Virus record (IMG/VR): IMGVR_UViG_3300018080_006015
Coordinates: 55,630 to 119,629 of that record
DNA from: a virus
Strand: one strand, 5' to 3'
Length of the DNA: 64,000 nucleotides
This document shows, one piece after another, positions 1 through 64,000 of this stretch. Under the pieces are notes generated by a model, which did no database searches, was not told where the DNA came from, and saw only the letters and a program-made list of their open reading frames with translations. The position numbers and the translations under genes were made by a program. Positions within the stretch are counted from its first letter, which is position 1; each line of letters opens with the position of its first letter.

Positions 1-1218
1 GGCTTTTATAATGGCAAAAGTTATTGTTATCAGATTTCTTTTACTGGTGGCAGGAAAATTATAGGAACTCCAAATCATAAATTACTTATATTAGGAAATA
101 ATCTTGGGACTTTTCGATGGGCTCAGTTGGAGGATATAAAGCCTGGCGATTTTGTAGTTGGAAGAATTGGCCTGGGTTGTTTTGGGAATAGTCAAAAACA
201 TTTTTCTACTACATTGGGGAATTTCAAATCTAGTATTTCTGGAGGAAATACAAAAAAGGTTAAATTACCCAATAGAATGAGTAAAAAATTAGCTAGGTTA
301 CTTGGGTATTTGACTTCTGACGGATCTGTATCTGATAATGGTATTCGGTTATCACAGTTGCGTAATAATGTGGTGGATGATTTTATAAATATCATAAAAG
401 ATATATTTGGTATTGAATGTTATGTGTGTCCAGACAATCGTGTGGAAGGATTGGTTTCTGTTCAGGTTAATAGTCGTATTGTTCGTGATTTTGTGCGTTA
501 CTTAGGAATAAACGGTAAAGCTCATGAAAAAACTGTTCCCAGATCTATTTTTAAATGCGCTGGTAGACAGCAAACAGCTGAATTTATTAAGGGATTAACG
601 TTGGATGGATTTGTGTCATGTAAAAAATTAGGTATAATGACATCTTCTAGTAAGCAGTTGTGTGCGGAGATTCAAATTATTTTAGATCAGTTTGGAATTG
701 ATTCTGGTATTGTCAAGGTAAATAAAGAAGGAACAATAAGAGAGTTTCCCGGTGGTAATAAATATGCTACAAAGGATGCGTGGACTGTTTATTGTGGCAT
801 GAATGAATCTCAAAAATTTATAGAAAAGATAGGCTTTGCTGAAGACCGAAAAATAGATGAGGCGACAAAAAAACTTAGAGGACCATCTAGGAAATCTTTG
901 GTAGGTCATATTCCTGATTTGAATGTTAGAAATGTATTTAGAAAGAATATTCTTCCGTCAATAAAATCAAACAAATTGTATGAAATGTTTTATTCAATGA
1001 CATGTTATAATAAACAAGGTATGGATATTACAAGAGATACATTGTTAATGTTATGTGATATGGGTTTAGATGTGTCAAAATATAAATCTGAAATATTTGA
1101 TGAGACTTTTGTTTTTAGAAAAGTTGTTAGCTCTGATTTTGTGTGGGAAAAAGATACGTATGATTTATCAGTTGAACATGGCCGCTCTTATGTTGTTAAT
1201 AATTTTGTATCTCATAAT
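1..1218 (+). mobile_element. Intein with LAGLIDADG (DOD) homing endonuclease; N-terminal start outside the window
   Basis: Block B TPNH; two LAGLIDADG-like helices (LLGYLTSDG, FIKGLTLDG); block F TYDLSV; block G FVSHN ending at 1218, followed by Thr(+1) of TINLP. Confidence 0.92.
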
Positions 1219-1896
1219 ACAATAAATTTGCCGAGAAACACAAAACCACAGGTAATTGCTGATATTTATTGGTATGCGTGGAAAAATAATTTAAAAGGAA
1301 TTACCGTGTATGTAGAGGGAACAAAAGATGGTGTTCTTGTTCCAGATGTTGATGAATGTGGAAGGCCATTGAAGATTATTCCCTCAAATGCTCCTAAAAG
1401 GCCCAAAGAGTTAAATTGTGAAATTCATTACGCAACAATTAAGGGAACAAAATGGGCAATTTTGATAGGATTACTGCATAATTACCCATATGAGATGTTC
1501 ATGGGGAAAGCGGAAAAATTCGATATTCCCAATAAATTCAAGGAAGCAAAAATTGTAAAAATTAAAAAGGGAGTATATAATTTATTAACAAATAGCAATG
1601 AATTGTTGGTAGGTGATATAGTTAAAACATCTGACAATGATGATGGAGCATGGACATCTAGAGTTATGTCCATGGCATTAAGACATGGTATTCCTGTTGA
1701 TTATTTGGCAGATCAATTATCAAAGGATGGTAGTGTTGTAGATATAAATAATGTATTAGCCAGGCTTTTAAGAAGATATATAAAGGTAAGAGATAAGAGT
1801 CGCCAGGAAACATGTCCGCAATGTGGTAGTCCTGAACTTATTTATTCCGAAGGTTGTAAAAAGTGTGGTGGTTGTGGTTGGACAGGATGTGGCTAA
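1..1896 (+). CDS. nrdJ: Class II (B12-dependent) ribonucleotide reductase, 3' part, interrupted by an intein; 5' end lies outside the window
   Basis: The frame is open from base 1 (GFYNGKSY...TPNHKLL). After the intein come the RNR motifs TINLP and AWKNNLKGITVY, a TSCPD-like domain (SMALRHGIP...DQL) and a C-terminal Zn ribbon CPQCG..EGCKKCGGCGWTGCG typical of NrdJ. Confidence 0.88.
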   Translation, partial: GFYNGKSYCYQISFTGGRKIIGTPNHKLLILGNNLGTFRWAQLEDIKPGDFVVGRIGLGCFGNSQKHFSTTLGNFKSSISGGNTKKVKLPNRMSKKLARLLGYLTSDGSVSDNGIRLSQLRNNVVDDFINIIKDIFGIECYVCPDNRVEGLVSVQVNSRIVRDFVRYLGINGKAHEKTVPRSIFKCAGRQQTAEFIKGLTLDGFVSCKKLGIMTSSSKQLCAEIQIILDQFGIDSGIVKVNKEGTIREFPGGNKYATKDAWTVYCGMNESQKFIEKIGFAEDRKIDEATKKLRGPSRKSLVGHIPDLNVRNVFRKNILPSIKSNKLYEMFYSMTCYNKQGMDITRDTLLMLCDMGLDVSKYKSEIFDETFVFRKVVSSDFVWEKDTYDLSVEHGRSYVVNNFVSHNTINLPRNTKPQVIADIYWYAWKNNLKGITVYVEGTKDGVLVPDVDECGRPLKIIPSNAPKRPKELNCEIHYATIKGTKWAILIGLLHNYPYEMFMGKAEKFDIPNKFKEAKIVKIKKGVYNLLTNSNELLVGDIVKTSDNDDGAWTSRVMSMALRHGIPVDYLADQLSKDGSVVDINNVLARLLRRYIKVRDKSRQETCPQCGSPELIYSEGCKKCGGCGWTGCG

Positions 1897-1926
1897 TTTT
1901 TTTGTTAAATAAATAAAAAAAAGTTA

Positions 1927-2301
1927 ATGAAGAGTGTTATATTAGCTAACAGGGATACATGTCGTATTGTCGAAGAGGAGGCAAAATACGAATTTACCAT
2001 ACATATTTTAGAAAGTATGGGTATCCCTGAGGACGTGTTGGAAGAATGTTTTCCAGAAGGTGGTTTTAATGATTTTTCTGTAAATCATAAAATTAAACTT
2101 AGAGATATATTAAGAAAATTTGATATAACTATATTGGGAAATGGTGATGGGGGATTTAAGATATACGTTGATAAAGAGGTTGTGGCTGAATGGAAAAAAA
2201 GTATTTATTATCTAAAAAAAGATATGTCAAAACTTAAACCATCAGACCAATTGTATGTAGAAGTCCATGTCGAATATTGGACTATTTTTGAGGAGGAATA
2301 A
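1927..2301 (+). CDS. Hypothetical protein
   Basis: 124-aa ORF packed between neighbours on the coding strand; no recognisable motif. Confidence 0.7.
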   Translation: MKSVILANRDTCRIVEEEAKYEFTIHILESMGIPEDVLEECFPEGGFNDFSVNHKIKLRDILRKFDITILGNGDGGFKIYVDKEVVAEWKKSIYYLKKDMSKLKPSDQLYVEVHVEYWTIFEEE

Positions 2302-2302
2302 T

Positions 2303-2608
2303 ATGGATAAAGATAATGTAACCGAAGAAACAAAAACAGAAGAGACCGAAACAGAAGCGGTTGTTGAAGAAAAAGCACGATTTGTGTCTAGCGAAGACCT
2401 TGAAAAGATTCGTAATGCTAGAGCAAATCTTGGATTTATGACAATGCAGCTTGAAAAGGTAACTACCGATAAGCGTAGCGCTGAATTGGTATACGAGAAC
2501 CTTATGCTTCGTGTTTATATGAAGTATGGTCTTGGAGAGATGCATTTTGTGAATGAGGAAACTGGTGAAATTCAGGTGCGTAAAGTAGTAGAGGATCAAA
2601 CGGGATAA
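2303..2608 (+). CDS. Hypothetical protein (acidic N-terminus, short coiled coil)
   Basis: AGGAGG at 2291-2296 before ATG 2303 favours this start over 2267. Confidence 0.7.
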   Translation: MDKDNVTEETKTEETETEAVVEEKARFVSSEDLEKIRNARANLGFMTMQLEKVTTDKRSAELVYENLMLRVYMKYGLGEMHFVNEETGEIQVRKVVEDQTG

Positions 2609-2614
2609 TCAATT

Positions 2615-2893
2615 ATGAAGCACACTATAAATGATTTGGCTGATATGGTAGTAGTACGTAATCATTTGCAATTATTGGCAAATGGGCCTCGTGGTGGTCC
2701 CGTAAGTAGAGATGAAGAAAAGGCTATTCGGGAATTTATAGAAAAACTAGATCGCAATATAATTAATTGCGCACTTAGTGATAAGTGTCTTTGTGGCGGA
2801 TCTGGTTGTTGTAAAAAGTCAGCAAAAAAGAAAACAACAAAGAAAACGACTACAAAAGTTGTTAGGAAAAGCCAAGATAACGCCGATGAATAA
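2615..2893 (+). CDS. Hypothetical protein with a Cys cluster and Lys/Thr-rich tail
   Basis: CLCGGSGCC followed by KKSAKKKTTKKTTTK; overlaps the next start by 8 nt. Confidence 0.65.
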   Translation: MKHTINDLADMVVVRNHLQLLANGPRGGPVSRDEEKAIREFIEKLDRNIINCALSDKCLCGGSGCCKKSAKKKTTKKTTTKVVRKSQDNADE

Positions 2894-3677
2894 AGACAGA
2901 TTTGCTGAGAACCAATTTATTGTATTAAAAGACGATAAGTGGTTAGAAAGACAGCGATATGCCGGCTCGGTTGTGGCGAAGTGTTTATATCAAGCAAGAC
3001 AAATGATAGAGCAAAAAACTCCTAATTTGTCATTAAAAGATATTGAGCATGAGTGTGTTAAAATAATAAAAGACAAAGATTGTTATCCTACCTTCTTGAA
3101 TTATAAGGGGTTTCCCGGGGCTATATGTGCGTCTGTTAACAAGCAATTAGTCCACGGGATTCCCTCTAATTATAAATTAAAAAATGGTGATATTGTAAAA
3201 ATTGATATTGGCGCTACTTTTGAAGGTGCTATAGGAGATGCTGCAATAACTGTTATTTATGGCGATCCCATTTTATCTAAACATACAGAAATGATTGAAG
3301 TTTGTAAAAAATCATTATATTTGGCAATATCATCTATTGAAGTTGGAAAAAGGTTGGGCATAATCGGCGAAACTATAGATAAATATGTAAAATCATCGGG
3401 TTTTAAGCTGATAGCCTCATATGGTGGTCATGGAATTTCATACAATACCCCACATGCGCAACCTTTTGTATCGAATCGTGCAAATAAAGATAGTGGCGTT
3501 AGAATACAGCCGGGAATGTCTATTACTATAGAACCAATGGTAACTATTGGTAGTGACAAGACAAAAGTAGAACGAGATGGTTGGACAGTTACTACAAAAG
3601 ATGTATCCTCACATTTTGAGCACTCTTTATTTATACGTGAAGATTCAGTAGAAATTCTTACTAAATTGGAAAATTAA
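2886..3677 (+). CDS. map: Methionine aminopeptidase, type I
   Basis: Metal-site motifs VHGIP, KIDIG...GDAA, YGGHGI...H, TIEPMV, DGWTV, HFEHS. ATG 2886 (MNKDRF) is in frame and more plausible than 2778. Confidence 0.93.
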   Translation: MNKDRFAENQFIVLKDDKWLERQRYAGSVVAKCLYQARQMIEQKTPNLSLKDIEHECVKIIKDKDCYPTFLNYKGFPGAICASVNKQLVHGIPSNYKLKNGDIVKIDIGATFEGAIGDAAITVIYGDPILSKHTEMIEVCKKSLYLAISSIEVGKRLGIIGETIDKYVKSSGFKLIASYGGHGISYNTPHAQPFVSNRANKDSGVRIQPGMSITIEPMVTIGSDKTKVERDGWTVTTKDVSSHFEHSLFIREDSVEILTKLEN

Positions 3678-3678
3678 A

Positions 3679-3855
3679 ATGAGAATAGAATTCGATGAAA
3701 AAGGTAATAATTTTATTGAAATAAGGGAAGTGGGGGAGAATATCGCTGTAATATTATCTTCTCAAGACGGAAATAATATTTCAAAAACAATTGTAAATTC
3801 GGTATATTTAACAAAGGAGCAATTTTCGAATATTATTAAAGAGCTAGGGTTATAA
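3679..3855 (+). CDS. Small hypothetical protein (58 aa; missing from the ORF track)
   Basis: ATG just after the map stop; translates MRIEFDEKGNNFIEIREV...IIKELGL* and fills the gap. Confidence 0.6.
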   Translation: MRIEFDEKGNNFIEIREVGENIAVILSSQDGNNISKTIVNSVYLTKEQFSNIIKELGL

Positions 3856-3870
3856 TCAGATTTTATCTAT

Positions 3871-3899
3871 TTGTCGAGTAGTAATGTTTAAGTTATATT
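3871..3899 (+). promoter_or_regulatory. Sigma70-type promoter candidate
   Basis: TTGTCG-N17-TATATT upstream of the HTH gene; the same -35 hexamer and spacing recur at 54064. Confidence 0.55.
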
Positions 3900-3960
3900 G
3901 TGTTGTAATCGTGTAACTAGTACAAATTATAGGAGAAATTAAAATTGTAGGAGAATATTT

Positions 3961-4296
3961 ATGAAAGCCAGACTAAATAAAGTAAAAGTTGATATTTTAG
4001 TTAATAGAATAAATAGGCGTAAGCTTACAAATAATACTCAGCGCGCATTGTTGTCATTGTTGATTCGTAAGGGACAATGGATGTCAAGAACTACGTTACG
4101 TATGCCAAATGTAGGTTCTCGTATTCGTGATCTGCGAAAATCAGAGTTTGGCGCCTTTAAAGTAGATTGTGTAAATGCAAATAAACTTAGTCGTAAGCGA
4201 GGAAGTAAGATTACGACACGTCCAACTTATTATAGGTTGGATCCTAAATCAATAACACTAAAGGCCTTAAAACGAGCGTTTAAGGGGGTGATATAG
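3961..4296 (+). CDS. Basic winged-HTH-like DNA-binding protein
   Basis: ALLSLL...WMSRTTL..NVGSRIRDLRK...YYRL resembles small phage wHTH proteins; AGGAG RBS upstream. Confidence 0.55.
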   Translation: MKARLNKVKVDILVNRINRRKLTNNTQRALLSLLIRKGQWMSRTTLRMPNVGSRIRDLRKSEFGAFKVDCVNANKLSRKRGSKITTRPTYYRLDPKSITLKALKRAFKGVI

Positions 4297-4331
4297 AGAC
4301 TAAAATTAATATTTAGCAGACCGTTGTGTAT

Positions 4332-4370
4332 AAAACCCGGTGACGATTTCGTCACCGGGTTTTTTGTTTT
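4332..4370 (+). terminator. Rho-independent terminator
   Basis: Perfect inverted repeat AAAACCCGGTGACGA-tt-TCGTCACCGGGTTTT followed by a T tract. Confidence 0.9.
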
Positions 4371-4487
4371 TACACAACCCGTGTTTCCATTATCTAATTA
4401 TTTTTACAGGCATATTTGAGCATACTTGTGAGATCGTACAGAAATACCTGTAATATATGTTTTTTAACAACAAAGTAAAGCTGAAAT

Positions 4488-5057
4488 ATGGGTTATAGTA
4501 GTTATCCAAATAAAGTAGATGGTTCAATTGAGCTTCCACCAACTGTTGACAATGTTACACCTGTTAAAGGCGAAGTTGTTAACAGATTAAGAGATGCCAT
4601 TATTGCTATAGAATCTGAACTTGGTGTGTTGCCTAGTGGGACATATGGTACCGTTAGAGCCAGGTTAGATGCTATGGAGGCTCTATTAAGCTGGTTAATT
4701 AAAAAAGTTACCGGTGGTGGTACGGGTGCAGCTGGTGGAGTTCCAACACATAAAGATAAGGCGCTAAGTCCGTTTGTCACTGCTGGAGATGGTTCTTGGA
4801 CCGGATTGTCATTAACAAAGACTCCTGCAAAAGCGACAAACGGAAATGCCTATGTAACCGTTACCATTAATGGATTATCAAGTGTTGTTGGTAATGGTGC
4901 GATAAATAGAGAGTGTTATTTTTCCGGTGATGGTGGGGCTACGGCAAGAACTTATAAGCAATTACAAGCCGGAGATCGTTTATATTGGAATGGTATTATT
5001 GCTAATATGGAGCTGGATCCTAATGATACAGTAGATTTTCATTATGACGTTGTTTAA
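4488..5057 (+). CDS. Putative virion protein, first gene of the fibre cluster
   Basis: The N-terminus SYPxxxD..LP...NRLRDAIIAIESELG..P.G..TV..RL resembles phage fibre attachment segments. The C-terminal domain is paralogous to ~7831-8145 of the 7717 gene. Confidence 0.6.
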   Translation: MGYSSYPNKVDGSIELPPTVDNVTPVKGEVVNRLRDAIIAIESELGVLPSGTYGTVRARLDAMEALLSWLIKKVTGGGTGAAGGVPTHKDKALSPFVTAGDGSWTGLSLTKTPAKATNGNAYVTVTINGLSSVVGNGAINRECYFSGDGGATARTYKQLQAGDRLYWNGIIANMELDPNDTVDFHYDVV

Positions 5058-5072
5058 TTTAGTAGGGCAAAT

Positions 5073-7658
5073 ATGAGCGGCAAAGTAAATCTAAAACAAC
5101 TATTTCAATCTGATGCGGTTGGAGGCGGAATTATCCATTATGATGGTGATAATTGGGCGTCTTTTAATTCAATGTGCGTATTTGATCATATTGCCGGCCT
5201 CGGGGATGGTTATTGTGATTCAATTGTGTGGATATTTAATGATGATCAACAACCTGTATTAGGTCAGCTTGGGTCTCTAAGTGGTGATGGTTACGATTTT
5301 ATTATTCAAGCACAACCAACTACAGCTCCTGGATCACGGGGTGGTCATTTGGTTTTATCTCCTGGTGTTGGGGATGCATCTAATGGAGAGGTTATTTTTG
5401 TAGTTGGAGCAATTGGTGGACCAGCAGCTGTTGATATGGCCGTTTTAGGTCGTGATGTTGATGGTCCATATTTTGAATTTACAGAAGATGCTGATGTGTG
5501 GCTTGGTCATGGCATAAGAGAATCAGCTGGTAATGGAAGATTATTACATTTTGAAGCGCAAGAGTCTATTTCAGCTTTTTCACGTGGTGGAGAACTAAGG
5601 TTAAGTGGTGGTGTAGGTGAGGCAACCGCAAATTGGCACGGCCCTGTTACAATTTATAGTGGTTCAACTCAGGCGGCATCTTTTGATTATTATCATGCCG
5701 ATATAGATGTTAGGGTTGAGATTGAGCCGGCAGGTCTTGTTGCTACTGGAGAAAGTGCGGTAGATGTAGATTTAAACATTGCTGATGTTGATGATGTTTT
5801 TGCCGTAAGTGCCACATATACTCGTGGGACAACAATAAGTGGAGATAAATTATACGGATGTTACGCGGGTACACCTGGTGATTATTCTGCGGCTGGCGGT
5901 GATAGCAGAGAGGTGAGAGTTGCTGCCTATACAGCTAAAACGCCATTTAATGCTCAGTCAGCTGCAACAATATCAGCATTTTATATTGTTGGAGATTCTT
6001 CTGGTACAAATACTTATGATTATGGATTGTTCTGTCGTGATGAAACTCTTAGAATTGGCACAGAAGCTATTAATGTAAATAACGGCCCTGATATTGAGAT
6101 CATAGCGGGAGATGGAGAAGAAAGTGGAATTACTAATGGCGGTGATATTATTTTAATAGCCGGTGATGGTTATGGAGGTGGAAATGATGGTGTTGTTTAT
6201 ATTCCTGGAAAGCTGACGGTTGACGGTGCTTTAGATCCTATTTCTGTAATTATTCAAGACAAGGTGGCCGGTGATAGTGCATATTTACAAAGTTATGATG
6301 GTTACGCTGTGTCATTCGTTAATCCCGGTGATAATTTTGGCCGAATAAGATACAATGATTTAACGCAGGATTGGGAGTATTCAACGCCAAATACTGCTGG
6401 TTGGCTGTCTATAGGTACTGGTGGTGGTGCTGGAGAATGGACACAATCGGCTAATACTTTATATCCAACAACTGCCACAGTAGATACGTGGCAATTCCAA
6501 GAAGATCCGGCTTTGGGTGGAGTATTAATAACTCAAGAAGACAACACTTTGAGTAGTGGTTCGGGAGAGACTTTTACCATTAGGGCTCAGGCGGCTACTG
6601 GCGGTGGTGGTCGTGGTGGAACATTAGTGTTACAGCAGAGTGCTGGTGCATTTGTTGATGGCAGTGTAGATGTTTGGGATGCGGCTACGCCTACACCAAA
6701 TGTAATAATGAGATGGCTTGATGATGGCCCGTATTGTCATGTTCCAAAATTTGCATTTTTATCTAGCGTAGTTAATCCGACCATTATTCATGAAGCGATT
6801 GCTACTGCGGGGACCGATTTAACCATTCAGGCACAACCATCCGAAGACAATGCTGGTGGAGCATTAATTCTTAACGGTGGTGGTGGAAGTGTAGTTTCTG
6901 GCTCATTTGATGGCGGAAATGTTGAAATAAATGGTGGTGATGCAAATGGAACTGGTGGTAATGGTGGCGATATTCAGTTAACCCCAGGAGGAGGGGGATC
7001 GGCGAGTGGTGATGATGGTGAAGTAATAATGATTTTTGGCTCATCAATTGTAAATACAACCTTTACAACTGACGTTACTGGATATGTTGGCAGTATAGGA
7101 ATTGTATTTTCACAAGCATCTACTAATCCAATAATTACGCAAGATGGGGGTGGTTTAAGCGGCGATCCTGGAGATCCACTGACAATAAAGGCTCAAACAG
7201 GAGCTAGCGATGCACAAGGCGGAGAACTTAGGTTGTTTGGTGGAAATGGCACAACTACATTTGCTGGCGGTGATGTGGTAGTTCACGGCGGTACTTCTTC
7301 ACTTGGTTCTGGGGGAGAGGTACAATTACAAAGCGCAGCAGGTGCGAGCAGAATAAGAGTAGATGATAGTCATTCATATTTGGATGAAGATCTTGAGGTA
7401 ACAGATGATTACGATATTTATCCCACCACTGATGGACAAGGTAGTGTTGGAACAAATGCCAATAGGTTTGGGCTTATACGTGGAGTTACTGTTACTTCTG
7501 GTGACCTGGCGTTTGACGATAGAAAATGCCCAGTGTGTAATCAAGAGTTTCAGGTAGATGACGAGTTAGCATTAAAGGTTATCTGTGTTGAGGATGATGA
7601 TGTAGGACACAGAATTACAAAGACCGTACCAATGCATCAAACATGTTGTAAATCATAA
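5073..7658 (+). CDS. Gly-rich modular fibre-like protein (861 aa) with C-terminal Cys/His finger
   Basis: GKLTVDGALDP module, IQAQ...GGxLxL modules, 4 DGY, C-terminal CPVC...HQTCC. Confidence 0.7.
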   Translation: MSGKVNLKQLFQSDAVGGGIIHYDGDNWASFNSMCVFDHIAGLGDGYCDSIVWIFNDDQQPVLGQLGSLSGDGYDFIIQAQPTTAPGSRGGHLVLSPGVGDASNGEVIFVVGAIGGPAAVDMAVLGRDVDGPYFEFTEDADVWLGHGIRESAGNGRLLHFEAQESISAFSRGGELRLSGGVGEATANWHGPVTIYSGSTQAASFDYYHADIDVRVEIEPAGLVATGESAVDVDLNIADVDDVFAVSATYTRGTTISGDKLYGCYAGTPGDYSAAGGDSREVRVAAYTAKTPFNAQSAATISAFYIVGDSSGTNTYDYGLFCRDETLRIGTEAINVNNGPDIEIIAGDGEESGITNGGDIILIAGDGYGGGNDGVVYIPGKLTVDGALDPISVIIQDKVAGDSAYLQSYDGYAVSFVNPGDNFGRIRYNDLTQDWEYSTPNTAGWLSIGTGGGAGEWTQSANTLYPTTATVDTWQFQEDPALGGVLITQEDNTLSSGSGETFTIRAQAATGGGGRGGTLVLQQSAGAFVDGSVDVWDAATPTPNVIMRWLDDGPYCHVPKFAFLSSVVNPTIIHEAIATAGTDLTIQAQPSEDNAGGALILNGGGGSVVSGSFDGGNVEINGGDANGTGGNGGDIQLTPGGGGSASGDDGEVIMIFGSSIVNTTFTTDVTGYVGSIGIVFSQASTNPIITQDGGGLSGDPGDPLTIKAQTGASDAQGGELRLFGGNGTTTFAGGDVVVHGGTSSLGSGGEVQLQSAAGASRIRVDDSHSYLDEDLEVTDDYDIYPTTDGQGSVGTNANRFGLIRGVTVTSGDLAFDDRKCPVCNQEFQVDDELALKVICVEDDDVGHRITKTVPMHQTCCKS

Positions 7659-7716
7659 ACAACAAAAACAACCAACAAAATAGAGAGTCTGACAATAGAA
7701 ATAACAGGTTAAAATC

Positions 7717-9276
7717 ATGACAAAGGTTGATCTAAAACAATTTGCTCAAAGTGGGGCCGTTGACCAAAACGTTATTCGGTATAATGCAACTACAGGTTTG
7801 TGGGAACCTGGTGTGGCAGCTTTTTCTGGTGGTGGTGGTGCCCCTACAGCAGAAGACAAAAACCTTATACCATTTGCTACCGGACCTGGTAATGGACAAG
7901 ATACCGGAATTGAAATTAGCGAAGAACCAATAGGAGATCGTTATGTTACGGTAATTGTTAATGGTATTTCTTCTAGTATAGGAGATGGATATACCTCGTT
8001 GGACTGTTATTTTTCTATAGATGGTGGTCTTACAGCTTTAAATCTGTCTGCGATCACTACTGGTGCTAGGTTATATTGGAATAGTACGATTGCTGGGTTT
8101 CAGTTGGCTCCCACGGATGTAGTTGATTTAGATTACGATGTGTTAGATGGTTACAGTCCGGGCCCAGGCCCTAGTGGCGATTGTGGTTGGACAGATGATG
8201 GCGCTGTGGTTCGTTTGACAACTATTACTGATTTTGTTGGTGTTGGTACTGTTGCCCCTAATTTGAAGTTTGATGTTGTTGGTGATATTGGCGTTTCTAG
8301 TTCTCTAGTTGTTGGTCCATTAGCCACCGCTGCAACTGTTGGTGAAATTCGATTAAATACTGATAACTGGGTAATGTCTCGTCAAGGCGTATCAGATGTG
8401 GGCGTTGTTGGTTATGATTCTGCAGGAACAATGTCTGTATTAGGTCATAATAATCCTGCCTTAATGCCATCATGGACTGCCGCAATATCAACTAATGGGT
8501 TTGTTGCTGGAAGTGCCGTTCCATATATGGCGGTTACTCCAAATTGGGCCGGAGTAAATGGTGTTTATATTAATTTGGACTCTATTCATTTTGAGGAAAC
8601 AATTACAAATCCAATTATTACGCAGGATGCAACAAATTCAGCTGGGGCTGCGTCATATTTAGAGCTGTCCGCACAAGATAATTCAAATGCCGCTGGAATA
8701 GGTGGAAATTTGTTATTAGAACCAGGTGATGGAACATTAATGAATGGTGGTGTTCATATTGGGTTTAATCACAGCACAACAGATGCAGATATTGGCGTTT
8801 GTATAGGCAGATACGCCAGTGCAGAAAATTATGGCGAAGTTGCACAGTCTAATGGTGTTTGGTCTTCTGCCGGTGAGTCTCAGTCATCTAGTCTGGTTTT
8901 AAGGAATGCGTCTTCCGGAGCCGTAACTGTAGATTTGTTTTTAGATGGTATGGCAGAATATTTTGTTTTAGATACTATTAGTACATATATTTTTGAAATT
9001 AAAGTTGTGGGTTCGTCTCCTTCGTTGTGGCCAAATATAGTATCGGCGGCTTATAAGTTTGAACTATGTGGTCGTAGAGATAATTTTGGAACACAGATTA
9101 TGGGATTAGTCAGTAAGACAATTATTTATGAAGACGAAGTTGGTTGGGATTGTGATATTGACATAGATGATACCGGCGCTGATGAATTAAATATACAATG
9201 TACAGGAATTGCCGGCAGAGATATCTTTTGGACTGCATATGTTAGAGCCACAAAGGTTCAAATTCCACCAATCTAA
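7717..9276 (+). CDS. Modular fibre-like protein (519 aa)
   Basis: N-terminus paralogous to 5073; WTDDGAVVRLTT..D.VGVGT module; C-terminal beta domain shared with 9300 and 19057. Confidence 0.7.
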   Translation: MTKVDLKQFAQSGAVDQNVIRYNATTGLWEPGVAAFSGGGGAPTAEDKNLIPFATGPGNGQDTGIEISEEPIGDRYVTVIVNGISSSIGDGYTSLDCYFSIDGGLTALNLSAITTGARLYWNSTIAGFQLAPTDVVDLDYDVLDGYSPGPGPSGDCGWTDDGAVVRLTTITDFVGVGTVAPNLKFDVVGDIGVSSSLVVGPLATAATVGEIRLNTDNWVMSRQGVSDVGVVGYDSAGTMSVLGHNNPALMPSWTAAISTNGFVAGSAVPYMAVTPNWAGVNGVYINLDSIHFEETITNPIITQDATNSAGAASYLELSAQDNSNAAGIGGNLLLEPGDGTLMNGGVHIGFNHSTTDADIGVCIGRYASAENYGEVAQSNGVWSSAGESQSSSLVLRNASSGAVTVDLFLDGMAEYFVLDTISTYIFEIKVVGSSPSLWPNIVSAAYKFELCGRRDNFGTQIMGLVSKTIIYEDEVGWDCDIDIDDTGADELNIQCTGIAGRDIFWTAYVRATKVQIPPI

Positions 9277-9299
9277 AGCAACAAACAGTAGGCATATAA

Positions 9300-12200
9300 A
9301 TGGCAAATGGTTTTATATACGACAGAAGTATACCTCAGATTGAATTAATTGATGGTTATGACGGAACTACCCGTGTAATCATAGACGGATCTGAAAACAC
9401 TAACAGTAAAGTTTATGTTAATGCTATTGCTGGGAATGGTTTGTCCCCCGTTACTATAGATGCCGACTTTGGTGCTGGTGTTCAAAATCAAGTCGCGGTA
9501 TATGCTAATGTTTTTAGATCTGGTCCCATTACAGCATCTGGAGCTGGAATTGGCTGTTATTTGGCTCAGATAGAAGAACATGCCGCTGATGATGTGCGTT
9601 CTATAATTGCTGGTTATTTGGCGTTGGAGCCTAGAAGATCAGCTCCTCATGCCACAGAAAGCGTAGCTGCATTTGCTGCTTTCGGTGATTCTGCCTCTGA
9701 TAATTTGTGGGACAGTACACTAACGATGTACGGTCAAGATTGTATAATTAATGCAACTTCAATGGGTTCGGGTAGTGGGCCAAATTTTGCAGTGTATACG
9801 GGGCAAGGTTATGACGGTTACGGCGGTGGTGATGCTGTATTTACAATGGGTTACGGCGATATTGCTGGCGGAGCTGGTGGTAGTTTTATAGTTTTTCCTG
9901 GATTAGGGCCAACTAGTGGAGAACATGGATCCGCAATCTTTTGGAGTGTAGATGAAGATCAAACGCCAGTACGAATTAGAACCACTGTTCCAAATTTTGC
10001 TGATTTGACAAGGTGGGAGAATTATGATGGTTATTTATTAGCTGCTGTAACTGGTGACGGTCATTTTCAGATGACAGATGGGGCTGTACCAGGATATGTA
10101 TTGACATCTGATTTTGATGGAGTCGCTTATTGGGCCCCTAGTGACGGTTATGATGGATATGGTTATTGGACATTAGATGGTAATTTTTTATATCCCAACT
10201 TTTCTGATTATGACGTTGTAATAGGTGATACTACAACATCTATTCCTGGGGAAAAATTACGAGTAAATGGCGATACAACAATAGATGGTAGATTGAGGGT
10301 CGGGACGGCTACAGATGCTGTTGGTATTGGCGATTTTTCTTCTGGTATGGTTGGTACTACCAGGTTGCATTATAATCAGGCAAATGAGAGTTTAAATCTT
10401 TATGATAATGCAAATCAGCAAGTCATTCAATTACAAGCATTTACTCCGCTTTCGACATTGCCCTATGTTGCGGTTGGACTTGGAACTCTTTTTCTTCCGG
10501 GACCAATTAATCCAGTAAGCCCAGAAACTGTAAGAATAGACAGTCCACTTTCTGGTTTGCGCATAGAGGATAATTTAGGGCCAGCTGGTAGTTATATTGA
10601 GTTTGGAGATGGACAACTTGCTGCCCCATCTCAAGCGATTGGGCCTTTGGGACCTGAGGCTAGATTAATATATCATGCTGGTTTTAATTCTTTAGCGGTT
10701 TCTTATGCCGGCGCTCCTTATGTTCCAATTGGTGGTGGCGCACCTTCTGGTTGGACGGATGATGGCGTTGTTGTTAGATTAACTACCATTAATGATGCTG
10801 TAGGTATAGGTACGGCCACGCCAGCAGCTGGTATGAAGCTTCACGTTGTTGGTGATACTTATTTAGAGTGTGATGATTTTTGGGTAGGTACAGACGGTTA
10901 TGCGCGCATGACCTATTCTAGGCTGCAAGAATCATTAACCCTATTTGACAGTTCTGATCAGGCAACCATATTATTAGACGCATTTACTAATGGTGGGTAT
11001 ATAGGAATAGGATCTACAGCGGTTATGGGTCCAAGCGGTTCAGAGCAATTGAATGTTGATGGTGACGCTTATATTGGGGGAAAACTAACCGTAATTGGAG
11101 AGATCGATCCTGTTTCAGTAACTATTGAGGACAAAGTTACATTTGATTCGGCTTTTTACGAGGCTTATGATGGTAGCAATGTATCTCCTGTTTTACTTTC
11201 TGAGTCGAGAGGATTACTTAGATACAATAATTACACACAAGATTGGGAAATGTCTACCCCAAATACTGGCGGATGGGTTAGTTTTGGTGGTGATGGCTAT
11301 GCCGGTTATTGGGATCTTAAAGACGGATATATTCTTCATCCATTAGATGATGATTTTGATGTTACTATTGGGACAGATAGCGTAACAGGTACTGGCGAAA
11401 AGTTATACGTATATGGTCGTCAAGTAATACGTTGTGACAATCTTCCGTCTGGATCGTCAGAGGCGCTGTATGTTGAGGCGGATATTCAGGAATCCTATCA
11501 GGCGGTAATTAACGCTAGTATACGCAGGATGACCCCTCTTGATGGTTATTATTTCGTTACCGGCATTACTAGTCGTGTTAATAATTTAGCTGCGGACAAT
11601 ATTTATTCTGCCTCTGTGGCATTTGCTGCGGCTGAACCGGATGTAGAAAACCCACAAGCGGTACGAGTTGCTTATGTAGTAGAAGGCAATCAAGATACCG
11701 GCAATTTTTATAATGTTGGTCTTGCGGCGGTTGATCAGGATCTAGAAATCGGATCAGTACGAAGAGCGCCTGGTGATGGCTTTGATGTTAGAATATCTGC
11801 CGGCCAAGGAAGTTTTGATGGTTATGGCGGCACTTTACATTTGAGCAGTGGTGGTGGAGAATCTACAGCTCCTGGTGGTTATGACGGGGCAGATATTGAA
11901 ATGTACACCGGTAATGGTGCATCTACTGGTCCTTTTGCGGGTGCGGCAGGAAATTTGCTGATAATATTAGGTAATGCCTCTTCTGATGGTTTTGTTCCAG
12001 CAGATGGTGGTAGTTGTAATGTTGAGTTGGGTTCGGCGGCAGGAATAGGTGGAAATCCTGGAAGATTTACAATTACTGGAGCTAATGGTCATTTTTCCGG
12101 CCCAATGGCTATATTTCAGAATCAAGATGGTTATTCCGCATTAGAAATTGGCGTAGAAGGATGGGCCTCTGTTGGTGGCGGATTTGGTCTTGCTAATAGG

Positions 12201-15200
12201 GGTGATTTTGCGGCCGGAATAAGTGGTGAGTCCAGCGTAATTTATTTCCAAACAGATGGTGCGATGCGTTGGAATGATAGTGGTGGGCTTAGTACCGTCA
12301 CTATAAATGGTAACACTTCTTTTGTGGGTATTGGTACAGATGTACCATTCGGATCTGAGTCGTTAAGTGTTTTGGGTGATGTTCGTATAGACGGTGAATA
12401 TTTAAGGTTTTCTAAGTATAGCCCTTCACCCAAAATTACAATAGAAAATTACGACCTTGTTGGTGCTGCAAATTCGTTAACTATTAGGTCACAAATTGCA
12501 GATAGGCTAAATTCTATTGGTGGTGATTTGATTTTGGGCGCCGGAGATGCGTTAAATCTTAATGGTACTGGCGGTGATTTAACCATAACGCCAGGACGAG
12601 GAAGTAACACGGATGGCACCCTTTATTTACGGGATGGGCAAGGACAATACGGATTATTAGTTAGAACTAGTGGGGCTTATTCTCCAAACGCATTAGTTGA
12701 CTTTGGAGCCGCTGAGGTTACTTCTAGTGGAAATCCTATATGGAATTTTGGAACATCATTGGCTACATTTGGCGGTAATGTTCAAATTGATGGAAAACTG
12801 ACTGTAGATGGTGCGTTAGATCCCATTTCTGTAACCGTAGAAGATAAAGTTGCCGGAACTGGCGCATATTATGAGGCTTATGACGGAAGTTTAGCCGGCG
12901 TCGTAAATCCTGGAGATGACTTTGGTAGAATTAGATATAATGACAGCACCGGATCGTTTGAGCTGTCTACACCAGTAAGTGGCGGTTGGGTTCCCATGAC
13001 TGGTGGTGGCGGTGGTGGAGGAGACGGTTATTGGTCCTTAGATGGCTACACATTATATCCAGACAGATTTAACTATAATGTTATAATTGGTGACAACCTT
13101 CCTTCTGGTTATGGTGAGAAACTGGCCGTACATGGACGCCAGACAATTTTTGGTGGCGCCATTGATCAGGCCGGGTATAGTGCTCTTTATGTTTCTGCTG
13201 AGTGCGATGTAATTGCTAGTAGTGTAATTAGAGCGCAAATGGATCGTGTTAATCCGGCGCCACCAGGCCAGGTGGTTTCTGGAATTTCTTCTCAGCCTCA
13301 AACTATTGTAGGAGATAGCGGTCAATCAGGTACATTTGCCTTTTTTGCAGAAACGCCACAACGATATGATTTGGATGCGCAGTGTGCGGCCTATGTTTTA
13401 TTTGGTGACGAAAGTTCGGGAGATTATTATGATGCCGCGTTGTTGTCAGTAGATCAGCGAATGGTATTATCTACTATTAGGGCCGGAAGTCCTGGTGATG
13501 GCCCAAATATCTACTTGGCGCCTTGTGATGGTTATGACGGTTATGGCGGAGATGTTATACTACAAGGTGGTAGTGCCTTTTGTACTACAACTCCGTATTC
13601 TGCCGGAGGAATTCAACTACAAGGTGGTGATGCCCGCTCGATTACCGGTAGCCCATTTCCACCCGGTTCATCTATAGATGGTGGTGGAGTTCTAATTGAG
13701 CTGGGAGAGGGCGCAGAGGGTGGTAGTAATGGTATATTTAATGTTACAACCCCAAGAAATACCACAGATGATTTCGTAATATTTAGGGACGGCTATGATC
13801 GCCCGGTATTTTCTGTAGATCCATATCTCGTTGATATTCATACAAATGCTAATGTAAAGAACGACTTGTATGTGGGTGGAAAATTAACAGTAGTAGGAGA
13901 GATTGATCCTATTGCTGTTATTATAGAGAGCCCATTAAATGATGCATATTTGGAGTTTGGCGACGGTCAAAGTGCTGTTATTTCTACATCTAATACTGGT
14001 CGTATTAGGTATAATGATGCTGAACAGAAGTTCCAGATATCAATTAATACTGGGGATTATGAGGATATTGTTACTACGGCCTATTCCGTATGGACTCGCG
14101 ATGTAGCAGGATTTGTATATCCTACATCTGTTTATGATCAGGTGGTTATTGGTGGCTCCGATCCTCCAGGTACAGAACAGTTAAGAGTTAGTGGTGGTGA
14201 TTTCTTAATGGAGGGCGATATTGATTTTGGAGTTAATACAATATCTCCAACATTGTCTCAAAGACAAACATCTGGGATCGGTACAGATTTAAATATAGTA
14301 GCTCAAAGAACTGTTGGTGACGGATATAATGCGGGTTCATTGTGGTTGGTAGGTGGTAATGCCCCGACAACTGGTATGGGGTCTTCGGGTGGCAATGTAA
14401 TTGTTGCTCCGGGAGATGGTGACACAGAGGGGGCGTTTTATTTGAGAAACGCTGCCTTAGACAATATGATTATCGCTCTTGATGATAATATTAACTTTAC
14501 CGTGGTGGGTGGTGGATCTGGTTCTGTTACGGCAACTGGCAATCCTACTTGGAATTTCGGTACATCAGCAGCTACTTTTGGCGGAGATGTATTTATAGAT
14601 GATCAGCTTGGTGTTGGAACAATAACGCCAGACGCTAATTCTAAGGTAGAGATAGAGTACACACAAGTTACAAATGGTCGTAGTTTGTTGATTGACCAGA
14701 CGGTTGGCGCTGTTGGCGTAAATTATGGTGTTGATGTATCTTACACACGGACAAATGGCGCCACTCCGGGACAAATGATGTCCGCTTATCATACGGTATT
14801 AGCTAATGACGCGGCGGACTCAGGAGTTTGGATGGCCGCTTTCCATGCCGATTTACCAGACAAGCTTCCTGGTAATGGTATGTTTGGTATTGTTATTACT
14901 GGAGATGAGGGTGCCACTCAAAATTATGACCAGGCGTTGGTAACAATAAATCAGTCATGTAACATTAGCACCGCACAGTTTAGCGCTGGTAGTTCTTATC
15001 CTATTAGATTAAATACAGGATATCCAAGTGGTGATGGTAGTTCGGGCTTCTTGGAATTAGAAAGCCTAGACGCCGTAGCAACAGCTCCTGGTAGCGCACA
15101 TGAGGCTGGAATTATTTATCTTATTGTGGGTGATTCGGCAGCTGGCGATGGTGCGGCAATAGCAGGATCTGATATCAGGATGTATACTGGAGCTGCAGCC

Positions 15201-18200
15201 AGTGGTATTGGTGGTGGTGCTGTAGACGGAGGAGATGTTCAATTAGTTACTGGTCCTGGTGATGGATATGGATATGGTGGTGGTGTTATTCTTTCTGGCA
15301 CAGGACATGATGAATTTTTCTTGCAAATTAATGATAGTCGTAATGCAGAAACATCTCCGGGAAGCACTGGTCGTATAATTTATGATGCTTCTATTCAGAG
15401 ATTTATGATTTCTCAGAACGGATCGGTATATGCTCCAATTGCCACAGATGATGGATATCTTGGTTCTAAGTGGACGCGAGACGGATCTGTTCTTTATCCA
15501 AATTACCCAGCCACTGATTCTGTAGTAATCGGCGGAACATCTTTGGTTTCGGATGAGTCTTTACATGTTAATGGGCGACAGATAAATGTTGGAGGAGAGC
15601 TTCTTTCTGATGAATCTGCCTTAGAGGTTTCCGGGTCTATAGGACAAACAAGTTCTTCAATAATAAGCTCGAAAATGGAACGATATGCCGCTTTAAATGC
15701 TGGAGATTTTGTTTGCGGCATATCTAGCGACATAAGGACGTTATTGGCAGATGATCCGTTTGCTATAAGAGCATCATTTGTTGCGTCTGGCGTTTATGGA
15801 GATTATGTACCAGCAATAACATCTGCATTTTTAGCAAAACCTGGTGATATTTCTTATGGTAATGTTTTAACAGCCTTGGATCAGCATCTAACCATGAACG
15901 CCGTAACAAGAGATCCTGGCGATGGTTATCATGTATTTATACACGCAGCTAGTGCTTTCGAAAATGGCGATGGCGGTGGGGTGTTTATAAATTCTGGAAA
16001 CGCTGATGCAACTAGCGCTGGCAGTTATTCTGGGGGACCTATTAGACTTGCGGTTGGTCCATCAGAAGCGTTGCCTGGTGGAGAGGCTGATGGAGGAGAA
16101 ATTAGCATACAAACAGGCAGCGGAGTATCAGATGGAGGCGTGTCTGCATATGGTGGGTTGTTTAATATTAGATTAGGATCTGGTTCTGGTGCCGGTTATG
16201 GCGGTGGTGTATTAATTTCTTCATTAGATGGGTACGACGCATATTTGCAAATGGAATCTGGTGAAAACGCACAGGTTTCGGATATTGGTACTGGAAGAAT
16301 CATATATAATGCTACTACTAATAGATGGGAAGTTTCTGAAGATGGCGGTCCTTATAAACCATTAGTAAGTGGCGGGAGTGTTGGAGATGGATATTGGTAT
16401 CGCGATCCTATTGGCGTTTTATATCCCGAAAATGTTGCCGATAATGTGGCTGTAAATGCGACTAGCATGTATGATACAGAGGTATTTAGGGCCGCAGGAG
16501 ATATGGCGGTTGGGGGCGATGTAATATTTGAGTCGCTAGTTGTTGGGCCGTCAATATATCAAGATTCTATTAGTTCTGGTGGCGCTGAAGCACTAACAAT
16601 TAGCGCACAAACAACGGATGATGTAGCTGCAAATGGTGGGGACCTTGATCTGTTCGGTGGTAATGGTGGAGCTACTAGTGGTACGGGCGGTAGTGTTAAT
16701 ATTGCTAGTGGTACTGGTAATAATGACGGAGCTATAAACTTTAAATCGGGCAGTTTTGATCTGTTAAGTTTTGCAAGTGATGGCGGCACACAATCTCGTA
16801 TAATTTTTGATAGTGGAGTTAGTGCTGCTAATATTTATGTTGCACAAGAATTTGGTACGGCAAATGGCTGCGATCTTACAATTTCAGCCCAACCTGGCGC
16901 AATTTCAGGGGGTTCTGGCGGTGATTTAAGATTAATTTCTGGGCAACAAACTGGCGGCGGCATAAGTGGAGATATTGAGCTGAGATGTGGCTTATTTCCT
17001 GTTGCAAGGATATATTCTAATAGTACAATTGCGGGTTTTGTTGCGTTTGATTACTCTATTGGTGATTGTTATATTTTACAAGAACAGAGTTCGTCTGGAG
17101 ATGGCTCTGATTTTTATATTTCGGCTCAGCAGTCATTATCGTCTGGGGACCACGATGGAGGCAAGTTATCATTAAGTGCTGGTGATGGATATGGAAACGG
17201 AAGTGGCGGAAATGTATTAATACAATCTGGAAATGGTGGGGCTAATGTTTTTGGTTATCCTGGTCAAATTGAATTTAAAGCCGGATCGCTTGATCTCGCG
17301 GTCTTGAGAGAATATAATTTAAGCCCAAATTCTGCTAATTTTGTTTTTGATTCTGAGCTATCAAGTGGTGTGGTTATTTTTCAGGACACTGCTCCGGTCG
17401 GTATGGATGGTGCTGATTTTCTAGTTGGGGCACAAGACGCTGGTGCTGGAGGGTCTAACGGTGGCGATTTAATACTATTTTCTGGGCTTGGTAATGTTGC
17501 AGATGGCGCAGTTCAAATAAATGCCGGTAATGCTCCAGTTTTCAGAGTAAGCAGAGATAATGGTACATCGTTAGGACAGATAGAGTTTGATGATAATCTT
17601 TCTGGAGTATTAATATCTCAACAAAATCCATCAGTTTCGGGTGATGGGCGTGATATAACAATTCGGGCTCAAAGTGGTATTGCAGGCTTTGATGGCGGTA
17701 ATATAGAGATATTGTCAGGAGAGGCTGGTGCAGGTGGTACGGATGGAGATATTATACTTAACGCGGGCAGCGGAGAAGTATATATACCCGGCAAATTAAC
17801 TGTAGATGGATATTTAGATCCCTCGGCTGTTATTATAGAAGATAAGGCAACCGGTGATGGTGCCTATTTTGAGATGTACAATGGTACGGCTGTAGCTGCC
17901 CCAGATATTGGTGATAACTTTGCTCGGATACGATATAACAATATATCAAATCAGTTTGAGTCTGCAGTGCCTGGAGGCAGTTGGCAAGTATTAGGTGGTG
18001 GTTCGACCGGTGATGGATATTGGTATAGAGATCCTTTGGGCATTTTATATCCCGAAAATGTTGCTGATAATGTTGTTATTGGCGCCGCATCTATGTATGA
18101 TACAGAGGTGTTTAGAGTAGCGGGAAATACATCTGCTGGTGGGGATATTATATTTGAGTCTTCAGTAACTGGTCCGTCAATATATCAAGACTCTATTAGC

Positions 18201-19037
18201 TCAGGAAATGCAGAAACATTAACAATTAGAGCACAATCCACAAGCGACGCGGCAGCAAGTGGTGGCGACTTAGATATTTATGCCGGTGCTGCCACAAATA
18301 TAACGGGTGGTGATGGTGGAAATCTAATACTTCATAGCGGAAATACCGCTGAACCAGGAACAGATAATGGTTCTATAGATTTGTATAGCGGCAATACAGA
18401 TCATATGGTTTCGTTTAAGATAGATGGCAGCTACACATTGTTAGAATTTCATCCAGATGTGATGCCCGTTATAGTTCAGGAGGACGCTGATTCTGGAGAC
18501 GGATCCGATCTTGTTATTGTTGCTCAAAGCGCTGCGGAAGATGGAGCAAATAGTGGTGGTAATATTGTAATACAGACTGGTGATGGCTATGATGGCGGAA
18601 GTAATGGCATTATAGAGCTTAATGGAAATGTTGAACATAGTTCGGCCGATGTAGTTAGTGGTGTAGCGTTCGGTATGTCAAATACGACATCTGATGCAAA
18701 TCCTGTAAGATTATACTTAGACGAATATGATAATGATTTGGTGCTTGAAGATGATTCGGCGTATACTTTTGATATTATTGTAACAGCGATAAATACTGGA
18801 ACAGGAGATGTTGCTTCGTGGCATTTCTATTATTCTGCAAAGCGTTATGGTGGTATTACCTCAGAAGTTAATGAGTCGGACAAAACCACGATCAGTGATG
18901 AAAGTGGCGGGGTGTGGAGCTGTGATCTGGATGTTAACCAGGCTGTAAACAATGAACTTGATATTGTTTGTGTCGGAGATGTTGGTGAAAATATCAAGTG
19001 GGGCGCAACAGTTAAATTTACCAAAATAAAAATGTAA
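9300..19037 (+). CDS. Giant Gly-rich modular fibre/virion protein (3245 aa)
   Basis: Uninterrupted 9.7 kb ORF with four GKLTVxGxxDP modules and about 26 DGY; N-terminus paralogous to 27929. Confidence 0.8.
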   Translation: MANGFIYDRSIPQIELIDGYDGTTRVIIDGSENTNSKVYVNAIAGNGLSPVTIDADFGAGVQNQVAVYANVFRSGPITASGAGIGCYLAQIEEHAADDVRSIIAGYLALEPRRSAPHATESVAAFAAFGDSASDNLWDSTLTMYGQDCIINATSMGSGSGPNFAVYTGQGYDGYGGGDAVFTMGYGDIAGGAGGSFIVFPGLGPTSGEHGSAIFWSVDEDQTPVRIRTTVPNFADLTRWENYDGYLLAAVTGDGHFQMTDGAVPGYVLTSDFDGVAYWAPSDGYDGYGYWTLDGNFLYPNFSDYDVVIGDTTTSIPGEKLRVNGDTTIDGRLRVGTATDAVGIGDFSSGMVGTTRLHYNQANESLNLYDNANQQVIQLQAFTPLSTLPYVAVGLGTLFLPGPINPVSPETVRIDSPLSGLRIEDNLGPAGSYIEFGDGQLAAPSQAIGPLGPEARLIYHAGFNSLAVSYAGAPYVPIGGGAPSGWTDDGVVVRLTTINDAVGIGTATPAAGMKLHVVGDTYLECDDFWVGTDGYARMTYSRLQESLTLFDSSDQATILLDAFTNGGYIGIGSTAVMGPSGSEQLNVDGDAYIGGKLTVIGEIDPVSVTIEDKVTFDSAFYEAYDGSNVSPVLLSESRGLLRYNNYTQDWEMSTPNTGGWVSFGGDGYAGYWDLKDGYILHPLDDDFDVTIGTDSVTGTGEKLYVYGRQVIRCDNLPSGSSEALYVEADIQESYQAVINASIRRMTPLDGYYFVTGITSRVNNLAADNIYSASVAFAAAEPDVENPQAVRVAYVVEGNQDTGNFYNVGLAAVDQDLEIGSVRRAPGDGFDVRISAGQGSFDGYGGTLHLSSGGGESTAPGGYDGADIEMYTGNGASTGPFAGAAGNLLIILGNASSDGFVPADGGSCNVELGSAAGIGGNPGRFTITGANGHFSGPMAIFQNQDGYSALEIGVEGWASVGGGFGLANRGDFAAGISGESSVIYFQTDGAMRWNDSGGLSTVTINGNTSFVGIGTDVPFGSESLSVLGDVRIDGEYLRFSKYSPSPKITIENYDLVGAANSLTIRSQIADRLNSIGGDLILGAGDALNLNGTGGDLTITPGRGSNTDGTLYLRDGQGQYGLLVRTSGAYSPNALVDFGAAEVTSSGNPIWNFGTSLATFGGNVQIDGKLTVDGALDPISVTVEDKVAGTGAYYEAYDGSLAGVVNPGDDFGRIRYNDSTGSFELSTPVSGGWVPMTGGGGGGGDGYWSLDGYTLYPDRFNYNVIIGDNLPSGYGEKLAVHGRQTIFGGAIDQAGYSALYVSAECDVIASSVIRAQMDRVNPAPPGQVVSGISSQPQTIVGDSGQSGTFAFFAETPQRYDLDAQCAAYVLFGDESSGDYYDAALLSVDQRMVLSTIRAGSPGDGPNIYLAPCDGYDGYGGDVILQGGSAFCTTTPYSAGGIQLQGGDARSITGSPFPPGSSIDGGGVLIELGEGAEGGSNGIFNVTTPRNTTDDFVIFRDGYDRPVFSVDPYLVDIHTNANVKNDLYVGGKLTVVGEIDPIAVIIESPLNDAYLEFGDGQSAVISTSNTGRIRYNDAEQKFQISINTGDYEDIVTTAYSVWTRDVAGFVYPTSVYDQVVIGGSDPPGTEQLRVSGGDFLMEGDIDFGVNTISPTLSQRQTSGIGTDLNIVAQRTVGDGYNAGSLWLVGGNAPTTGMGSSGGNVIVAPGDGDTEGAFYLRNAALDNMIIALDDNINFTVVGGGSGSVTATGNPTWNFGTSAATFGGDVFIDDQLGVGTITPDANSKVEIEYTQVTNGRSLLIDQTVGAVGVNYGVDVSYTRTNGATPGQMMSAYHTVLANDAADSGVWMAAFHADLPDKLPGNGMFGIVITGDEGATQNYDQALVTINQSCNISTAQFSAGSSYPIRLNTGYPSGDGSSGFLELESLDAVATAPGSAHEAGIIYLIVGDSAAGDGAAIAGSDIRMYTGAAASGIGGGAVDGGDVQLVTGPGDGYGYGGGVILSGTGHDEFFLQINDSRNAETSPGSTGRIIYDASIQRFMISQNGSVYAPIATDDGYLGSKWTRDGSVLYPNYPATDSVVIGGTSLVSDESLHVNGRQINVGGELLSDESALEVSGSIGQTSSSIISSKMERYAALNAGDFVCGISSDIRTLLADDPFAIRASFVASGVYGDYVPAITSAFLAKPGDISYGNVLTALDQHLTMNAVTRDPGDGYHVFIHAASAFENGDGGGVFINSGNADATSAGSYSGGPIRLAVGPSEALPGGEADGGEISIQTGSGVSDGGVSAYGGLFNIRLGSGSGAGYGGGVLISSLDGYDAYLQMESGENAQVSDIGTGRIIYNATTNRWEVSEDGGPYKPLVSGGSVGDGYWYRDPIGVLYPENVADNVAVNATSMYDTEVFRAAGDMAVGGDVIFESLVVGPSIYQDSISSGGAEALTISAQTTDDVAANGGDLDLFGGNGGATSGTGGSVNIASGTGNNDGAINFKSGSFDLLSFASDGGTQSRIIFDSGVSAANIYVAQEFGTANGCDLTISAQPGAISGGSGGDLRLISGQQTGGGISGDIELRCGLFPVARIYSNSTIAGFVAFDYSIGDCYILQEQSSSGDGSDFYISAQQSLSSGDHDGGKLSLSAGDGYGNGSGGNVLIQSGNGGANVFGYPGQIEFKAGSLDLAVLREYNLSPNSANFVFDSELSSGVVIFQDTAPVGMDGADFLVGAQDAGAGGSNGGDLILFSGLGNVADGAVQINAGNAPVFRVSRDNGTSLGQIEFDDNLSGVLISQQNPSVSGDGRDITIRAQSGIAGFDGGNIEILSGEAGAGGTDGDIILNAGSGEVYIPGKLTVDGYLDPSAVIIEDKATGDGAYFEMYNGTAVAAPDIGDNFARIRYNNISNQFESAVPGGSWQVLGGGSTGDGYWYRDPLGILYPENVADNVVIGAASMYDTEVFRVAGNTSAGGDIIFESSVTGPSIYQDSISSGNAETLTIRAQSTSDAAASGGDLDIYAGAATNITGGDGGNLILHSGNTAEPGTDNGSIDLYSGNTDHMVSFKIDGSYTLLEFHPDVMPVIVQEDADSGDGSDLVIVAQSAAEDGANSGGNIVIQTGDGYDGGSNGIIELNGNVEHSSADVVSGVAFGMSNTTSDANPVRLYLDEYDNDLVLEDDSAYTFDIIVTAINTGTGDVASWHFYYSAKRYGGITSEVNESDKTTISDESGGVWSCDLDVNQAVNNELDIVCVGDVGENIKWGATVKFTKIKM
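16383..18250 (+). repeat. Dispersed intragenic duplication (~240 bp copies starting ~16383 and ~18009)
   Basis: GDGYWYRDPIGVLYPENVADNV...MYDTEVFR...GPSIYQDSISSG occurs twice, with runs of DNA identity such as tttatatcccgaaaatgttgc and ccgtcaatatatcaaga. Confidence 0.85.
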
Positions 19038-19056
19038 TAAATAAAGAGGTTGAACA

Positions 19057-20295
19057 ATGGGATTTAAGCGAGATAATGTAATTGGCAGCATAACTCATAC
19101 AAATGGTATTGTTGTTTTTCCAGATAAAATAACGGTAGGCACAACGTCATTATTGGGCGATGAAACACTACGTGTGGATGGTTATGTAACTGTTGGTGGT
19201 GCTCTGGTTGATACTTTTATAGAAATGACTGATGGTCAGCTGGTTGATGTTAGTAATCCCAATGAAGGTAGAATAAGGTATAATGCATCAACACAACATT
19301 GGGAAATTTCTTCTAATGGGGGTGCATATCAGGTTATTGATACTAGCGCTGGTGAGTGGACTAGAGTTGGTGATACTTTGGAACCCAGTACGGCATCAGT
19401 AAACACATGGCAGTTTGATGAGACAGCTTTTGGCGAGCCATATATTAAGATTGAGCCAACTAGTTCTGCGCCGGGTAAGGCTTTAACAGTTATTGCGCAA
19501 AATACAAGTGCTGGTAGTTCTGCGGCCGGCGATTTAAGATTATATGGTGGCGAAAGCGCTAATAGTGGTCCTGGTGGTAATACTACTTTGAAAGGAGGTA
19601 CGGCAGCGAATGGTACTGGCGGGTATGCACGAGTAGAAGGTGGTAGGGGCGCAACAGGTGACGGTGGTGATATAATAATAATTCCCGGTTCTGGATCTGT
19701 TAGTAATGGCGAAATACAAATAAAAGATGCTAATAGTATTGATCAAATTGTTATAGGTAATGATTTAGTTAATTTTACAGGTCTGTCTGTTATAGCGGAT
19801 GGTAATCCAACCTGGGAGTTTGGATCCGGAAACGCTACCTTTGAAGGTAACGTTCTTGTTGAGTCTGATTTGGAAGTAGAGGGCAAATTAGTTATAGATG
19901 GTTATTATGATATGGCGCCTGCTAGAAGCTTGGTGGCTATTGGTCAGACAACCGATACAACCCCAACCGAACTTTTAGTTAATCTCGCAGATAGGGTGGT
20001 TATACAAGATAATTCTAATTGTTCGTTTTCTTTGTTAGTTTCTGCCAGAAGAGTTGATTCAAATGGCGAAAACGCTACATTTATGTTTGAAGGAAATATT
20101 CATCGCGATAGCGGAGTGGGAACAACTGTTTTGGATGATTATCAAAAAACTATTGTTCATACCGATGATGCGGACTGGGATGTAGATATAAGCGCCGATG
20201 TAGTAAATGGCGCTCTTAAAATAGAAGTTGTTGGCGAGAACGCAAAAGTCATTATATGGGCAGCAAGAATAGATACAATGGAAATTGTTTATTAA
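19057..20295 (+). CDS. Short modular fibre-like protein (412 aa)
   Basis: GAGG RBS; N-terminus paralogous to 20363; C-terminal domain paralogous to 7717 and 9300. Confidence 0.72.
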   Translation: MGFKRDNVIGSITHTNGIVVFPDKITVGTTSLLGDETLRVDGYVTVGGALVDTFIEMTDGQLVDVSNPNEGRIRYNASTQHWEISSNGGAYQVIDTSAGEWTRVGDTLEPSTASVNTWQFDETAFGEPYIKIEPTSSAPGKALTVIAQNTSAGSSAAGDLRLYGGESANSGPGGNTTLKGGTAANGTGGYARVEGGRGATGDGGDIIIIPGSGSVSNGEIQIKDANSIDQIVIGNDLVNFTGLSVIADGNPTWEFGSGNATFEGNVLVESDLEVEGKLVIDGYYDMAPARSLVAIGQTTDTTPTELLVNLADRVVIQDNSNCSFSLLVSARRVDSNGENATFMFEGNIHRDSGVGTTVLDDYQKTIVHTDDADWDVDISADVVNGALKIEVVGENAKVIIWAARIDTMEIVY

Positions 20296-20362
20296 TTTCC
20301 AATTTATGTATCAGAATTAGTGACGCTAATGTGTGGGAATATATTAATGGAGACAATAGGTA

Positions 20363-23300
20363 ATGGGTTTCACTAAAAATAATACTGATGGTACTATCAT
20401 TCATGAAACTGGTGTAGTTTCTTTTCCAGAAAAAATATCTGTTGGTACGGATGTTATCAGAAGTGACGAAACCGTTCATATTGATGGATATCTTTTTATA
20501 GATAGTGCAGCGAGTGACGCCTGCGTAGAAATGGGCGATGGTTATTTTGCCGATGTTAGTTTGCCTAATGAGGGTCGTATTAGGTATAATATTGTTACGC
20601 AACAGTTTGAGGTGTCTACGGATGGTAACCCCTATGTAGGTATTTCAACTGGTCCTCAGGCTGGTCCTTGGAATGAGGGTGCTGGAGTAGTATACCCAGA
20701 TTATGCTGCATGGGACGTGGCTATCGGTGATTCCATTATGTTTGACACCGAAAAGTTGCGAGTTGTAGGTGATATCGCCATTCAAGGTGGAATAGTTATT
20801 GAGGACTCAGTAGTTGATCCTGCTATTTATCAATATGAGACGGCTGGTGCTGGAAATACTTTATATATAAGCGCTCAAGAAACTACAACAAATAATCAGA
20901 CGGCTGGAGATTTACAGCTATTAGGTGGTGATGCTCCGGTACTTGCTGGTGGATCTACTGGCGGAAATGTAATTTTAATTCCTGGGGTTGGTGATACTCC
21001 TGGTTATACTTCAATCCAAACATCTATTGGTGGCGAGTTGTTTAGGCTGGGATCTGATGGTGTTATTAACTTTTCAACAAGTGCCACAAGTATAACCGCA
21101 TCAGGAAATCCAACATTTAATTTTGGCACAAGCCTATCTACATTCGGAGGAGATGTAGATATATCCGGAAAACTTACGGTGGATGGATATATCGATCCTG
21201 TTGCAATGATTATAGAAAGTGCAGGAAATGATGCGTTCTTAGAGATGGGTGCGGGACAACTTGCTGGAAGAAGTCAATTAGGAGAGGGTCGAATTAGATA
21301 TAATGATCTATCTCATCAGTTTGAACTTTCAACAAATAACGATCCTTATGTTGCTATATCTACCGGGGGTTCTACTAGCCCTTGGACAGAACTGGGTGGC
21401 CAAGTATATACTAATAATTCTTCTTGGAATGTTTCGCTCGGCATATCTACCCAATATGATCAAGAAAAATTGCGAGTCTATGGGGAATCTATTTTTGAAA
21501 CGGCAGATTTTGATGATGTACCAGTTACAATTAAAGCTGGTCCAGTACAAAACGAGGTTTTGCTTGAGCTTGTTACTGATACAGAAAACACAATATTTGA
21601 AATTGATGGATATGGTGGAGTTTTTTGGGGAGAAGATGTTCCGGCGCCAATCTTAACTCAAGAAACAAATGCCGGCCCTGGAAATGCAACGAATCTTACA
21701 ATACAAGCGCAATCTATGGAATCTGGTGGTCTTGGAGATGGCGGATTTCTTATTCTAAAAGGTGGTCTTGGAGATGGTGTTGGTGGAGCCGCGGGGGCTG
21801 TAATTGTAGAGAATGTTGATGCCGGAGCAGTACCGTTTACTATTCAAGGGTCGCCCGGTCAATCAGCTGGCTATTTTGAAATTAGCGATGGTTACAATAT
21901 TATTTTTGATGTTGCTGATGATATTTCTGTAGGGTGTGGTGATATTGTTCCTATAAATGCCCCGGGCACATTAAGCAACTTGGGCATTTCTGGTGGTGGT
22001 GACGAGTGGGGTAGTATATACTTATCGGATGATCAAGAGATAGTATTTGGTACTACACAGGATATCCGGCTTTATCATAATTCGGCAAGCCATCATCTAG
22101 AATTCAATTCTAACGTTGTAAGTGAAACGAATGATGCTTTTCAGTTTTATGCCACAGTAGGTGATGCCAATTTTATATCTATTGCAAGTTTAACAGTTAC
22201 AAGATCTGCCCCGCTAACTGGTGGAAATGTATTTACTGTTTGGGGAGGTGGTGTTGATGGTTATGTGGGCGACTCCTCAGATTCAGCTATTGTAGTTTAT
22301 GGGGCTTTGCCATTAAATACACCATCAGATGCAAATATAATAGGCTTTGCATGTCTTCCATTCGGGATTGATTATGATATTGGCTTGTTACTTCCAGATA
22401 ATGTTCCTATACATTTGGGATCTGATATTTCTTCGGGATCTCAATTATGGCATGATGGGTATGGTGTTGTAACAAATAGTAATACGTGGTCATTTGGTGG
22501 CGATGTAGATATATCTGGGAAACTAACTGTTGATGGTTATTTAGATCCTCCAGCTGTAATTATCGAAGATAAGGTTTTTGGTGATGGGGCGTTTTTCGAG
22601 ATGAAGGATGGTTCAGGTGCTGGTATAAGTTCATCCGATGAGGGTAGAATTCGATATAATCAAGCAGAGCAAAGATGGGAAATGTCAGCCAATGCTAATC
22701 CTTATGAACCAATAGGTGGGGCTAGTACTTCTCCGTGGTCTGAAAATGCTGGCGTTATCTATCCTACGACTCATGCAACTGATGATGTTGTTATTGGTAC
22801 GAATGCCATGGTAGGTACTGAAAGATTCTACGTATATGGTGATTCAGCTTTTGGAGCTAGTGCAACGTTTCCAACTGTAGGATCAATAAGATTGGCGCGA
22901 GGTGGTAATAATGGGCTTTATTCTATTGATTCTGGTTCGGCAAATGTTCAATTATTACAGTTTGATTTATCTGATCAGGTTGTTCTTGGAGGCACAGGGC
23001 CAACAGGACCTGCAGATGTTGTAATTCAAGCTGGTGAAGTTTGGTTGTCTGGTGGAATAAATTATTCTACATCTAAATTTGAGATGCAGGATGATGAGCT
23101 TTATTGGGCAGATAATATTGGTACTCCTCCTGGTGGTCCTTATGTTTATCAAGAGGATAACACAACATCTATTGCTAGAAGAGACTTTACAATAATTGCT
23201 CAGACCGACAGAATTACAGATGGAACTTCTGGGTGGCTTAAATTGGCAGCAGGAGGCGATACTGGTTATGGTGGTGGAATAGGTGGCGATGTAGTTATTT

Positions 23301-25309
23301 ATGGCGGACTATCTGATACTGGTCCAAGTGAGGCTGAAACTGGTGGAGATGTTGTTTTATGTCAAGGAAATGGCTACTATACAGGAAAGATTAGATTTAC
23401 TCAGCCCGCGGCAGCTAGATTGGGGAATCCAGGCGCTGATATTATGGTTATTGATGGTACCACCATTGATATGACTGGTGCAACATCTATTTTAGGTCTT
23501 CCTGCTGGTGCAACGGCTTGGGAAGATGCTGGAAATACTCTTTATCCCGCAAATAATGAGGATGTTGTAATTGGTGGAACAGATGCTGATGGTTACAATT
23601 TAAGGGTTGTTGGAGATGCGAAATTTAATAGCGATGTATATATTGATGGTAAACTTACTGTTGATGGATATATTGATCCTATTGGAATTATCCTAGAAGA
23701 TTATACTGGCGATGGTGCTTTTATACAAATGGCTGACGGTCAAGCTGCAGATGTGAGTTCATCTGATGAGGGCCGGATAGTTTATAATGCTTCCAATAGT
23801 AGATTTGAAATGTCTGTAGATGGAAGTTCTTATCAAGAAATTCCAACAGGCTCTATAGAGTGGACTCGTTCAAGTGATGTTTTAGAACCATCTACATCAT
23901 CGGTAAATACATGGCGCTTTGATGTTAATGCTGGGGATGTTGTAATAACTCAAGAAGAAAATCCCGCATTTAGTTCTTCTGGAGCTATGCTTACAATTAA
24001 AGCTCAAGATGCATCTAGTGGTGGTAGTACCGGAGGAATGTTGGCATTAAAACAGGCTGCAGGATGGAGTGCCGGTGCGGCTGGGCCGATAGAAATACAA
24101 GATAGTTCGGGTGCAGAGTTATACACATTTGAAGCCACCGGTCAACTTACCATGGAAGATGATTATGATTTTGTTCCTGCTACAAGTACTCATGGTCAAA
24201 TAGGAACAGCATCTTCTAAGTTTAATAATGCTAATTTAAGCGCTTATGCCGCAATTGGTGCCTCAAATCTTGCTGATGCTGGCGCAGTTAGACTTTCTAA
24301 TAATACCGGCATATATGGTAGAAATTCTGGAAATTCCGCAAATATACTACTTGTTTCTACTAATGCTACTGATGATGTTGTTATCGGTGATTCTTCTACA
24401 TCTGTTGAGTTAGGTGCGGATTTACATTTCGATGATGATTTTGGACCAAATATTACTCAAAATGATAGAACAGGTAATGCTGCTTGGTCTATGGGCATTA
24501 AGGCTCAAAGCGTTACTGGTGGTGGAGATTACGCTGGTGGAAGTATTACAATTGAAGGTGGTAATGGTCAAGGGACTGGATCTGGCGGTGATGTTAATAT
24601 AACAACAGGAACACCCGGGGCAAGTGGAGCTGCTGGGACAATAGATTTTAGTATAGATTCTACAAAGGTGGCGTCATTCACTGAGGACGGGACTGGTGAA
24701 TATGTATTAGAGTTTAATAGATCTAACGATTCTATTATTAGACCTGCAGGAACTTCATCCGCTAATGGTGATGATATATACCTACAAGGAGGTACAACTA
24801 CATTTACAAATGCCGATGGCGGAAATGCTATTATTGATGGTGGTCGCGGAGATGGAACCGGAGATAATGGTTATGTTGAGTGTCAATCTGGTGGAACGCG
24901 CACTCTTCCAATTGGATCGCATACTAGACAAACATTAATTGCTAAACTTGTAAGTATTTCAGGTTCTAGTTGGGCAAATTTGGGAGACGAGGCTGGTGTC
25001 ATTGAGTTCGATCCTACCGACTTCCCATCAGCTAAACGAGTTGTTAAATTTGGAGCTGTGTTTAAGAGAGTAGGTGGTTCTGCTAGCGATATTGTTCACT
25101 TACGCTTACGAGAAGTTGGTGGAGCTACATTATCTGGTACGGAAATAACAACAACATCAGATTCTTTAACATATGTTGAGGTAACATTAGATGTTGGAAC
25201 AGATATCCAGAATAGTTCTCAAATATATCGTGTACAAGCTAAGGTAACTGGCGATATTACTGGAGAGGTAGAAAACGCAGAAATGCGTGTATCTTATGAA
25301 ACAAGTTAG
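20363..25309 (+). CDS. Large modular fibre-like protein (1648 aa)
   Basis: Three GKLTVDGY(I/L)DP modules and about 10 DGY; C-terminal domain IEFDP...AEMRVSYETS paralogous to 45871. Confidence 0.78.
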   Translation: MGFTKNNTDGTIIHETGVVSFPEKISVGTDVIRSDETVHIDGYLFIDSAASDACVEMGDGYFADVSLPNEGRIRYNIVTQQFEVSTDGNPYVGISTGPQAGPWNEGAGVVYPDYAAWDVAIGDSIMFDTEKLRVVGDIAIQGGIVIEDSVVDPAIYQYETAGAGNTLYISAQETTTNNQTAGDLQLLGGDAPVLAGGSTGGNVILIPGVGDTPGYTSIQTSIGGELFRLGSDGVINFSTSATSITASGNPTFNFGTSLSTFGGDVDISGKLTVDGYIDPVAMIIESAGNDAFLEMGAGQLAGRSQLGEGRIRYNDLSHQFELSTNNDPYVAISTGGSTSPWTELGGQVYTNNSSWNVSLGISTQYDQEKLRVYGESIFETADFDDVPVTIKAGPVQNEVLLELVTDTENTIFEIDGYGGVFWGEDVPAPILTQETNAGPGNATNLTIQAQSMESGGLGDGGFLILKGGLGDGVGGAAGAVIVENVDAGAVPFTIQGSPGQSAGYFEISDGYNIIFDVADDISVGCGDIVPINAPGTLSNLGISGGGDEWGSIYLSDDQEIVFGTTQDIRLYHNSASHHLEFNSNVVSETNDAFQFYATVGDANFISIASLTVTRSAPLTGGNVFTVWGGGVDGYVGDSSDSAIVVYGALPLNTPSDANIIGFACLPFGIDYDIGLLLPDNVPIHLGSDISSGSQLWHDGYGVVTNSNTWSFGGDVDISGKLTVDGYLDPPAVIIEDKVFGDGAFFEMKDGSGAGISSSDEGRIRYNQAEQRWEMSANANPYEPIGGASTSPWSENAGVIYPTTHATDDVVIGTNAMVGTERFYVYGDSAFGASATFPTVGSIRLARGGNNGLYSIDSGSANVQLLQFDLSDQVVLGGTGPTGPADVVIQAGEVWLSGGINYSTSKFEMQDDELYWADNIGTPPGGPYVYQEDNTTSIARRDFTIIAQTDRITDGTSGWLKLAAGGDTGYGGGIGGDVVIYGGLSDTGPSEAETGGDVVLCQGNGYYTGKIRFTQPAAARLGNPGADIMVIDGTTIDMTGATSILGLPAGATAWEDAGNTLYPANNEDVVIGGTDADGYNLRVVGDAKFNSDVYIDGKLTVDGYIDPIGIILEDYTGDGAFIQMADGQAADVSSSDEGRIVYNASNSRFEMSVDGSSYQEIPTGSIEWTRSSDVLEPSTSSVNTWRFDVNAGDVVITQEENPAFSSSGAMLTIKAQDASSGGSTGGMLALKQAAGWSAGAAGPIEIQDSSGAELYTFEATGQLTMEDDYDFVPATSTHGQIGTASSKFNNANLSAYAAIGASNLADAGAVRLSNNTGIYGRNSGNSANILLVSTNATDDVVIGDSSTSVELGADLHFDDDFGPNITQNDRTGNAAWSMGIKAQSVTGGGDYAGGSITIEGGNGQGTGSGGDVNITTGTPGASGAAGTIDFSIDSTKVASFTEDGTGEYVLEFNRSNDSIIRPAGTSSANGDDIYLQGGTTTFTNADGGNAIIDGGRGDGTGDNGYVECQSGGTRTLPIGSHTRQTLIAKLVSISGSSWANLGDEAGVIEFDPTDFPSAKRVVKFGAVFKRVGGSASDIVHLRLREVGGATLSGTEITTTSDSLTYVEVTLDVGTDIQNSSQIYRVQAKVTGDITGEVENAEMRVSYETS

Positions 25310-25327
25310 TAAAGTTGTGATAAAACT

Positions 25328-26137
25328 ATGGACAATACCGTTTGTAAAAAAATAGGAAGACATTTTTGGCTATGGCCTTGGCAACACACAAAAAGGTGTG
25401 CTGTTTGTGGTGCCGTAAAAAATCTTAAAGTAGGTGAAAATACCATTACAGCCAGTCCTGACATTCCTCCAGTTACTGATGTTTTACGCTGGTCAATATC
25501 ACAGTCATCTTTAAACGAGGGTGATATTGGTATGGACACTAATTTAGGCCGACCTCAAGCATATATGCATTCGGATAATCGCGATCTCATACACGCTGAT
25601 GAGTCTATGGCCCAATATGAAACACAAAGATTATCCGCCCCACAACATAGCGTATATTTGGCAGTAGATAGTTCTAAAGATGTTGCGGTTTCTATTAGTG
25701 GGGCTTTTATTGGTGTAAATAGTGGGTTTCCGGTTTATATAGAAATGCGCCCATCTACATATGTCGTTGGAGCTAATGATTTTGCAGTTATAGAGCGTAC
25801 AAGATATCGAATAGGCGTAGGAACTGGAGAAGATCATGTAGGTCATAATGGTCATGGTATTATGTATATGAATTCAATAGATTCTGGTGAGCGACATGAA
25901 GGATGGTTTCAGTCTTTTTTTTGGGTTGATGATCAAAGAGATTGGCTGACAATTACAACACAATCTGGTCATACAGAAATATATGAAGCGGCAGAATATA
26001 TAGTAACATCGCATGCTTATACTAGAATACAAGTTATAGAAGACTTTAATTTAATAGAAATAGCCGGAAATGCCAATGATTTTTTTCAAATAGGATCAAG
26101 ATTTACTGCAGCTTGGTGGCCTATGAAGGCACTCTAG
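25328..26137 (+). CDS. Tandem paralogue 1 with N-terminal C-H-C-C putative zinc finger
   Basis: CKKIGRHFWLWPWQHTKRCAVCG; shared motifs DVLRWS, GRP, HEGWFQ, GSRFT..WWPM. Confidence 0.75.
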   Translation: MDNTVCKKIGRHFWLWPWQHTKRCAVCGAVKNLKVGENTITASPDIPPVTDVLRWSISQSSLNEGDIGMDTNLGRPQAYMHSDNRDLIHADESMAQYETQRLSAPQHSVYLAVDSSKDVAVSISGAFIGVNSGFPVYIEMRPSTYVVGANDFAVIERTRYRIGVGTGEDHVGHNGHGIMYMNSIDSGERHEGWFQSFFWVDDQRDWLTITTQSGHTEIYEAAEYIVTSHAYTRIQVIEDFNLIEIAGNANDFFQIGSRFTAAWWPMKAL

Positions 26138-26144
26138 GAAATAT

Positions 26145-26960
26145 ATGAGTACGGGAATTTGTAAAAAAAGAGGGAAACATTTGTGGATGTGGCCATGGCA
26201 ACAGACAAAACGATGTTTATTATGTGGCGCTTTTAAAAATTTACATGTTGGGGAAAGTTCATTAACGTGGAGTCCAGATATTCCACCGGTAACTGATGTT
26301 TTGCGGTGGTCCAGCTCAGAATCTCCAACTCAAGCTGGTGATATTGGAATGAGCACAGTTACCGGAAGGCCAAGATCTTATATTAGTTCTGCAAGTAGGG
26401 ATTTAGTGCATTATGATGAGGCTATGGTTCAAATAGAAACTATTAACGTGGCTGTTCCGTCCCAAGTTATTAATTTTACAGGGCTTGATGGCGATATCGA
26501 TATTGCGTATTGTCTTTCTGGCAATTTTGATGGCGATAATGCTGGTATTCAACATTGGATTGAAATAGATATTAATGGAAATGCTCCAACTGTTAATGAG
26601 CAATATAGAATAGAGAGGACGCTTTATAATACTAATGTTGGTGGCGTTGTTGAAGATCATACATCTGGCACTACAGCTCATCCCATTATGTGGGTAAGAA
26701 ATTTTGACAGTTCAATTAGGGAGGGATGGTTTCAGTCTTGGATTTGGGCATTAAAGTCATATGATTGGATTTTTATAAATACTTTGTCTGGTCATAGTGA
26801 GTGGGTGGATGGTCAAATTTATATCGTTACATCGCATTCATTTTTGCGCATAGAAGCAGATCAAATCAACACAATATCGGTGGATGGTAATATTGGAGCG
26901 TATTTTGAGCCTGGTTCAAGGTTTACTCTTGCATATTGGCCGATGAAAGATTTGCCGTAA
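26145..26960 (+). CDS. Tandem paralogue 2 with N-terminal putative zinc finger
   Basis: CKKRGKHLWMWPWQQTKRCLLCG and the same shared motifs. Confidence 0.75.
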   Translation: MSTGICKKRGKHLWMWPWQQTKRCLLCGAFKNLHVGESSLTWSPDIPPVTDVLRWSSSESPTQAGDIGMSTVTGRPRSYISSASRDLVHYDEAMVQIETINVAVPSQVINFTGLDGDIDIAYCLSGNFDGDNAGIQHWIEIDINGNAPTVNEQYRIERTLYNTNVGGVVEDHTSGTTAHPIMWVRNFDSSIREGWFQSWIWALKSYDWIFINTLSGHSEWVDGQIYIVTSHSFLRIEADQINTISVDGNIGAYFEPGSRFTLAYWPMKDLP

Positions 26961-26973
26961 TTTTGAGGAAATA

Positions 26974-27786
26974 ATGAAAAAATCATTGTGTAAAAAAATT
27001 GGAAGACATTTTTGGTTATGGCCTTGGCAAAGATGTAAGCGATGTATTGTTTGCGGCGCATTTCAAACCTTGCAAGCTGGCGAAAATACTATTACTTCCT
27101 CCCCTAGTGCGGGATTTGATGTTTTAAGATGGTCTGGCAGTCAAAATGCCTTACAAGCTGGTGATTTGGGTATGGATACTGCAACTGGGCGCCCACAAGC
27201 ATACATTCATTCAGCAAATCGCGATCTTATACATATTGATGAGTCTATGGCTCAAATAGAAACAATACGTGTATCTGCCCCTACGAATTCTGTGGGTTAT
27301 GGTCCTGTTGTTGGAGATCGTGCTGGTGCTTTTTGCATAACAGGGATGTATCTGGGATTACAACAGGCTCCTTCATTGGATTATTTGATTTATTTGGGAG
27401 TAAATGGTACAGGACCAGCATTAGGTAATAGTCATTATATTATTGAAGACACATATGGTACTCCGGGTGATACTCAATATTCAGGAAATAGAAATGCTAT
27501 TGTTCATGGTTGGGATGGAGATTTTGGAGATGTACACGAAGGATGGTTCCAAACTTGGGTGTGGGTAGGTAGAGATATTGAATATATTGTGGCCAACACT
27601 AGGGCGGGAGTTATGCAGTGGGATGATGGGGTGTTGTTTTCTACTACACAACATTCATATTTACGAATGCTGCAATCAGATGTTGGGTCTGAAATAACCT
27701 CATTGGAAATTATTACGGATCCTGTTGGTTTTTTCCAAGCTGGCTCTAGATTTACATTTTCTTGGTGGCCTATGCAAACATTATAA
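26974..27786 (+). CDS. Tandem paralogue 3 with N-terminal putative zinc finger
   Basis: CKKIGRHFWLWPWQRCKRCIVCG and the same shared motifs; GAGGA RBS. Confidence 0.75.
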   Translation: MKKSLCKKIGRHFWLWPWQRCKRCIVCGAFQTLQAGENTITSSPSAGFDVLRWSGSQNALQAGDLGMDTATGRPQAYIHSANRDLIHIDESMAQIETIRVSAPTNSVGYGPVVGDRAGAFCITGMYLGLQQAPSLDYLIYLGVNGTGPALGNSHYIIEDTYGTPGDTQYSGNRNAIVHGWDGDFGDVHEGWFQTWVWVGRDIEYIVANTRAGVMQWDDGVLFSTTQHSYLRMLQSDVGSEITSLEIITDPVGFFQAGSRFTFSWWPMQTL

Positions 27787-27823
27787 AATTTGCACATTAA
27801 AATTAAGTAATAATAACAAAAAT

Positions 27824-27900
27824 TTGAGCTATCCAACGCCTAATTTTGCATTGCTGTAGGTATTGAACTATCCAATTTTACCTAATAAATTGCTTTTTAG
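27824..27900. repeat. Degenerate ~40-bp tandem duplication with a 13-bp core TTGA(G/A)CTATCCAA
   Basis: Cores at 27824-27836 and 27863-27875, each followed by CCTAAT...TTGC. Confidence 0.6.
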
Positions 27901-27928
27901 TAATAATACACATATAGCGAGATGAATA

Positions 27929-30900
27929 ATGGCGAATGGTTTCATATATAATAGAAGCATCCCAGAAATTAGACTAATAGACGGTTATGATCAAAACGAT
28001 GTGGTTATAATTAGTGGAGATCGTGATTCTGGTCTAAATTTGGGTGTTACGGCGGATCTAGATGTTCCCGGTCCACCACCAATATCTTTTATAACAAGTT
28101 TTGGCCCTGGAGTTGTAAATACTGGTGTGGTTTCCGCCACAATGGACCGTCCCGCTCCGATGGTAGATTCAAGCAGCGGATTGGTATGTTATTTTGCTCA
28201 GGCTGAAGAACATGCTGGCGATATAGATACAACGCTTATTGGTGGTTTTGCTGCGATAGAGCCTGTTAGAAGCCCATTTGGACATGCACACGCAGCAGCT
28301 TTTGTTGCTTCAGGAAATCCTGTTACTGGTGATGATTGGGATTCTACCTTATTTTGTCTAGATACCAACTGTGTTATTACTACTATTACTGGTTTTGATG
28401 GTTATGGTCGTTATTTTTTGGTTCAAACTGGTGATGGTTATGAACAGTCTGGTGGAGATGCCATTTTTGCGCTTGGAGATTCTTATGGTTCTACACCGGA
28501 TACATATGGTGGTAATTTGCTTGTTCGACCTGGTCTTTCTGAAGTTGGATTTCCTGCAGGAGACCATGGAAAAGTTGTTTTAGAGGCTAGAGCATCTGAT
28601 CAGCAGCTTCTTGCAGTGAGGGGGTTTGCAGGACAGACAAGAGACCTTGTAACCTTTACGGATGAAACGGCCACAACCTATTCTGGAATAACAGCTGATG
28701 GAAGATATTTTTTAATTGACGGGGCGATGCCGGGTTATGTGTTAACCTCGGATGCATTTGGGATTGTACGTTGGGCACCTCCAACTGGCGACGGTTATGA
28801 TGGTTATAGTTATTGGTCGTTGAATGGTACCGATATTCATCCAATAGACGTGGCGTATAATGTGGCTATCGGAGATATCGCAACGTCAGGTGGTGGTGAA
28901 GTATTCTACGTTAGTGGAAGATCATTTATGGATGGTGGTTCATTGCCGCCTTTTTCTGATGCGTTATTGGTTGAGGCTAATTGCGATAATGGAAATGTTT
29001 CTGTTATTGAGGCTTCGATACAAAGGATCAATCCATTAGGTCCCGGAGAAATTGTTTCCGCTATTAAAGTTGGCGCAGAAAATGTCTTGGGAGATCATCC
29101 ATCTTCAGCTATGGCTGGAATTTTGTTTGATGCTCCAACTATAAATGATTCAAATCCACCATCAGGTGCCATAGTTGTATTTGGAGATAGTGCTTCTGGT
29201 AATTATTATCAGGGAACTGTTGTGGCTCTTGATCATGATTTAAATTTGTCATGTGATAGAATATTTTCTGGACCTGGTGATGGTCCTAATGTGGCAGTAT
29301 TTGCCGCCAGTGGTGTTTCGAATGGTGTTGGTGGTGTCATTTCTATGCAAACAGGTAGTGCCGATGCAGCTGGTGCTCCTCCTGGTACTGCACTTGCTGG
29401 TGGAGCATTATTATTTCAAACCGGAGATTCATCATCAAGTGCAGCGGCTATAGATGGCCCGCTTATGTATTTTTTGTGCGGCAATGCGAGTAGCACTAAT
29501 GGCGATCCAGCTACTGGTGGTGGTGTACAGTTTAATATGGGCTATGGTGACGGCATTGGCGGTCGAACTGGAGAATTTATCATAAATGATCCAGTTATGA
29601 ACAAATATGTTAGAGTAGATTTTGATGGTTATTCTACCAGACTAAATGGCGGATTAGATCCTAATTTATCTAATGCTCAATTTGAAATTCATGCCGATAC
29701 AAACACAACAAACGGGCCAGGAGCTAGCTTGGCATTATTTGCCAGTAATGCAACTTATGATTTTGGCCCTAGTGGTTTCGATGGTGGAAATATTTGGCTT
29801 CATACTGGTGATGGGTATCAGATTGGTGGCTCTGGCGGATCTGGTGGTAATGTTAATATATTGTGTGGAAGTGCTGCTGCTGGTGGCTCCGGTTTTGGTG
29901 GTGGTGTTATTGTTTCTTTGGGAGAGTCGGATGATTATGATCGACACGGCCGATTTACTGTAGAATCTACTGTTGGAGGTCCGTATTGTAGTACTTATTC
30001 ATCATCTCCGGACACAATAGATATTGTTGGTTTTGCACAGAGCACGTTTAGATTAAGTTCGGAGACAATTGGTGATGGTGTTCCTGGCACATCTTTTTTC
30101 ATTACTGCATCTAACGGTAATGCATCATTGCCTGGTGGGTATGTTGGTGGTGATTTGTCATTGGTGGCTGGACATGGGGCTGTTAATGGCTTATTTGATG
30201 CTGATGGTGGTGGGTTATATCTCTTTGGCGGAGATGCTACAAGTGGTAATATAGGCGCTGATGGTGGGTCTATATACTTCCATCCCGGTGAAGGTGCTGG
30301 TGCTGGTTTTGGTGGCGCGGTTGTAATGCAAGCTGCTGAGGGTCATATTGGTGAGTTTGTTAGAATGCAAACTACTGATGGCTATCCTGTATTTTCTGCG
30401 GGTGTAGAAGGTTGGGTAGAAATAGGGTCGGCAACAGATCCAACAGATTTGGGTGATTTTTCTTCTGGTATAGATGGTTATGCTAGGTTATTTTACGATC
30501 AATCCGAAGGTGCTATAAATCTATTTAGTGGTAATGGAGTGGCCACAGCGGTTTTGTCCGCAAATGTAAATGGTGGATTTTTGGGGTTGGGAACAGTCGG
30601 GCCGTTTGGATCTGAACAATTAAGTGTTGTTGGAGATGCGTATATAGGTGGAAAACTAACTGTGGTTGGCGCTCTAGATCCAATTTCCGTATCTATATTA
30701 GATACTATTGGTGCTGGTGATGGTGCATATTATGAGGCTTATGATGGTAGTGGTGTTGCTCCCGTAGGTCCTGGTGATAGTTTTGGGAGAATTCGTTATA
30801 ATAATCTGTCTCAATCTTGGGAAGCTTCTACTCCAATTACTGGCGGTTGGTTGCCAATTGGTGGGGGAGGACCATCTGGTGATGGTTATTGGAGCTTAAG

Positions 30901-33900
30901 TGATGGGTACATATTATATCCACAAAATACAAATTACGATGTAGTAATCGGCGGGACAGATGTTACTGGGGATGGTGAAAAATTACGAGTTCAGGGACTT
31001 ACATTATTAGAAGGTCAACCAGGACAAGAAGATGCTGTAATTGTTAGTGGTTGGTGTGATTTTGATGACGCAACCGTAGTAAATGTAGAGATGCAGCGAT
31101 TTTCCGGACTAGGCCCTTATGAGGCAGTTCACGGCTATAAAACAGAAGTAACCAGCATACCAAGCGATCATGTTGACTCTTTAACTTCTGCGTTTACTGC
31201 AGATGTGCCTGAAATTGGAAATCCTGCAGCATGGTCTTCTGCTTTTACACTTTTTGGAAATGATAGCTCATTTGATTCGTATACATTTGCACTATTATCT
31301 GTAGATCAAAATCTTAACATAGTTGCTGCAAGATCTCCTTCTGGTGGTCTTCACTCTCCACATATTCAACTGGCAACTACGACACCTATGGATGGATATG
31401 CTGGGGATATTATTATAAATCCAGGAAGTTCTAATGCGGCAAATCCAAATAGTGCTTATAATGGATCGAATTTAGATATAATAACTGGAAACGGATCAGC
31501 TTCTGGGTTTGGTTATGCGGCAGATGGTGGCCATGTTGAAGTAGAGCTTGGTGGTGGTGCGAGTGGCGATGGAACAACCCCCGCAATGGGTGGTGGTTTT
31601 TATGTAAAATTAGGCGCCGGAGATGGTGTCGGTGCTTTAGGTGGTGTATTTCATATAGCCAATTCTCCAACTACAAACAATAATATGTTGGAGCTTACAG
31701 AAAATGATGGAACAACAAAGATAGCTGTTCTTGGTTCTCCTGGATATTTTAATTTGGGCCAAATATATGTGGCGAGTGGCGCCGGAGATTTGGCAGCAGG
31801 AGATGGGTACAATTATCTGTATTATGATGCTTCGGAAATGCGTCTGATGATGACGGATTTGCTTGGCAATCAGCAAATTACATTAGAAGCAGATACAAAT
31901 GGTGGTTATATTGGGGTAGGTGGCGGAGCAACAATTCCTGCAGGACCAGAACAATTAAGGGTAGCAAACAATGCCGTTATAGAAGGTGCGTTAGCTGTTA
32001 ATGCCTCGGGAATGGCTGGAAATGAAACTCTTAGAGTAGATGGCGTTGCCGGACAACCTATGGCTACATTTATAAGGCCGGGCAGTACTTGTGCGTCTTC
32101 ACAAATTGCCATTGATGTACAGGCAAGGGGCGATATTTTAGCCGGGGATACATGCCAGGTTGTAAGAATTTTGGGAGGAATTGGAGCCAACAACGCCGGT
32201 AGCACAGGTATTGCTTTAGATGTAAATGCAGAAAGCGATGGTAGTTGGACGGCTGGGGCCAGTGGTATTGGGTTGAAATTATCTGGTGGTAAAGTAGATT
32301 CTGATGGTACCTTTATAGTTGAACATATATTGCAGCCAGCAACGATTGGTGGAAACCCATCATATGTTGATACCATATTGAAGGTTGAAAAGGCAGGTGG
32401 AACGTTAGTAGATAATTATTTTGAAATTGTAGACCTAACAACTGCTGCATCTCCTATATTTAGTGTTAGTGAGACATTATTTAATTGTACATTAGATGCA
32501 GAGTTTAACGCTGATGTACAAATAGACGGGAAACTAACAGTAGATGGATATATTGATCCGATTGGTATTATTATAGAAAGCCTAACTAATGATGCTTTCT
32601 TAGAACTTGGCGATGGACAAAATGCTGTTGTATCTGGACCTGGTACTGGTCGTTTAATTTATAATGATTCTACACAGGCATTTATGATGTCTGTAGATGG
32701 TGGCCCTTACCGTATTATTGGGACGGGCGGTGGTGGAGGTGATGGATATTGGGAGCGTGATGAGTCTGGTTTCTTGTATCCTGTTTTTTCCGGAGATGAT
32801 ATTGCTCTAGGGTCAGATCCGGCTTCAATTGGAGTTATTAGATTAAATAATAATGAGGGAATTTATTGGAATAACACCTTGGGTACTGGAGATATTAGGG
32901 GGTTATTCGTTGATTCTAATAATGATGTATTAATTGGAAGTACGGGTGGTTCCCAAAGAGATGTCGTATTAAATGTTCCAACTGGTAACGAGCTAAGAAT
33001 GCAAATTAATAGCTCGGATATGGTTGAGGTGGCGTCTAACTATATAATATTAAATCCACGTCAGTTGGTTTTTGATAGTTCGACAAGCTCACCAATCATA
33101 TATCAAGACCAAGATATAACACCAGGTGTAACTGGTCAAAACCTTACTGTCCAAGCCCAGAATTGCCCCGGCGGTGGTGGGGCTGCTGGTGGTTCTTTAT
33201 ATTTGGAGCCTGGAAATGGAAATATAGCAGGTTCTGTTGTTATAACAGACGCAATTACACCCATCATTACAGTGAATGTAAATGGGGTAGAAATTGGAGA
33301 TCCATTATTCAGATTCGATAAGAGCATAAGTACCCCAACTATTTATCATGAAGATTCTGATGGTTATACTTCTTCATTGACTGTCAGGGCACAAGGAACA
33401 ACACTAAATTCAGGCACAGGAGGAAACCTTAATATTCTAGGCGGCTCTGCGGCTTTTGGTGGCGGATCAACTGGTGGAAGTGTTGTTATTCAGGCTGGGG
33501 CTGGCGACACTGAAGGATCTGTTCTTATAAGAGAGAGTGCTGGAACTACATGGTTATCATTTGCAGGTGGTAATATAAACTTTTCTAATGGCACCACAGC
33601 TGTAACTGCAAGTAGTAATCCAACTTTCAATTTCGGTTCAGGACTATCTACTTTTGAAGGTGATGTCCAAATTGATGGCAAACTAACAGTTGACGGTTAT
33701 CTGGATCCTGTTGCCGTAATTATTGACAGCGCCACAAATGATGCTTTCTTAGAATTTAATGCAGGAGAAAATGCGGCACTTTCTCCGTCTGATGCTGGGC
33801 GCATTATTTATGATAATACTTCCAAGTCATTCATGGCATCAGTAGACGGTGGCGCATATGTTGCCTTGGGTTCTGGTACAGGAGATGGCTATTGGGGCCG

Positions 33901-36900
33901 TGATGTAACCGGATTTTTGTATCCAATTGTTCCAACCGATGGTGTTCAAATCGGTGGCGAATTGGAGATGGATAATAATATCATCCTGAATAAATCCATG
34001 GTCGGTGCGGGATCCCCATCTCATCTAATTGAGTTAATTGGAGAAACCAGCGTAGCAGATCGTTCGGTTTATATATACAACAACTCCTGGGCGGCAGTTG
34101 ATAATTATGGTATTAGGCTTGATGATGATAGCAACAATTTATGTGCTGAATTTGGTTTTGGTGCTGGGCTTGGCTCTATTTGGAGGTTTAATAATGCTTC
34201 AGGTGGTATGAGGCTACATACAGAATCTGGGGTTGAAATTTGGGCACTTAGTCAGGCCGGATCTTGGAATATCCAAAATTTGCATGGCATACAATTTACC
34301 CAACCAGGATTTTCAGGTGGAGCTAGCGCCAATGCATTTAGGGTTATTGGTGGGGCCCATGTTGAATTACCCGCTTCTACTGAGAGATCGGATATAAGTT
34401 TTGAATTAGGGCGAGATGTAGAATTTGCCGCCGGGGCATTAGCTCAACAGAGAGCGGTAATTGTAGAGGCTCCGACTTATAAGTTTGATGGCGCCTCCAC
34501 GTTAACTACAGCTGCCACGTTTGCCATAGAAGGCGCCCCATCAGAAGGTACAAATGCAACTATTACAAATTCGTATGCATTATGGGTACAATCTGGTGAT
34601 TCTAGTTTTGGTGGTGATATCTATTTTGATTCATCTGTATTGTCGCCCACAATACAGCAGAATAATACAACAGTTGGCGATGGAGAAAACCTAAGAGTAG
34701 CCGCACAAAGCAGTTCTGCTATTGGTAGTGCTGGTGGGAATCTAACTCTTGCGGCTGGTTATGGTACCGATGGTTATGGTGGTCATTTGGGCTTATATGC
34801 CGGTAGTTCCGCGGTCTCTGGAATAGGTGGAAATGTTTATCTAACACCAGGAGAAGGCACAACGGTAGGGCAGGTAATAATACGTGAGCCGTTTGGTGGT
34901 ACTAGTATTGTAACGTTTGATGATACGTCAGTCGAATCTCCCGGCAATCCAACATGGAATTTTGGCTCTTCATTAGCTACCTTTGAGGGTGATGTACAAA
35001 TCGACGGCAAGTTGACTGTTGATGGCTATTTAGATCCTATTGCAGTAATAATTGAAAGTGCAACGGATGATGCTTTCCTACAATTATCTGCTGGTGAAAA
35101 TGCTGATATTTCCAGTGCCAATGAATGCCGATTGATATATGATAGTGTTGGTGCTAGATTATTAGTATCTGCAAATGGCGGTCCGTATTCTCCCATTGAT
35201 GGTTACGCAGGATCTTCTCCATGGACATATATTGGAGGTGTTTTATATCCGGATAACTATATTACAGACGCAGTTGTAATTGGTGATAATGCTGTTGTTG
35301 GATCAGAGTCATTAAGAGTGGTCGGAAACACCTCTTTGTTAGGAAATGTCGTTATAGAAGAAGGAACAACGAATCCTTCCATATTACAACTAACAAAAAC
35401 CTCCGGTGCTGCTCAAACATTATCAATTTCAGCACAGTCTAGCAATGATTCTTCTGGCGGTCCATTAACTCTAAATGCTGGAAGTGGATATACGACAGGT
35501 GGCGATATCAATGTGAACGCTGGTGACGGATATACTTGGGGTAATGGTGGTGCTATTCGGTTGCGTGGTGGTGATGCTACTGGAATTTTGGGTAGTGGTG
35601 GTCATGTTTACATCCAAGGCGGAGATTCTGTTGGTGGTACTCAGGGTTATATTATTACTAATTCCAGCCAGGTTGTGTTTAAGGATTTCTCTGGAACTAC
35701 ATTTGCCTCCATAAGTAATGATAATGAGGCATTGTATTTCTCTGGCGGCTCCTCTCCAACCATTCAACATCTTGCTACAAATACATTTACCAATCCACTA
35801 TCTATTATTGGCCAAAACAGCTCAACGGAAGATGGTGGCAATGTTGTAATTTCCGGCGGAGATGCAACGGGAGCTACTGATAAGTCTGGAGGCGATGTCG
35901 AGCTTTATGGTGGGTCCGGAAATGGTATTGGAGTGGCGGGTATTGTTCACTTATTTGGTAGTGGTCATATTCTAACTGTTGATGGATATGATCGGGTAGG
36001 CGTATCTGATGTCGTAACAATAGACGTGGCAAAAGATCGATCTGATGCGTTTAGGTTGATGGAAGATACAAATCTTTATATGCAGGTCTTTACAGATATT
36101 GGTTCCGAATCAATTGTCTTCGGGGGAACAACAAATCCGGATTATGAGTTTTTTGGTACGGGAACCGCAACGTTCGAAGGCGACGTGGAAATAGGAGGCA
36201 AACTTACTGTAGACGGTTATATCGACCCGGTAGCCGTAATAATAGAGAGTGCGACAAATGATGCTTACCTTGGGTTGAGTGCTGGGCAAAACGCCTCACG
36301 TAGTGCTGCGGATGAGGGAAAGATTATTTACAATGCAGTTTCGCAGAAATTCCAACTTTCAGCTAATGGAAATGCTTTTGTAGATTTAGCAACTGGAGGA
36401 AGCAGTGAATGGAATAGAACTGGCGATGTTCTAACTCCCGCAACTGCTAGCGTAAACTATTGGGAATTTGATTCAACCGCCTTAGATCCGGTTATCACCC
36501 AGGCTGATGAAGATGGGTATGATGTTACAGCTCAAACCCTAACCATTAAGGGTCAAGATGTTACTGGTAATTTGAGTGTTGGTGGTGCTGTTGAAATTTG
36601 GGGTGGTGCTGCCGCGTTGGATAGTGGTGATGGCGGTGATGTAATAATTCATGGCGGAAACGCCCCAAGCGCTGTCGGTGGTGATGTAATACTAAGACAG
36701 TCCGGCGGGTTTAATACTGGCGCAATTAGAATACAAAATGTTGCTAGCGATGACATATTATCCTTTAGCAGTAATCAAATTAGCGGCTTGGCCAATAACC
36801 CAACGTGGTTATTCGGAACTGGAAGTGCTAATTTTGGAGCAGATCTTACCGTTGTTGGTGAGCTTAATGCCGGTAGTGTTGATGTTTCTGATTATGTCGA

Positions 36901-39900
36901 GATAGGAGGCTCACCCGCAGACTCAGGCGCTATTAGACTGGAAAATGCTGATGTTATAAACTTCAGAGAAAATGGCGGTCTCGGAAATATACGCGCACTT
37001 ACAGTAGATGTTAACGACGATATTTTTGTGGGAAGCAATAGTACTTACCAAAGAGATGTTGTTTTGCACGTACCTACTGGTAACAATATAAGAATGCAAT
37101 ATGGGCCTGGTATTACAACAGCAGCAAGATTTGTTACTGGTGCAAATGCTGTGGCTATGGATCTTACTGATGGTTCTGCCGCTGGTGTTGGAAACCTAAA
37201 CGAAGGAAGATTGCGTTACAACAATGTTACAGAAACATTCCAGGTGTCTACAAATCATGGTTCTTATGAAGATATTTTAACTGGCGCATTTCCTGAAGTC
37301 AGTAAATGGACAAAAGATGGTTATGTATTATATCCAAATGATTATGAAAACGAGATAGTTGTTATTGGCGACACTTCCCCGTTTACAGATGAAATACTTT
37401 CTGTACATGGTAAGCAAGTTATAGATGCTGGAGCGTTAGGAGACAATGACTTTGGATTATCTGTTGTTGGTTACTTAGACGGTACTCAAACGGCTCTAAT
37501 TTGGTCTCATATGGTTAGAGACGGTTATTGGGGTGTAAATGGTTTGGCAGGAGCAATTGGTGCTGATGTAGCGACCCAAATTGGAGATGATCCTGATAGT
37601 AATGTGGCGGCTTTTGTTGCCACTCCTCCCGCTATATATTCAACAGATCCCAATACATATGCGTTTTTGGCAATGTCTGGTGGCGGAACTGGTTATGAGA
37701 CTACTCTTGGCGCTTTAGAGCAAGATCTGTTAATTCGTACTGATGTTCCCGTTGGCGCTCCAGATGGTTATGGTTACGATATTATATTAGAAACCGGACC
37801 AGGAACGGCCGCTTCAGGAGCTTATCGTGGCGGTGAAATAACATTGCGCGCTGGCAATGCTGTTGCTGCTGTTGGGTCACGATCTGATGGCGCTAGCATT
37901 TTTGTAGAAACAGGTGATGCTGCTTCAAATGGTGGCGGAAATGCTGATGGTGGTGATTTTGAGGTTCTATTAGGAGATGGTGCCGGTGGCGGATCTACCG
38001 GAAGTATGGTGGTAAGAGCTGGCCTAGGAAATGATGATTATGTTGTATTTGAAAATAACTCAGGGGCCAGATCGTTAACGGCTGGTGGTTTAGGTTGGGC
38101 TTATGTTGGTTCTGCCTCCGATCCTAGTGCTCCAGGAGACTTTGCTGCTGGATATCAAAATTCTACAAGAATGTTTTTCAGTCGTGATTTAGAAACATTT
38201 CAATTGTTTGATGGTACAAATGCAAACACTTTTGCCATTGAAATAGATTCAGGTTATGTCGGAATAGGATCGGGCGCAACAGGTGGGCCATCTGGGACCG
38301 AATTATTACAAGTTGATGGTGATGCTTATATAACCGGAAAACTTACTGTTGACGGATATTTAGATCCCATTGGTGTAATAATAGAGAGTCCAACATTTGA
38401 TGCTTTCCTTGAACTTGGTGTTGGTGATGGGGCAAGTTTGGCTCCTCCAGATACTGCAAGATTAATTTACGACCAATACAATAATAAACTACGAGTATCC
38501 TATAGTGGTGCCCCATATCAAGATGTTGGTGGGGATGGATATGGAGCTTCTCTGTGGACACAAGTTGGCGATAATATGTGGCCGGCAGCTGGTACTAGCG
38601 CTAATGTTATAGTTGGTGATTTCTCTCAAGACGGATATGAGAAATTTAAAGTTGTTGGTGATCTTGGTCAGTCGGTAATGTATGTGGAGCGGCCAGAATC
38701 TGATATTACTGACGATAAAGAAACATCTGTAACATTTAACCTTACACCCAATAATATTGTAAGTGGCGGAGAGGTAGGCGCAGTACACATTCAAGCTGGC
38801 GCAAGAGGTGATATAGGGTCTGATACATTTGCTGTTGGCCTTGCTATTGATTCTGTATGGGAAGGTAATATGGCATCTGACTCTGTCGCTTCTGCTATGA
38901 TTGTTGAGTGTGGGACCAGAAGCACTAACGCTGAGTATACTGCTGGTGCTATATTTGTCTTACCAGAAGAAATAGAGGGCGGATATGATTCTGGTTTGTC
39001 TGATATGTTGCGTTTACTTAATGAGGGCGGCACATTAGGTAACTTTATCAATTGTGAAATGCCTGGTGAAATAAGTGCATTTAAGGTAACTGGTGATGGT
39101 TATGTTGGTATTGGTCAGGCAAATCCGACAACACAATTAGATGTTGTTGGCAAAACTATATTGCAGGACTTGCAAATAACAGGATCATTAACTTCTGATG
39201 GTTATGTTTTAACTTCAGATAGTTTAGGCAATGCTGTGTGGGCTCCTGCTGGTGGCGGAAGTTATTGGCAGCGAGATCCTGTTGAAGGAATTGTATATCC
39301 TAGCGTATTAACTGATAGTATTGGGGCACCAGCAGATATTATTTCTGTAAACGGTGGAATGCTTTATTGGCGTGATAGCACTGATACTCTTGATATAGAG
39401 GTGTTAACACTTGATGCTTCTGATAATATTATAGTTGGTCAAAATACGACAGATTTTAATAACATTGCACTATCTGTCGGAAATTCTGGCGTAATAGAAA
39501 TGCAAACAGGTGGTCTTGCCAGATATACCGTAGAAAGTAACGGCAACCTTACGATGGAAGGTGATTTTGATTTTGTTCCTGATGGAGATGGACAGGGCGA
39601 AATTGGAACGACAGGATCTAGATTTGCATCATCGCATTTTAGCTCTTATATGGCTGTTGGTGTTGGTGCTGGGTTGCCAAGTGTCGGTGCTGTTAGACTG
39701 CAAAATAATTTGGCCATTGAGTGGTCTAGTGCGGCAATTAATGATGTTCAAGTTCTTTCGTTAGATAACTCAGATCAAATAAATGTTGGAAGTTTGGATG
39801 CCGATCTTGCCGGTATTATTTACAATACACCATCATCTACATTTCATAGCTTAAGAATAAACAACGCAAGTATTCTTGAGTTGGCATCTGCATTTGTTGA

Positions 39901-42900
39901 GGTAAGCCCGGCGGATTTGCGATTTGATAATGATGTTAATAATCCTATCTTTAGGCAGTTTGATGATACTAACGATTCTGCTACTGGTTGGTTGTTTACT
40001 ATTCATGCTCAAGACATGACTAGTAATGTTGATACTACTGGTGGTGATTTGTTAATTCGAGCGGGTAATGCTAATACTGGTGGGACCGGAACAGGCGGAA
40101 CCTTACATTTGCGAGCGGGTAACTCAACAACAGAAGGTTCCGTAATTATTGAGCAATCTGATGGTACTGGTATGATGTCCTTTGCATCTGATACCAATAC
40201 CGTTACGGCGCCGTCTAATCCAACCTGGAATTTTGGAACTGGTGTTGCAACATTTGGTAACGAGGTAAACGCTACTAGTTTTGATGCGACAAACTTTATC
40301 GAGATAGGAAGTTCTCCAGCAACTGTTGGCGCATTAAGAATGACTAATAATCATTCTGTTTATTGGAGGAACGAGCAAGGCACTTCAGATATTCGTACAT
40401 TATTTGTTGATGGTTATAACAATATAACTCTTGGCGATGATCTTGGTGATGTAAATGATGTTGTAATTTATGCCGCATTAAATAAGGAAATCCACTTAGA
40501 CGTTAATAACGATACAAGATTTAGTGTAAGTGAAACTGGCGTCCAATGTTATGAAAATGCAACATTCTTAGAAGATATTCTTGTGGTTGGAGATGCCGAC
40601 TTTGAAGGCGACGTACAGATTGATGGCAAGCTCACAGTAGATGGTTATATAGATCCGATAGGCATAACCATAGAAGATCATTATGGTAATGGCGCTTATA
40701 TGGAAATAGGTGATGGTACTGCCGCTCCTCTTTCAAGCCCAGGTATGTGCAGAGTAATTTATGATTCGACAGCACAAGAGCTTTTGGCATCTTTCGGGGG
40801 AAATGCTTATGAGGTCATTGGTACTGGCGGCTCTTCTGATGGATATTGGAGTTATGATTCTGTAACAGGTACTTTATATCCCAAACTTGATTGGACAAAT
40901 GATACGCTAGTTCTTGGTGACAATGAAATGGCTGGCGCAGAAATGATGCGTGTTACTGGGGCTGTTCGATTTGAATCTCATATGGAATTAGGCACCATAC
41001 TTCCGGGTAATGGCGCAATTAGGATGGAGAGTGATAGCGCGATTGTTGCTAGAAACTTTGGAGACTCTGCTGATATCAATTTAATATCAAATGAGAGAGA
41101 AGGGGCAACTGATCAGTGTAATATTATTATTGGTAATAATGACGCAACAGCCTTAAATGATATGCAATTTAATCTTCCAACGGGTGGTGCATATCAGTCC
41201 TTAATAGCTGGCACAAGATACATGAGGTTACAAGAAAGTGAGTTGCTTCTAGGTGCGAGTGGTTCTGGTTACAATCTTAATTTTGATGCTGGCGTTTCTG
41301 ATCCAAGTATTTTCCAGATAACATCACCTGATAATGGAATTACCGGTAATGAGTTGAGGGTTCGCGCACAAAGTGTTAGCGGAACGGTTTCACATGGCGG
41401 CTTATTAGTTCTTGGTGGAGGTGATGCTGATGATGGTCATGGTGGCGGTGCTATTCTATTTGGTGGAGACGGCACTGGTGGTGGTGCCTATAATGGCGGC
41501 ACAGTAACATTACGTCCCGGCCAAGGGGGAAGTAATAATGGAACTATTTCTATAGAAGATGCAACTGAAACAGCACAGATTGTTGTTGATGATGACGAAG
41601 TAGATTTTGTTGGTTCTGCAGTAGTTTCAACGGGAAATCCAACATGGAATTTCGGAACGGGAGCTGCTACATTTGAGGGTGATGTTCAGATTGATGGTAA
41701 ATTGACCGTAGATGGGTATCTAGATCCGATAGCCGTAATTATAGAGAGCGCTACGACCGATGCATTCTTGGAATTAGGCGCTGGTGAAAATTCCAGCCCA
41801 AGTCTCGCTGGAACAGGTAGGATTAGGTATAACAGCTCTACCGATAAATTTGAGATGTCAGAAAACGGTGGAAGTTATGGTGAAATTCCGACAGGCAGCG
41901 TAGAGTGGAATAGGACATCTGATACTTTAAGTCCATCAACGTCTAGTGTAAATGAGATAGAGTTTGGCGCAACAGCTGGCGATATTTCGATTACGCAGGC
42001 TAATAATACTACTGGTAATGGCTCTACTATAACTATTAGTGGCCAGACTTCAGGTGGCGGCAATGGTGATGGCGGTAATGTTGTAATAGAAGGTGGCGTA
42101 CCTCATGGTTCTGGCGCTCCTGGATATGTTGATCTAGATATTCAACATATGGCAGGATCAACTTATAGCACTCTTAAGGACGCCATAAACCAACAGTTTA
42201 CTCCTACTGTTATTACTGGCGGAAATATTACAGATAATGGTGATGGAACTGTTGCTGTTACTGCCGGCACTGGTATAATTAAGACTACTGACTCTAGATA
42301 TGGCGAGACAATATTTATAGATTGGGCCGCAAATAATAGCTTAAGCCTAACAGATGAGTCTATTAACTTTATTTATTGCGATTATAATGGGGGCTCTCCG
42401 CAGCTTAGTGTGGAGACTGTTGACACTAATTTGTGGAACCAAACCAGAATTCGAGTTGGTATGGTTTGGCGTGATGGTACTGTGGCCCATATTTGGGTTG
42501 CTAATTCTGAGTTTAATAGTTTGGGCGGTCAATGTTCTAGGCGTTTTTGGGAAGACCAGGGAGCACATAGAACAAGTGGAATGATCATAAGCGAAACGGG
42601 TACTAGAAACTTTGCTCTAACGTCTGGTGTCTTCTGGGCTGGATTTAGTAAAACCACAACCCCATCATTTGATATGTCTGGGGCAGATACGTTTAATTAT
42701 TATTATACTTCGGATTCTGGCACGAGCTGGACAAAGGTGACAGGCCAGACTCAAATAAATAATACTCAGTATAATGATATCACAGCTGGGCTTTCGACGT
42801 TATCTAACAATAGATATGGTGTTCATTGGGTATACGTAGATGTTGCGGGCGATGAAGTTCATGTGGTTTATGGTCAGGGAAATTACCTACTGGCCCAAGC

Positions 42901-43888
42901 AAACGATGCCCAACCACCATCCGTTATACCTCCTGTTGTAGGTGGTTTCTGTTTGTTGGTCGGCAAGATAATTATTGACAAGGACGACACATCTTTCACA
43001 GCAGTGCTAACGCCATTTACAACTTCCTTTAGCGGATCTATTGTACAAAATCACAATGATCTGGCAGGTATACAGGGCGGTACAGGCAGCGAGTATTACC
43101 ATTTGACTGCCGCAGAATATTCTGATCTCGGATTATGGACAGATGGCGGAACGGTATTGTACCCATCTGATAGTGAGACCGTAGTTATTGGCGATACAAC
43201 AATGTCTGGAGCGGAAACCCTTAGAGTTGTTGGTGATGCGTTAGTTGAAGGTGACACTACTATTACAGGTAAACTCACTGTAGATGGGTATATTGACCCC
43301 GTTGGTATTACTATAGAAGATGGTGCTGGCAATGGCGCATTCTTTGATGTTGGACCAGGTGATTCTGTCGATTTTAGTCCTGGAGGAATGGGCAGGCTTC
43401 GATATAATTCTGCTACTGATAAATTTGAAGTATCAACAAATGGTGGTAATTTTAGTGAAATAGCTATTGGAAACGCAAATGTTATATCAGGGTTAACTAC
43501 GACAGGACTATCAGAGGGTGATTTTGGTTATGTTTCCGACGCAGATATCGTATCTAAAACAGATTCAAAAACAGAAGCATCATCTTATTCTATAGGAGCT
43601 AACGAAGGAATTGTTGGAACTATAACTATTTCTGGTGTAATTGAAAATGCAAAATTTACAACAACAGGTGGTGAGCCGGCCAATGGTGCTCCAGTTTATT
43701 TGGCATCCTCAGATGAAGAAGCAAATGCAACCGGCAAATTAACAGCAACCGCACCAACCGGACAAGGTAGCGGAGCCGGTGCAGGAAATTTTGTTGCTGA
43801 AGTTGGTATTTGTATAAGCAATGGTAATTACGCGGGATCTAAAACATGTAAAATTCTTTTGCAACAAAAAAGAGTTGTTAGTGTATGA
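27929..43888 (+). CDS. Giant Gly-rich modular fibre/virion protein (5319 aa)
   Basis: Uninterrupted 16 kb ORF with nine GKLTVxGxxDP modules, about 38 DGY and a HNDLAGIQGG..EYYHLT fibre motif; C-terminal domain shared with 44110. Confidence 0.82.
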   Translation: MANGFIYNRSIPEIRLIDGYDQNDVVIISGDRDSGLNLGVTADLDVPGPPPISFITSFGPGVVNTGVVSATMDRPAPMVDSSSGLVCYFAQAEEHAGDIDTTLIGGFAAIEPVRSPFGHAHAAAFVASGNPVTGDDWDSTLFCLDTNCVITTITGFDGYGRYFLVQTGDGYEQSGGDAIFALGDSYGSTPDTYGGNLLVRPGLSEVGFPAGDHGKVVLEARASDQQLLAVRGFAGQTRDLVTFTDETATTYSGITADGRYFLIDGAMPGYVLTSDAFGIVRWAPPTGDGYDGYSYWSLNGTDIHPIDVAYNVAIGDIATSGGGEVFYVSGRSFMDGGSLPPFSDALLVEANCDNGNVSVIEASIQRINPLGPGEIVSAIKVGAENVLGDHPSSAMAGILFDAPTINDSNPPSGAIVVFGDSASGNYYQGTVVALDHDLNLSCDRIFSGPGDGPNVAVFAASGVSNGVGGVISMQTGSADAAGAPPGTALAGGALLFQTGDSSSSAAAIDGPLMYFLCGNASSTNGDPATGGGVQFNMGYGDGIGGRTGEFIINDPVMNKYVRVDFDGYSTRLNGGLDPNLSNAQFEIHADTNTTNGPGASLALFASNATYDFGPSGFDGGNIWLHTGDGYQIGGSGGSGGNVNILCGSAAAGGSGFGGGVIVSLGESDDYDRHGRFTVESTVGGPYCSTYSSSPDTIDIVGFAQSTFRLSSETIGDGVPGTSFFITASNGNASLPGGYVGGDLSLVAGHGAVNGLFDADGGGLYLFGGDATSGNIGADGGSIYFHPGEGAGAGFGGAVVMQAAEGHIGEFVRMQTTDGYPVFSAGVEGWVEIGSATDPTDLGDFSSGIDGYARLFYDQSEGAINLFSGNGVATAVLSANVNGGFLGLGTVGPFGSEQLSVVGDAYIGGKLTVVGALDPISVSILDTIGAGDGAYYEAYDGSGVAPVGPGDSFGRIRYNNLSQSWEASTPITGGWLPIGGGGPSGDGYWSLSDGYILYPQNTNYDVVIGGTDVTGDGEKLRVQGLTLLEGQPGQEDAVIVSGWCDFDDATVVNVEMQRFSGLGPYEAVHGYKTEVTSIPSDHVDSLTSAFTADVPEIGNPAAWSSAFTLFGNDSSFDSYTFALLSVDQNLNIVAARSPSGGLHSPHIQLATTTPMDGYAGDIIINPGSSNAANPNSAYNGSNLDIITGNGSASGFGYAADGGHVEVELGGGASGDGTTPAMGGGFYVKLGAGDGVGALGGVFHIANSPTTNNNMLELTENDGTTKIAVLGSPGYFNLGQIYVASGAGDLAAGDGYNYLYYDASEMRLMMTDLLGNQQITLEADTNGGYIGVGGGATIPAGPEQLRVANNAVIEGALAVNASGMAGNETLRVDGVAGQPMATFIRPGSTCASSQIAIDVQARGDILAGDTCQVVRILGGIGANNAGSTGIALDVNAESDGSWTAGASGIGLKLSGGKVDSDGTFIVEHILQPATIGGNPSYVDTILKVEKAGGTLVDNYFEIVDLTTAASPIFSVSETLFNCTLDAEFNADVQIDGKLTVDGYIDPIGIIIESLTNDAFLELGDGQNAVVSGPGTGRLIYNDSTQAFMMSVDGGPYRIIGTGGGGGDGYWERDESGFLYPVFSGDDIALGSDPASIGVIRLNNNEGIYWNNTLGTGDIRGLFVDSNNDVLIGSTGGSQRDVVLNVPTGNELRMQINSSDMVEVASNYIILNPRQLVFDSSTSSPIIYQDQDITPGVTGQNLTVQAQNCPGGGGAAGGSLYLEPGNGNIAGSVVITDAITPIITVNVNGVEIGDPLFRFDKSISTPTIYHEDSDGYTSSLTVRAQGTTLNSGTGGNLNILGGSAAFGGGSTGGSVVIQAGAGDTEGSVLIRESAGTTWLSFAGGNINFSNGTTAVTASSNPTFNFGSGLSTFEGDVQIDGKLTVDGYLDPVAVIIDSATNDAFLEFNAGENAALSPSDAGRIIYDNTSKSFMASVDGGAYVALGSGTGDGYWGRDVTGFLYPIVPTDGVQIGGELEMDNNIILNKSMVGAGSPSHLIELIGETSVADRSVYIYNNSWAAVDNYGIRLDDDSNNLCAEFGFGAGLGSIWRFNNASGGMRLHTESGVEIWALSQAGSWNIQNLHGIQFTQPGFSGGASANAFRVIGGAHVELPASTERSDISFELGRDVEFAAGALAQQRAVIVEAPTYKFDGASTLTTAATFAIEGAPSEGTNATITNSYALWVQSGDSSFGGDIYFDSSVLSPTIQQNNTTVGDGENLRVAAQSSSAIGSAGGNLTLAAGYGTDGYGGHLGLYAGSSAVSGIGGNVYLTPGEGTTVGQVIIREPFGGTSIVTFDDTSVESPGNPTWNFGSSLATFEGDVQIDGKLTVDGYLDPIAVIIESATDDAFLQLSAGENADISSANECRLIYDSVGARLLVSANGGPYSPIDGYAGSSPWTYIGGVLYPDNYITDAVVIGDNAVVGSESLRVVGNTSLLGNVVIEEGTTNPSILQLTKTSGAAQTLSISAQSSNDSSGGPLTLNAGSGYTTGGDINVNAGDGYTWGNGGAIRLRGGDATGILGSGGHVYIQGGDSVGGTQGYIITNSSQVVFKDFSGTTFASISNDNEALYFSGGSSPTIQHLATNTFTNPLSIIGQNSSTEDGGNVVISGGDATGATDKSGGDVELYGGSGNGIGVAGIVHLFGSGHILTVDGYDRVGVSDVVTIDVAKDRSDAFRLMEDTNLYMQVFTDIGSESIVFGGTTNPDYEFFGTGTATFEGDVEIGGKLTVDGYIDPVAVIIESATNDAYLGLSAGQNASRSAADEGKIIYNAVSQKFQLSANGNAFVDLATGGSSEWNRTGDVLTPATASVNYWEFDSTALDPVITQADEDGYDVTAQTLTIKGQDVTGNLSVGGAVEIWGGAAALDSGDGGDVIIHGGNAPSAVGGDVILRQSGGFNTGAIRIQNVASDDILSFSSNQISGLANNPTWLFGTGSANFGADLTVVGELNAGSVDVSDYVEIGGSPADSGAIRLENADVINFRENGGLGNIRALTVDVNDDIFVGSNSTYQRDVVLHVPTGNNIRMQYGPGITTAARFVTGANAVAMDLTDGSAAGVGNLNEGRLRYNNVTETFQVSTNHGSYEDILTGAFPEVSKWTKDGYVLYPNDYENEIVVIGDTSPFTDEILSVHGKQVIDAGALGDNDFGLSVVGYLDGTQTALIWSHMVRDGYWGVNGLAGAIGADVATQIGDDPDSNVAAFVATPPAIYSTDPNTYAFLAMSGGGTGYETTLGALEQDLLIRTDVPVGAPDGYGYDIILETGPGTAASGAYRGGEITLRAGNAVAAVGSRSDGASIFVETGDAASNGGGNADGGDFEVLLGDGAGGGSTGSMVVRAGLGNDDYVVFENNSGARSLTAGGLGWAYVGSASDPSAPGDFAAGYQNSTRMFFSRDLETFQLFDGTNANTFAIEIDSGYVGIGSGATGGPSGTELLQVDGDAYITGKLTVDGYLDPIGVIIESPTFDAFLELGVGDGASLAPPDTARLIYDQYNNKLRVSYSGAPYQDVGGDGYGASLWTQVGDNMWPAAGTSANVIVGDFSQDGYEKFKVVGDLGQSVMYVERPESDITDDKETSVTFNLTPNNIVSGGEVGAVHIQAGARGDIGSDTFAVGLAIDSVWEGNMASDSVASAMIVECGTRSTNAEYTAGAIFVLPEEIEGGYDSGLSDMLRLLNEGGTLGNFINCEMPGEISAFKVTGDGYVGIGQANPTTQLDVVGKTILQDLQITGSLTSDGYVLTSDSLGNAVWAPAGGGSYWQRDPVEGIVYPSVLTDSIGAPADIISVNGGMLYWRDSTDTLDIEVLTLDASDNIIVGQNTTDFNNIALSVGNSGVIEMQTGGLARYTVESNGNLTMEGDFDFVPDGDGQGEIGTTGSRFASSHFSSYMAVGVGAGLPSVGAVRLQNNLAIEWSSAAINDVQVLSLDNSDQINVGSLDADLAGIIYNTPSSTFHSLRINNASILELASAFVEVSPADLRFDNDVNNPIFRQFDDTNDSATGWLFTIHAQDMTSNVDTTGGDLLIRAGNANTGGTGTGGTLHLRAGNSTTEGSVIIEQSDGTGMMSFASDTNTVTAPSNPTWNFGTGVATFGNEVNATSFDATNFIEIGSSPATVGALRMTNNHSVYWRNEQGTSDIRTLFVDGYNNITLGDDLGDVNDVVIYAALNKEIHLDVNNDTRFSVSETGVQCYENATFLEDILVVGDADFEGDVQIDGKLTVDGYIDPIGITIEDHYGNGAYMEIGDGTAAPLSSPGMCRVIYDSTAQELLASFGGNAYEVIGTGGSSDGYWSYDSVTGTLYPKLDWTNDTLVLGDNEMAGAEMMRVTGAVRFESHMELGTILPGNGAIRMESDSAIVARNFGDSADINLISNEREGATDQCNIIIGNNDATALNDMQFNLPTGGAYQSLIAGTRYMRLQESELLLGASGSGYNLNFDAGVSDPSIFQITSPDNGITGNELRVRAQSVSGTVSHGGLLVLGGGDADDGHGGGAILFGGDGTGGGAYNGGTVTLRPGQGGSNNGTISIEDATETAQIVVDDDEVDFVGSAVVSTGNPTWNFGTGAATFEGDVQIDGKLTVDGYLDPIAVIIESATTDAFLELGAGENSSPSLAGTGRIRYNSSTDKFEMSENGGSYGEIPTGSVEWNRTSDTLSPSTSSVNEIEFGATAGDISITQANNTTGNGSTITISGQTSGGGNGDGGNVVIEGGVPHGSGAPGYVDLDIQHMAGSTYSTLKDAINQQFTPTVITGGNITDNGDGTVAVTAGTGIIKTTDSRYGETIFIDWAANNSLSLTDESINFIYCDYNGGSPQLSVETVDTNLWNQTRIRVGMVWRDGTVAHIWVANSEFNSLGGQCSRRFWEDQGAHRTSGMIISETGTRNFALTSGVFWAGFSKTTTPSFDMSGADTFNYYYTSDSGTSWTKVTGQTQINNTQYNDITAGLSTLSNNRYGVHWVYVDVAGDEVHVVYGQGNYLLAQANDAQPPSVIPPVVGGFCLLVGKIIIDKDDTSFTAVLTPFTTSFSGSIVQNHNDLAGIQGGTGSEYYHLTAAEYSDLGLWTDGGTVLYPSDSETVVIGDTTMSGAETLRVVGDALVEGDTTITGKLTVDGYIDPVGITIEDGAGNGAFFDVGPGDSVDFSPGGMGRLRYNSATDKFEVSTNGGNFSEIAIGNANVISGLTTTGLSEGDFGYVSDADIVSKTDSKTEASSYSIGANEGIVGTITISGVIENAKFTTTGGEPANGAPVYLASSDEEANATGKLTATAPTGQGSGAGAGNFVAEVGICISNGNYAGSKTCKILLQQKRVVSV

Positions 43889-44109
43889 TGTACAACTAAT
43901 TTAACTAATAATTTAACATAAAAACGAAATGCTAAATATTACTATTTTATTTGGAGCGTGGGGGCCGAATATAAACGTTTTAGTCTGTTAACGAATTTTA
44001 TTAAGATTTTCGGGGAAGTCGACTGTCTCTGTTTTAAGAAAATAAAAAAAATAATATTTAAAGGAGGAATATAATCTTACTTTTTTAAAACAACTGAGGA
44101 GCAAAAAAA

Positions 44110-45819
44110 ATGACTGACTATCGTCCAATTTATATTAGTGGCGGGAAAGTTATTCAACTTTCTACATCAGACGGTATTGAAGCTGGAACTCAGATTTCAG
44201 CCTCAAGCGGATCTGACTTAACATTAACTGCTAATGCTGCAATTTCTATAGCATCTGGCATAAATTTAGCATCAGCAGGTGGCGCTGCTGATTTTGACTT
44301 TTCTGGCTCTAGTGGTACGTTTAAGACATCTACTGGAGATGTTACTGTTGGAGGTGCTGCAACGTTCACATCTTCAATGGCTATGACAGGATCTAATATT
44401 GATCTAGATCCTACTGGTACTTTTGCATTAGATATGGATGCCTCTCAAACTGTAACAATTACTGTTGCTGATGATTTGGCTAATTCCTTTCTATTACAAG
44501 AAGGCGGAAATGCGTACTTTAGCATCACCACAACCAATGATTCTGAGGCAATAAACATTGGTAATGCTACAACTAATCCCGATTTAAGTCAATTAGGAAC
44601 TGGTCAAGTAACATTTGCTGGTAATGTTGATGCTACCAACGGTTTGGATGTCACCACAGCCGCTTTGACCGCAGCTGCTGGATTGACTGTTAGTGGTGAT
44701 GCAATTACCATGACAGGATCTAATATCGATTTAGATCCAACTGGTACTTTTGCTTTAGATATGGATGCGGCACAAACTGCAACAATTACTGTTGCTGATG
44801 ATTTGGCTGATGCATTCCTATTACAAGAAGGTGCAAATGCATATATAGATGTTACCACAACTACTGACTCAGAAGCAATAAACTTAGGTAATGCCTCAAC
44901 TAATCCCGATTTAAGTCAATTAGGAACTGGTCAAGTAACATTTGCTGGTAATGTTGATGCTACTAATGGTTTAGATGTTACTACAGCTGCTTTGACTGCA
45001 GCCGCTGGTTTAACTATAAGTGGCGATGCAATTACCATGACAGGATCTAATATCGATTTGGATCCTACTGGTACTTTTGCCTTGGATATGGACGCCTCTC
45101 AAACCGTAACAATTACTGTTGCGGACAATTTGGGCGATGCACTTCTAGTACAAGAAGGTGGCAATGCGTATATTGATATTACCACAACAGATTCTTCTGA
45201 AAAGGTTGAGTTTGGTAATGCCACAAGCAATCCCGATTATGAGTTTTTAGGTAGTGGGCTTGTTGATTTGGCAAATGGTACTGCAGAAATTCCTGGCGGC
45301 ACCAGCTTGACAGTTGGCGCTGTTCAATGTACGGCCGGTGTAACTGGTACCAATTTGAATACATTAACTGATGGTTCGAATGCCGATGCATTACATACAC
45401 ATAGTGGTCTTTCTAGTAGCCAAGTTGTTGTTGCTGGTTTAACAACTACCGGATTAGCTGATGGTGATTTTGGTTATGTAAGCGCTAATGGCACTATGAC
45501 TAAAACTGATGCAACTACAGAAGCAAAATCTTATATGTTTGGCGCTAATGAAGGCACTGCTAGCAGCATGACTGTTGGTGGTGTTGTAGAAAACGCAAAG
45601 TTTACAACTGACGGTGGTTCTCCATCAGCTGGTGATCCTGTATATCTAGCCTTAGGAACCGCAGATACTGGAACTGGAGCTGGCAAGTTAACAGCCACAG
45701 CCCCAACAACCGCAGGTCAATATGTGGCAGAGGTTGGAATTTGTTTGGATAATTCTAATTATGACGCCAGCAAAACCTGCGAGGTATTGTTAAGACCCAA
45801 AGTTGTTGTTGCTCTATAA
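44110..45819 (+). CDS. Repeat-containing virion-like protein (569 aa)
   Basis: GAGGAG RBS; 109-aa tandem repeats; ADALHTH motif; C-terminal domain paralogous to 27929. Confidence 0.75.
   Translation: MTDYRPIYISGGKVIQLSTSDGIEAGTQISASSGSDLTLTANAAISIASGINLASAGGAADFDFSGSSGTFKTSTGDVTVGGAATFTSSMAMTGSNIDLDPTGTFALDMDASQTVTITVADDLANSFLLQEGGNAYFSITTTNDSEAINIGNATTNPDLSQLGTGQVTFAGNVDATNGLDVTTAALTAAAGLTVSGDAITMTGSNIDLDPTGTFALDMDAAQTATITVADDLADAFLLQEGANAYIDVTTTTDSEAINLGNASTNPDLSQLGTGQVTFAGNVDATNGLDVTTAALTAAAGLTISGDAITMTGSNIDLDPTGTFALDMDASQTVTITVADNLGDALLVQEGGNAYIDITTTDSSEKVEFGNATSNPDYEFLGSGLVDLANGTAEIPGGTSLTVGAVQCTAGVTGTNLNTLTDGSNADALHTHSGLSSSQVVVAGLTTTGLADGDFGYVSANGTMTKTDATTEAKSYMFGANEGTASSMTVGGVVENAKFTTDGGSPSAGDPVYLALGTADTGTGAGKLTATAPTTAGQYVAEVGICLDNSNYDASKTCEVLLRPKVVVAL
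44383..45260 (+). repeat. Intragenic tandem repeat, 327-bp period, ~2.7 copies
   Basis: atgacaggatctaatat(t/c)gat starts at 44383, 44710 and 45037; long identical runs between copies, e.g. aatcccgatttaagtcaattaggaactggtcaagtaacatttgctggtaatgttgatgctac. Confidence 0.93.
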
Positions 45820-45870
45820 TTAATGGTAAAGTGTAGGATTCAAATAGAGTTATAAAACGGAGAAAATACA

Positions 45871-48800
45871 TTGGCACAACGCAGATATCTCACCATTGTT
45901 ACTGGCGAACACGAACTTCACAATGAATCTTCTGACTCTCTTAGAATAGATTCGATTGGAATTGGGACCGATCCATCGGCGAATTCTGGAGAGTTTTTAG
46001 CTACTCAAGGTGTTGTTGGTAATAGTGCTTTGTCTGGAAATGGTGAGATTTTGCGTGTCAGTGGTGGCGCATTATTTGATGGCGTGGACTTAACTGTTCC
46101 CGCCATATATGCTACGGCGGAAGTGGCAGACGCTAATTTAACAGCAGTAATAAATATAGCAACTACAAGAGATGGTGCAACTACAGCTGGCCATATGTGG
46201 TCTGCTATGTCCGCTTCTCCACAAGGACATGCCAGTGATGACAGCACTGCGTATTTGGGGGCTTATGTTGCTTCTCCCATAACCAAGAACTCTAGTGCCG
46301 CCCTATTTTCTGGGTTTGGTGTAGTAAATGTTGGTGGAGACGCGGATTATGACTATTCCCTCGTCTCTCTTGGCGGCGATTTGAACTTAGCTGCTTTTAA
46401 TACGGCAGGGGACACGAATGGTCCTTCTGTTTCTATAGAAGCTGCGGATGCTGTTGCAAGCGGAAACGGCGACGGCGGAAGCATCGCTCTTACTCCCGGA
46501 GCAAAAGACGGCACAGGGGCCGACGGCTCTGTGCTCATTGGCAACCCCAGTACCAATGCAGCCGCCTTGGACTTCGATGCCGGATCGGCATGCGACAATG
46601 GTCCGTCTGGTGGCATGCGACTGCGCTACAACCAAGGAACCAACAAGGGGCAGCTGTCGCTTAACGGTGCGTCGTTTGTCGACATCGCTACTGGCTCTAT
46701 TCCGACACTTGAATGGACGCGCTCGTCTACTGTGCTCTATCCGTCGGAGTCTACAGTAAACAAGTGGCAGTTTGATACGTCTGTTTCCGGGGCTACGATT
46801 TGCATTGACAGCAACAGCAGTACAGCTGCCAATCTCACTATTCACGCACAGGACACCTCCTCTGGCGAAGGCGGCGATATAATCATCGCCTCCGGTGCTG
46901 GCACAACGGGGACGCCGAAAATTGGGCTGTATGTGGACAATGGCATCACTGCTCTTGTCGATTTTTACACAAGCTCCCAGGTTGCCACACAACAGTTCAG
47001 CAATTTATACACAGGTGGTGTGCTCATCGAGCAAGCCCAGAAAGCCGACGACGGCGCCGACATGTCCATCAAGGCGCAAACGTCAACTAGCGGCACTGGT
47101 GGAGATCTGAACTTGTATGCTGGTGGGGCAACAACCACCGCGGGCGATGTAAACGTCTATTCTGGCAATGGATCAACAGACGGACAGATTGTCCTACACA
47201 GCGCAAGCAGTGAAATATGGCGTGCGTACAGAAGCTCTAGCAACCCATATTTGAAGGGAACCGGCGTTTCTCACATAGAGTCTACAGACAGTCTGCACCT
47301 AGACGTCAGTGGAAATTATCTGTACCTGAACGTTCCGTTTTATGCCGTATTCGGCAATGACAGCAGCAACCCTGCACTAACCGTCAACGTCGACTATGAC
47401 GGAGCAACCGGCCTGGAGTTCGCCAATACTGTAACCAGTGCAAAGATCGACTTCACCGATAAGTCAAGTGGTAATGGTGTCGATCTGACACTCGCCGGTC
47501 AGACAACGTCTTCCGGAGAAGGTGGGGATGTGGTCATTGGCGCGGGCAGCGGAACGAGCGGAACGCCGAAAGTTACGTTGTGCGGGGATGAGGGTGTGAC
47601 CCAGTGGGCCAGCTTCTACAACTTCCATCTTGTGTTCAATACGCAGCTTGGAGGCTCACCTGCAGCTGGCGGAATTGGCTATGATGGTTCGTCGTTCGAG
47701 ATGACGGACGCAACCGGGACATTCAATCCAAGGAGCACCGGGCTATTTACGCAGGACACAGGATTTGCGTACCTGACCACTACAACTGACATTCTGGTTG
47801 CTGGTGCTTCTTCGGTTGGCGCTGACACGACAGGGCTGATTCTTCGCGGCCATGGCGCGCTTGCGCTAGGCACCGCCACGGGAACCGCCTTGCCCGGCTC
47901 CGGTCTTGTAAGACTGCCACAGGGGGAAAATCTTGGCGTCACGTTCAGGATGTCTGGTTACGATCTTCAGGGCATCCACCTGAACGACGGGGACGATGTC
48001 GTAATCGGCTCTGCGACAGGAAGCACAAGAGCGGACTACATCCAGCTGTGGCCAGGCGTCGGCCTAGACATCAACATCGGTACCGATGACATCATCGACA
48101 TCTCATCAACGGCCATTACCTGGGATGATGCTGTCAATACACCGACCATCACCCACGGGGCGTTGACGACTGGTGTTGCAACACATCTGACCATTGAGGC
48201 TCAGTCTAACTCTGGCGACGGTGGCTCGTACGATGCTGGAGATCTGTTGCTCAACGCTGGCAGTCAAACTAGCTCCGGCGCGGCAGGTGGAGACGGTGGT
48301 AACGTTGTCATCACCGCGGGTGACAGTACCAAGCAATCGGCCGGCTCGATTACGCTAGAAACACCGGACGCCGCATCTGGCTGGGGCGGCAAGCCTGTAT
48401 ATATCCGCCCAGGCAGTGTTACTCATACCTCGTTCGAGCGCGGCGGATCTAGCAAGAACTCGTTCACCACCGGATCAGCTCAGACCACATACGCATTTGA
48501 GCACGGTGCTACCAACGGACTGTTTGAGTTTACAACACAGGGAACCACCGACTACACCGAGTTTAAGACGACGACTCTACGCGTTTCCACCAATGCCGGA
48601 ACAGAGCATACGCGAATATATGCCAGTGGAACAAACAGCGTAATAGAATCCACGGGATCTAGCGGCGAAATACAGCTGTTTACGAACTCCACTCAGCATT
48701 ACACCGTCCGAAACGACGGCTCGATAAAGATGGAGACGGACTCCACCTTCTGGCCACCAGCCGACGGCAACGGCTACCTCGGTAGCGACAGCGTGTCGTG

Positions 48801-49653
48801 GAACACTTTCTATGTTAAGAACATAGCGAACGCATACGACATCACATTCGACTCCTCGCATACCACGCCAACGATCAAACACGAAGACACGAACTCTGGG
48901 GCTGGAGACCCTCTGGAGGTTTGGGCACAGACAACCTCGGATTCGGAAGTGGGGGGTACGCTAGAGCTTCACGGTGGAGATGGGGGTAGCAGTGACGGTC
49001 CGGTTGAGTTCTACAACGGCTCAACACTGATAGCGTCTACGGCGAAGATTGATGAAAATGGGTACGGCTTCCTCTCTGCCCCAGGATACGCGATTGTTGT
49101 CAAGGCTACCGATTCGACTTCCGCCGCAGGTAAAAGTGCTGTTCTAGAGGGAGGTGCTGGTGATGGAGATAGTAATGCTGGCGGCAATGTACTCCTGAAG
49201 GCGGCTCAAGGCGATCCAGATGGGCATGTTAAGGCGTATGCTGGTACGGCGGAGACGTTGCTGCTTAGCCACCAGGTTTGCAAAGCCCCGCTAATTAAAA
49301 GCGAAGAGGCCACGACTGTGTGGACGCAGGTTGGCGATGACAACCCGCTTATCGAGTTCAACCCCGCAGACTATCCGCCTGGTCATAGAAAGATCACATT
49401 TCGCGCAATCATGGACAGCGACAGCTCGCTCTATACATACGCTAGGCTGTACGAGGTGGGCGTTGGGGCGGTTACGGGGTCCGAGGTGAAATCGAATTCT
49501 AGCGCGTGGACTGAGGTCAGCGTCGAAATCGAAGCGCCGGCTGACATCCCGAACTCAAGCGCGCTTTACACGATGCAGATCAAAAAAGACTCTGGCGTTA
49601 CGACGGGGCGCGTGCGCGGCGCCGAGCTTCGTGTGCGCTACGAAGTATCATAG
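45871..49653 (+). CDS. Modular fibre-like protein (1260 aa), compositionally chimeric
   Basis: GGAG RBS and TTG start; shares EWTR..LYP, IxAQ..GGDL and C-terminal modules with the cluster; codon usage becomes GC-rich after ~46.4 kb. Confidence 0.78.
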   Translation: MAQRRYLTIVTGEHELHNESSDSLRIDSIGIGTDPSANSGEFLATQGVVGNSALSGNGEILRVSGGALFDGVDLTVPAIYATAEVADANLTAVINIATTRDGATTAGHMWSAMSASPQGHASDDSTAYLGAYVASPITKNSSAALFSGFGVVNVGGDADYDYSLVSLGGDLNLAAFNTAGDTNGPSVSIEAADAVASGNGDGGSIALTPGAKDGTGADGSVLIGNPSTNAAALDFDAGSACDNGPSGGMRLRYNQGTNKGQLSLNGASFVDIATGSIPTLEWTRSSTVLYPSESTVNKWQFDTSVSGATICIDSNSSTAANLTIHAQDTSSGEGGDIIIASGAGTTGTPKIGLYVDNGITALVDFYTSSQVATQQFSNLYTGGVLIEQAQKADDGADMSIKAQTSTSGTGGDLNLYAGGATTTAGDVNVYSGNGSTDGQIVLHSASSEIWRAYRSSSNPYLKGTGVSHIESTDSLHLDVSGNYLYLNVPFYAVFGNDSSNPALTVNVDYDGATGLEFANTVTSAKIDFTDKSSGNGVDLTLAGQTTSSGEGGDVVIGAGSGTSGTPKVTLCGDEGVTQWASFYNFHLVFNTQLGGSPAAGGIGYDGSSFEMTDATGTFNPRSTGLFTQDTGFAYLTTTTDILVAGASSVGADTTGLILRGHGALALGTATGTALPGSGLVRLPQGENLGVTFRMSGYDLQGIHLNDGDDVVIGSATGSTRADYIQLWPGVGLDINIGTDDIIDISSTAITWDDAVNTPTITHGALTTGVATHLTIEAQSNSGDGGSYDAGDLLLNAGSQTSSGAAGGDGGNVVITAGDSTKQSAGSITLETPDAASGWGGKPVYIRPGSVTHTSFERGGSSKNSFTTGSAQTTYAFEHGATNGLFEFTTQGTTDYTEFKTTTLRVSTNAGTEHTRIYASGTNSVIESTGSSGEIQLFTNSTQHYTVRNDGSIKMETDSTFWPPADGNGYLGSDSVSWNTFYVKNIANAYDITFDSSHTTPTIKHEDTNSGAGDPLEVWAQTTSDSEVGGTLELHGGDGGSSDGPVEFYNGSTLIASTAKIDENGYGFLSAPGYAIVVKATDSTSAAGKSAVLEGGAGDGDSNAGGNVLLKAAQGDPDGHVKAYAGTAETLLLSHQVCKAPLIKSEEATTVWTQVGDDNPLIEFNPADYPPGHRKITFRAIMDSDSSLYTYARLYEVGVGAVTGSEVKSNSSAWTEVSVEIEAPADIPNSSALYTMQIKKDSGVTTGRVRGAELRVRYEVS

Positions 49654-49664
49654 AAAGGGAGACG

Positions 49665-50018
49665 ATGACCGAAACCCTGTACTGTTCCGAGTGCAGCGCT
49701 ACGGCAGAAGCGATAATTAAGGCCAGGATGAGTTCTGCTCCACCGGCTAGGGGTCCAGCTGTCAACGTTACGTCAGAGTTGAAAGACTTGGATTCTGCTG
49801 CTTACGCTGCTATAGAGACTTGGGGTATACCAGGTGCTCTGTTAATAGCCGTTAGCGTTTTTGCCTTCCTTCTTTACAAGAAGTACTGCGAAGTACAAGA
49901 AGCCCGCATTAATGAGCTGAAAGAACTTAATGATAAGACCACCAAGCTCATTGGCGGGTTTAAAGAGACAGTGGTGGAAATGATCCGCTCTGAGGAAATA
50001 TTAACTTTAACATGTTAA
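49665..50018 (+). CDS. Single-TM membrane protein, holin-like (uncertain)
   Basis: GGGAG RBS; hydrophobic WGIPGALLIAVSVFAFLLY followed by KK and a coiled coil; sits right after the fibre genes. Confidence 0.45.
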   Translation: MTETLYCSECSATAEAIIKARMSSAPPARGPAVNVTSELKDLDSAAYAAIETWGIPGALLIAVSVFAFLLYKKYCEVQEARINELKELNDKTTKLIGGFKETVVEMIRSEEILTLTC

Positions 50019-50025
50019 GGGCCAT

Positions 50026-50382
50026 ATGTTAAGAGGAATTTTGATTTTATTGGGAATATTTTTATTTACATCTTGTACGCTAAACATGAATATTGACGAA
50101 ATGGTTATAACAAATGAAATGTGTCAAGATCTTATTGAAAAATTCGGAGAGGATGGAGACGATGATTATGTGCCGGTTGACTATGGGTGTAGTGGTTATG
50201 CGTTAGATGAAGAAAATAACGAATGTCTAACAGAATGTTTTGAACAAGAAGATTGTGATCTTGAACATTATTGTGATTATGTAACCAGTACATGCGAATT
50301 GAAAGGAATTGGCCCCTGTGAGGGAGACGATCAGTGTCGTTCTGGATTGTGTTTATGTGATATGTGTATGAGTTTATTTTAA
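50026..50382 (+). CDS. Cys-rich acidic lipoprotein
   Basis: Signal peptide with lipobox-like LFTSC; paired Cys pattern C..EC...DC...YC...C...C..DDQC.SG.C.C..C. Confidence 0.65.
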   Translation: MLRGILILLGIFLFTSCTLNMNIDEMVITNEMCQDLIEKFGEDGDDDYVPVDYGCSGYALDEENNECLTECFEQEDCDLEHYCDYVTSTCELKGIGPCEGDDQCRSGLCLCDMCMSLF

Positions 50383-51035
50383 TATCCGCGCAATTCATAA
50401 TCACGCAAAGCCGTCCATATTACATAGCGCATATCATTTTCTGTAACTGTCATCTTTTTAGCCGAACAATATTGGTGCATAAGTGAGAATTGTTGCCATG
50501 AGTGTGGTATACCTAACAAATGCCCTATTTCATGCATAATTACGGCCTGTAATATATTTTTATTTTTCAATCTATCAGTAACAATTAGCGCAACTCTGGG
50601 AACATATGTCATATAAGCATAACCCCAAATAGTTGCCTTTTCGTATTCATCTATTTGTTGTATTTTTCCATCTGTAGATAATCCTTTTGAAATATAGAAC
50701 CTACTACAAAATTCTTCATCGGAATGTTGTTCTCTTCTATCGTATCCTTCATGTAATGCAACGGCGGATTCATCTACAATTCTAAGTCTTACCAGCCCAT
50801 TAGTTAAAAGCTCCCAAGCCTTTAAAGCTTTTTTTATAATTGTTTTTTCGTCTTTTGTAAAATGTCTATCTATATAAATTTTACGTATAATAATTGGTGG
50901 TAATGGATACTTAGATATTGTTTTATATCCGATTTTTGTTGATAAGCTTTGAAGCGCATAAGCTCCAGCACAAATTGCCAAAACATTTGAAATAACAATG
51001 ATGATCAATAATAAAAGCACTCTATAAATATACAA
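50379..51035 (-). CDS. Matrixin-like (metzincin) zinc metalloprotease with N-terminal membrane anchor
   Basis: HEIGHLLGIPH (HExxHxxGxxH) and Met-turn SLM; hydrophobic N-terminus. Confidence 0.85.
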   Translation of the reverse strand: MYIYRVLLLLIIIVISNVLAICAGAYALQSLSTKIGYKTISKYPLPPIIIRKIYIDRHFTKDEKTIIKKALKAWELLTNGLVRLRIVDESAVALHEGYDRREQHSDEEFCSRFYISKGLSTDGKIQQIDEYEKATIWGYAYMTYVPRVALIVTDRLKNKNILQAVIMHEIGHLLGIPHSWQQFSLMHQYCSAKKMTVTENDMRYVIWTALRDYELRGY

Positions 51036-51102
51036 TCATATTAACTGCATATATACATATATAGGTGAATTATAGTGATTTTTCTACTTATATGGAGTAA
51101 AA

Positions 51103-51519
51103 ATGGGTGATAAGGTATTGAAATTGGCTACACAATTTGAAGCATTAGTGGAAAAATTCGGTGCTAATAAACCGCAAGTAAGTGCGCAACCAAGTGACAT
51201 ACAAAAGGCCTTAGTAGATTCTGGGTTATGGCCTAGTGCTAATGTCGACGAACCATTTAATCCTAACAGTAACGTAGCTAAAAAAATATTCAGTATTATG
51301 GACAACATGGATCCTCCATATGAGGGAAAAATGACGGCTAAACTAAAAGTAGATCCAAAATTAAAAGTTATAATAGATGTATCTGGATCTAGAGCGGAAG
51401 AGTTACAGCCGAAATTGCAAAATGAATTCGGTAAAAAAATGATGGTTGCGCTAAAAGGAAAAGTAGCACCACCAGCCGAAACTCTTGATAATGTAGGATG
51501 GGTGGAAAATGTCGGATAA
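51103..51519 (+). CDS. Hypothetical protein
   Basis: GGAG RBS; 138-aa ORF overlapping the next gene. Confidence 0.65.
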   Translation: MGDKVLKLATQFEALVEKFGANKPQVSAQPSDIQKALVDSGLWPSANVDEPFNPNSNVAKKIFSIMDNMDPPYEGKMTAKLKVDPKLKVIIDVSGSRAEELQPKLQNEFGKKMMVALKGKVAPPAETLDNVGWVENVG

Positions 51520-52207
51520 CAAATACATAAAAGCATTTTGGGTATTTTACAATGCCTTAACATCATTCTTGCCTGATTTTAATATCAAATATAAAGGCCA
51601 ATCAACATTAATGAAAATTATAGGTTGGTTAATGTTTTTTAATAAAGATTTTATGACAAAATATACAACAACATTGGGAAAAACTGTATATTTTGCTGAT
51701 AAAAGCGTAATAGATGAAGCTACAAATTATGGCCCGGTGGTTATTTTGGGTCATGAGTATGTTCATGCCAAAGATGCTGGTTCTATTCCTAAATGTATAT
51801 GGTTTGTGCTTGCGTATCTTTTTCCTCAAATATTAGCTCCATTCATGCTTTTGTTTTGTTTGATTTATTGGTGGTTAGGGTTGGCTTTATTTATTTTATT
51901 CTTGTTGCCTTTGCCAGCGCCAGGGCGTATGCATTATGAATTACGTGGATATTTGGTGAATATGTTTTTGGCTAATGAAATTCAAAAAAGTTATGGAAGA
52001 AGCGAAGATGTTAGGCGCGAAATGTTGATAGAAAAAGCAGAATTCATAAATGAAAGTTTTTGTTCTTCCGCATATTATTTTATGTGGCCATTTGGAGTCA
52101 AGAAGCAATTACAAAAAGCAATAGATGAGATATTAGCAGAAGAGTTTGCTCAGAGAGATGAAGTTTATAGAGAAATTCTAGAGGCATACAAAAATAGTAT
52201 ATCTTAA
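51509..52207 (+). CDS. Membrane-associated HExxH (zincin-like) protein
   Basis: GHEYVHA, a hydrophobic hairpin, then ELRGY, whose Glu is a possible third ligand. Confidence 0.6.
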   Translation: MSDNKYIKAFWVFYNALTSFLPDFNIKYKGQSTLMKIIGWLMFFNKDFMTKYTTTLGKTVYFADKSVIDEATNYGPVVILGHEYVHAKDAGSIPKCIWFVLAYLFPQILAPFMLLFCLIYWWLGLALFILFLLPLPAPGRMHYELRGYLVNMFLANEIQKSYGRSEDVRREMLIEKAEFINESFCSSAYYFMWPFGVKKQLQKAIDEILAEEFAQRDEVYREILEAYKNSIS

Positions 52208-52276
52208 AACATACAATATTTGAATATCTATCCGTTATATTATGTTAATGAATAACATAACAGGTGGATATTTTCT

Positions 52277-53482
52277 ATGGTTTTTGATGTTGGTATTATA
52301 GGTTGCGGCGTTGCAGGATCTTTTGCTGCTGTTAAAATTGCCGAGAAATATAAAAAATGTTCTTGTGTGGTATTTGATATCGGTAGACCTCCACAAAAGC
52401 GCCGCCGACAACTAGAGGGGTTTCTAGGTTGTTTTCCTACTGGCAATGGAAAGCTTTATCCTAATGATATTGATTGTTTATTTGATTTGATGGATGGAAG
52501 AAAAGTTATTCCGGCATACAAATGGGTTATGAAATATTTTAAAGAAGTTAACCCAATGAAATTAAATAAAGATTCTAAACCTAAACTTTCGGCAATTAAA
52601 AGAATAAGACAAGGAGGTTTTGAATTACAGCAAAATAACTATTTTCAGTGGAAGCCAGAAAGTGTTCATAAGTTATCTAAATTATTTTCAGAAAAATATG
52701 ATAAGGCTAAAAATATAACGTTTTGTTTTGATAATGAGGTTAAATCATTTAGTAAATATAGAAAAAAATTTATTATATCCACAGAAAATGGAGAATTTAC
52801 TTGTAATAAACTTATCTTATGTGTTGGAAGAAGTGGTTGGAGGTGGGTTACAAATTTATACAAGCAATTTGGCATTGTAGCAGATGATGATTGGGCCACA
52901 TATGGTATTAGATTGGAAATGCCGGCCAACGCTTTGCGGGAATTTAATAAATCCCATTGTATTTTATATAAAGACAATTTAGAAATTGGACCATTTAATT
53001 GGGCAGGCACTATTATTCCAGAAGATCATTCTGATTTAGTCATATCAGCATTTAGATCTAATGAAGACCGTTGGAGGTCAGAAAAAGTGTCATTTTCTTT
53101 GCTAAAATCTATTTATCATCAAAATGATGGATGTGCACAGGCTGACAGAATAGGTAAATTATCGTTTTTATTATCAAATGATAGAGTAAGCAGAGAAAAG
53201 GTTTCATCTTTTCTTAACCGTCATAGTTTGTTAAGTTTATTGCCTGAATATAGTTGGTTATATGATACATTATTTGAAATAGAAAAAATAATTCCCAACA
53301 TATGTACAAAGGGTTATTATCATATTCCACATATTTCGCCTATGCCCGCTAAAATAAGATTAGGTGATAATTTAGAATCGGAAATAGAAAATATGTTTGT
53401 TGCAGGCGAAGCTGCTGGAATATATGGAATTATGGGAGCGGCTGTTTCTGGCGTGATAGCTGCAAATAGTGCTTGTGGGTGA
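52277..53482 (+). CDS. FAD/NAD(P)-dependent oxidoreductase
   Basis: N-terminal Rossmann DVGIIGCGVAG, central LILCVGRSG, C-terminal MFVAGEAAG..GIMGAAVSG. Confidence 0.8.
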   Translation: MVFDVGIIGCGVAGSFAAVKIAEKYKKCSCVVFDIGRPPQKRRRQLEGFLGCFPTGNGKLYPNDIDCLFDLMDGRKVIPAYKWVMKYFKEVNPMKLNKDSKPKLSAIKRIRQGGFELQQNNYFQWKPESVHKLSKLFSEKYDKAKNITFCFDNEVKSFSKYRKKFIISTENGEFTCNKLILCVGRSGWRWVTNLYKQFGIVADDDWATYGIRLEMPANALREFNKSHCILYKDNLEIGPFNWAGTIIPEDHSDLVISAFRSNEDRWRSEKVSFSLLKSIYHQNDGCAQADRIGKLSFLLSNDRVSREKVSSFLNRHSLLSLLPEYSWLYDTLFEIEKIIPNICTKGYYHIPHISPMPAKIRLGDNLESEIENMFVAGEAAGIYGIMGAAVSGVIAANSACG

Positions 53483-53486
53483 TATT

Positions 53487-53837
53487 ATGGGTGAAAAATA
53501 TTTTAAGGACAATCAAATAATAGCTAAAAACCAATTGGATATATTTTGTTTTCCATCTCTTAAACAAAATGATGACTTATATGATGATGATAAAGATGTA
53601 ATTCATTCTGTTTTAAATATTAAACGTGTCGAGCTTCCACATAACGGTGAAGATTGGGAAATACTAGAAAATGGAAAAGTTGTTTTTGTATTAAAGGGTG
53701 TGCGCTTAACTAAAAAAGAAAAATCCATATTACGAACCGCAGATGGTATTAATTTATTGCTGAAAGAGTATAAAGCTGGAAATACATCAGTAAACAAAAT
53801 AAAAACAAAACTTAGAAACTATTGGAAAAAAAAATAA
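53487..53837 (+). CDS. Hypothetical protein
   Basis: In-frame ATG 53487 just after the upstream stop, preceded by GGTGA. Confidence 0.65.
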   Translation: MGEKYFKDNQIIAKNQLDIFCFPSLKQNDDLYDDDKDVIHSVLNIKRVELPHNGEDWEILENGKVVFVLKGVRLTKKEKSILRTADGINLLLKEYKAGNTSVNKIKTKLRNYWKKK

Positions 53838-54025
53838 TGATTAAGTACGGTGGAATGATAAAAAGAGGAAAAATTCCTTATATTATATTTTCTAATGAAC
53901 AAGAACATTTTGTTGAGATTCCATTAGACCAATATACGGCACAACTAATTGCCGTATATTTAGAGAAAATTTCATCAAAAGAAAATAAGCCATTTGAACA
54001 TAACAATGACGAACCAGCCGAATAA
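53837..54025 (+). CDS. Small hypothetical protein
   Basis: TAATG stop/start coupling with the previous gene. Confidence 0.6.
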   Translation: MIKYGGMIKRGKIPYIIFSNEQEHFVEIPLDQYTAQLIAVYLEKISSKENKPFEHNNDEPAE

Positions 54026-54063
54026 TTCACATTAACAAAATTACTCATTAATATATTTACGCC

Positions 54064-54092
54064 TTGTCGGCGCGTCTTTTATGAGTTACATT
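54064..54092 (+). promoter_or_regulatory. Sigma70-type promoter candidate
   Basis: TTGTCG-N17-TACATT, matching the 3871 site. Confidence 0.55.
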
Positions 54093-54125
54093 AAGGGTGG
54101 TGGCCATAAGTGTAAGGAGATTAAT

Positions 54126-54779
54126 ATGAATTCAGATTATATTATTTACGTTGTAGATACAGAAACCACGGGACTGAACGCTGTAGCTAATGATGTTATT
54201 GAAATTTCTATGTGTCGGTTTTCTTTAAATGACTCTGATAATAGAGAGCAAAAAACATGGCTACTCAAGGCTTTAAACCCAGAAACAATTAGTGAAGAAG
54301 CATTAAATGTCAATAAGCACAAGCGTAATGATATTTTGCATCTTACTAAATTTGGACGAGAAAATTATAAAGAGCCCTCAGATGTATTAGTAGAAATCGA
54401 GCAATGGATGATGGAAGATGGTGTGTCTGCTATGGACCGGGTTTTCGCTGGCCAGAATCCAAATTTTGATGTTAAAGCGATGATAGAGTTATGGAGAAAA
54501 GTTGACAGCATAGATACATTTCCATTTGCGGTTGAGCGGGGAAACAGAGTAATTGATACAAAACAACTTGCTTTGATGGTTGATTTATGTACTGGACAAA
54601 GACGGAGATATTATAATTTATCCTCTCTTGTAAAATCTTTTGGTGTAAAAAAAGCAAAAGCTCATACGGCCGCCGGAGATGTTCAAATGACTACAGATTT
54701 ATTTATTAAATTTTTAGCACCATTAAAGGAGACTGTTTCAAATGAATTTAAGACATGCTATAGTAGCTCCGATGTATAA
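54126..54779 (+). CDS. DEDDh 3'-5' exonuclease (DnaQ/epsilon-like)
   Basis: VDTETTGL (ExoI), GQNPNFD (ExoII), AHTAAGDV (ExoIII); AAGGAG RBS before ATG 54126. Confidence 0.9.
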   Translation: MNSDYIIYVVDTETTGLNAVANDVIEISMCRFSLNDSDNREQKTWLLKALNPETISEEALNVNKHKRNDILHLTKFGRENYKEPSDVLVEIEQWMMEDGVSAMDRVFAGQNPNFDVKAMIELWRKVDSIDTFPFAVERGNRVIDTKQLALMVDLCTGQRRRYYNLSSLVKSFGVKKAKAHTAAGDVQMTTDLFIKFLAPLKETVSNEFKTCYSSSDV

Positions 54780-55455
54780 ATTAAAAATTCCAAAATTTTT
54801 ACAACTTCCTACCGTTGTTGAATTAGGAAAAAGTGAACATAATTTTCTCCCATCTAGGCGTTTTAACAAATTCGAAAAAGGATATTGTTGGGAAGATTAT
54901 GACAAGGAAATGAAAGAAAAATATCCAATTAGATTCTTTATAAACAAAGAATTGAGAACATGGCTGGTCGTCCATCTTAGGATGCCAATAGAAAATTCAT
55001 TATATTGGATTGAGTCTTATTTAATCCGAAAAGATCATTTAATAGACCTAAGAATGCCAGATGTTGTGGAAGATTATTATAAATGGGGATATATGGACGC
55101 TCGCGATAAAATATATTTTGCTTGTTTTAGAGTTTTAAAAGATTATATTGAAAAAGAAAAACCTACTAATTTGCGCGAACATTATTCTCCAGAGGAAATA
55201 AATAACGATCCTGGAATGAAAGCTCAACAGGATTGTTATGATGAGGCTCAAAGAATTTATCGATATTTTATGGGTGGACGAAAAGAATGGCAAGATAGAA
55301 TCGATGCTCTATTCAAAAAAGCCAAATCAGCCGAAACCGAAAAGGAGGCTGATAGATTAATGAATATTTGGTTGAAGGAAACTGCTAAATTTGAAGAAGG
55401 AGAAGATGAAATCTTTGTATCATTAATGAAAATTAGACGTGGTCTTTGGACGTAG
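54772..55455 (+). CDS. Hypothetical phage protein
   Basis: ATG overlapping the exonuclease end; helical protein ending LMKIRRGLWT. Confidence 0.65.
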   Translation: MYKLKIPKFLQLPTVVELGKSEHNFLPSRRFNKFEKGYCWEDYDKEMKEKYPIRFFINKELRTWLVVHLRMPIENSLYWIESYLIRKDHLIDLRMPDVVEDYYKWGYMDARDKIYFACFRVLKDYIEKEKPTNLREHYSPEEINNDPGMKAQQDCYDEAQRIYRYFMGGRKEWQDRIDALFKKAKSAETEKEADRLMNIWLKETAKFEEGEDEIFVSLMKIRRGLWT

Positions 55456-55485
55456 AATTAATATATAGGCATTAAAGTAAACTCT

Positions 55486-55809
55486 ATGTTTACAAAGGAT
55501 GCCCATATGACCAAAAATAACGAGAATGAGGATACTGTTTTTTTAGATGAAAAACTTATAGAAAAATTTGCCAGAAAAATAGAAAAAGCAATAAACTCTA
55601 TATTAGACACAAATGAATATGAAAGTTATTCGTTAGAATTATTGTTAGTTTTACTTTCATTTAGTTCTCAGATTTCTATAGATATTCAGATGGACGAAGA
55701 AGATTTTACACATTTTATCAAAGAAACTTATAAAAAAGTTATCGATGAAATGGGTGAAGATATAAAAAACAAAAATATTGAAGAATTAGATATTTCACAA
55801 TTAAATTAG
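55486..55809 (+). CDS. Acidic hypothetical protein
   Basis: ORF track; the start may instead be ATG 55507 after AAGGA. Confidence 0.6.
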   Translation: MFTKDAHMTKNNENEDTVFLDEKLIEKFARKIEKAINSILDTNEYESYSLELLLVLLSFSSQISIDIQMDEEDFTHFIKETYKKVIDEMGEDIKNKNIEELDISQLN

Positions 55810-55829
55810 ATTGAAGAAAGGTATTTTAT

Positions 55830-56093
55830 ATGGATATAGATAATGAAGACATTTATGATGCTATGCGTAGTTTGTTTAGATATTGTCAAATGCAGGATTT
55901 AAAAGCTCCGGATCTCTTAATAGATACCGAGAGTGAAATATTGTTAAAACGCATTGGAAAATTAAATGCTCACGAAATTTACGAGATGATGAATCTGTGG
56001 CCCAATTTTTATGCGCAGCAATTAGCTCATGATGAAATACAAAATCAACAATGTGAACAAGATCTCGAAGATATGATTGTGAATTCAAATTAG
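55830..56093 (+). CDS. Acidic hypothetical protein
   Basis: AAGG RBS; colinear ORF. Confidence 0.6.
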   Translation: MDIDNEDIYDAMRSLFRYCQMQDLKAPDLLIDTESEILLKRIGKLNAHEIYEMMNLWPNFYAQQLAHDEIQNQQCEQDLEDMIVNSN

Positions 56094-56119
56094 AGCTAAT
56101 AAAATTATATATTAGTACT

Positions 56120-56464
56120 ATGGTTGTACGCCCCGCTGCTGTTATATTTATAAATGCTGATTTGACCGATAATGTCAGAAATATGCTGGTTAAACAGCTG
56201 CACATAAATGATGTCGTTGATGGTTATGTGTTTGATCAACGTATTGCCTCCGATACCAATTATGTTAACAATATCAAGCAGTTGGACTTGCGGGTTATGG
56301 TTGTTAGATCGTCTATGCAGGAGCTACAAAACAGAGAATATGCTGATGTAGTCTGCTTTTTCAAAAACGGTTTAATAAGTATTTTAGAAAACAAATTTGG
56401 TCCTCCAGGTCAAACTTACAGGGTTGTAAATTTAGATTGGGGTGATCTATGCATTTATTATTAA
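56120..56464 (+). CDS. Hypothetical protein
   Basis: Colinear 114-aa ORF; contains one DGY. Confidence 0.6.
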   Translation: MVVRPAAVIFINADLTDNVRNMLVKQLHINDVVDGYVFDQRIASDTNYVNNIKQLDLRVMVVRSSMQELQNREYADVVCFFKNGLISILENKFGPPGQTYRVVNLDWGDLCIYY

Positions 56465-56476
56465 AGGAGAAATATT

Positions 56477-56674
56477 ATGCCTAATAGAGATAAAACTGGA
56501 CCTAAAGGAGATGGTCCTAAAACTGGACGTGGACTTGGTCCTTGCAAAAAAGATAAAACTAATCAAGGTGGTGGCCTAGGTAAAGGTCGCGGATTTGGTG
56601 GTCGTGGTTTTGGTGGTGGTCAGGGCAGACAAAACAGAAATAGACGAGGCAGAAGAGGGAGGGGTCGGAGATAA
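56477..56674 (+). CDS. DUF5320-like Gly/Arg-rich small protein
   Basis: MPNRDKTGPKGDGPKTGRGLGPC matches the MPxxDxTGPxGxGPxTGRGxGxC signature; RG/RGG-rich tail; AAGGAG RBS. Confidence 0.8.
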   Translation: MPNRDKTGPKGDGPKTGRGLGPCKKDKTNQGGGLGKGRGFGGRGFGGGQGRQNRNRRGRRGRGRR

Positions 56675-56695
56675 TTAATGATTAATTAATGTTTT

Positions 56696-56728
56696 AAAGC
56701 CTCAATCCATTTTGGGGCTTTTTTGTTT
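56696..56728 (+). terminator. Rho-independent terminator
   Basis: AAAGCCTCAA-loop-TTGGGGCTTT stem with one G:U pair, followed by a T tract. Confidence 0.75.
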
Positions 56729-56759
56729 GTTAATTTTATAAATAATTTCGCATTTTAAT

Positions 56760-57518
56760 ATGATGTTAGATCCTACATATAATATTCCACCAATGGATCC
56801 TCTTTTCATTCCATGTAAAGATACTCCATTAACAGAACAAGAAGTAACTTATTATCTTAGGGAGGCCTGGAAAGAAATATATGGAGAATATCCTTCATTA
56901 GATAGTTTGGCTATTTTATGGGGACAAGTGGCGTTAGAATGTGGTCGTGGCAAATATTCTAGATGTTATAATTTTGGTAATGTTAAAAGGCGTAAAGGAG
57001 AAACATATACTTCGTATGAGTGTGGAGAATATATTAATGGAAAATATTATCAGTTTTGGCCATATCATCCGCAAACATTCTTTATGGCCCATAAATCAGC
57101 TCTAGAGGGCGCCAAATTCCACCTAAAATTTTTAGCAGGACGTAAAAGGTATAAGAAGGCATGGAAAGAAGTAATAAATGGAGACCCAATTAAATATGTA
57201 TATGAATTAAAACGGGGTGGATATTTTACAGCTCCATTAGATAAATATACACAGGTAGTGGTAAACCTAACAAACGAATTTAAAAGACGCGCAGATGAAC
57301 TTATGTCATGGCAACCACCTAAGCCGGAATCAGAACCTAAAGAAGATTATGAGCTGATTCCAGAAATAAAAGAACCAGCTCATGAGGTTACAGATCTAAT
57401 TCCAGACACAAAAGATCCAAATAAAAATCCTGATGAAGAAAAAATTAATACAATTGTAAAAATCTTTATGACAATTTGGGCTTTTATTATTGGTTTATTT
57501 GCGTCTAAGAAACCCTAA
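56760..57518 (+). CDS. Glucosaminidase/GH73-like (lysozyme-fold) peptidoglycan hydrolase
   Basis: QVALECGRG (catalytic Glu), YNFGNVK, LKRGGYFTAP..Y; Pro/Glu linker and amphipathic C-terminal tail. Confidence 0.7.
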   Translation: MMLDPTYNIPPMDPLFIPCKDTPLTEQEVTYYLREAWKEIYGEYPSLDSLAILWGQVALECGRGKYSRCYNFGNVKRRKGETYTSYECGEYINGKYYQFWPYHPQTFFMAHKSALEGAKFHLKFLAGRKRYKKAWKEVINGDPIKYVYELKRGGYFTAPLDKYTQVVVNLTNEFKRRADELMSWQPPKPESEPKEDYELIPEIKEPAHEVTDLIPDTKDPNKNPDEEKINTIVKIFMTIWAFIIGLFASKKP

Positions 57519-57532
57519 TCAGTATTTTATAT

Positions 57533-57958
57533 TTATTTTTTATCTGCGGCTTCCATTTGTTTTACTACTTTATTGGCCCATGATCTTCCGGCGTCACCTC
57601 CCCATAATTCCCAGGCTATTCTACCTTTATCTTCCCAGGGTTGCTTTCCAGGAGGTACCTGTTTAGCTTTTTCGTGTCTGTCGAAAAATGCCTTCATTCT
57701 TCGTATTGTTGCAGGGCTAATAGTATTTCTGTTTTTTAAATTAACCGCTCTTTGAACACCACTGCCAACACCTTCTGATTTGGCTTGTTGCGTACTAAGA
57801 CCGCCTTTTCCTTTATTTTTCTTTCTCCATTCCAAACCTCTAGCGGCGGCTTCTGCGACTGACGTTGGTGGTTTGAAATTTATATGTTCGTATTTTTTAG
57901 GAATGGATGCTTTCTTTATTATTTCTATGGCCTTATAAAATTCTTCTTGTATTATCAT
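57533..57958 (-). CDS. Conserved phage protein of unknown function (RGLEWR...RM..FF.RH...IAWxLWGGDAG type)
   Basis: I recognise this motif set from phage proteins, often fused to or beside head-morphogenesis genes; function not established. Confidence 0.6.
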   Translation of the reverse strand: MIIQEEFYKAIEIIKKASIPKKYEHINFKPPTSVAEAAARGLEWRKKNKGKGGLSTQQAKSEGVGSGVQRAVNLKNRNTISPATIRRMKAFFDRHEKAKQVPPGKQPWEDKGRIAWELWGGDAGRSWANKVVKQMEAADKK

Positions 57959-57974
57959 ATTGGTTCCTAATATT

Positions 57975-58535
57975 TTACTTAGATTTCTTCAGTTTTGGTA
58001 TAACTTTATAAGTTGCCTTCGAATATAATTGCCGCATAGCCTTTCCATATTGTATAGGATCTGCGCCATAATATCCGCACCCATACAATATTCTAGCCGC
58101 CCACTCGGGAGCACCAGCGTCAAATGCTGGCAATGATGATTTGCACATATTGCGTATTACACTCCAATATGCCCTCGAACCCTCTGCAAAATTGGGAAAT
58201 GATCTAAATGGATGGCCGGCAATGATATAATATGGCACCTTTTTAAGTGTGCTAATATTGCCCAAATTATAATTGTATGTAAGTCTGCCCTGGCCATTTT
58301 CTATAGCAACTTGGCTCCAAGCAACAGCTAAGCGCTTATTTGATGGGGCATATCCAAAAACATCTATATGTCCTTTTTTTAACACTTCGGCCAATGGTAC
58401 AACCTTGATTGGCGTATGCGTTTTTGGAACTCTATTAGGATTTTTATTTTCCGCATGTGTTATATTAGTAGATATAATAATTAACGTTAAAACTATAGTT
58501 AAGATCTTGAATATTCTAAATAATTTTTCTTTCAT
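57975..58535 (-). CDS. Second GH73-like hydrolase, with N-terminal signal/anchor
   Basis: WSQVAIENGQG, YNLGNI, FRSF..FAEG, GYYGADP..Y parallel the 56760 protein; hydrophobic N-terminus ending THA-E. Confidence 0.65.
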   Translation of the reverse strand: MKEKLFRIFKILTIVLTLIIISTNITHAENKNPNRVPKTHTPIKVVPLAEVLKKGHIDVFGYAPSNKRLAVAWSQVAIENGQGRLTYNYNLGNISTLKKVPYYIIAGHPFRSFPNFAEGSRAYWSVIRNMCKSSLPAFDAGAPEWAARILYGCGYYGADPIQYGKAMRQLYSKATYKVIPKLKKSK

Positions 58536-58576
58536 ACATATATGTCGTTAATTTGCTATATTCGTGAGAGGATGGT

Positions 58577-59386
58577 ATGGGTACAAAAAATACAAGCATT
58601 ATAGCCGCTGGTAAAAAATTTGATGTTGGTTGTCGGGTAATTACTTGGGATGAGGAGGAGGGTTTATCTTTTTACCCCAAAAAACATTTCTATGCAAGAA
58701 ATTGGTCATTTAAAGAATTGCAACAAAAAATGAAATGTTTTGTTGTGCATCATTCTGTTACATATACGGCTCATAGTATGTTTCGCGGATTAAATGCCAG
58801 GGGATTAAGTGTAAATTTCATGATAGATGATGATATCAATGAGGACGGAATAGCAACTATATATCAGTGCGCGGATATTAAAGAAGGATGTTGGTCACAT
58901 TATCCGCTAAACGAAGAAGGACCTGGCGTAGAAATTAGTTATCATCCAGAATATTGGGATAATCCTAATCTGTATTCTGCATATTATCAGGCTAAGTTTG
59001 GTGTTCAGCCGCATGATGTTGTAACAGACGTTATTCGTGGAAGAAAATTTAAGGTTTTCGCTCCTACAGAGGCTCAAGTAAAAGCATGTATACGACTTCT
59101 TTGGGGTTTCCACGAACTATTTCCAAATGTTAGGCCAGAGTTTCCCAAAGATGAAAATGGAAATGTTAGCAAGGTTACAAGAAAAGAAATTCAAGATGGT
59201 TTTCTTGCGCATTTCCATGTGAGTAATGTAAAAGTAGATCCTATGGGGTTTCCTTTTGAAAGAGTTGAGAAAGAAGTAGAACAATTACACAAAGAATATC
59301 AAAATAAACAGAGTAATAAACCTACAATCACATTTGTTTCAGGAATATGGGACAAAATTTCTTCATTAATGAAATTAAGAGGATAA
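58577..59386 (+). CDS. N-acetylmuramoyl-L-alanine amidase (Amidase_2-like)
   Basis: FVVHHS, SVNFMID, IYQ..D...WSH, GVEI, TEAQ, AHFHV...KVDP. Confidence 0.82.
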   Translation: MGTKNTSIIAAGKKFDVGCRVITWDEEEGLSFYPKKHFYARNWSFKELQQKMKCFVVHHSVTYTAHSMFRGLNARGLSVNFMIDDDINEDGIATIYQCADIKEGCWSHYPLNEEGPGVEISYHPEYWDNPNLYSAYYQAKFGVQPHDVVTDVIRGRKFKVFAPTEAQVKACIRLLWGFHELFPNVRPEFPKDENGNVSKVTRKEIQDGFLAHFHVSNVKVDPMGFPFERVEKEVEQLHKEYQNKQSNKPTITFVSGIWDKISSLMKLRG

Positions 59387-59387
59387 T

Positions 59388-60317
59388 ATGCCAGAAATTA
59401 GAGACGTAATAATAAATGTATATTCTTGTTCTGCTCAGGCTCCGTGTCATAAGTGGAAAGATGAGTTTTTTACTAATTCCCCTATAATTATAAATGTACC
59501 AGGTGGAAGCTCGTCTATTTATAGAACATCAGCAATAAGATGGGCAAAAACTGGTGATGCATTTAAAGCAGCTGTAAAAGAAAGAACGGGACTAGATATC
59601 GAAGTTGGCAAACGGGGATTAACTACATTTTCTTTGGGCTGGACTTTTGCTGATGAGTTGCTTAAGTTTAAATCAGAAAGAGATAAACTTGATACCTATT
59701 TGTTATTAGACGGGTGTCACACATCTACATTGGATCATTGGATTCAATATGCAAAAAGAGCCGCAGAAGGAGATGCATTTATGGCTATGGCCCATTCTAG
59801 TATTGTTCCGCCATTTGTTAGCACTACTGTTACAAATTCTAAGATTTTTGATGAGGCATTTAAGCTTAGAGAAAAATATCCCGATCCAATTGAAATTCCC
59901 GATTATATATTGCACGCCAAACTGCCAGATAAAGGCGTAACAATTTCTTTGGGTGCCTCACCTGGTTTGCCAGCTATATCAAAAACATGGACAGAAGATC
60001 CATTGAAGAATAATGTGGTTGCTGGTAATTTGACACGTTTTCATTATACCGGTAATGATAGGCCAGATCATGTTTATATTGCTTGGTATGTAAGTAAGAG
60101 ATTGTGGAATTGGTTTGGTGATACGTGGTCTGAGGAAAAAGAAGAAATATCTCCAGAGCCCATACCGGATGTTACCACAGAAGACGAACCAGAACCCGCC
60201 CAAGATCCAATCCAAAAACCCGAACAACCAGAGGATAATAAGGAAAAAGCAACTGTTACGGGTTGGCAGGCTTTTATTGCTGTATTGTTATCATTTTTAA
60301 GAAAGCTATTTAGTTAG
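59388..60317 (+). CDS. Alpha/beta-hydrolase-like protein with Pro/Glu linker and amphipathic C-terminal tail
   Basis: Nucleophile-elbow-like TFSLG, LLLDGCH and a late His (RPDH). Confidence 0.5.
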   Translation: MPEIRDVIINVYSCSAQAPCHKWKDEFFTNSPIIINVPGGSSSIYRTSAIRWAKTGDAFKAAVKERTGLDIEVGKRGLTTFSLGWTFADELLKFKSERDKLDTYLLLDGCHTSTLDHWIQYAKRAAEGDAFMAMAHSSIVPPFVSTTVTNSKIFDEAFKLREKYPDPIEIPDYILHAKLPDKGVTISLGASPGLPAISKTWTEDPLKNNVVAGNLTRFHYTGNDRPDHVYIAWYVSKRLWNWFGDTWSEEKEEISPEPIPDVTTEDEPEPAQDPIQKPEQPEDNKEKATVTGWQAFIAVLLSFLRKLFS

Positions 60318-60925
60318 TTTCTTTTGGAGAAATTGCTGAATGCTCTTTTTTTGTCGATATTTTTAGGCCTTTTTTTAATTTCTTCTACGGGTGTTTCCGG
60401 CCCAAAGATTTCTTCCATATCTTCTTTTGATTTTTGTTGGGCTGCTCTGTAAGATTTAGGTGGCATTGCAGGCAAACTTTTCTCCTCTTCCTGTGCTACA
60501 CATTCTATTTCTTCTACTATTTTTATTTCTCTTTTTTTACTTTTCCAAGGCTTTTTTTTTGAGGGGGTTTTCTTTTTGCCAGATTTCTCACTTCTTTTTT
60601 TTGATTTTGTGCTATTTTCTTTTTCTTCCTTTTCAGCCAATACCGTTTCGCGATGTTGCTTGGCCCTTTCAACCTTCTCTCTTCGTTCTTCTTCTTTTTC
60701 CAAATCTTTTTTTAATCTGGCTCTTTCTTTCTTTGCCCCCTTGTTCGGTCCAAGTTTTTGATCTAGCTTTTCTATTTTTTGCATTGTGTTAAGATTATTA
60801 TGTTCTTTTTGCCGAACATTCGCACTTTCTTTACGTTGTTCTTTCTTCTTTATTCGGCTTGGCTTGTGCCAGCTGATTTTCCCGATTTGAGCTTTTTCTT
60901 CTTGATCTGACATTTCTTTCTCCAT
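60314..60925 (-). CDS. Highly charged Lys/Glu-rich hypothetical protein
   Basis: Low-complexity basic coiled-coil ORF, colinear with the other minus-strand genes. Confidence 0.6.
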   Translation of the reverse strand: MEKEMSDQEEKAQIGKISWHKPSRIKKKEQRKESANVRQKEHNNLNTMQKIEKLDQKLGPNKGAKKERARLKKDLEKEEERREKVERAKQHRETVLAEKEEKENSTKSKKRSEKSGKKKTPSKKKPWKSKKREIKIVEEIECVAQEEEKSLPAMPPKSYRAAQQKSKEDMEEIFGPETPVEEIKKRPKNIDKKRAFSNFSKRN

Positions 60926-60926
60926 T

Positions 60927-61652
60927 TTAAAACTGTTGAGCTACCATTTTGCATAATTCTATAAAATACTTTTGATTTAATGATCCTTTTACTTTATTGA
61001 TATCTTTATGTACCCATTGCACATTTCCTTTAATATAACCTACAGATGAGTCTATTCTATCTAATGATGCATTTGTTTCATGTGGGAAACTGTTTCTTCC
61101 GAACCATAATTGTTGATTTGTAAGTGCACACTTTTCATTTTGTGATATAAATAATTCCCACAAGTATTTTTTAGAAAGATTAAATTTTATGTTTCTTCTT
61201 TTTGCGCCACGTTTTATTTCGTAAAATTTTGTTCCGCTTATGAGCCCAACTCCTTTAAAAGCTCCGTTATTAGGCCCCCTAATAAATCTGCCTTTTTCTA
61301 TAACAGCGCAGCCACAAGACATAACCCTATTTGATTTAACACTATCGATTCTTTTTATACACTCTTTTCCACACTCACACACACACCTGCAAAATCTTCT
61401 CAGTTTATTTGTTGAATAATGTTCTGGAATATATGTTTTAGGCAATACCTCTAGAACTGTTAATTTATTGTATTTCTTTCCAACTAAATTATCATATGCT
61501 TTGCCGTGAGTAAAATGAGAAAAGTCTATACCAAATTCTATAGCTTGTTTTTTTAGATGATTGTGATGCTTTATACCAAGGTACCTTGCTGCTCCACGGA
61601 AACTTGTACTGTTTTTTACAGCTTCTTCTAGTTTAACAATATCTGTTTTCAC
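60927..61652 (-). CDS. Free-standing HNH-type homing endonuclease
   Basis: GKKYNKLTV..CRCVCECG...SCGC domain, AKRRNIKFNL, CALT, SLDRIDS..GY..GNVQWV...N..K. GGAGG before GTG 61652 suggests this start rather than 61724. Confidence 0.8.
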   Translation of the reverse strand: MKTDIVKLEEAVKNSTSFRGAARYLGIKHHNHLKKQAIEFGIDFSHFTHGKAYDNLVGKKYNKLTVLEVLPKTYIPEHYSTNKLRRFCRCVCECGKECIKRIDSVKSNRVMSCGCAVIEKGRFIRGPNNGAFKGVGLISGTKFYEIKRGAKRRNIKFNLSKKYLWELFISQNEKCALTNQQLWFGRNSFPHETNASLDRIDSSVGYIKGNVQWVHKDINKVKGSLNQKYFIELCKMVAQQF

Positions 61653-61720
61653 ATAACCTCCCAAATAACTACCATTGCTTGGTATTTGTATGTTACAATA
61701 GTAGTTGTTTGGGATTATTA

Positions 61721-62224
61721 TCATTCTGGCAAGTCATATATTGTTACATTTATTCCTTTAGATATTAGCGTTTTCTTTATTATATTTTCAATTATTGACC
61801 AATCTTTACAACCACCAAGACCACAGCCAAATTTGGGGCCATGCACACTACTTCCATTATATTTGGCAATTTTTGCAACTTTCTCTAAGCACGTTTCCAA
61901 AGCATCATATCGAATTGGTGGTTTTCCATCTTTGTCGGATTTGATATCATGCTGTGCAATCATATTTATAATTGTGGTGTCAGATTGTACGTTTACCTCT
62001 TGGATCTCACCAAGTAGAAATCTATTTTGTGATCTATACCATCTTCTATATTCTTCCTCTGGTTTTTTCCAACGTTTGCTCAAAGATAATACGAAGCCCT
62101 TCCCCCATTTTCCTACATCATTGCAAATATGAATAATAATTCTATGACCTGCAGAAACCGGAACTGTGGCGTCTCCGGTCTTATATCTTAAATGTCCTTG
62201 CATAAAATTTCTTGGTTGCTCCAT
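61721..62224 (-). CDS. Macrodomain protein, TARG1/DarG/Poa1p-like ADP-ribose hydrolase
   Basis: YKTGDAT, IIHICND.G.WGKGF, NMIAQ, IRYDAL..CL, PKFGCGLGG..W. Confidence 0.88.
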   Translation of the reverse strand: MEQPRNFMQGHLRYKTGDATVPVSAGHRIIIHICNDVGKWGKGFVLSLSKRWKKPEEEYRRWYRSQNRFLLGEIQEVNVQSDTTIINMIAQHDIKSDKDGKPPIRYDALETCLEKVAKIAKYNGSSVHGPKFGCGLGGCKDWSIIENIIKKTLISKGINVTIYDLPE

Positions 62225-62841
62225 TATATCTCCAAATCATTTATTATTTTGTTACTAAGATCTTCATTAAAATATAACATTTTTTCTTTAAGCTTATTAT
62301 TAGGAGGCCATATAGTAGCCCACGATTTTGTTATTTTAGCTGCTATAGGTCCTTGAATTCTTAATATATCTACCGCTAAATAATCAAAAACATTAATATT
62401 TTTGACTATAGGTCGTAATGTGTTTATGCCACAACTAAGTGGTGGTTGATTTTTATTCCATTCGTTTTTGGATAAGGAGATTAATCTTAAGCGCTTGTCT
62501 CGACCAAACAACCAAATAAAAGATATATTCATTTCATTATCATTATCTCTCCCAAATGAAACAAAACCCCATGTGCTCATTTTAGATAGTTTTTTGGGAT
62601 GGGCTTTAAAATATAAATCAGTTACAAGTGTATCTATTTTATTAGAGGAGCTGTTTACAATAGAATTAATCTTTTTCTTATTGGTAATCTTTAAATAATT
62701 GCCCAAATGATCTGTCCAACTTTTCCAAGAGTTGAGCGGATATAAATCACAAATCTCGATAATTGTGGCAATTTCGGGGCTATGCGGAAGAAACGCTTTT
62801 ACATTTTCAACCGCTTGTTTTCTATTTATAGTTTTTTTCAT
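62224..62841 (-). CDS. Hypothetical protein
   Basis: Stop/start coupled to the macrodomain gene. Confidence 0.65.
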   Translation of the reverse strand: MKKTINRKQAVENVKAFLPHSPEIATIIEICDLYPLNSWKSWTDHLGNYLKITNKKKINSIVNSSSNKIDTLVTDLYFKAHPKKLSKMSTWGFVSFGRDNDNEMNISFIWLFGRDKRLRLISLSKNEWNKNQPPLSCGINTLRPIVKNINVFDYLAVDILRIQGPIAAKITKSWATIWPPNNKLKEKMLYFNEDLSNKIINDLEI

Positions 62842-63301
62842 TCAGAAACAATTTGGCCAATTCTTTTTCATTAATAATTTCGCCCGACTCTATTAGTTGG
62901 AAAGCTTTTTTCATCATTTCGCCATTTAAAATCTCTTTTTGTTTTTTGAATTTATCCATGGCTATTTTGTATTCAGAAAGATCTTTTTTCCATTTAGCGT
63001 ATTTTTGTTTATATTTATTAAGTCTTTTTTGATAAGATAACATTTTTTGTTTAAGTTTTGGATTGGGCATTTCTTTTGAATATTGTATTTCAACAACGGC
63101 ACCATATTCCTCGGTCTCGATGTTTATATGAACATTATTTGGATCAATTTTTTGCTCTTCACATACCTTTAAAAGAGTTTTTATCGATATATGATCGCCA
63201 CATAATCTCTCATCGTATAGGTATGATATCTCCGAGATAGTTTCTTGTGGTTTACACGGTCTAGTTGGCTTTATTGGCCTTATTGGTTTATTTAGTTTCA
63301 T
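62822..63301 (-). CDS. Hypothetical coiled-coil protein
   Basis: ATGA overlap with nadE. Confidence 0.6.
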   Translation of the reverse strand: MKLNKPIRPIKPTRPCKPQETISEISYLYDERLCGDHISIKTLLKVCEEQKIDPNNVHINIETEEYGAVVEIQYSKEMPNPKLKQKMLSYQKRLNKYKQKYAKWKKDLSEYKIAMDKFKKQKEILNGEMMKKAFQLIESGEIINEKELAKLFLNEKNYK

Positions 63302-64000
63302 CTTACAAAACCCTCTATATGTCTTATTTTACATATCGGAATAGCTGGGTTGTGTTTGTGCCTGGTTAACTTTTCCATCTGATGAATTTTAGCCACCACT
63401 ATTCGTTGACGTCCTGTTAATCGCATCCAAGCCCTATGATTTACAGGATCTTGTTCATTAGTAATTATTTGATTTTTTTCATTTTCCCTATCAGCCCATT
63501 CTATTTCGTCATATGTTACGCCCATCTCTTCTTCGTCTGTTTGATTAGCGTTAGGTCCCCATAAATCTGCCGTAGGTTTTGCGTCAATAATCTTTTGCGC
63601 ACTCTTTGGAATATTGCCATCTTTATCTGTAACCAAATATCTAAACAATTCATACACTTCGCTTTTATATAAATCTCCAATGGGCGAAATATCTACGCAA
63701 CCATCGCCAAATTTGTTGTAATATCTAACCAAATTATCTTCACATCTGTTTCCTGTCCCAACAATTAAACCTCGATAAACATGTGATAAATAAGATAGTA
63801 CAGGGGTTCTTAAGCAAGATTTTAATGTTCCTGTTGGTACATTGTTTTTCAGATTTTGTTTTATATCAGCGCTTTCATGAAAGGTTTCAATAGCTATCTC
63901 ATTTTTAATTACAGAATAACCTTCACTCAAATCAAATGAAAAAAATTTTAAATCAAAATCTTTGGCAAAATAATATGCGTTGTCGGCTACATTAGAAGAA
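63298..64000 (-). CDS. nadE: NAD+ synthetase; 5' end outside the window
   Basis: The frame is open to the window edge; motifs VGTGN..E, YYNKFGDG..DISPIGDLYKSEVY, KPTADLW, QTDEEEMGVTYDE. Confidence 0.9.
   Translation of the reverse strand, partial: SSNVADNAYYFAKDFDLKFFSFDLSEGYSVIKNEIAIETFHESADIKQNLKNNVPTGTLKSCLRTPVLSYLSHVYRGLIVGTGNRCEDNLVRYYNKFGDGCVDISPIGDLYKSEVYELFRYLVTDKDGNIPKSAQKIIDAKPTADLWGPNANQTDEEEMGVTYDEIEWADRENEKNQIITNEQDPVNHRAWMRLTGRQRIVVAKIHQMEKLTRHKHNPAIPICKIRHIEGFVR

Follow-up and report, generated by a model that had tools for sequence, protein, structure and literature searches.

A conserved Asp-Gly-Tyr motif on the tail, baseplate and fibre proteins of huge myoviruses looks like an undescribed surface tag

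The window, the 64,000-nucleotide stretch of DNA analysed here, is part of a 119.6-kb fragment (CheckV completeness 21%) of an uncultured huge (~400 kb) myovirus. Its fibre gene block is composed of the following genes, listed with the number of Asp-Gly-Tyr (DGY) tripeptides in their products:

5073..7658, + strand: 861-aa Gly-rich fibre-like protein; 4 DGY; one full fibre module of ~160 aa
7717..9276, + strand: 519-aa fibre-like protein; 2 DGY
9300..19037, + strand: 3245-aa giant fibre protein; 26 DGY; 11 module matches
19057..20295, + strand: 412-aa short fibre protein; 2 DGY
20363..25309, + strand: 1648-aa fibre protein; 10 DGY; 4 strong module copies
25328..27786, + strand: three tandem paralogues of 269, 271 and 270 aa, 47–49% identical; no DGY; context only
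27929..43888, + strand: 5319-aa giant fibre protein; 38 DGY; about 10 strong module copies
44110..49653, + strand: two Gly/Asp-rich fibre-like proteins of 569 and 1260 aa; no DGY; internal negative contrast

Pfam and PHROG searches placed the fibre proteins in no family. The 3245-aa and 5319-aa proteins have homologous N-termini, each carrying LI-DGY-D at residue 18. The 861-aa protein has an orthologue in a second phage (P0009, 51% identical), and the orthologues of the 3245-aa, 1648-aa and 5319-aa proteins are P0004 (23 DGY), P0006 (9 DGY) and P0007 (21 DGY), respectively; the 5319-aa ORF itself is on record as P0154. A whole-length homologue search with the 412-aa protein returned only itself and one weak match. 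The ~270-aa paralogues, which sit amid the fibre genes, share an N-terminal C-x5-H-x11-C-x2-C; they match no Pfam or PHROG family, and an Atlas look-up of the 269-aa copy gave no usable lead. The stretch 44110..49653 has a raised GC content (0.47, compared with ~0.42). Both of its proteins (starting at 44110 and 45871) are free of DGY, as an earlier note on this DNA had said, and the second, of 1260 aa, contains one partial module copy without DGY.

The six DGY-bearing proteins of the window contain 82 DGY in 12,004 residues, and the per-protein counts that the earlier note had made by hand proved exact. Composition alone predicts 0.41, 0.17, 1.99, 0.10, 0.72 and 2.22 copies in gene order (sum 5.6). 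In 1,000 shuffles per protein, the maximum reached was 7 for the 3245-aa protein (observed 26) and 10 for the 5319-aa protein (observed 38). A first-order Markov model predicts 14.8 copies (z = 17.5). DGY is the commonest tripeptide in the six proteins. The DGYDGY tandems, the codon variants and the exchanges between TVDGY, TVDGA and TVVGE described earlier were all found.

The excess is a property of the peptide. On the plus strand, 99 of 103 matches to GAYGGNTAY lie in frame 0, with 2 in frame +2 and 2 outside genes; the minus strand has a single match. Codon usage at DGY is that of the background, and relatives show the same coding-strand excess of the motif against reversed-pattern controls. 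The strict frame and strand and the background codons rule out a DNA-level repeat or recognition site, and the earlier claim that selection acts on the peptide, and not on a DNA repeat, is borne out. By contrast, the statement that most copies sit in non-homologous contexts was too strong: of the 82 copies, 62 have one or more partners with which they align in a paralogous BLAST high-scoring pair. All 82 fall into 33 clusters (13 multi-copy and 20 singletons), so that independent contexts number 33 or more, and the biggest genuine families are GKLTV-DGY-[IL]DP and G-DGY-W..D..G.LYP. Counting one copy per cluster still leaves 33, far above the 5.6 expected, and masking all alignable sequence, an over-aggressive treatment, leaves 22 DGY in 4,363 residues where 1.48 are expected. 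The enrichment therefore survives the collapse of duplicated modules, and module duplication, which explains roughly half of the copies, is rejected as the sole cause.

The motif is strict at each of its positions. In the six window proteins, 82 DGY compare with 2 DGF, 0 DGW, 0 DGL, 1 DGI, 2 NGY and 0 EGY. Residue order also matters, with YGD occurring 4 times and permutations of DGY 1–16 times. The same holds outside the window: 120 orthologues of a 990-aa baseplate protein, described below, contain 1,081 DGY against 65 DGF, 11 NGY, 1 DGW and 0 DGH. A generic β-turn preference, which the earlier note had raised as an explanation, requires in its type I′ form (Asx-Gly plus any β-former) that Asn can stand for Asp and another aromatic or β-branched residue for Tyr; neither is interchangeable here, and this explanation was rejected. 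Nor does Tyr behave as a packing residue, since its replacements in paralogues and orthologues are mostly non-aromatic (DGA, VGE, TSP, SSE and DGS).

A profile of the fibre module matched 1,122 proteins. Among the best 150 of these, only proteins of this phage and of one 176-kb contig are DGY-rich, and the other 143 of the best 150 contain 22 DGY against about 27.5 expected. At the first site of the module, other lineages have no DGY in 134 aligned copies (consensus GKLTV-TGA-IDP; TGA 39, TGV 14, DGA 12, TGS 9, TGL 8), whereas the DGY lineage has it in 14 of 22 copies. These alignments indicate that the fibre module pre-existed and is widespread, that DGY is a later overlay and that the folds bearing it do not need it. 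Between the two DGY-rich phages, which are 49% identical here, 31 of 45 sites are kept (69%), whereas an average tripeptide is kept in 19.9% of cases; 10 further sites are gains of the other phage. No fibre homologues were found in three related contig fragments. A search of PDB sequences with the module profile gave nothing significant, and Foldseek found no match to the module model at E ≤ 0.001.

DGY is not confined to the six fibre proteins that the earlier note had named. All six stand, and two baseplate-proximal proteins encoded outside the window are also DGY-rich, as are the tail sheath and other structural proteins of relatives. The 990-aa baseplate protein, non-repetitive and with 8% Gly, has 12 DGY against 0.3 expected. 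DGY occupies eight core columns in 104–120 of its 120 orthologues; the motif cores are conserved at 0.93–1.00, compared with 0.40–0.90 for their flanks. A tandem DGYx run varies in copy number (4, 3 and 0 copies), with extra units in only 3–5 of the 120 orthologues. In the sheath proteins of relatives, DGY copies fall outside the conserved core, in an extra region. Overall, DGY is kept across relatives at 32–72% identity. Observed-to-expected ratios across the clade are 11.3 and 23.1 in structural ORFs and 1.0 in downstream non-structural neighbours, and the rest of this genome (81 other ORFs) has 1 DGY against 3.8 expected. Across the whole clade, this phage included, DGY is about 10–25 times more frequent than chance in the proteins of the outer tail, the baseplate and the fibres, and a survey of the genome and its relatives, as the earlier note had proposed, finds the enrichment confined to tail sheath, baseplate and fibre proteins. 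One marker of the clade gathers 689 protein clusters, and 124 viral contigs were collected, some >400 kb; these huge (~400 kb) myoviruses are globally distributed and common.

Because DGY is in frame, uses background codons, overlies a pre-existing module, is highly conserved and is restricted to structural proteins, selection on the peptide is supported: DGY is a clade-specific short linear motif that selection maintains on virion proteins. The earlier note had taken it for a short linear signal carried by some of the virion proteins, possibly for a modification. Overlay, conservation and confinement to sheath, baseplate and fibre proteins speak for the first part, and the modification is a proposal; dityrosine or isoAsp chemistry, protease processing, a chaperone or host binding, which the note had also listed, may apply instead. 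We regard DGY as a likely surface tag of a kind not yet described, and sugar attachment as its most plausible role. The strict three-residue specificity across unrelated folds leads us to infer a tag read in trans, and we tentatively favour, at somewhat less than even odds, a tyrosine glycosylation sequon. With more reserve, we suggest that DGY may be the acceptor code of a virus-encoded Tyr-directed modification, probably O-glycosylation by a GT4/GT2 pair, coating all outward-facing tail, baseplate and fibre proteins with tens of glycans on each.

This suggestion draws on a glycan-synthesis island at 14–36 kb of the genome, which adjoins the baseplate DGY genes. It encodes at least eight glycosyltransferases (GT4, four GT2, GT10, GT11 and Glyco_trans_1_2), together with DegT, WbqC, an acyltransferase, methyltransferases and two Sulfotransfer_4 proteins. 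The co-occurring enzyme sought by the earlier note is therefore present, and its GT4/GT2 pair keeps its place throughout the clade: downstream of the baseplate DGY gene, 67 of 70 clade loci have a GT4 orthologue and 59 of 70 its GT2 neighbour, although this synteny alone proves little because no DGY-free sister group was found and the association is phylogenetically confounded. Exceptions run both ways, with 9 DGY but no GT4 within 7–9.5 kb at two loci (L031 and L047), a GT4 but 1 DGY in the orthologue at two others (L056 and L060), and no GT2 neighbour in G002. GT4 has no solved relative by sequence, and GT2 gave only weak, generic GT-A matches. Pfam and NCBIfam searches of the island and its neighbours on the 119.6-kb fragment found no Wzy_C-type oligosaccharyltransferase or other known protein-directed transferase. 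Sulfotransfer_4 has 2 matches in this genome and none in the three relatives searched, which are themselves fragments, and Sulfotransfer_3 gave only weak, sub-threshold matches; tyrosine sulfation of the TPST/RaxST type was rejected as the clade-wide reader because the island sulfotransferases are not conserved. Alternatively, the glycans that the island makes could be ones of the host surface or others.

DGY has been introduced on many independent occasions into turns and loops of outward-facing proteins, namely the fibres, the baseplate-proximal proteins and the extra region of the sheath. In the mechanism we propose, its likeliest reader would be a phage-encoded glycosyltransferase. The GT4/GT2 pair, encoded directly after the baseplate DGY genes, may initiate a glycan at the hydroxyl of Tyr while virions assemble in the host cytoplasm; the island's remaining transferases, the methyltransferases and, in this genome, the sulfotransferases might then extend and cap it. 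The outcome would be a glycan coat over the tail periphery and the fibres.

The best-surviving alternative, which we consider doubtful, dispenses with a reader in trans. The D-G turn, together with a hydrogen bond between the Tyr hydroxyl and the Asp carboxylate or with a metal (Ca2+, or Fe3+-tyrosinate on the trimer axis), would form a staple that makes exposed loops and trimeric fibres more rigid. The tip of the T4 long tail fibre has HxH iron sites at intervals along it, and D-G is conventional in canonical dockerin and EF-hand Ca2+ loops. In the predicted structure of the 990-aa protein, all 12 DGY sites lie in coil or at the termini of secondary-structure elements, and every modelled site falls at a turn, coil or element end, a placement that fits a staple and also counts in favour of a tag read in trans. 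The eight near-invariant columns in the 120 orthologues are equally predicted by it, and the strictness of Tyr over Phe fits a role for the hydroxyl. Two copies of the 990-aa protein do occupy positions 5–7 of true dockerin/EF-hand loops (residues 596–607 and 642–653; Pfam Dockerin_1, E 6.6e-9; Foldseek 4uyp_B, probability 1.00). These DxDxDG loops resemble the DGY sites in turning tightly at D-G; their position 7 usually varies, and at column 600 of the 990-aa protein Tyr is present in only 61 of 120 orthologues. A calcium loop for all sites was rejected: the full pattern, with Asp/Asn at loop positions 1 and 3 and then a helix with an acidic position 12, is seen only at these two places, the upstream Asp/Asn ligands of DxDxDG are absent in 97 of 99 sites, with Asp at −2 in only 6 of 99 and at −4 in only 9 of 99, and the loop fits 2 of 99. 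Against a staple of any kind, the module folds without DGY in all 134 aligned copies of other lineages, paralogous copies within the same protein switch to DGA, VGE, TSP or SSE, and a generic turn would admit NGY, DGF and DGW, which are near-absent (2, 2 and 0). The tandem DGYx run, moreover, is predicted to lie in a low-confidence loop (908–925, pLDDT < 50), and its copy number varies.

Direct multivalent adhesion is decidedly unlikely. Here, exposed Asp/Tyr loops would act as weak patches for polysaccharides of the host envelope or of particles, gaining avidity along the fibres. Sites that bind carbohydrates or antigens are known to favour Tyr and Asp, DGY is limited to outward-facing tail, baseplate and fibre proteins, its copy number is high on the giant multi-module fibres, and sites are gained and lost between related phages. 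However, a three-residue patch set in dozens of structural contexts is unlikely to make one defined site, surfaces that bind hosts tend to diversify but DGY persists at 32–72% identity, and sheath and inner baseplate proteins are tagged as well.

We see only an outside chance that DGY is a tag on which another phage protein docks, for example a chaperone of assembly, a decoration protein or a partner in side-fibre branching, with the ~270-aa paralogues as candidates. The specificity that points to a reader in trans applies here equally, and these three paralogues are encoded within the fibre gene block; nothing in the Pfam, PHROG and Atlas searches ties them to DGY. The modelled module bears a weak likeness to the attachment domains at the N-terminus of TSP4, a branched tailspike of CBA120, but the structural matches are not significant (E 0.28–0.99). 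There is next to no chance of an artefact of composition, module duplication or DNA repeats, as might be suspected of Gly/Asp-rich proteins built of paralogous modules whose copies mostly align with one another, given the excess over both composition and Markov expectations, the independent contexts and masked counts, the enrichment in the non-repetitive, Gly-poorer 990-aa protein, the frame specificity with background codons, and the Gly-rich homologues of other lineages that are not DGY-rich.

Returning to the proposed glycosylation sequon, short acceptor sequons are familiar as Asn-X-Ser/Thr and as the Bacteroidetes O-glycosylation motif D-(S/T)-(A/I/L/V/M/T). In both, an enzyme recognizes three residues as its acceptor whatever the fold around them, surface proteins are enriched in the code, and sites come and go in evolution; DGY as proposed would be alike, differing in acceptor residue and motif. 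We know of no enzyme that reads D-G-Y. The T4 His-x-His iron sites are alike in that a very short motif is repeated along a trimeric fibre, with a chemical and not a fold-defining role; DGY differs in occurring also in non-fibrous proteins and in tandem runs in flexible loops, and in being toggled off in paralogous modules. Our literature search found no paper on a DGY motif in phage, and among the matches listed for Asp-Gly-Tyr none concerned phage or virion proteins.

Two further known systems are close to it, as described in the available passages of the sources. In Che8 and related mycobacteriophages, phage-encoded glycosyltransferases attach glycans covalently to virion proteins, and the glycans act as a shield (PMC11256854, citing Freeman et al. 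2023). As in those phages, this phage has its own glycosyltransferases, with the GT4/GT2 pair and the island beside structural genes. There, the modification has been demonstrated, on the major capsid protein; here, it is predicted from genes, and glycans would be placed on tail, baseplate and fibre proteins, at a strict D-G-Y with Tyr as the putative acceptor in tens of copies per protein. In bacterial S-layers, Tyr O-glycosylation through β-Glc→Tyr or β-Gal→Tyr linkages occurs in Paenibacillus alvei SpaA and in Thermoanaerobacter, at 2–4 sites per protein, and transfer is considered cosecretional, with an O-oligosaccharyltransferase moving the glycan off a lipid carrier (PMC2943079). These systems provide a precedent for O-glycans on Tyr of prokaryotic surface proteins (PMC2943079). 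Unlike S-layers, the virion is assembled in the cytoplasm, such a transferase is absent among the island proteins scanned, and there are up to 38 sites per protein; the passages available on S-layers give no consensus motif (PMC2943079), whereas here it is D-G-Y.

Even without an enzyme that reads it, DGY would be among the few clear examples of selection installing a short linear motif again and again on viral folds that already existed, and 17 paralogous modules, some tagged and some not, form a ready test set together with >100 orthologues. If the proposed reading is true, DGY would be unprecedented among bacterial viruses both as a Tyr sequon and as a proteome-wide "written" surface code, and it would represent a new protein-glycosylation chemistry and code, with a Tyr acceptor in a three-residue motif at very high density. 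Huge phages would then dress their tails and fibres in self-made glycans, with consequences for how hosts are recognized, how well proteases and grazers are resisted, and how the particles behave in water and sediment.

DGY (Asp-Gly-Tyr) is a peptide-level, clade-specific and selectively maintained short motif, independent of fold. The window covers bases 55,630–119,629 of a viral contig of 119,629 bp. On this contig are genes for a Baseplate_J/gp6-like wedge protein, for UvsW- and DnaB-like helicases and, adjoining the helicase genes, for a TubZ/PhuZ-like tubulin. CheckV puts the contig at 21% completeness (22–36% for related contigs of 94–153 kb), and relatives are as large as 409–459 kb; it therefore comes from a huge myovirus with a genome of about 400 kb.

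Features of the window (window positions) and the tubulin gene (contig, or genome, positions)
1–1896, +, ribonucleotide reductase large subunit, intein-interrupted (part of genome ORF 53713–57525)
2778–3677, +, methionine aminopeptidase-like protein (Peptidase_M24, E 2.3e-35), shortly before the fibre genes
5073–7658, +, fibre-like protein, 861 aa, 4 DGY
7717–9276, +, fibre-like protein, 519 aa, 2 DGY
9300–19037, +, fibre-like protein, 3245 aa, 26 DGY
19057–20295, +, fibre-like protein, 412 aa, 2 DGY
20363–25309, +, fibre-like protein, 1648 aa, 10 DGY
25328–27786, +, three tandem paralogues, 269–271 aa, 47–49% identical, 0 DGY
27929–43888, +, fibre-like protein, 5319 aa, 38 DGY
44110–49653, +, two Gly/Asp-rich fibre-like proteins, 0 DGY (GC 0.47 versus ~0.42)
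56760–57518, +, candidate lysis enzyme, glucosaminidase-like, below the Pfam cut-off
58577–59386, +, candidate lysis enzyme, Amidase_2-like, below the cut-off
Genome 46008–47372 (L003:6008–7372, outside the window), TubZ/PhuZ-like tubulin (Pfam Tubulin E 1.2e-16, TubZ-like_C E 4.5e-9)

The reductase intein has a LAGLIDADG homing-endonuclease domain (PHROG 84; Pfam LAGLIDADG_3; weak Intein_splicing). The 269–271-aa paralogues, flanked by the fibre genes for the 1648-aa and 5319-aa proteins, share C-x5-H-x11-C-x2-C at the N-terminus and a GSRFT..WWPM motif at the C-terminus; Pfam, PHROG and Atlas gave no lead on them.

The six DGY-bearing fibre-like proteins are single open frames, and the exact counts bear out the approximate ones of the earlier note (~4, 2, ~26, 2, ~10 and ~38). 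Together they hold 82 DGY in 12,004 residues, compared with 5.6 expected from composition and 14.8 under a first-order Markov model (z = 17.5); shuffling each protein 1,000 times gave maxima of 7 and 10 versus 26 and 38 observed. DGY is their most frequent tripeptide, followed by GDG (63) and GGG (56), and contains 18% of all their tyrosines. It is specific at each position and in residue order: D-G is followed by Y 82 times, F twice, I once and W or L never; G-Y is preceded by D 82 times, N twice and E never; and the permutations number 1 (DYG), 5 (GDY), 4 (YGD), 16 (GYD) and 13 (YDG), the last two mostly overlapping DGY itself. Thus DGF, NGY and DGW (2, 2 and 0 copies), which the earlier note proposed to weigh against DGY, are not equally common. 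The two proteins at 44110 and 45871 lack DGY, as previously noticed, and may have been acquired more recently or belong to a fibre class that is handled differently; the second has one partial fibre-module copy.

On the 119.6-kb contig, GAYGGNTAY has 103 plus-strand matches and a single minus-strand one. In eight genes, 99 of the plus-strand matches are read in frame 0; of the other four, two are in frame +2 and two lie elsewhere. The D, G and Y codons within DGY are used as elsewhere in the same genes. Together these results rule out a DNA-level motif and agree with the earlier proposal of selection on the peptide rather than on a DNA repeat. The accompanying statement that most copies lie in non-homologous contexts was overstated, because 62 of the 82 align with another copy, the proteins being assemblies of paralogous modules. 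Alignment-linked clustering reduces the 82 copies to 33 clusters, and 99 copies (adding two extra proteins) to 50, both lower bounds since single linkage was used. When all regions alignable to an earlier one are masked, 22 DGY remain in 4,363 residues versus 1.48 expected; enrichment thus survives the collapse of paralogous modules, and these values and the 33 clusters rule out duplication as its whole explanation. That the enrichment is an artefact is scarcely credible.

A profile of the ~160-aa fibre module, built from 17 aligned paralogous copies (...GKLTV-DGY-[IL]DP...GRIRYN...G-DGY-W..D..G.LYP), matched 1,122 proteins at E ≤ 1e-3 and 395 at E ≤ 1e-10 among 1.84 billion representatives. 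DGY was scored in the best 150 of the 1,122 plus two earlier matches. The DGY-rich proteins among them are this phage's own and four homologues (P0004, 23 copies; P0006, 9; P0007, 21; P0009, 7) sharing one 176,187-bp contig; the other 143 are not enriched, because they hold 22 DGY versus about 27.5 expected. No comparable dispersed tripeptide was found in other large module homologues. Some DGY-poor homologues (among P0008, P0026, P0027, P0097 and P0125) have raised Asn-x-Thr-type tripeptides (11 NTT in P0027, 8 NMT in P0008, 6 NHT in P0097), which may come from composition or internal repeats, or may mean that other lineages use a different tag.

At the first module site, other lineages have TGA (39), TGV (14), DGA (12), TGS (9) or TGL (8), and DGY in 0 of 134 aligned copies versus 14 of 22 in the DGY lineage; at the second, they have SSP, AGP or GGG, and nine copies here have DGY. 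The on/off toggling described earlier is seen between paralogous copies within this phage, which switch to DGA, VGE, IGE, VGA, TSP, SSE or AGE and never to other aromatics. DGY is therefore an overlay on an already existing fold, which does not depend on it, and its Tyr plays no packing role. The model of the module (pLDDT 79; above 90 across residues 30–110) only weakly resembles the CBA120 tailspike TSP4 N-terminal domains (E 0.28–0.99).

Two more DGY-rich proteins are encoded outside the window, directly after the wedge gene. One, of 2232 aa, has 5 DGY, among them PDGYKDGYNDGY; the other, of 990 aa, is just 8% Gly yet has 12 DGY where 0.3 are expected, among them DGYDDGYSDGYSDGY. The 990-aa protein is modelled with confidence (pLDDT 82.9, pTM 0.76); it resembles phage phi812 baseplate proteins (E ~1e-4), and part of it is a true dockerin module (4uyp_B, prob 1.00). 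The other 81 contig ORFs (22,675 aa) hold 1 DGY versus 3.8 expected. In relatives, DGY also occurs three times in the tail sheath (residues 149–201, outside the PHROG-matched core 640–813), 7 and 5 times in a 1736/1774-aa protein and 4 times in a 532-aa virion structural protein. In a further 80 viral loci (32–63% identity), DGY is enriched 23.1-fold in 990-aa orthologues (462 versus 20.0 expected), 11.3-fold in upstream structural ORFs (595 versus 52.7) and 1.0-fold in downstream ORFs (27 versus 26.5).

Orthologous fibres of this phage and the 176-kb phage are 49% identical over 5,837 columns, and 31 of 45 aligned DGY sites (69%) are conserved versus 19.9% for the average tripeptide; replacements are mostly non-conservative, and 10 further sites occur in the relative only. 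The 990-aa protein, which is not repetitive, matches 689 clusters at E ≤ 1e-10. In the best 120 of these (56–72% identity), DGY occurs 6–12 times per orthologue (median 9, versus 0.22 expected), in 104–120 of 120 at eight core columns and in 61 and 81 at two softer ones, the former being position 7 of a dockerin loop; Tyr-to-Phe replacement is rare. Conservation is 0.93–1.00 in motif cores, 0.40–0.90 in flanks and 0.70 overall. Among three orthologues, the number of units in a C-terminal tandem run is 4, 3 and 0; across the 120, the two units at its ends are near-invariant, and inner units occur in 3–5. Within the outward-facing virion proteins, DGY sits in turns and loops. Each of the 12 copies in the 990-aa model is in coil or at the first or last residue of a helix or strand, and the tandem run lies in a loop of pLDDT<50 (908–925) between strands 893–901 and 929–934; in the module model, the second site directly precedes strand 118–120.

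A glycan-synthesis island lies directly downstream of the 990-aa gene. It encodes the transferases GT4, four GT2, GT10, GT11 and Glyco_trans_1_2, a DegT aminotransferase, WbqC, a hexapeptide acyltransferase, at least four methyltransferases and the following:
Genome 14076–14597 (L001), thioredoxin-like protein (DsbH/DUF255-type), between the 990-aa gene and GT4
Genome 29810–30547 (L002, outside the window), +, Sulfotransfer_4 gene
Genome 33886–34473 (L002, outside the window), −, Sulfotransfer_4 gene
Sulfotransfer_4 is found in this genome only, being absent from three related fragments and unmatched in 14 control bacterial genomes. GT4 is syntenic in both relatives holding the region (50% and 39% identity), GT2 in one. 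Of the 80 loci, 70 extend 4 kb or more downstream; among these, a GT4 orthologue occurs in 67, an adjacent GT2 in 59 and the thioredoxin-like orthologue at that position in 1. The co-occurring enzyme sought by the earlier note thus exists, but common descent confounds the association, no DGY-free sister group was found among the relatives examined, and there are exceptions: L031 and L047 have 9 DGY yet no GT4 within 7–9.5 kb, and L056 and L060 have GT4 yet one DGY in the 990-aa orthologue. No known protein-directed transferase family and no oligosaccharyltransferase was recognised among the island proteins scanned.

The earlier idea of a recognition signal holds as far as a selected peptide motif on virion proteins is concerned, whereas its mechanism is something we infer. 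We tentatively favour a motif read in trans, most plausibly a tyrosine-directed glycosylation sequon for which the conserved GT4/GT2 pair would be the putative transferases. A turn or metal staple intrinsic to the proteins would account for the near-invariant columns and the two dockerin loops but for neither the overlay on a DGY-free fold nor the toggling, and is rather unlikely. Multivalent adhesion is less likely again, and a docking tag for another phage protein slightly more doubtful still. Tyrosine O-glycosylation occurs in bacterial S-layers (PMC2943079), and mycobacteriophage capsids are glycosylated by phage-encoded transferases (Freeman et al. 2023, as summarised in PMC11256854); unlike the motif here, neither involves a D-G-Y code as far as these accounts describe them. 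A literature search found no description of the motif in phages. DGY is a real, undescribed, clade-wide surface motif, and its putative mechanism is directly testable by co-expression and mass spectrometry.
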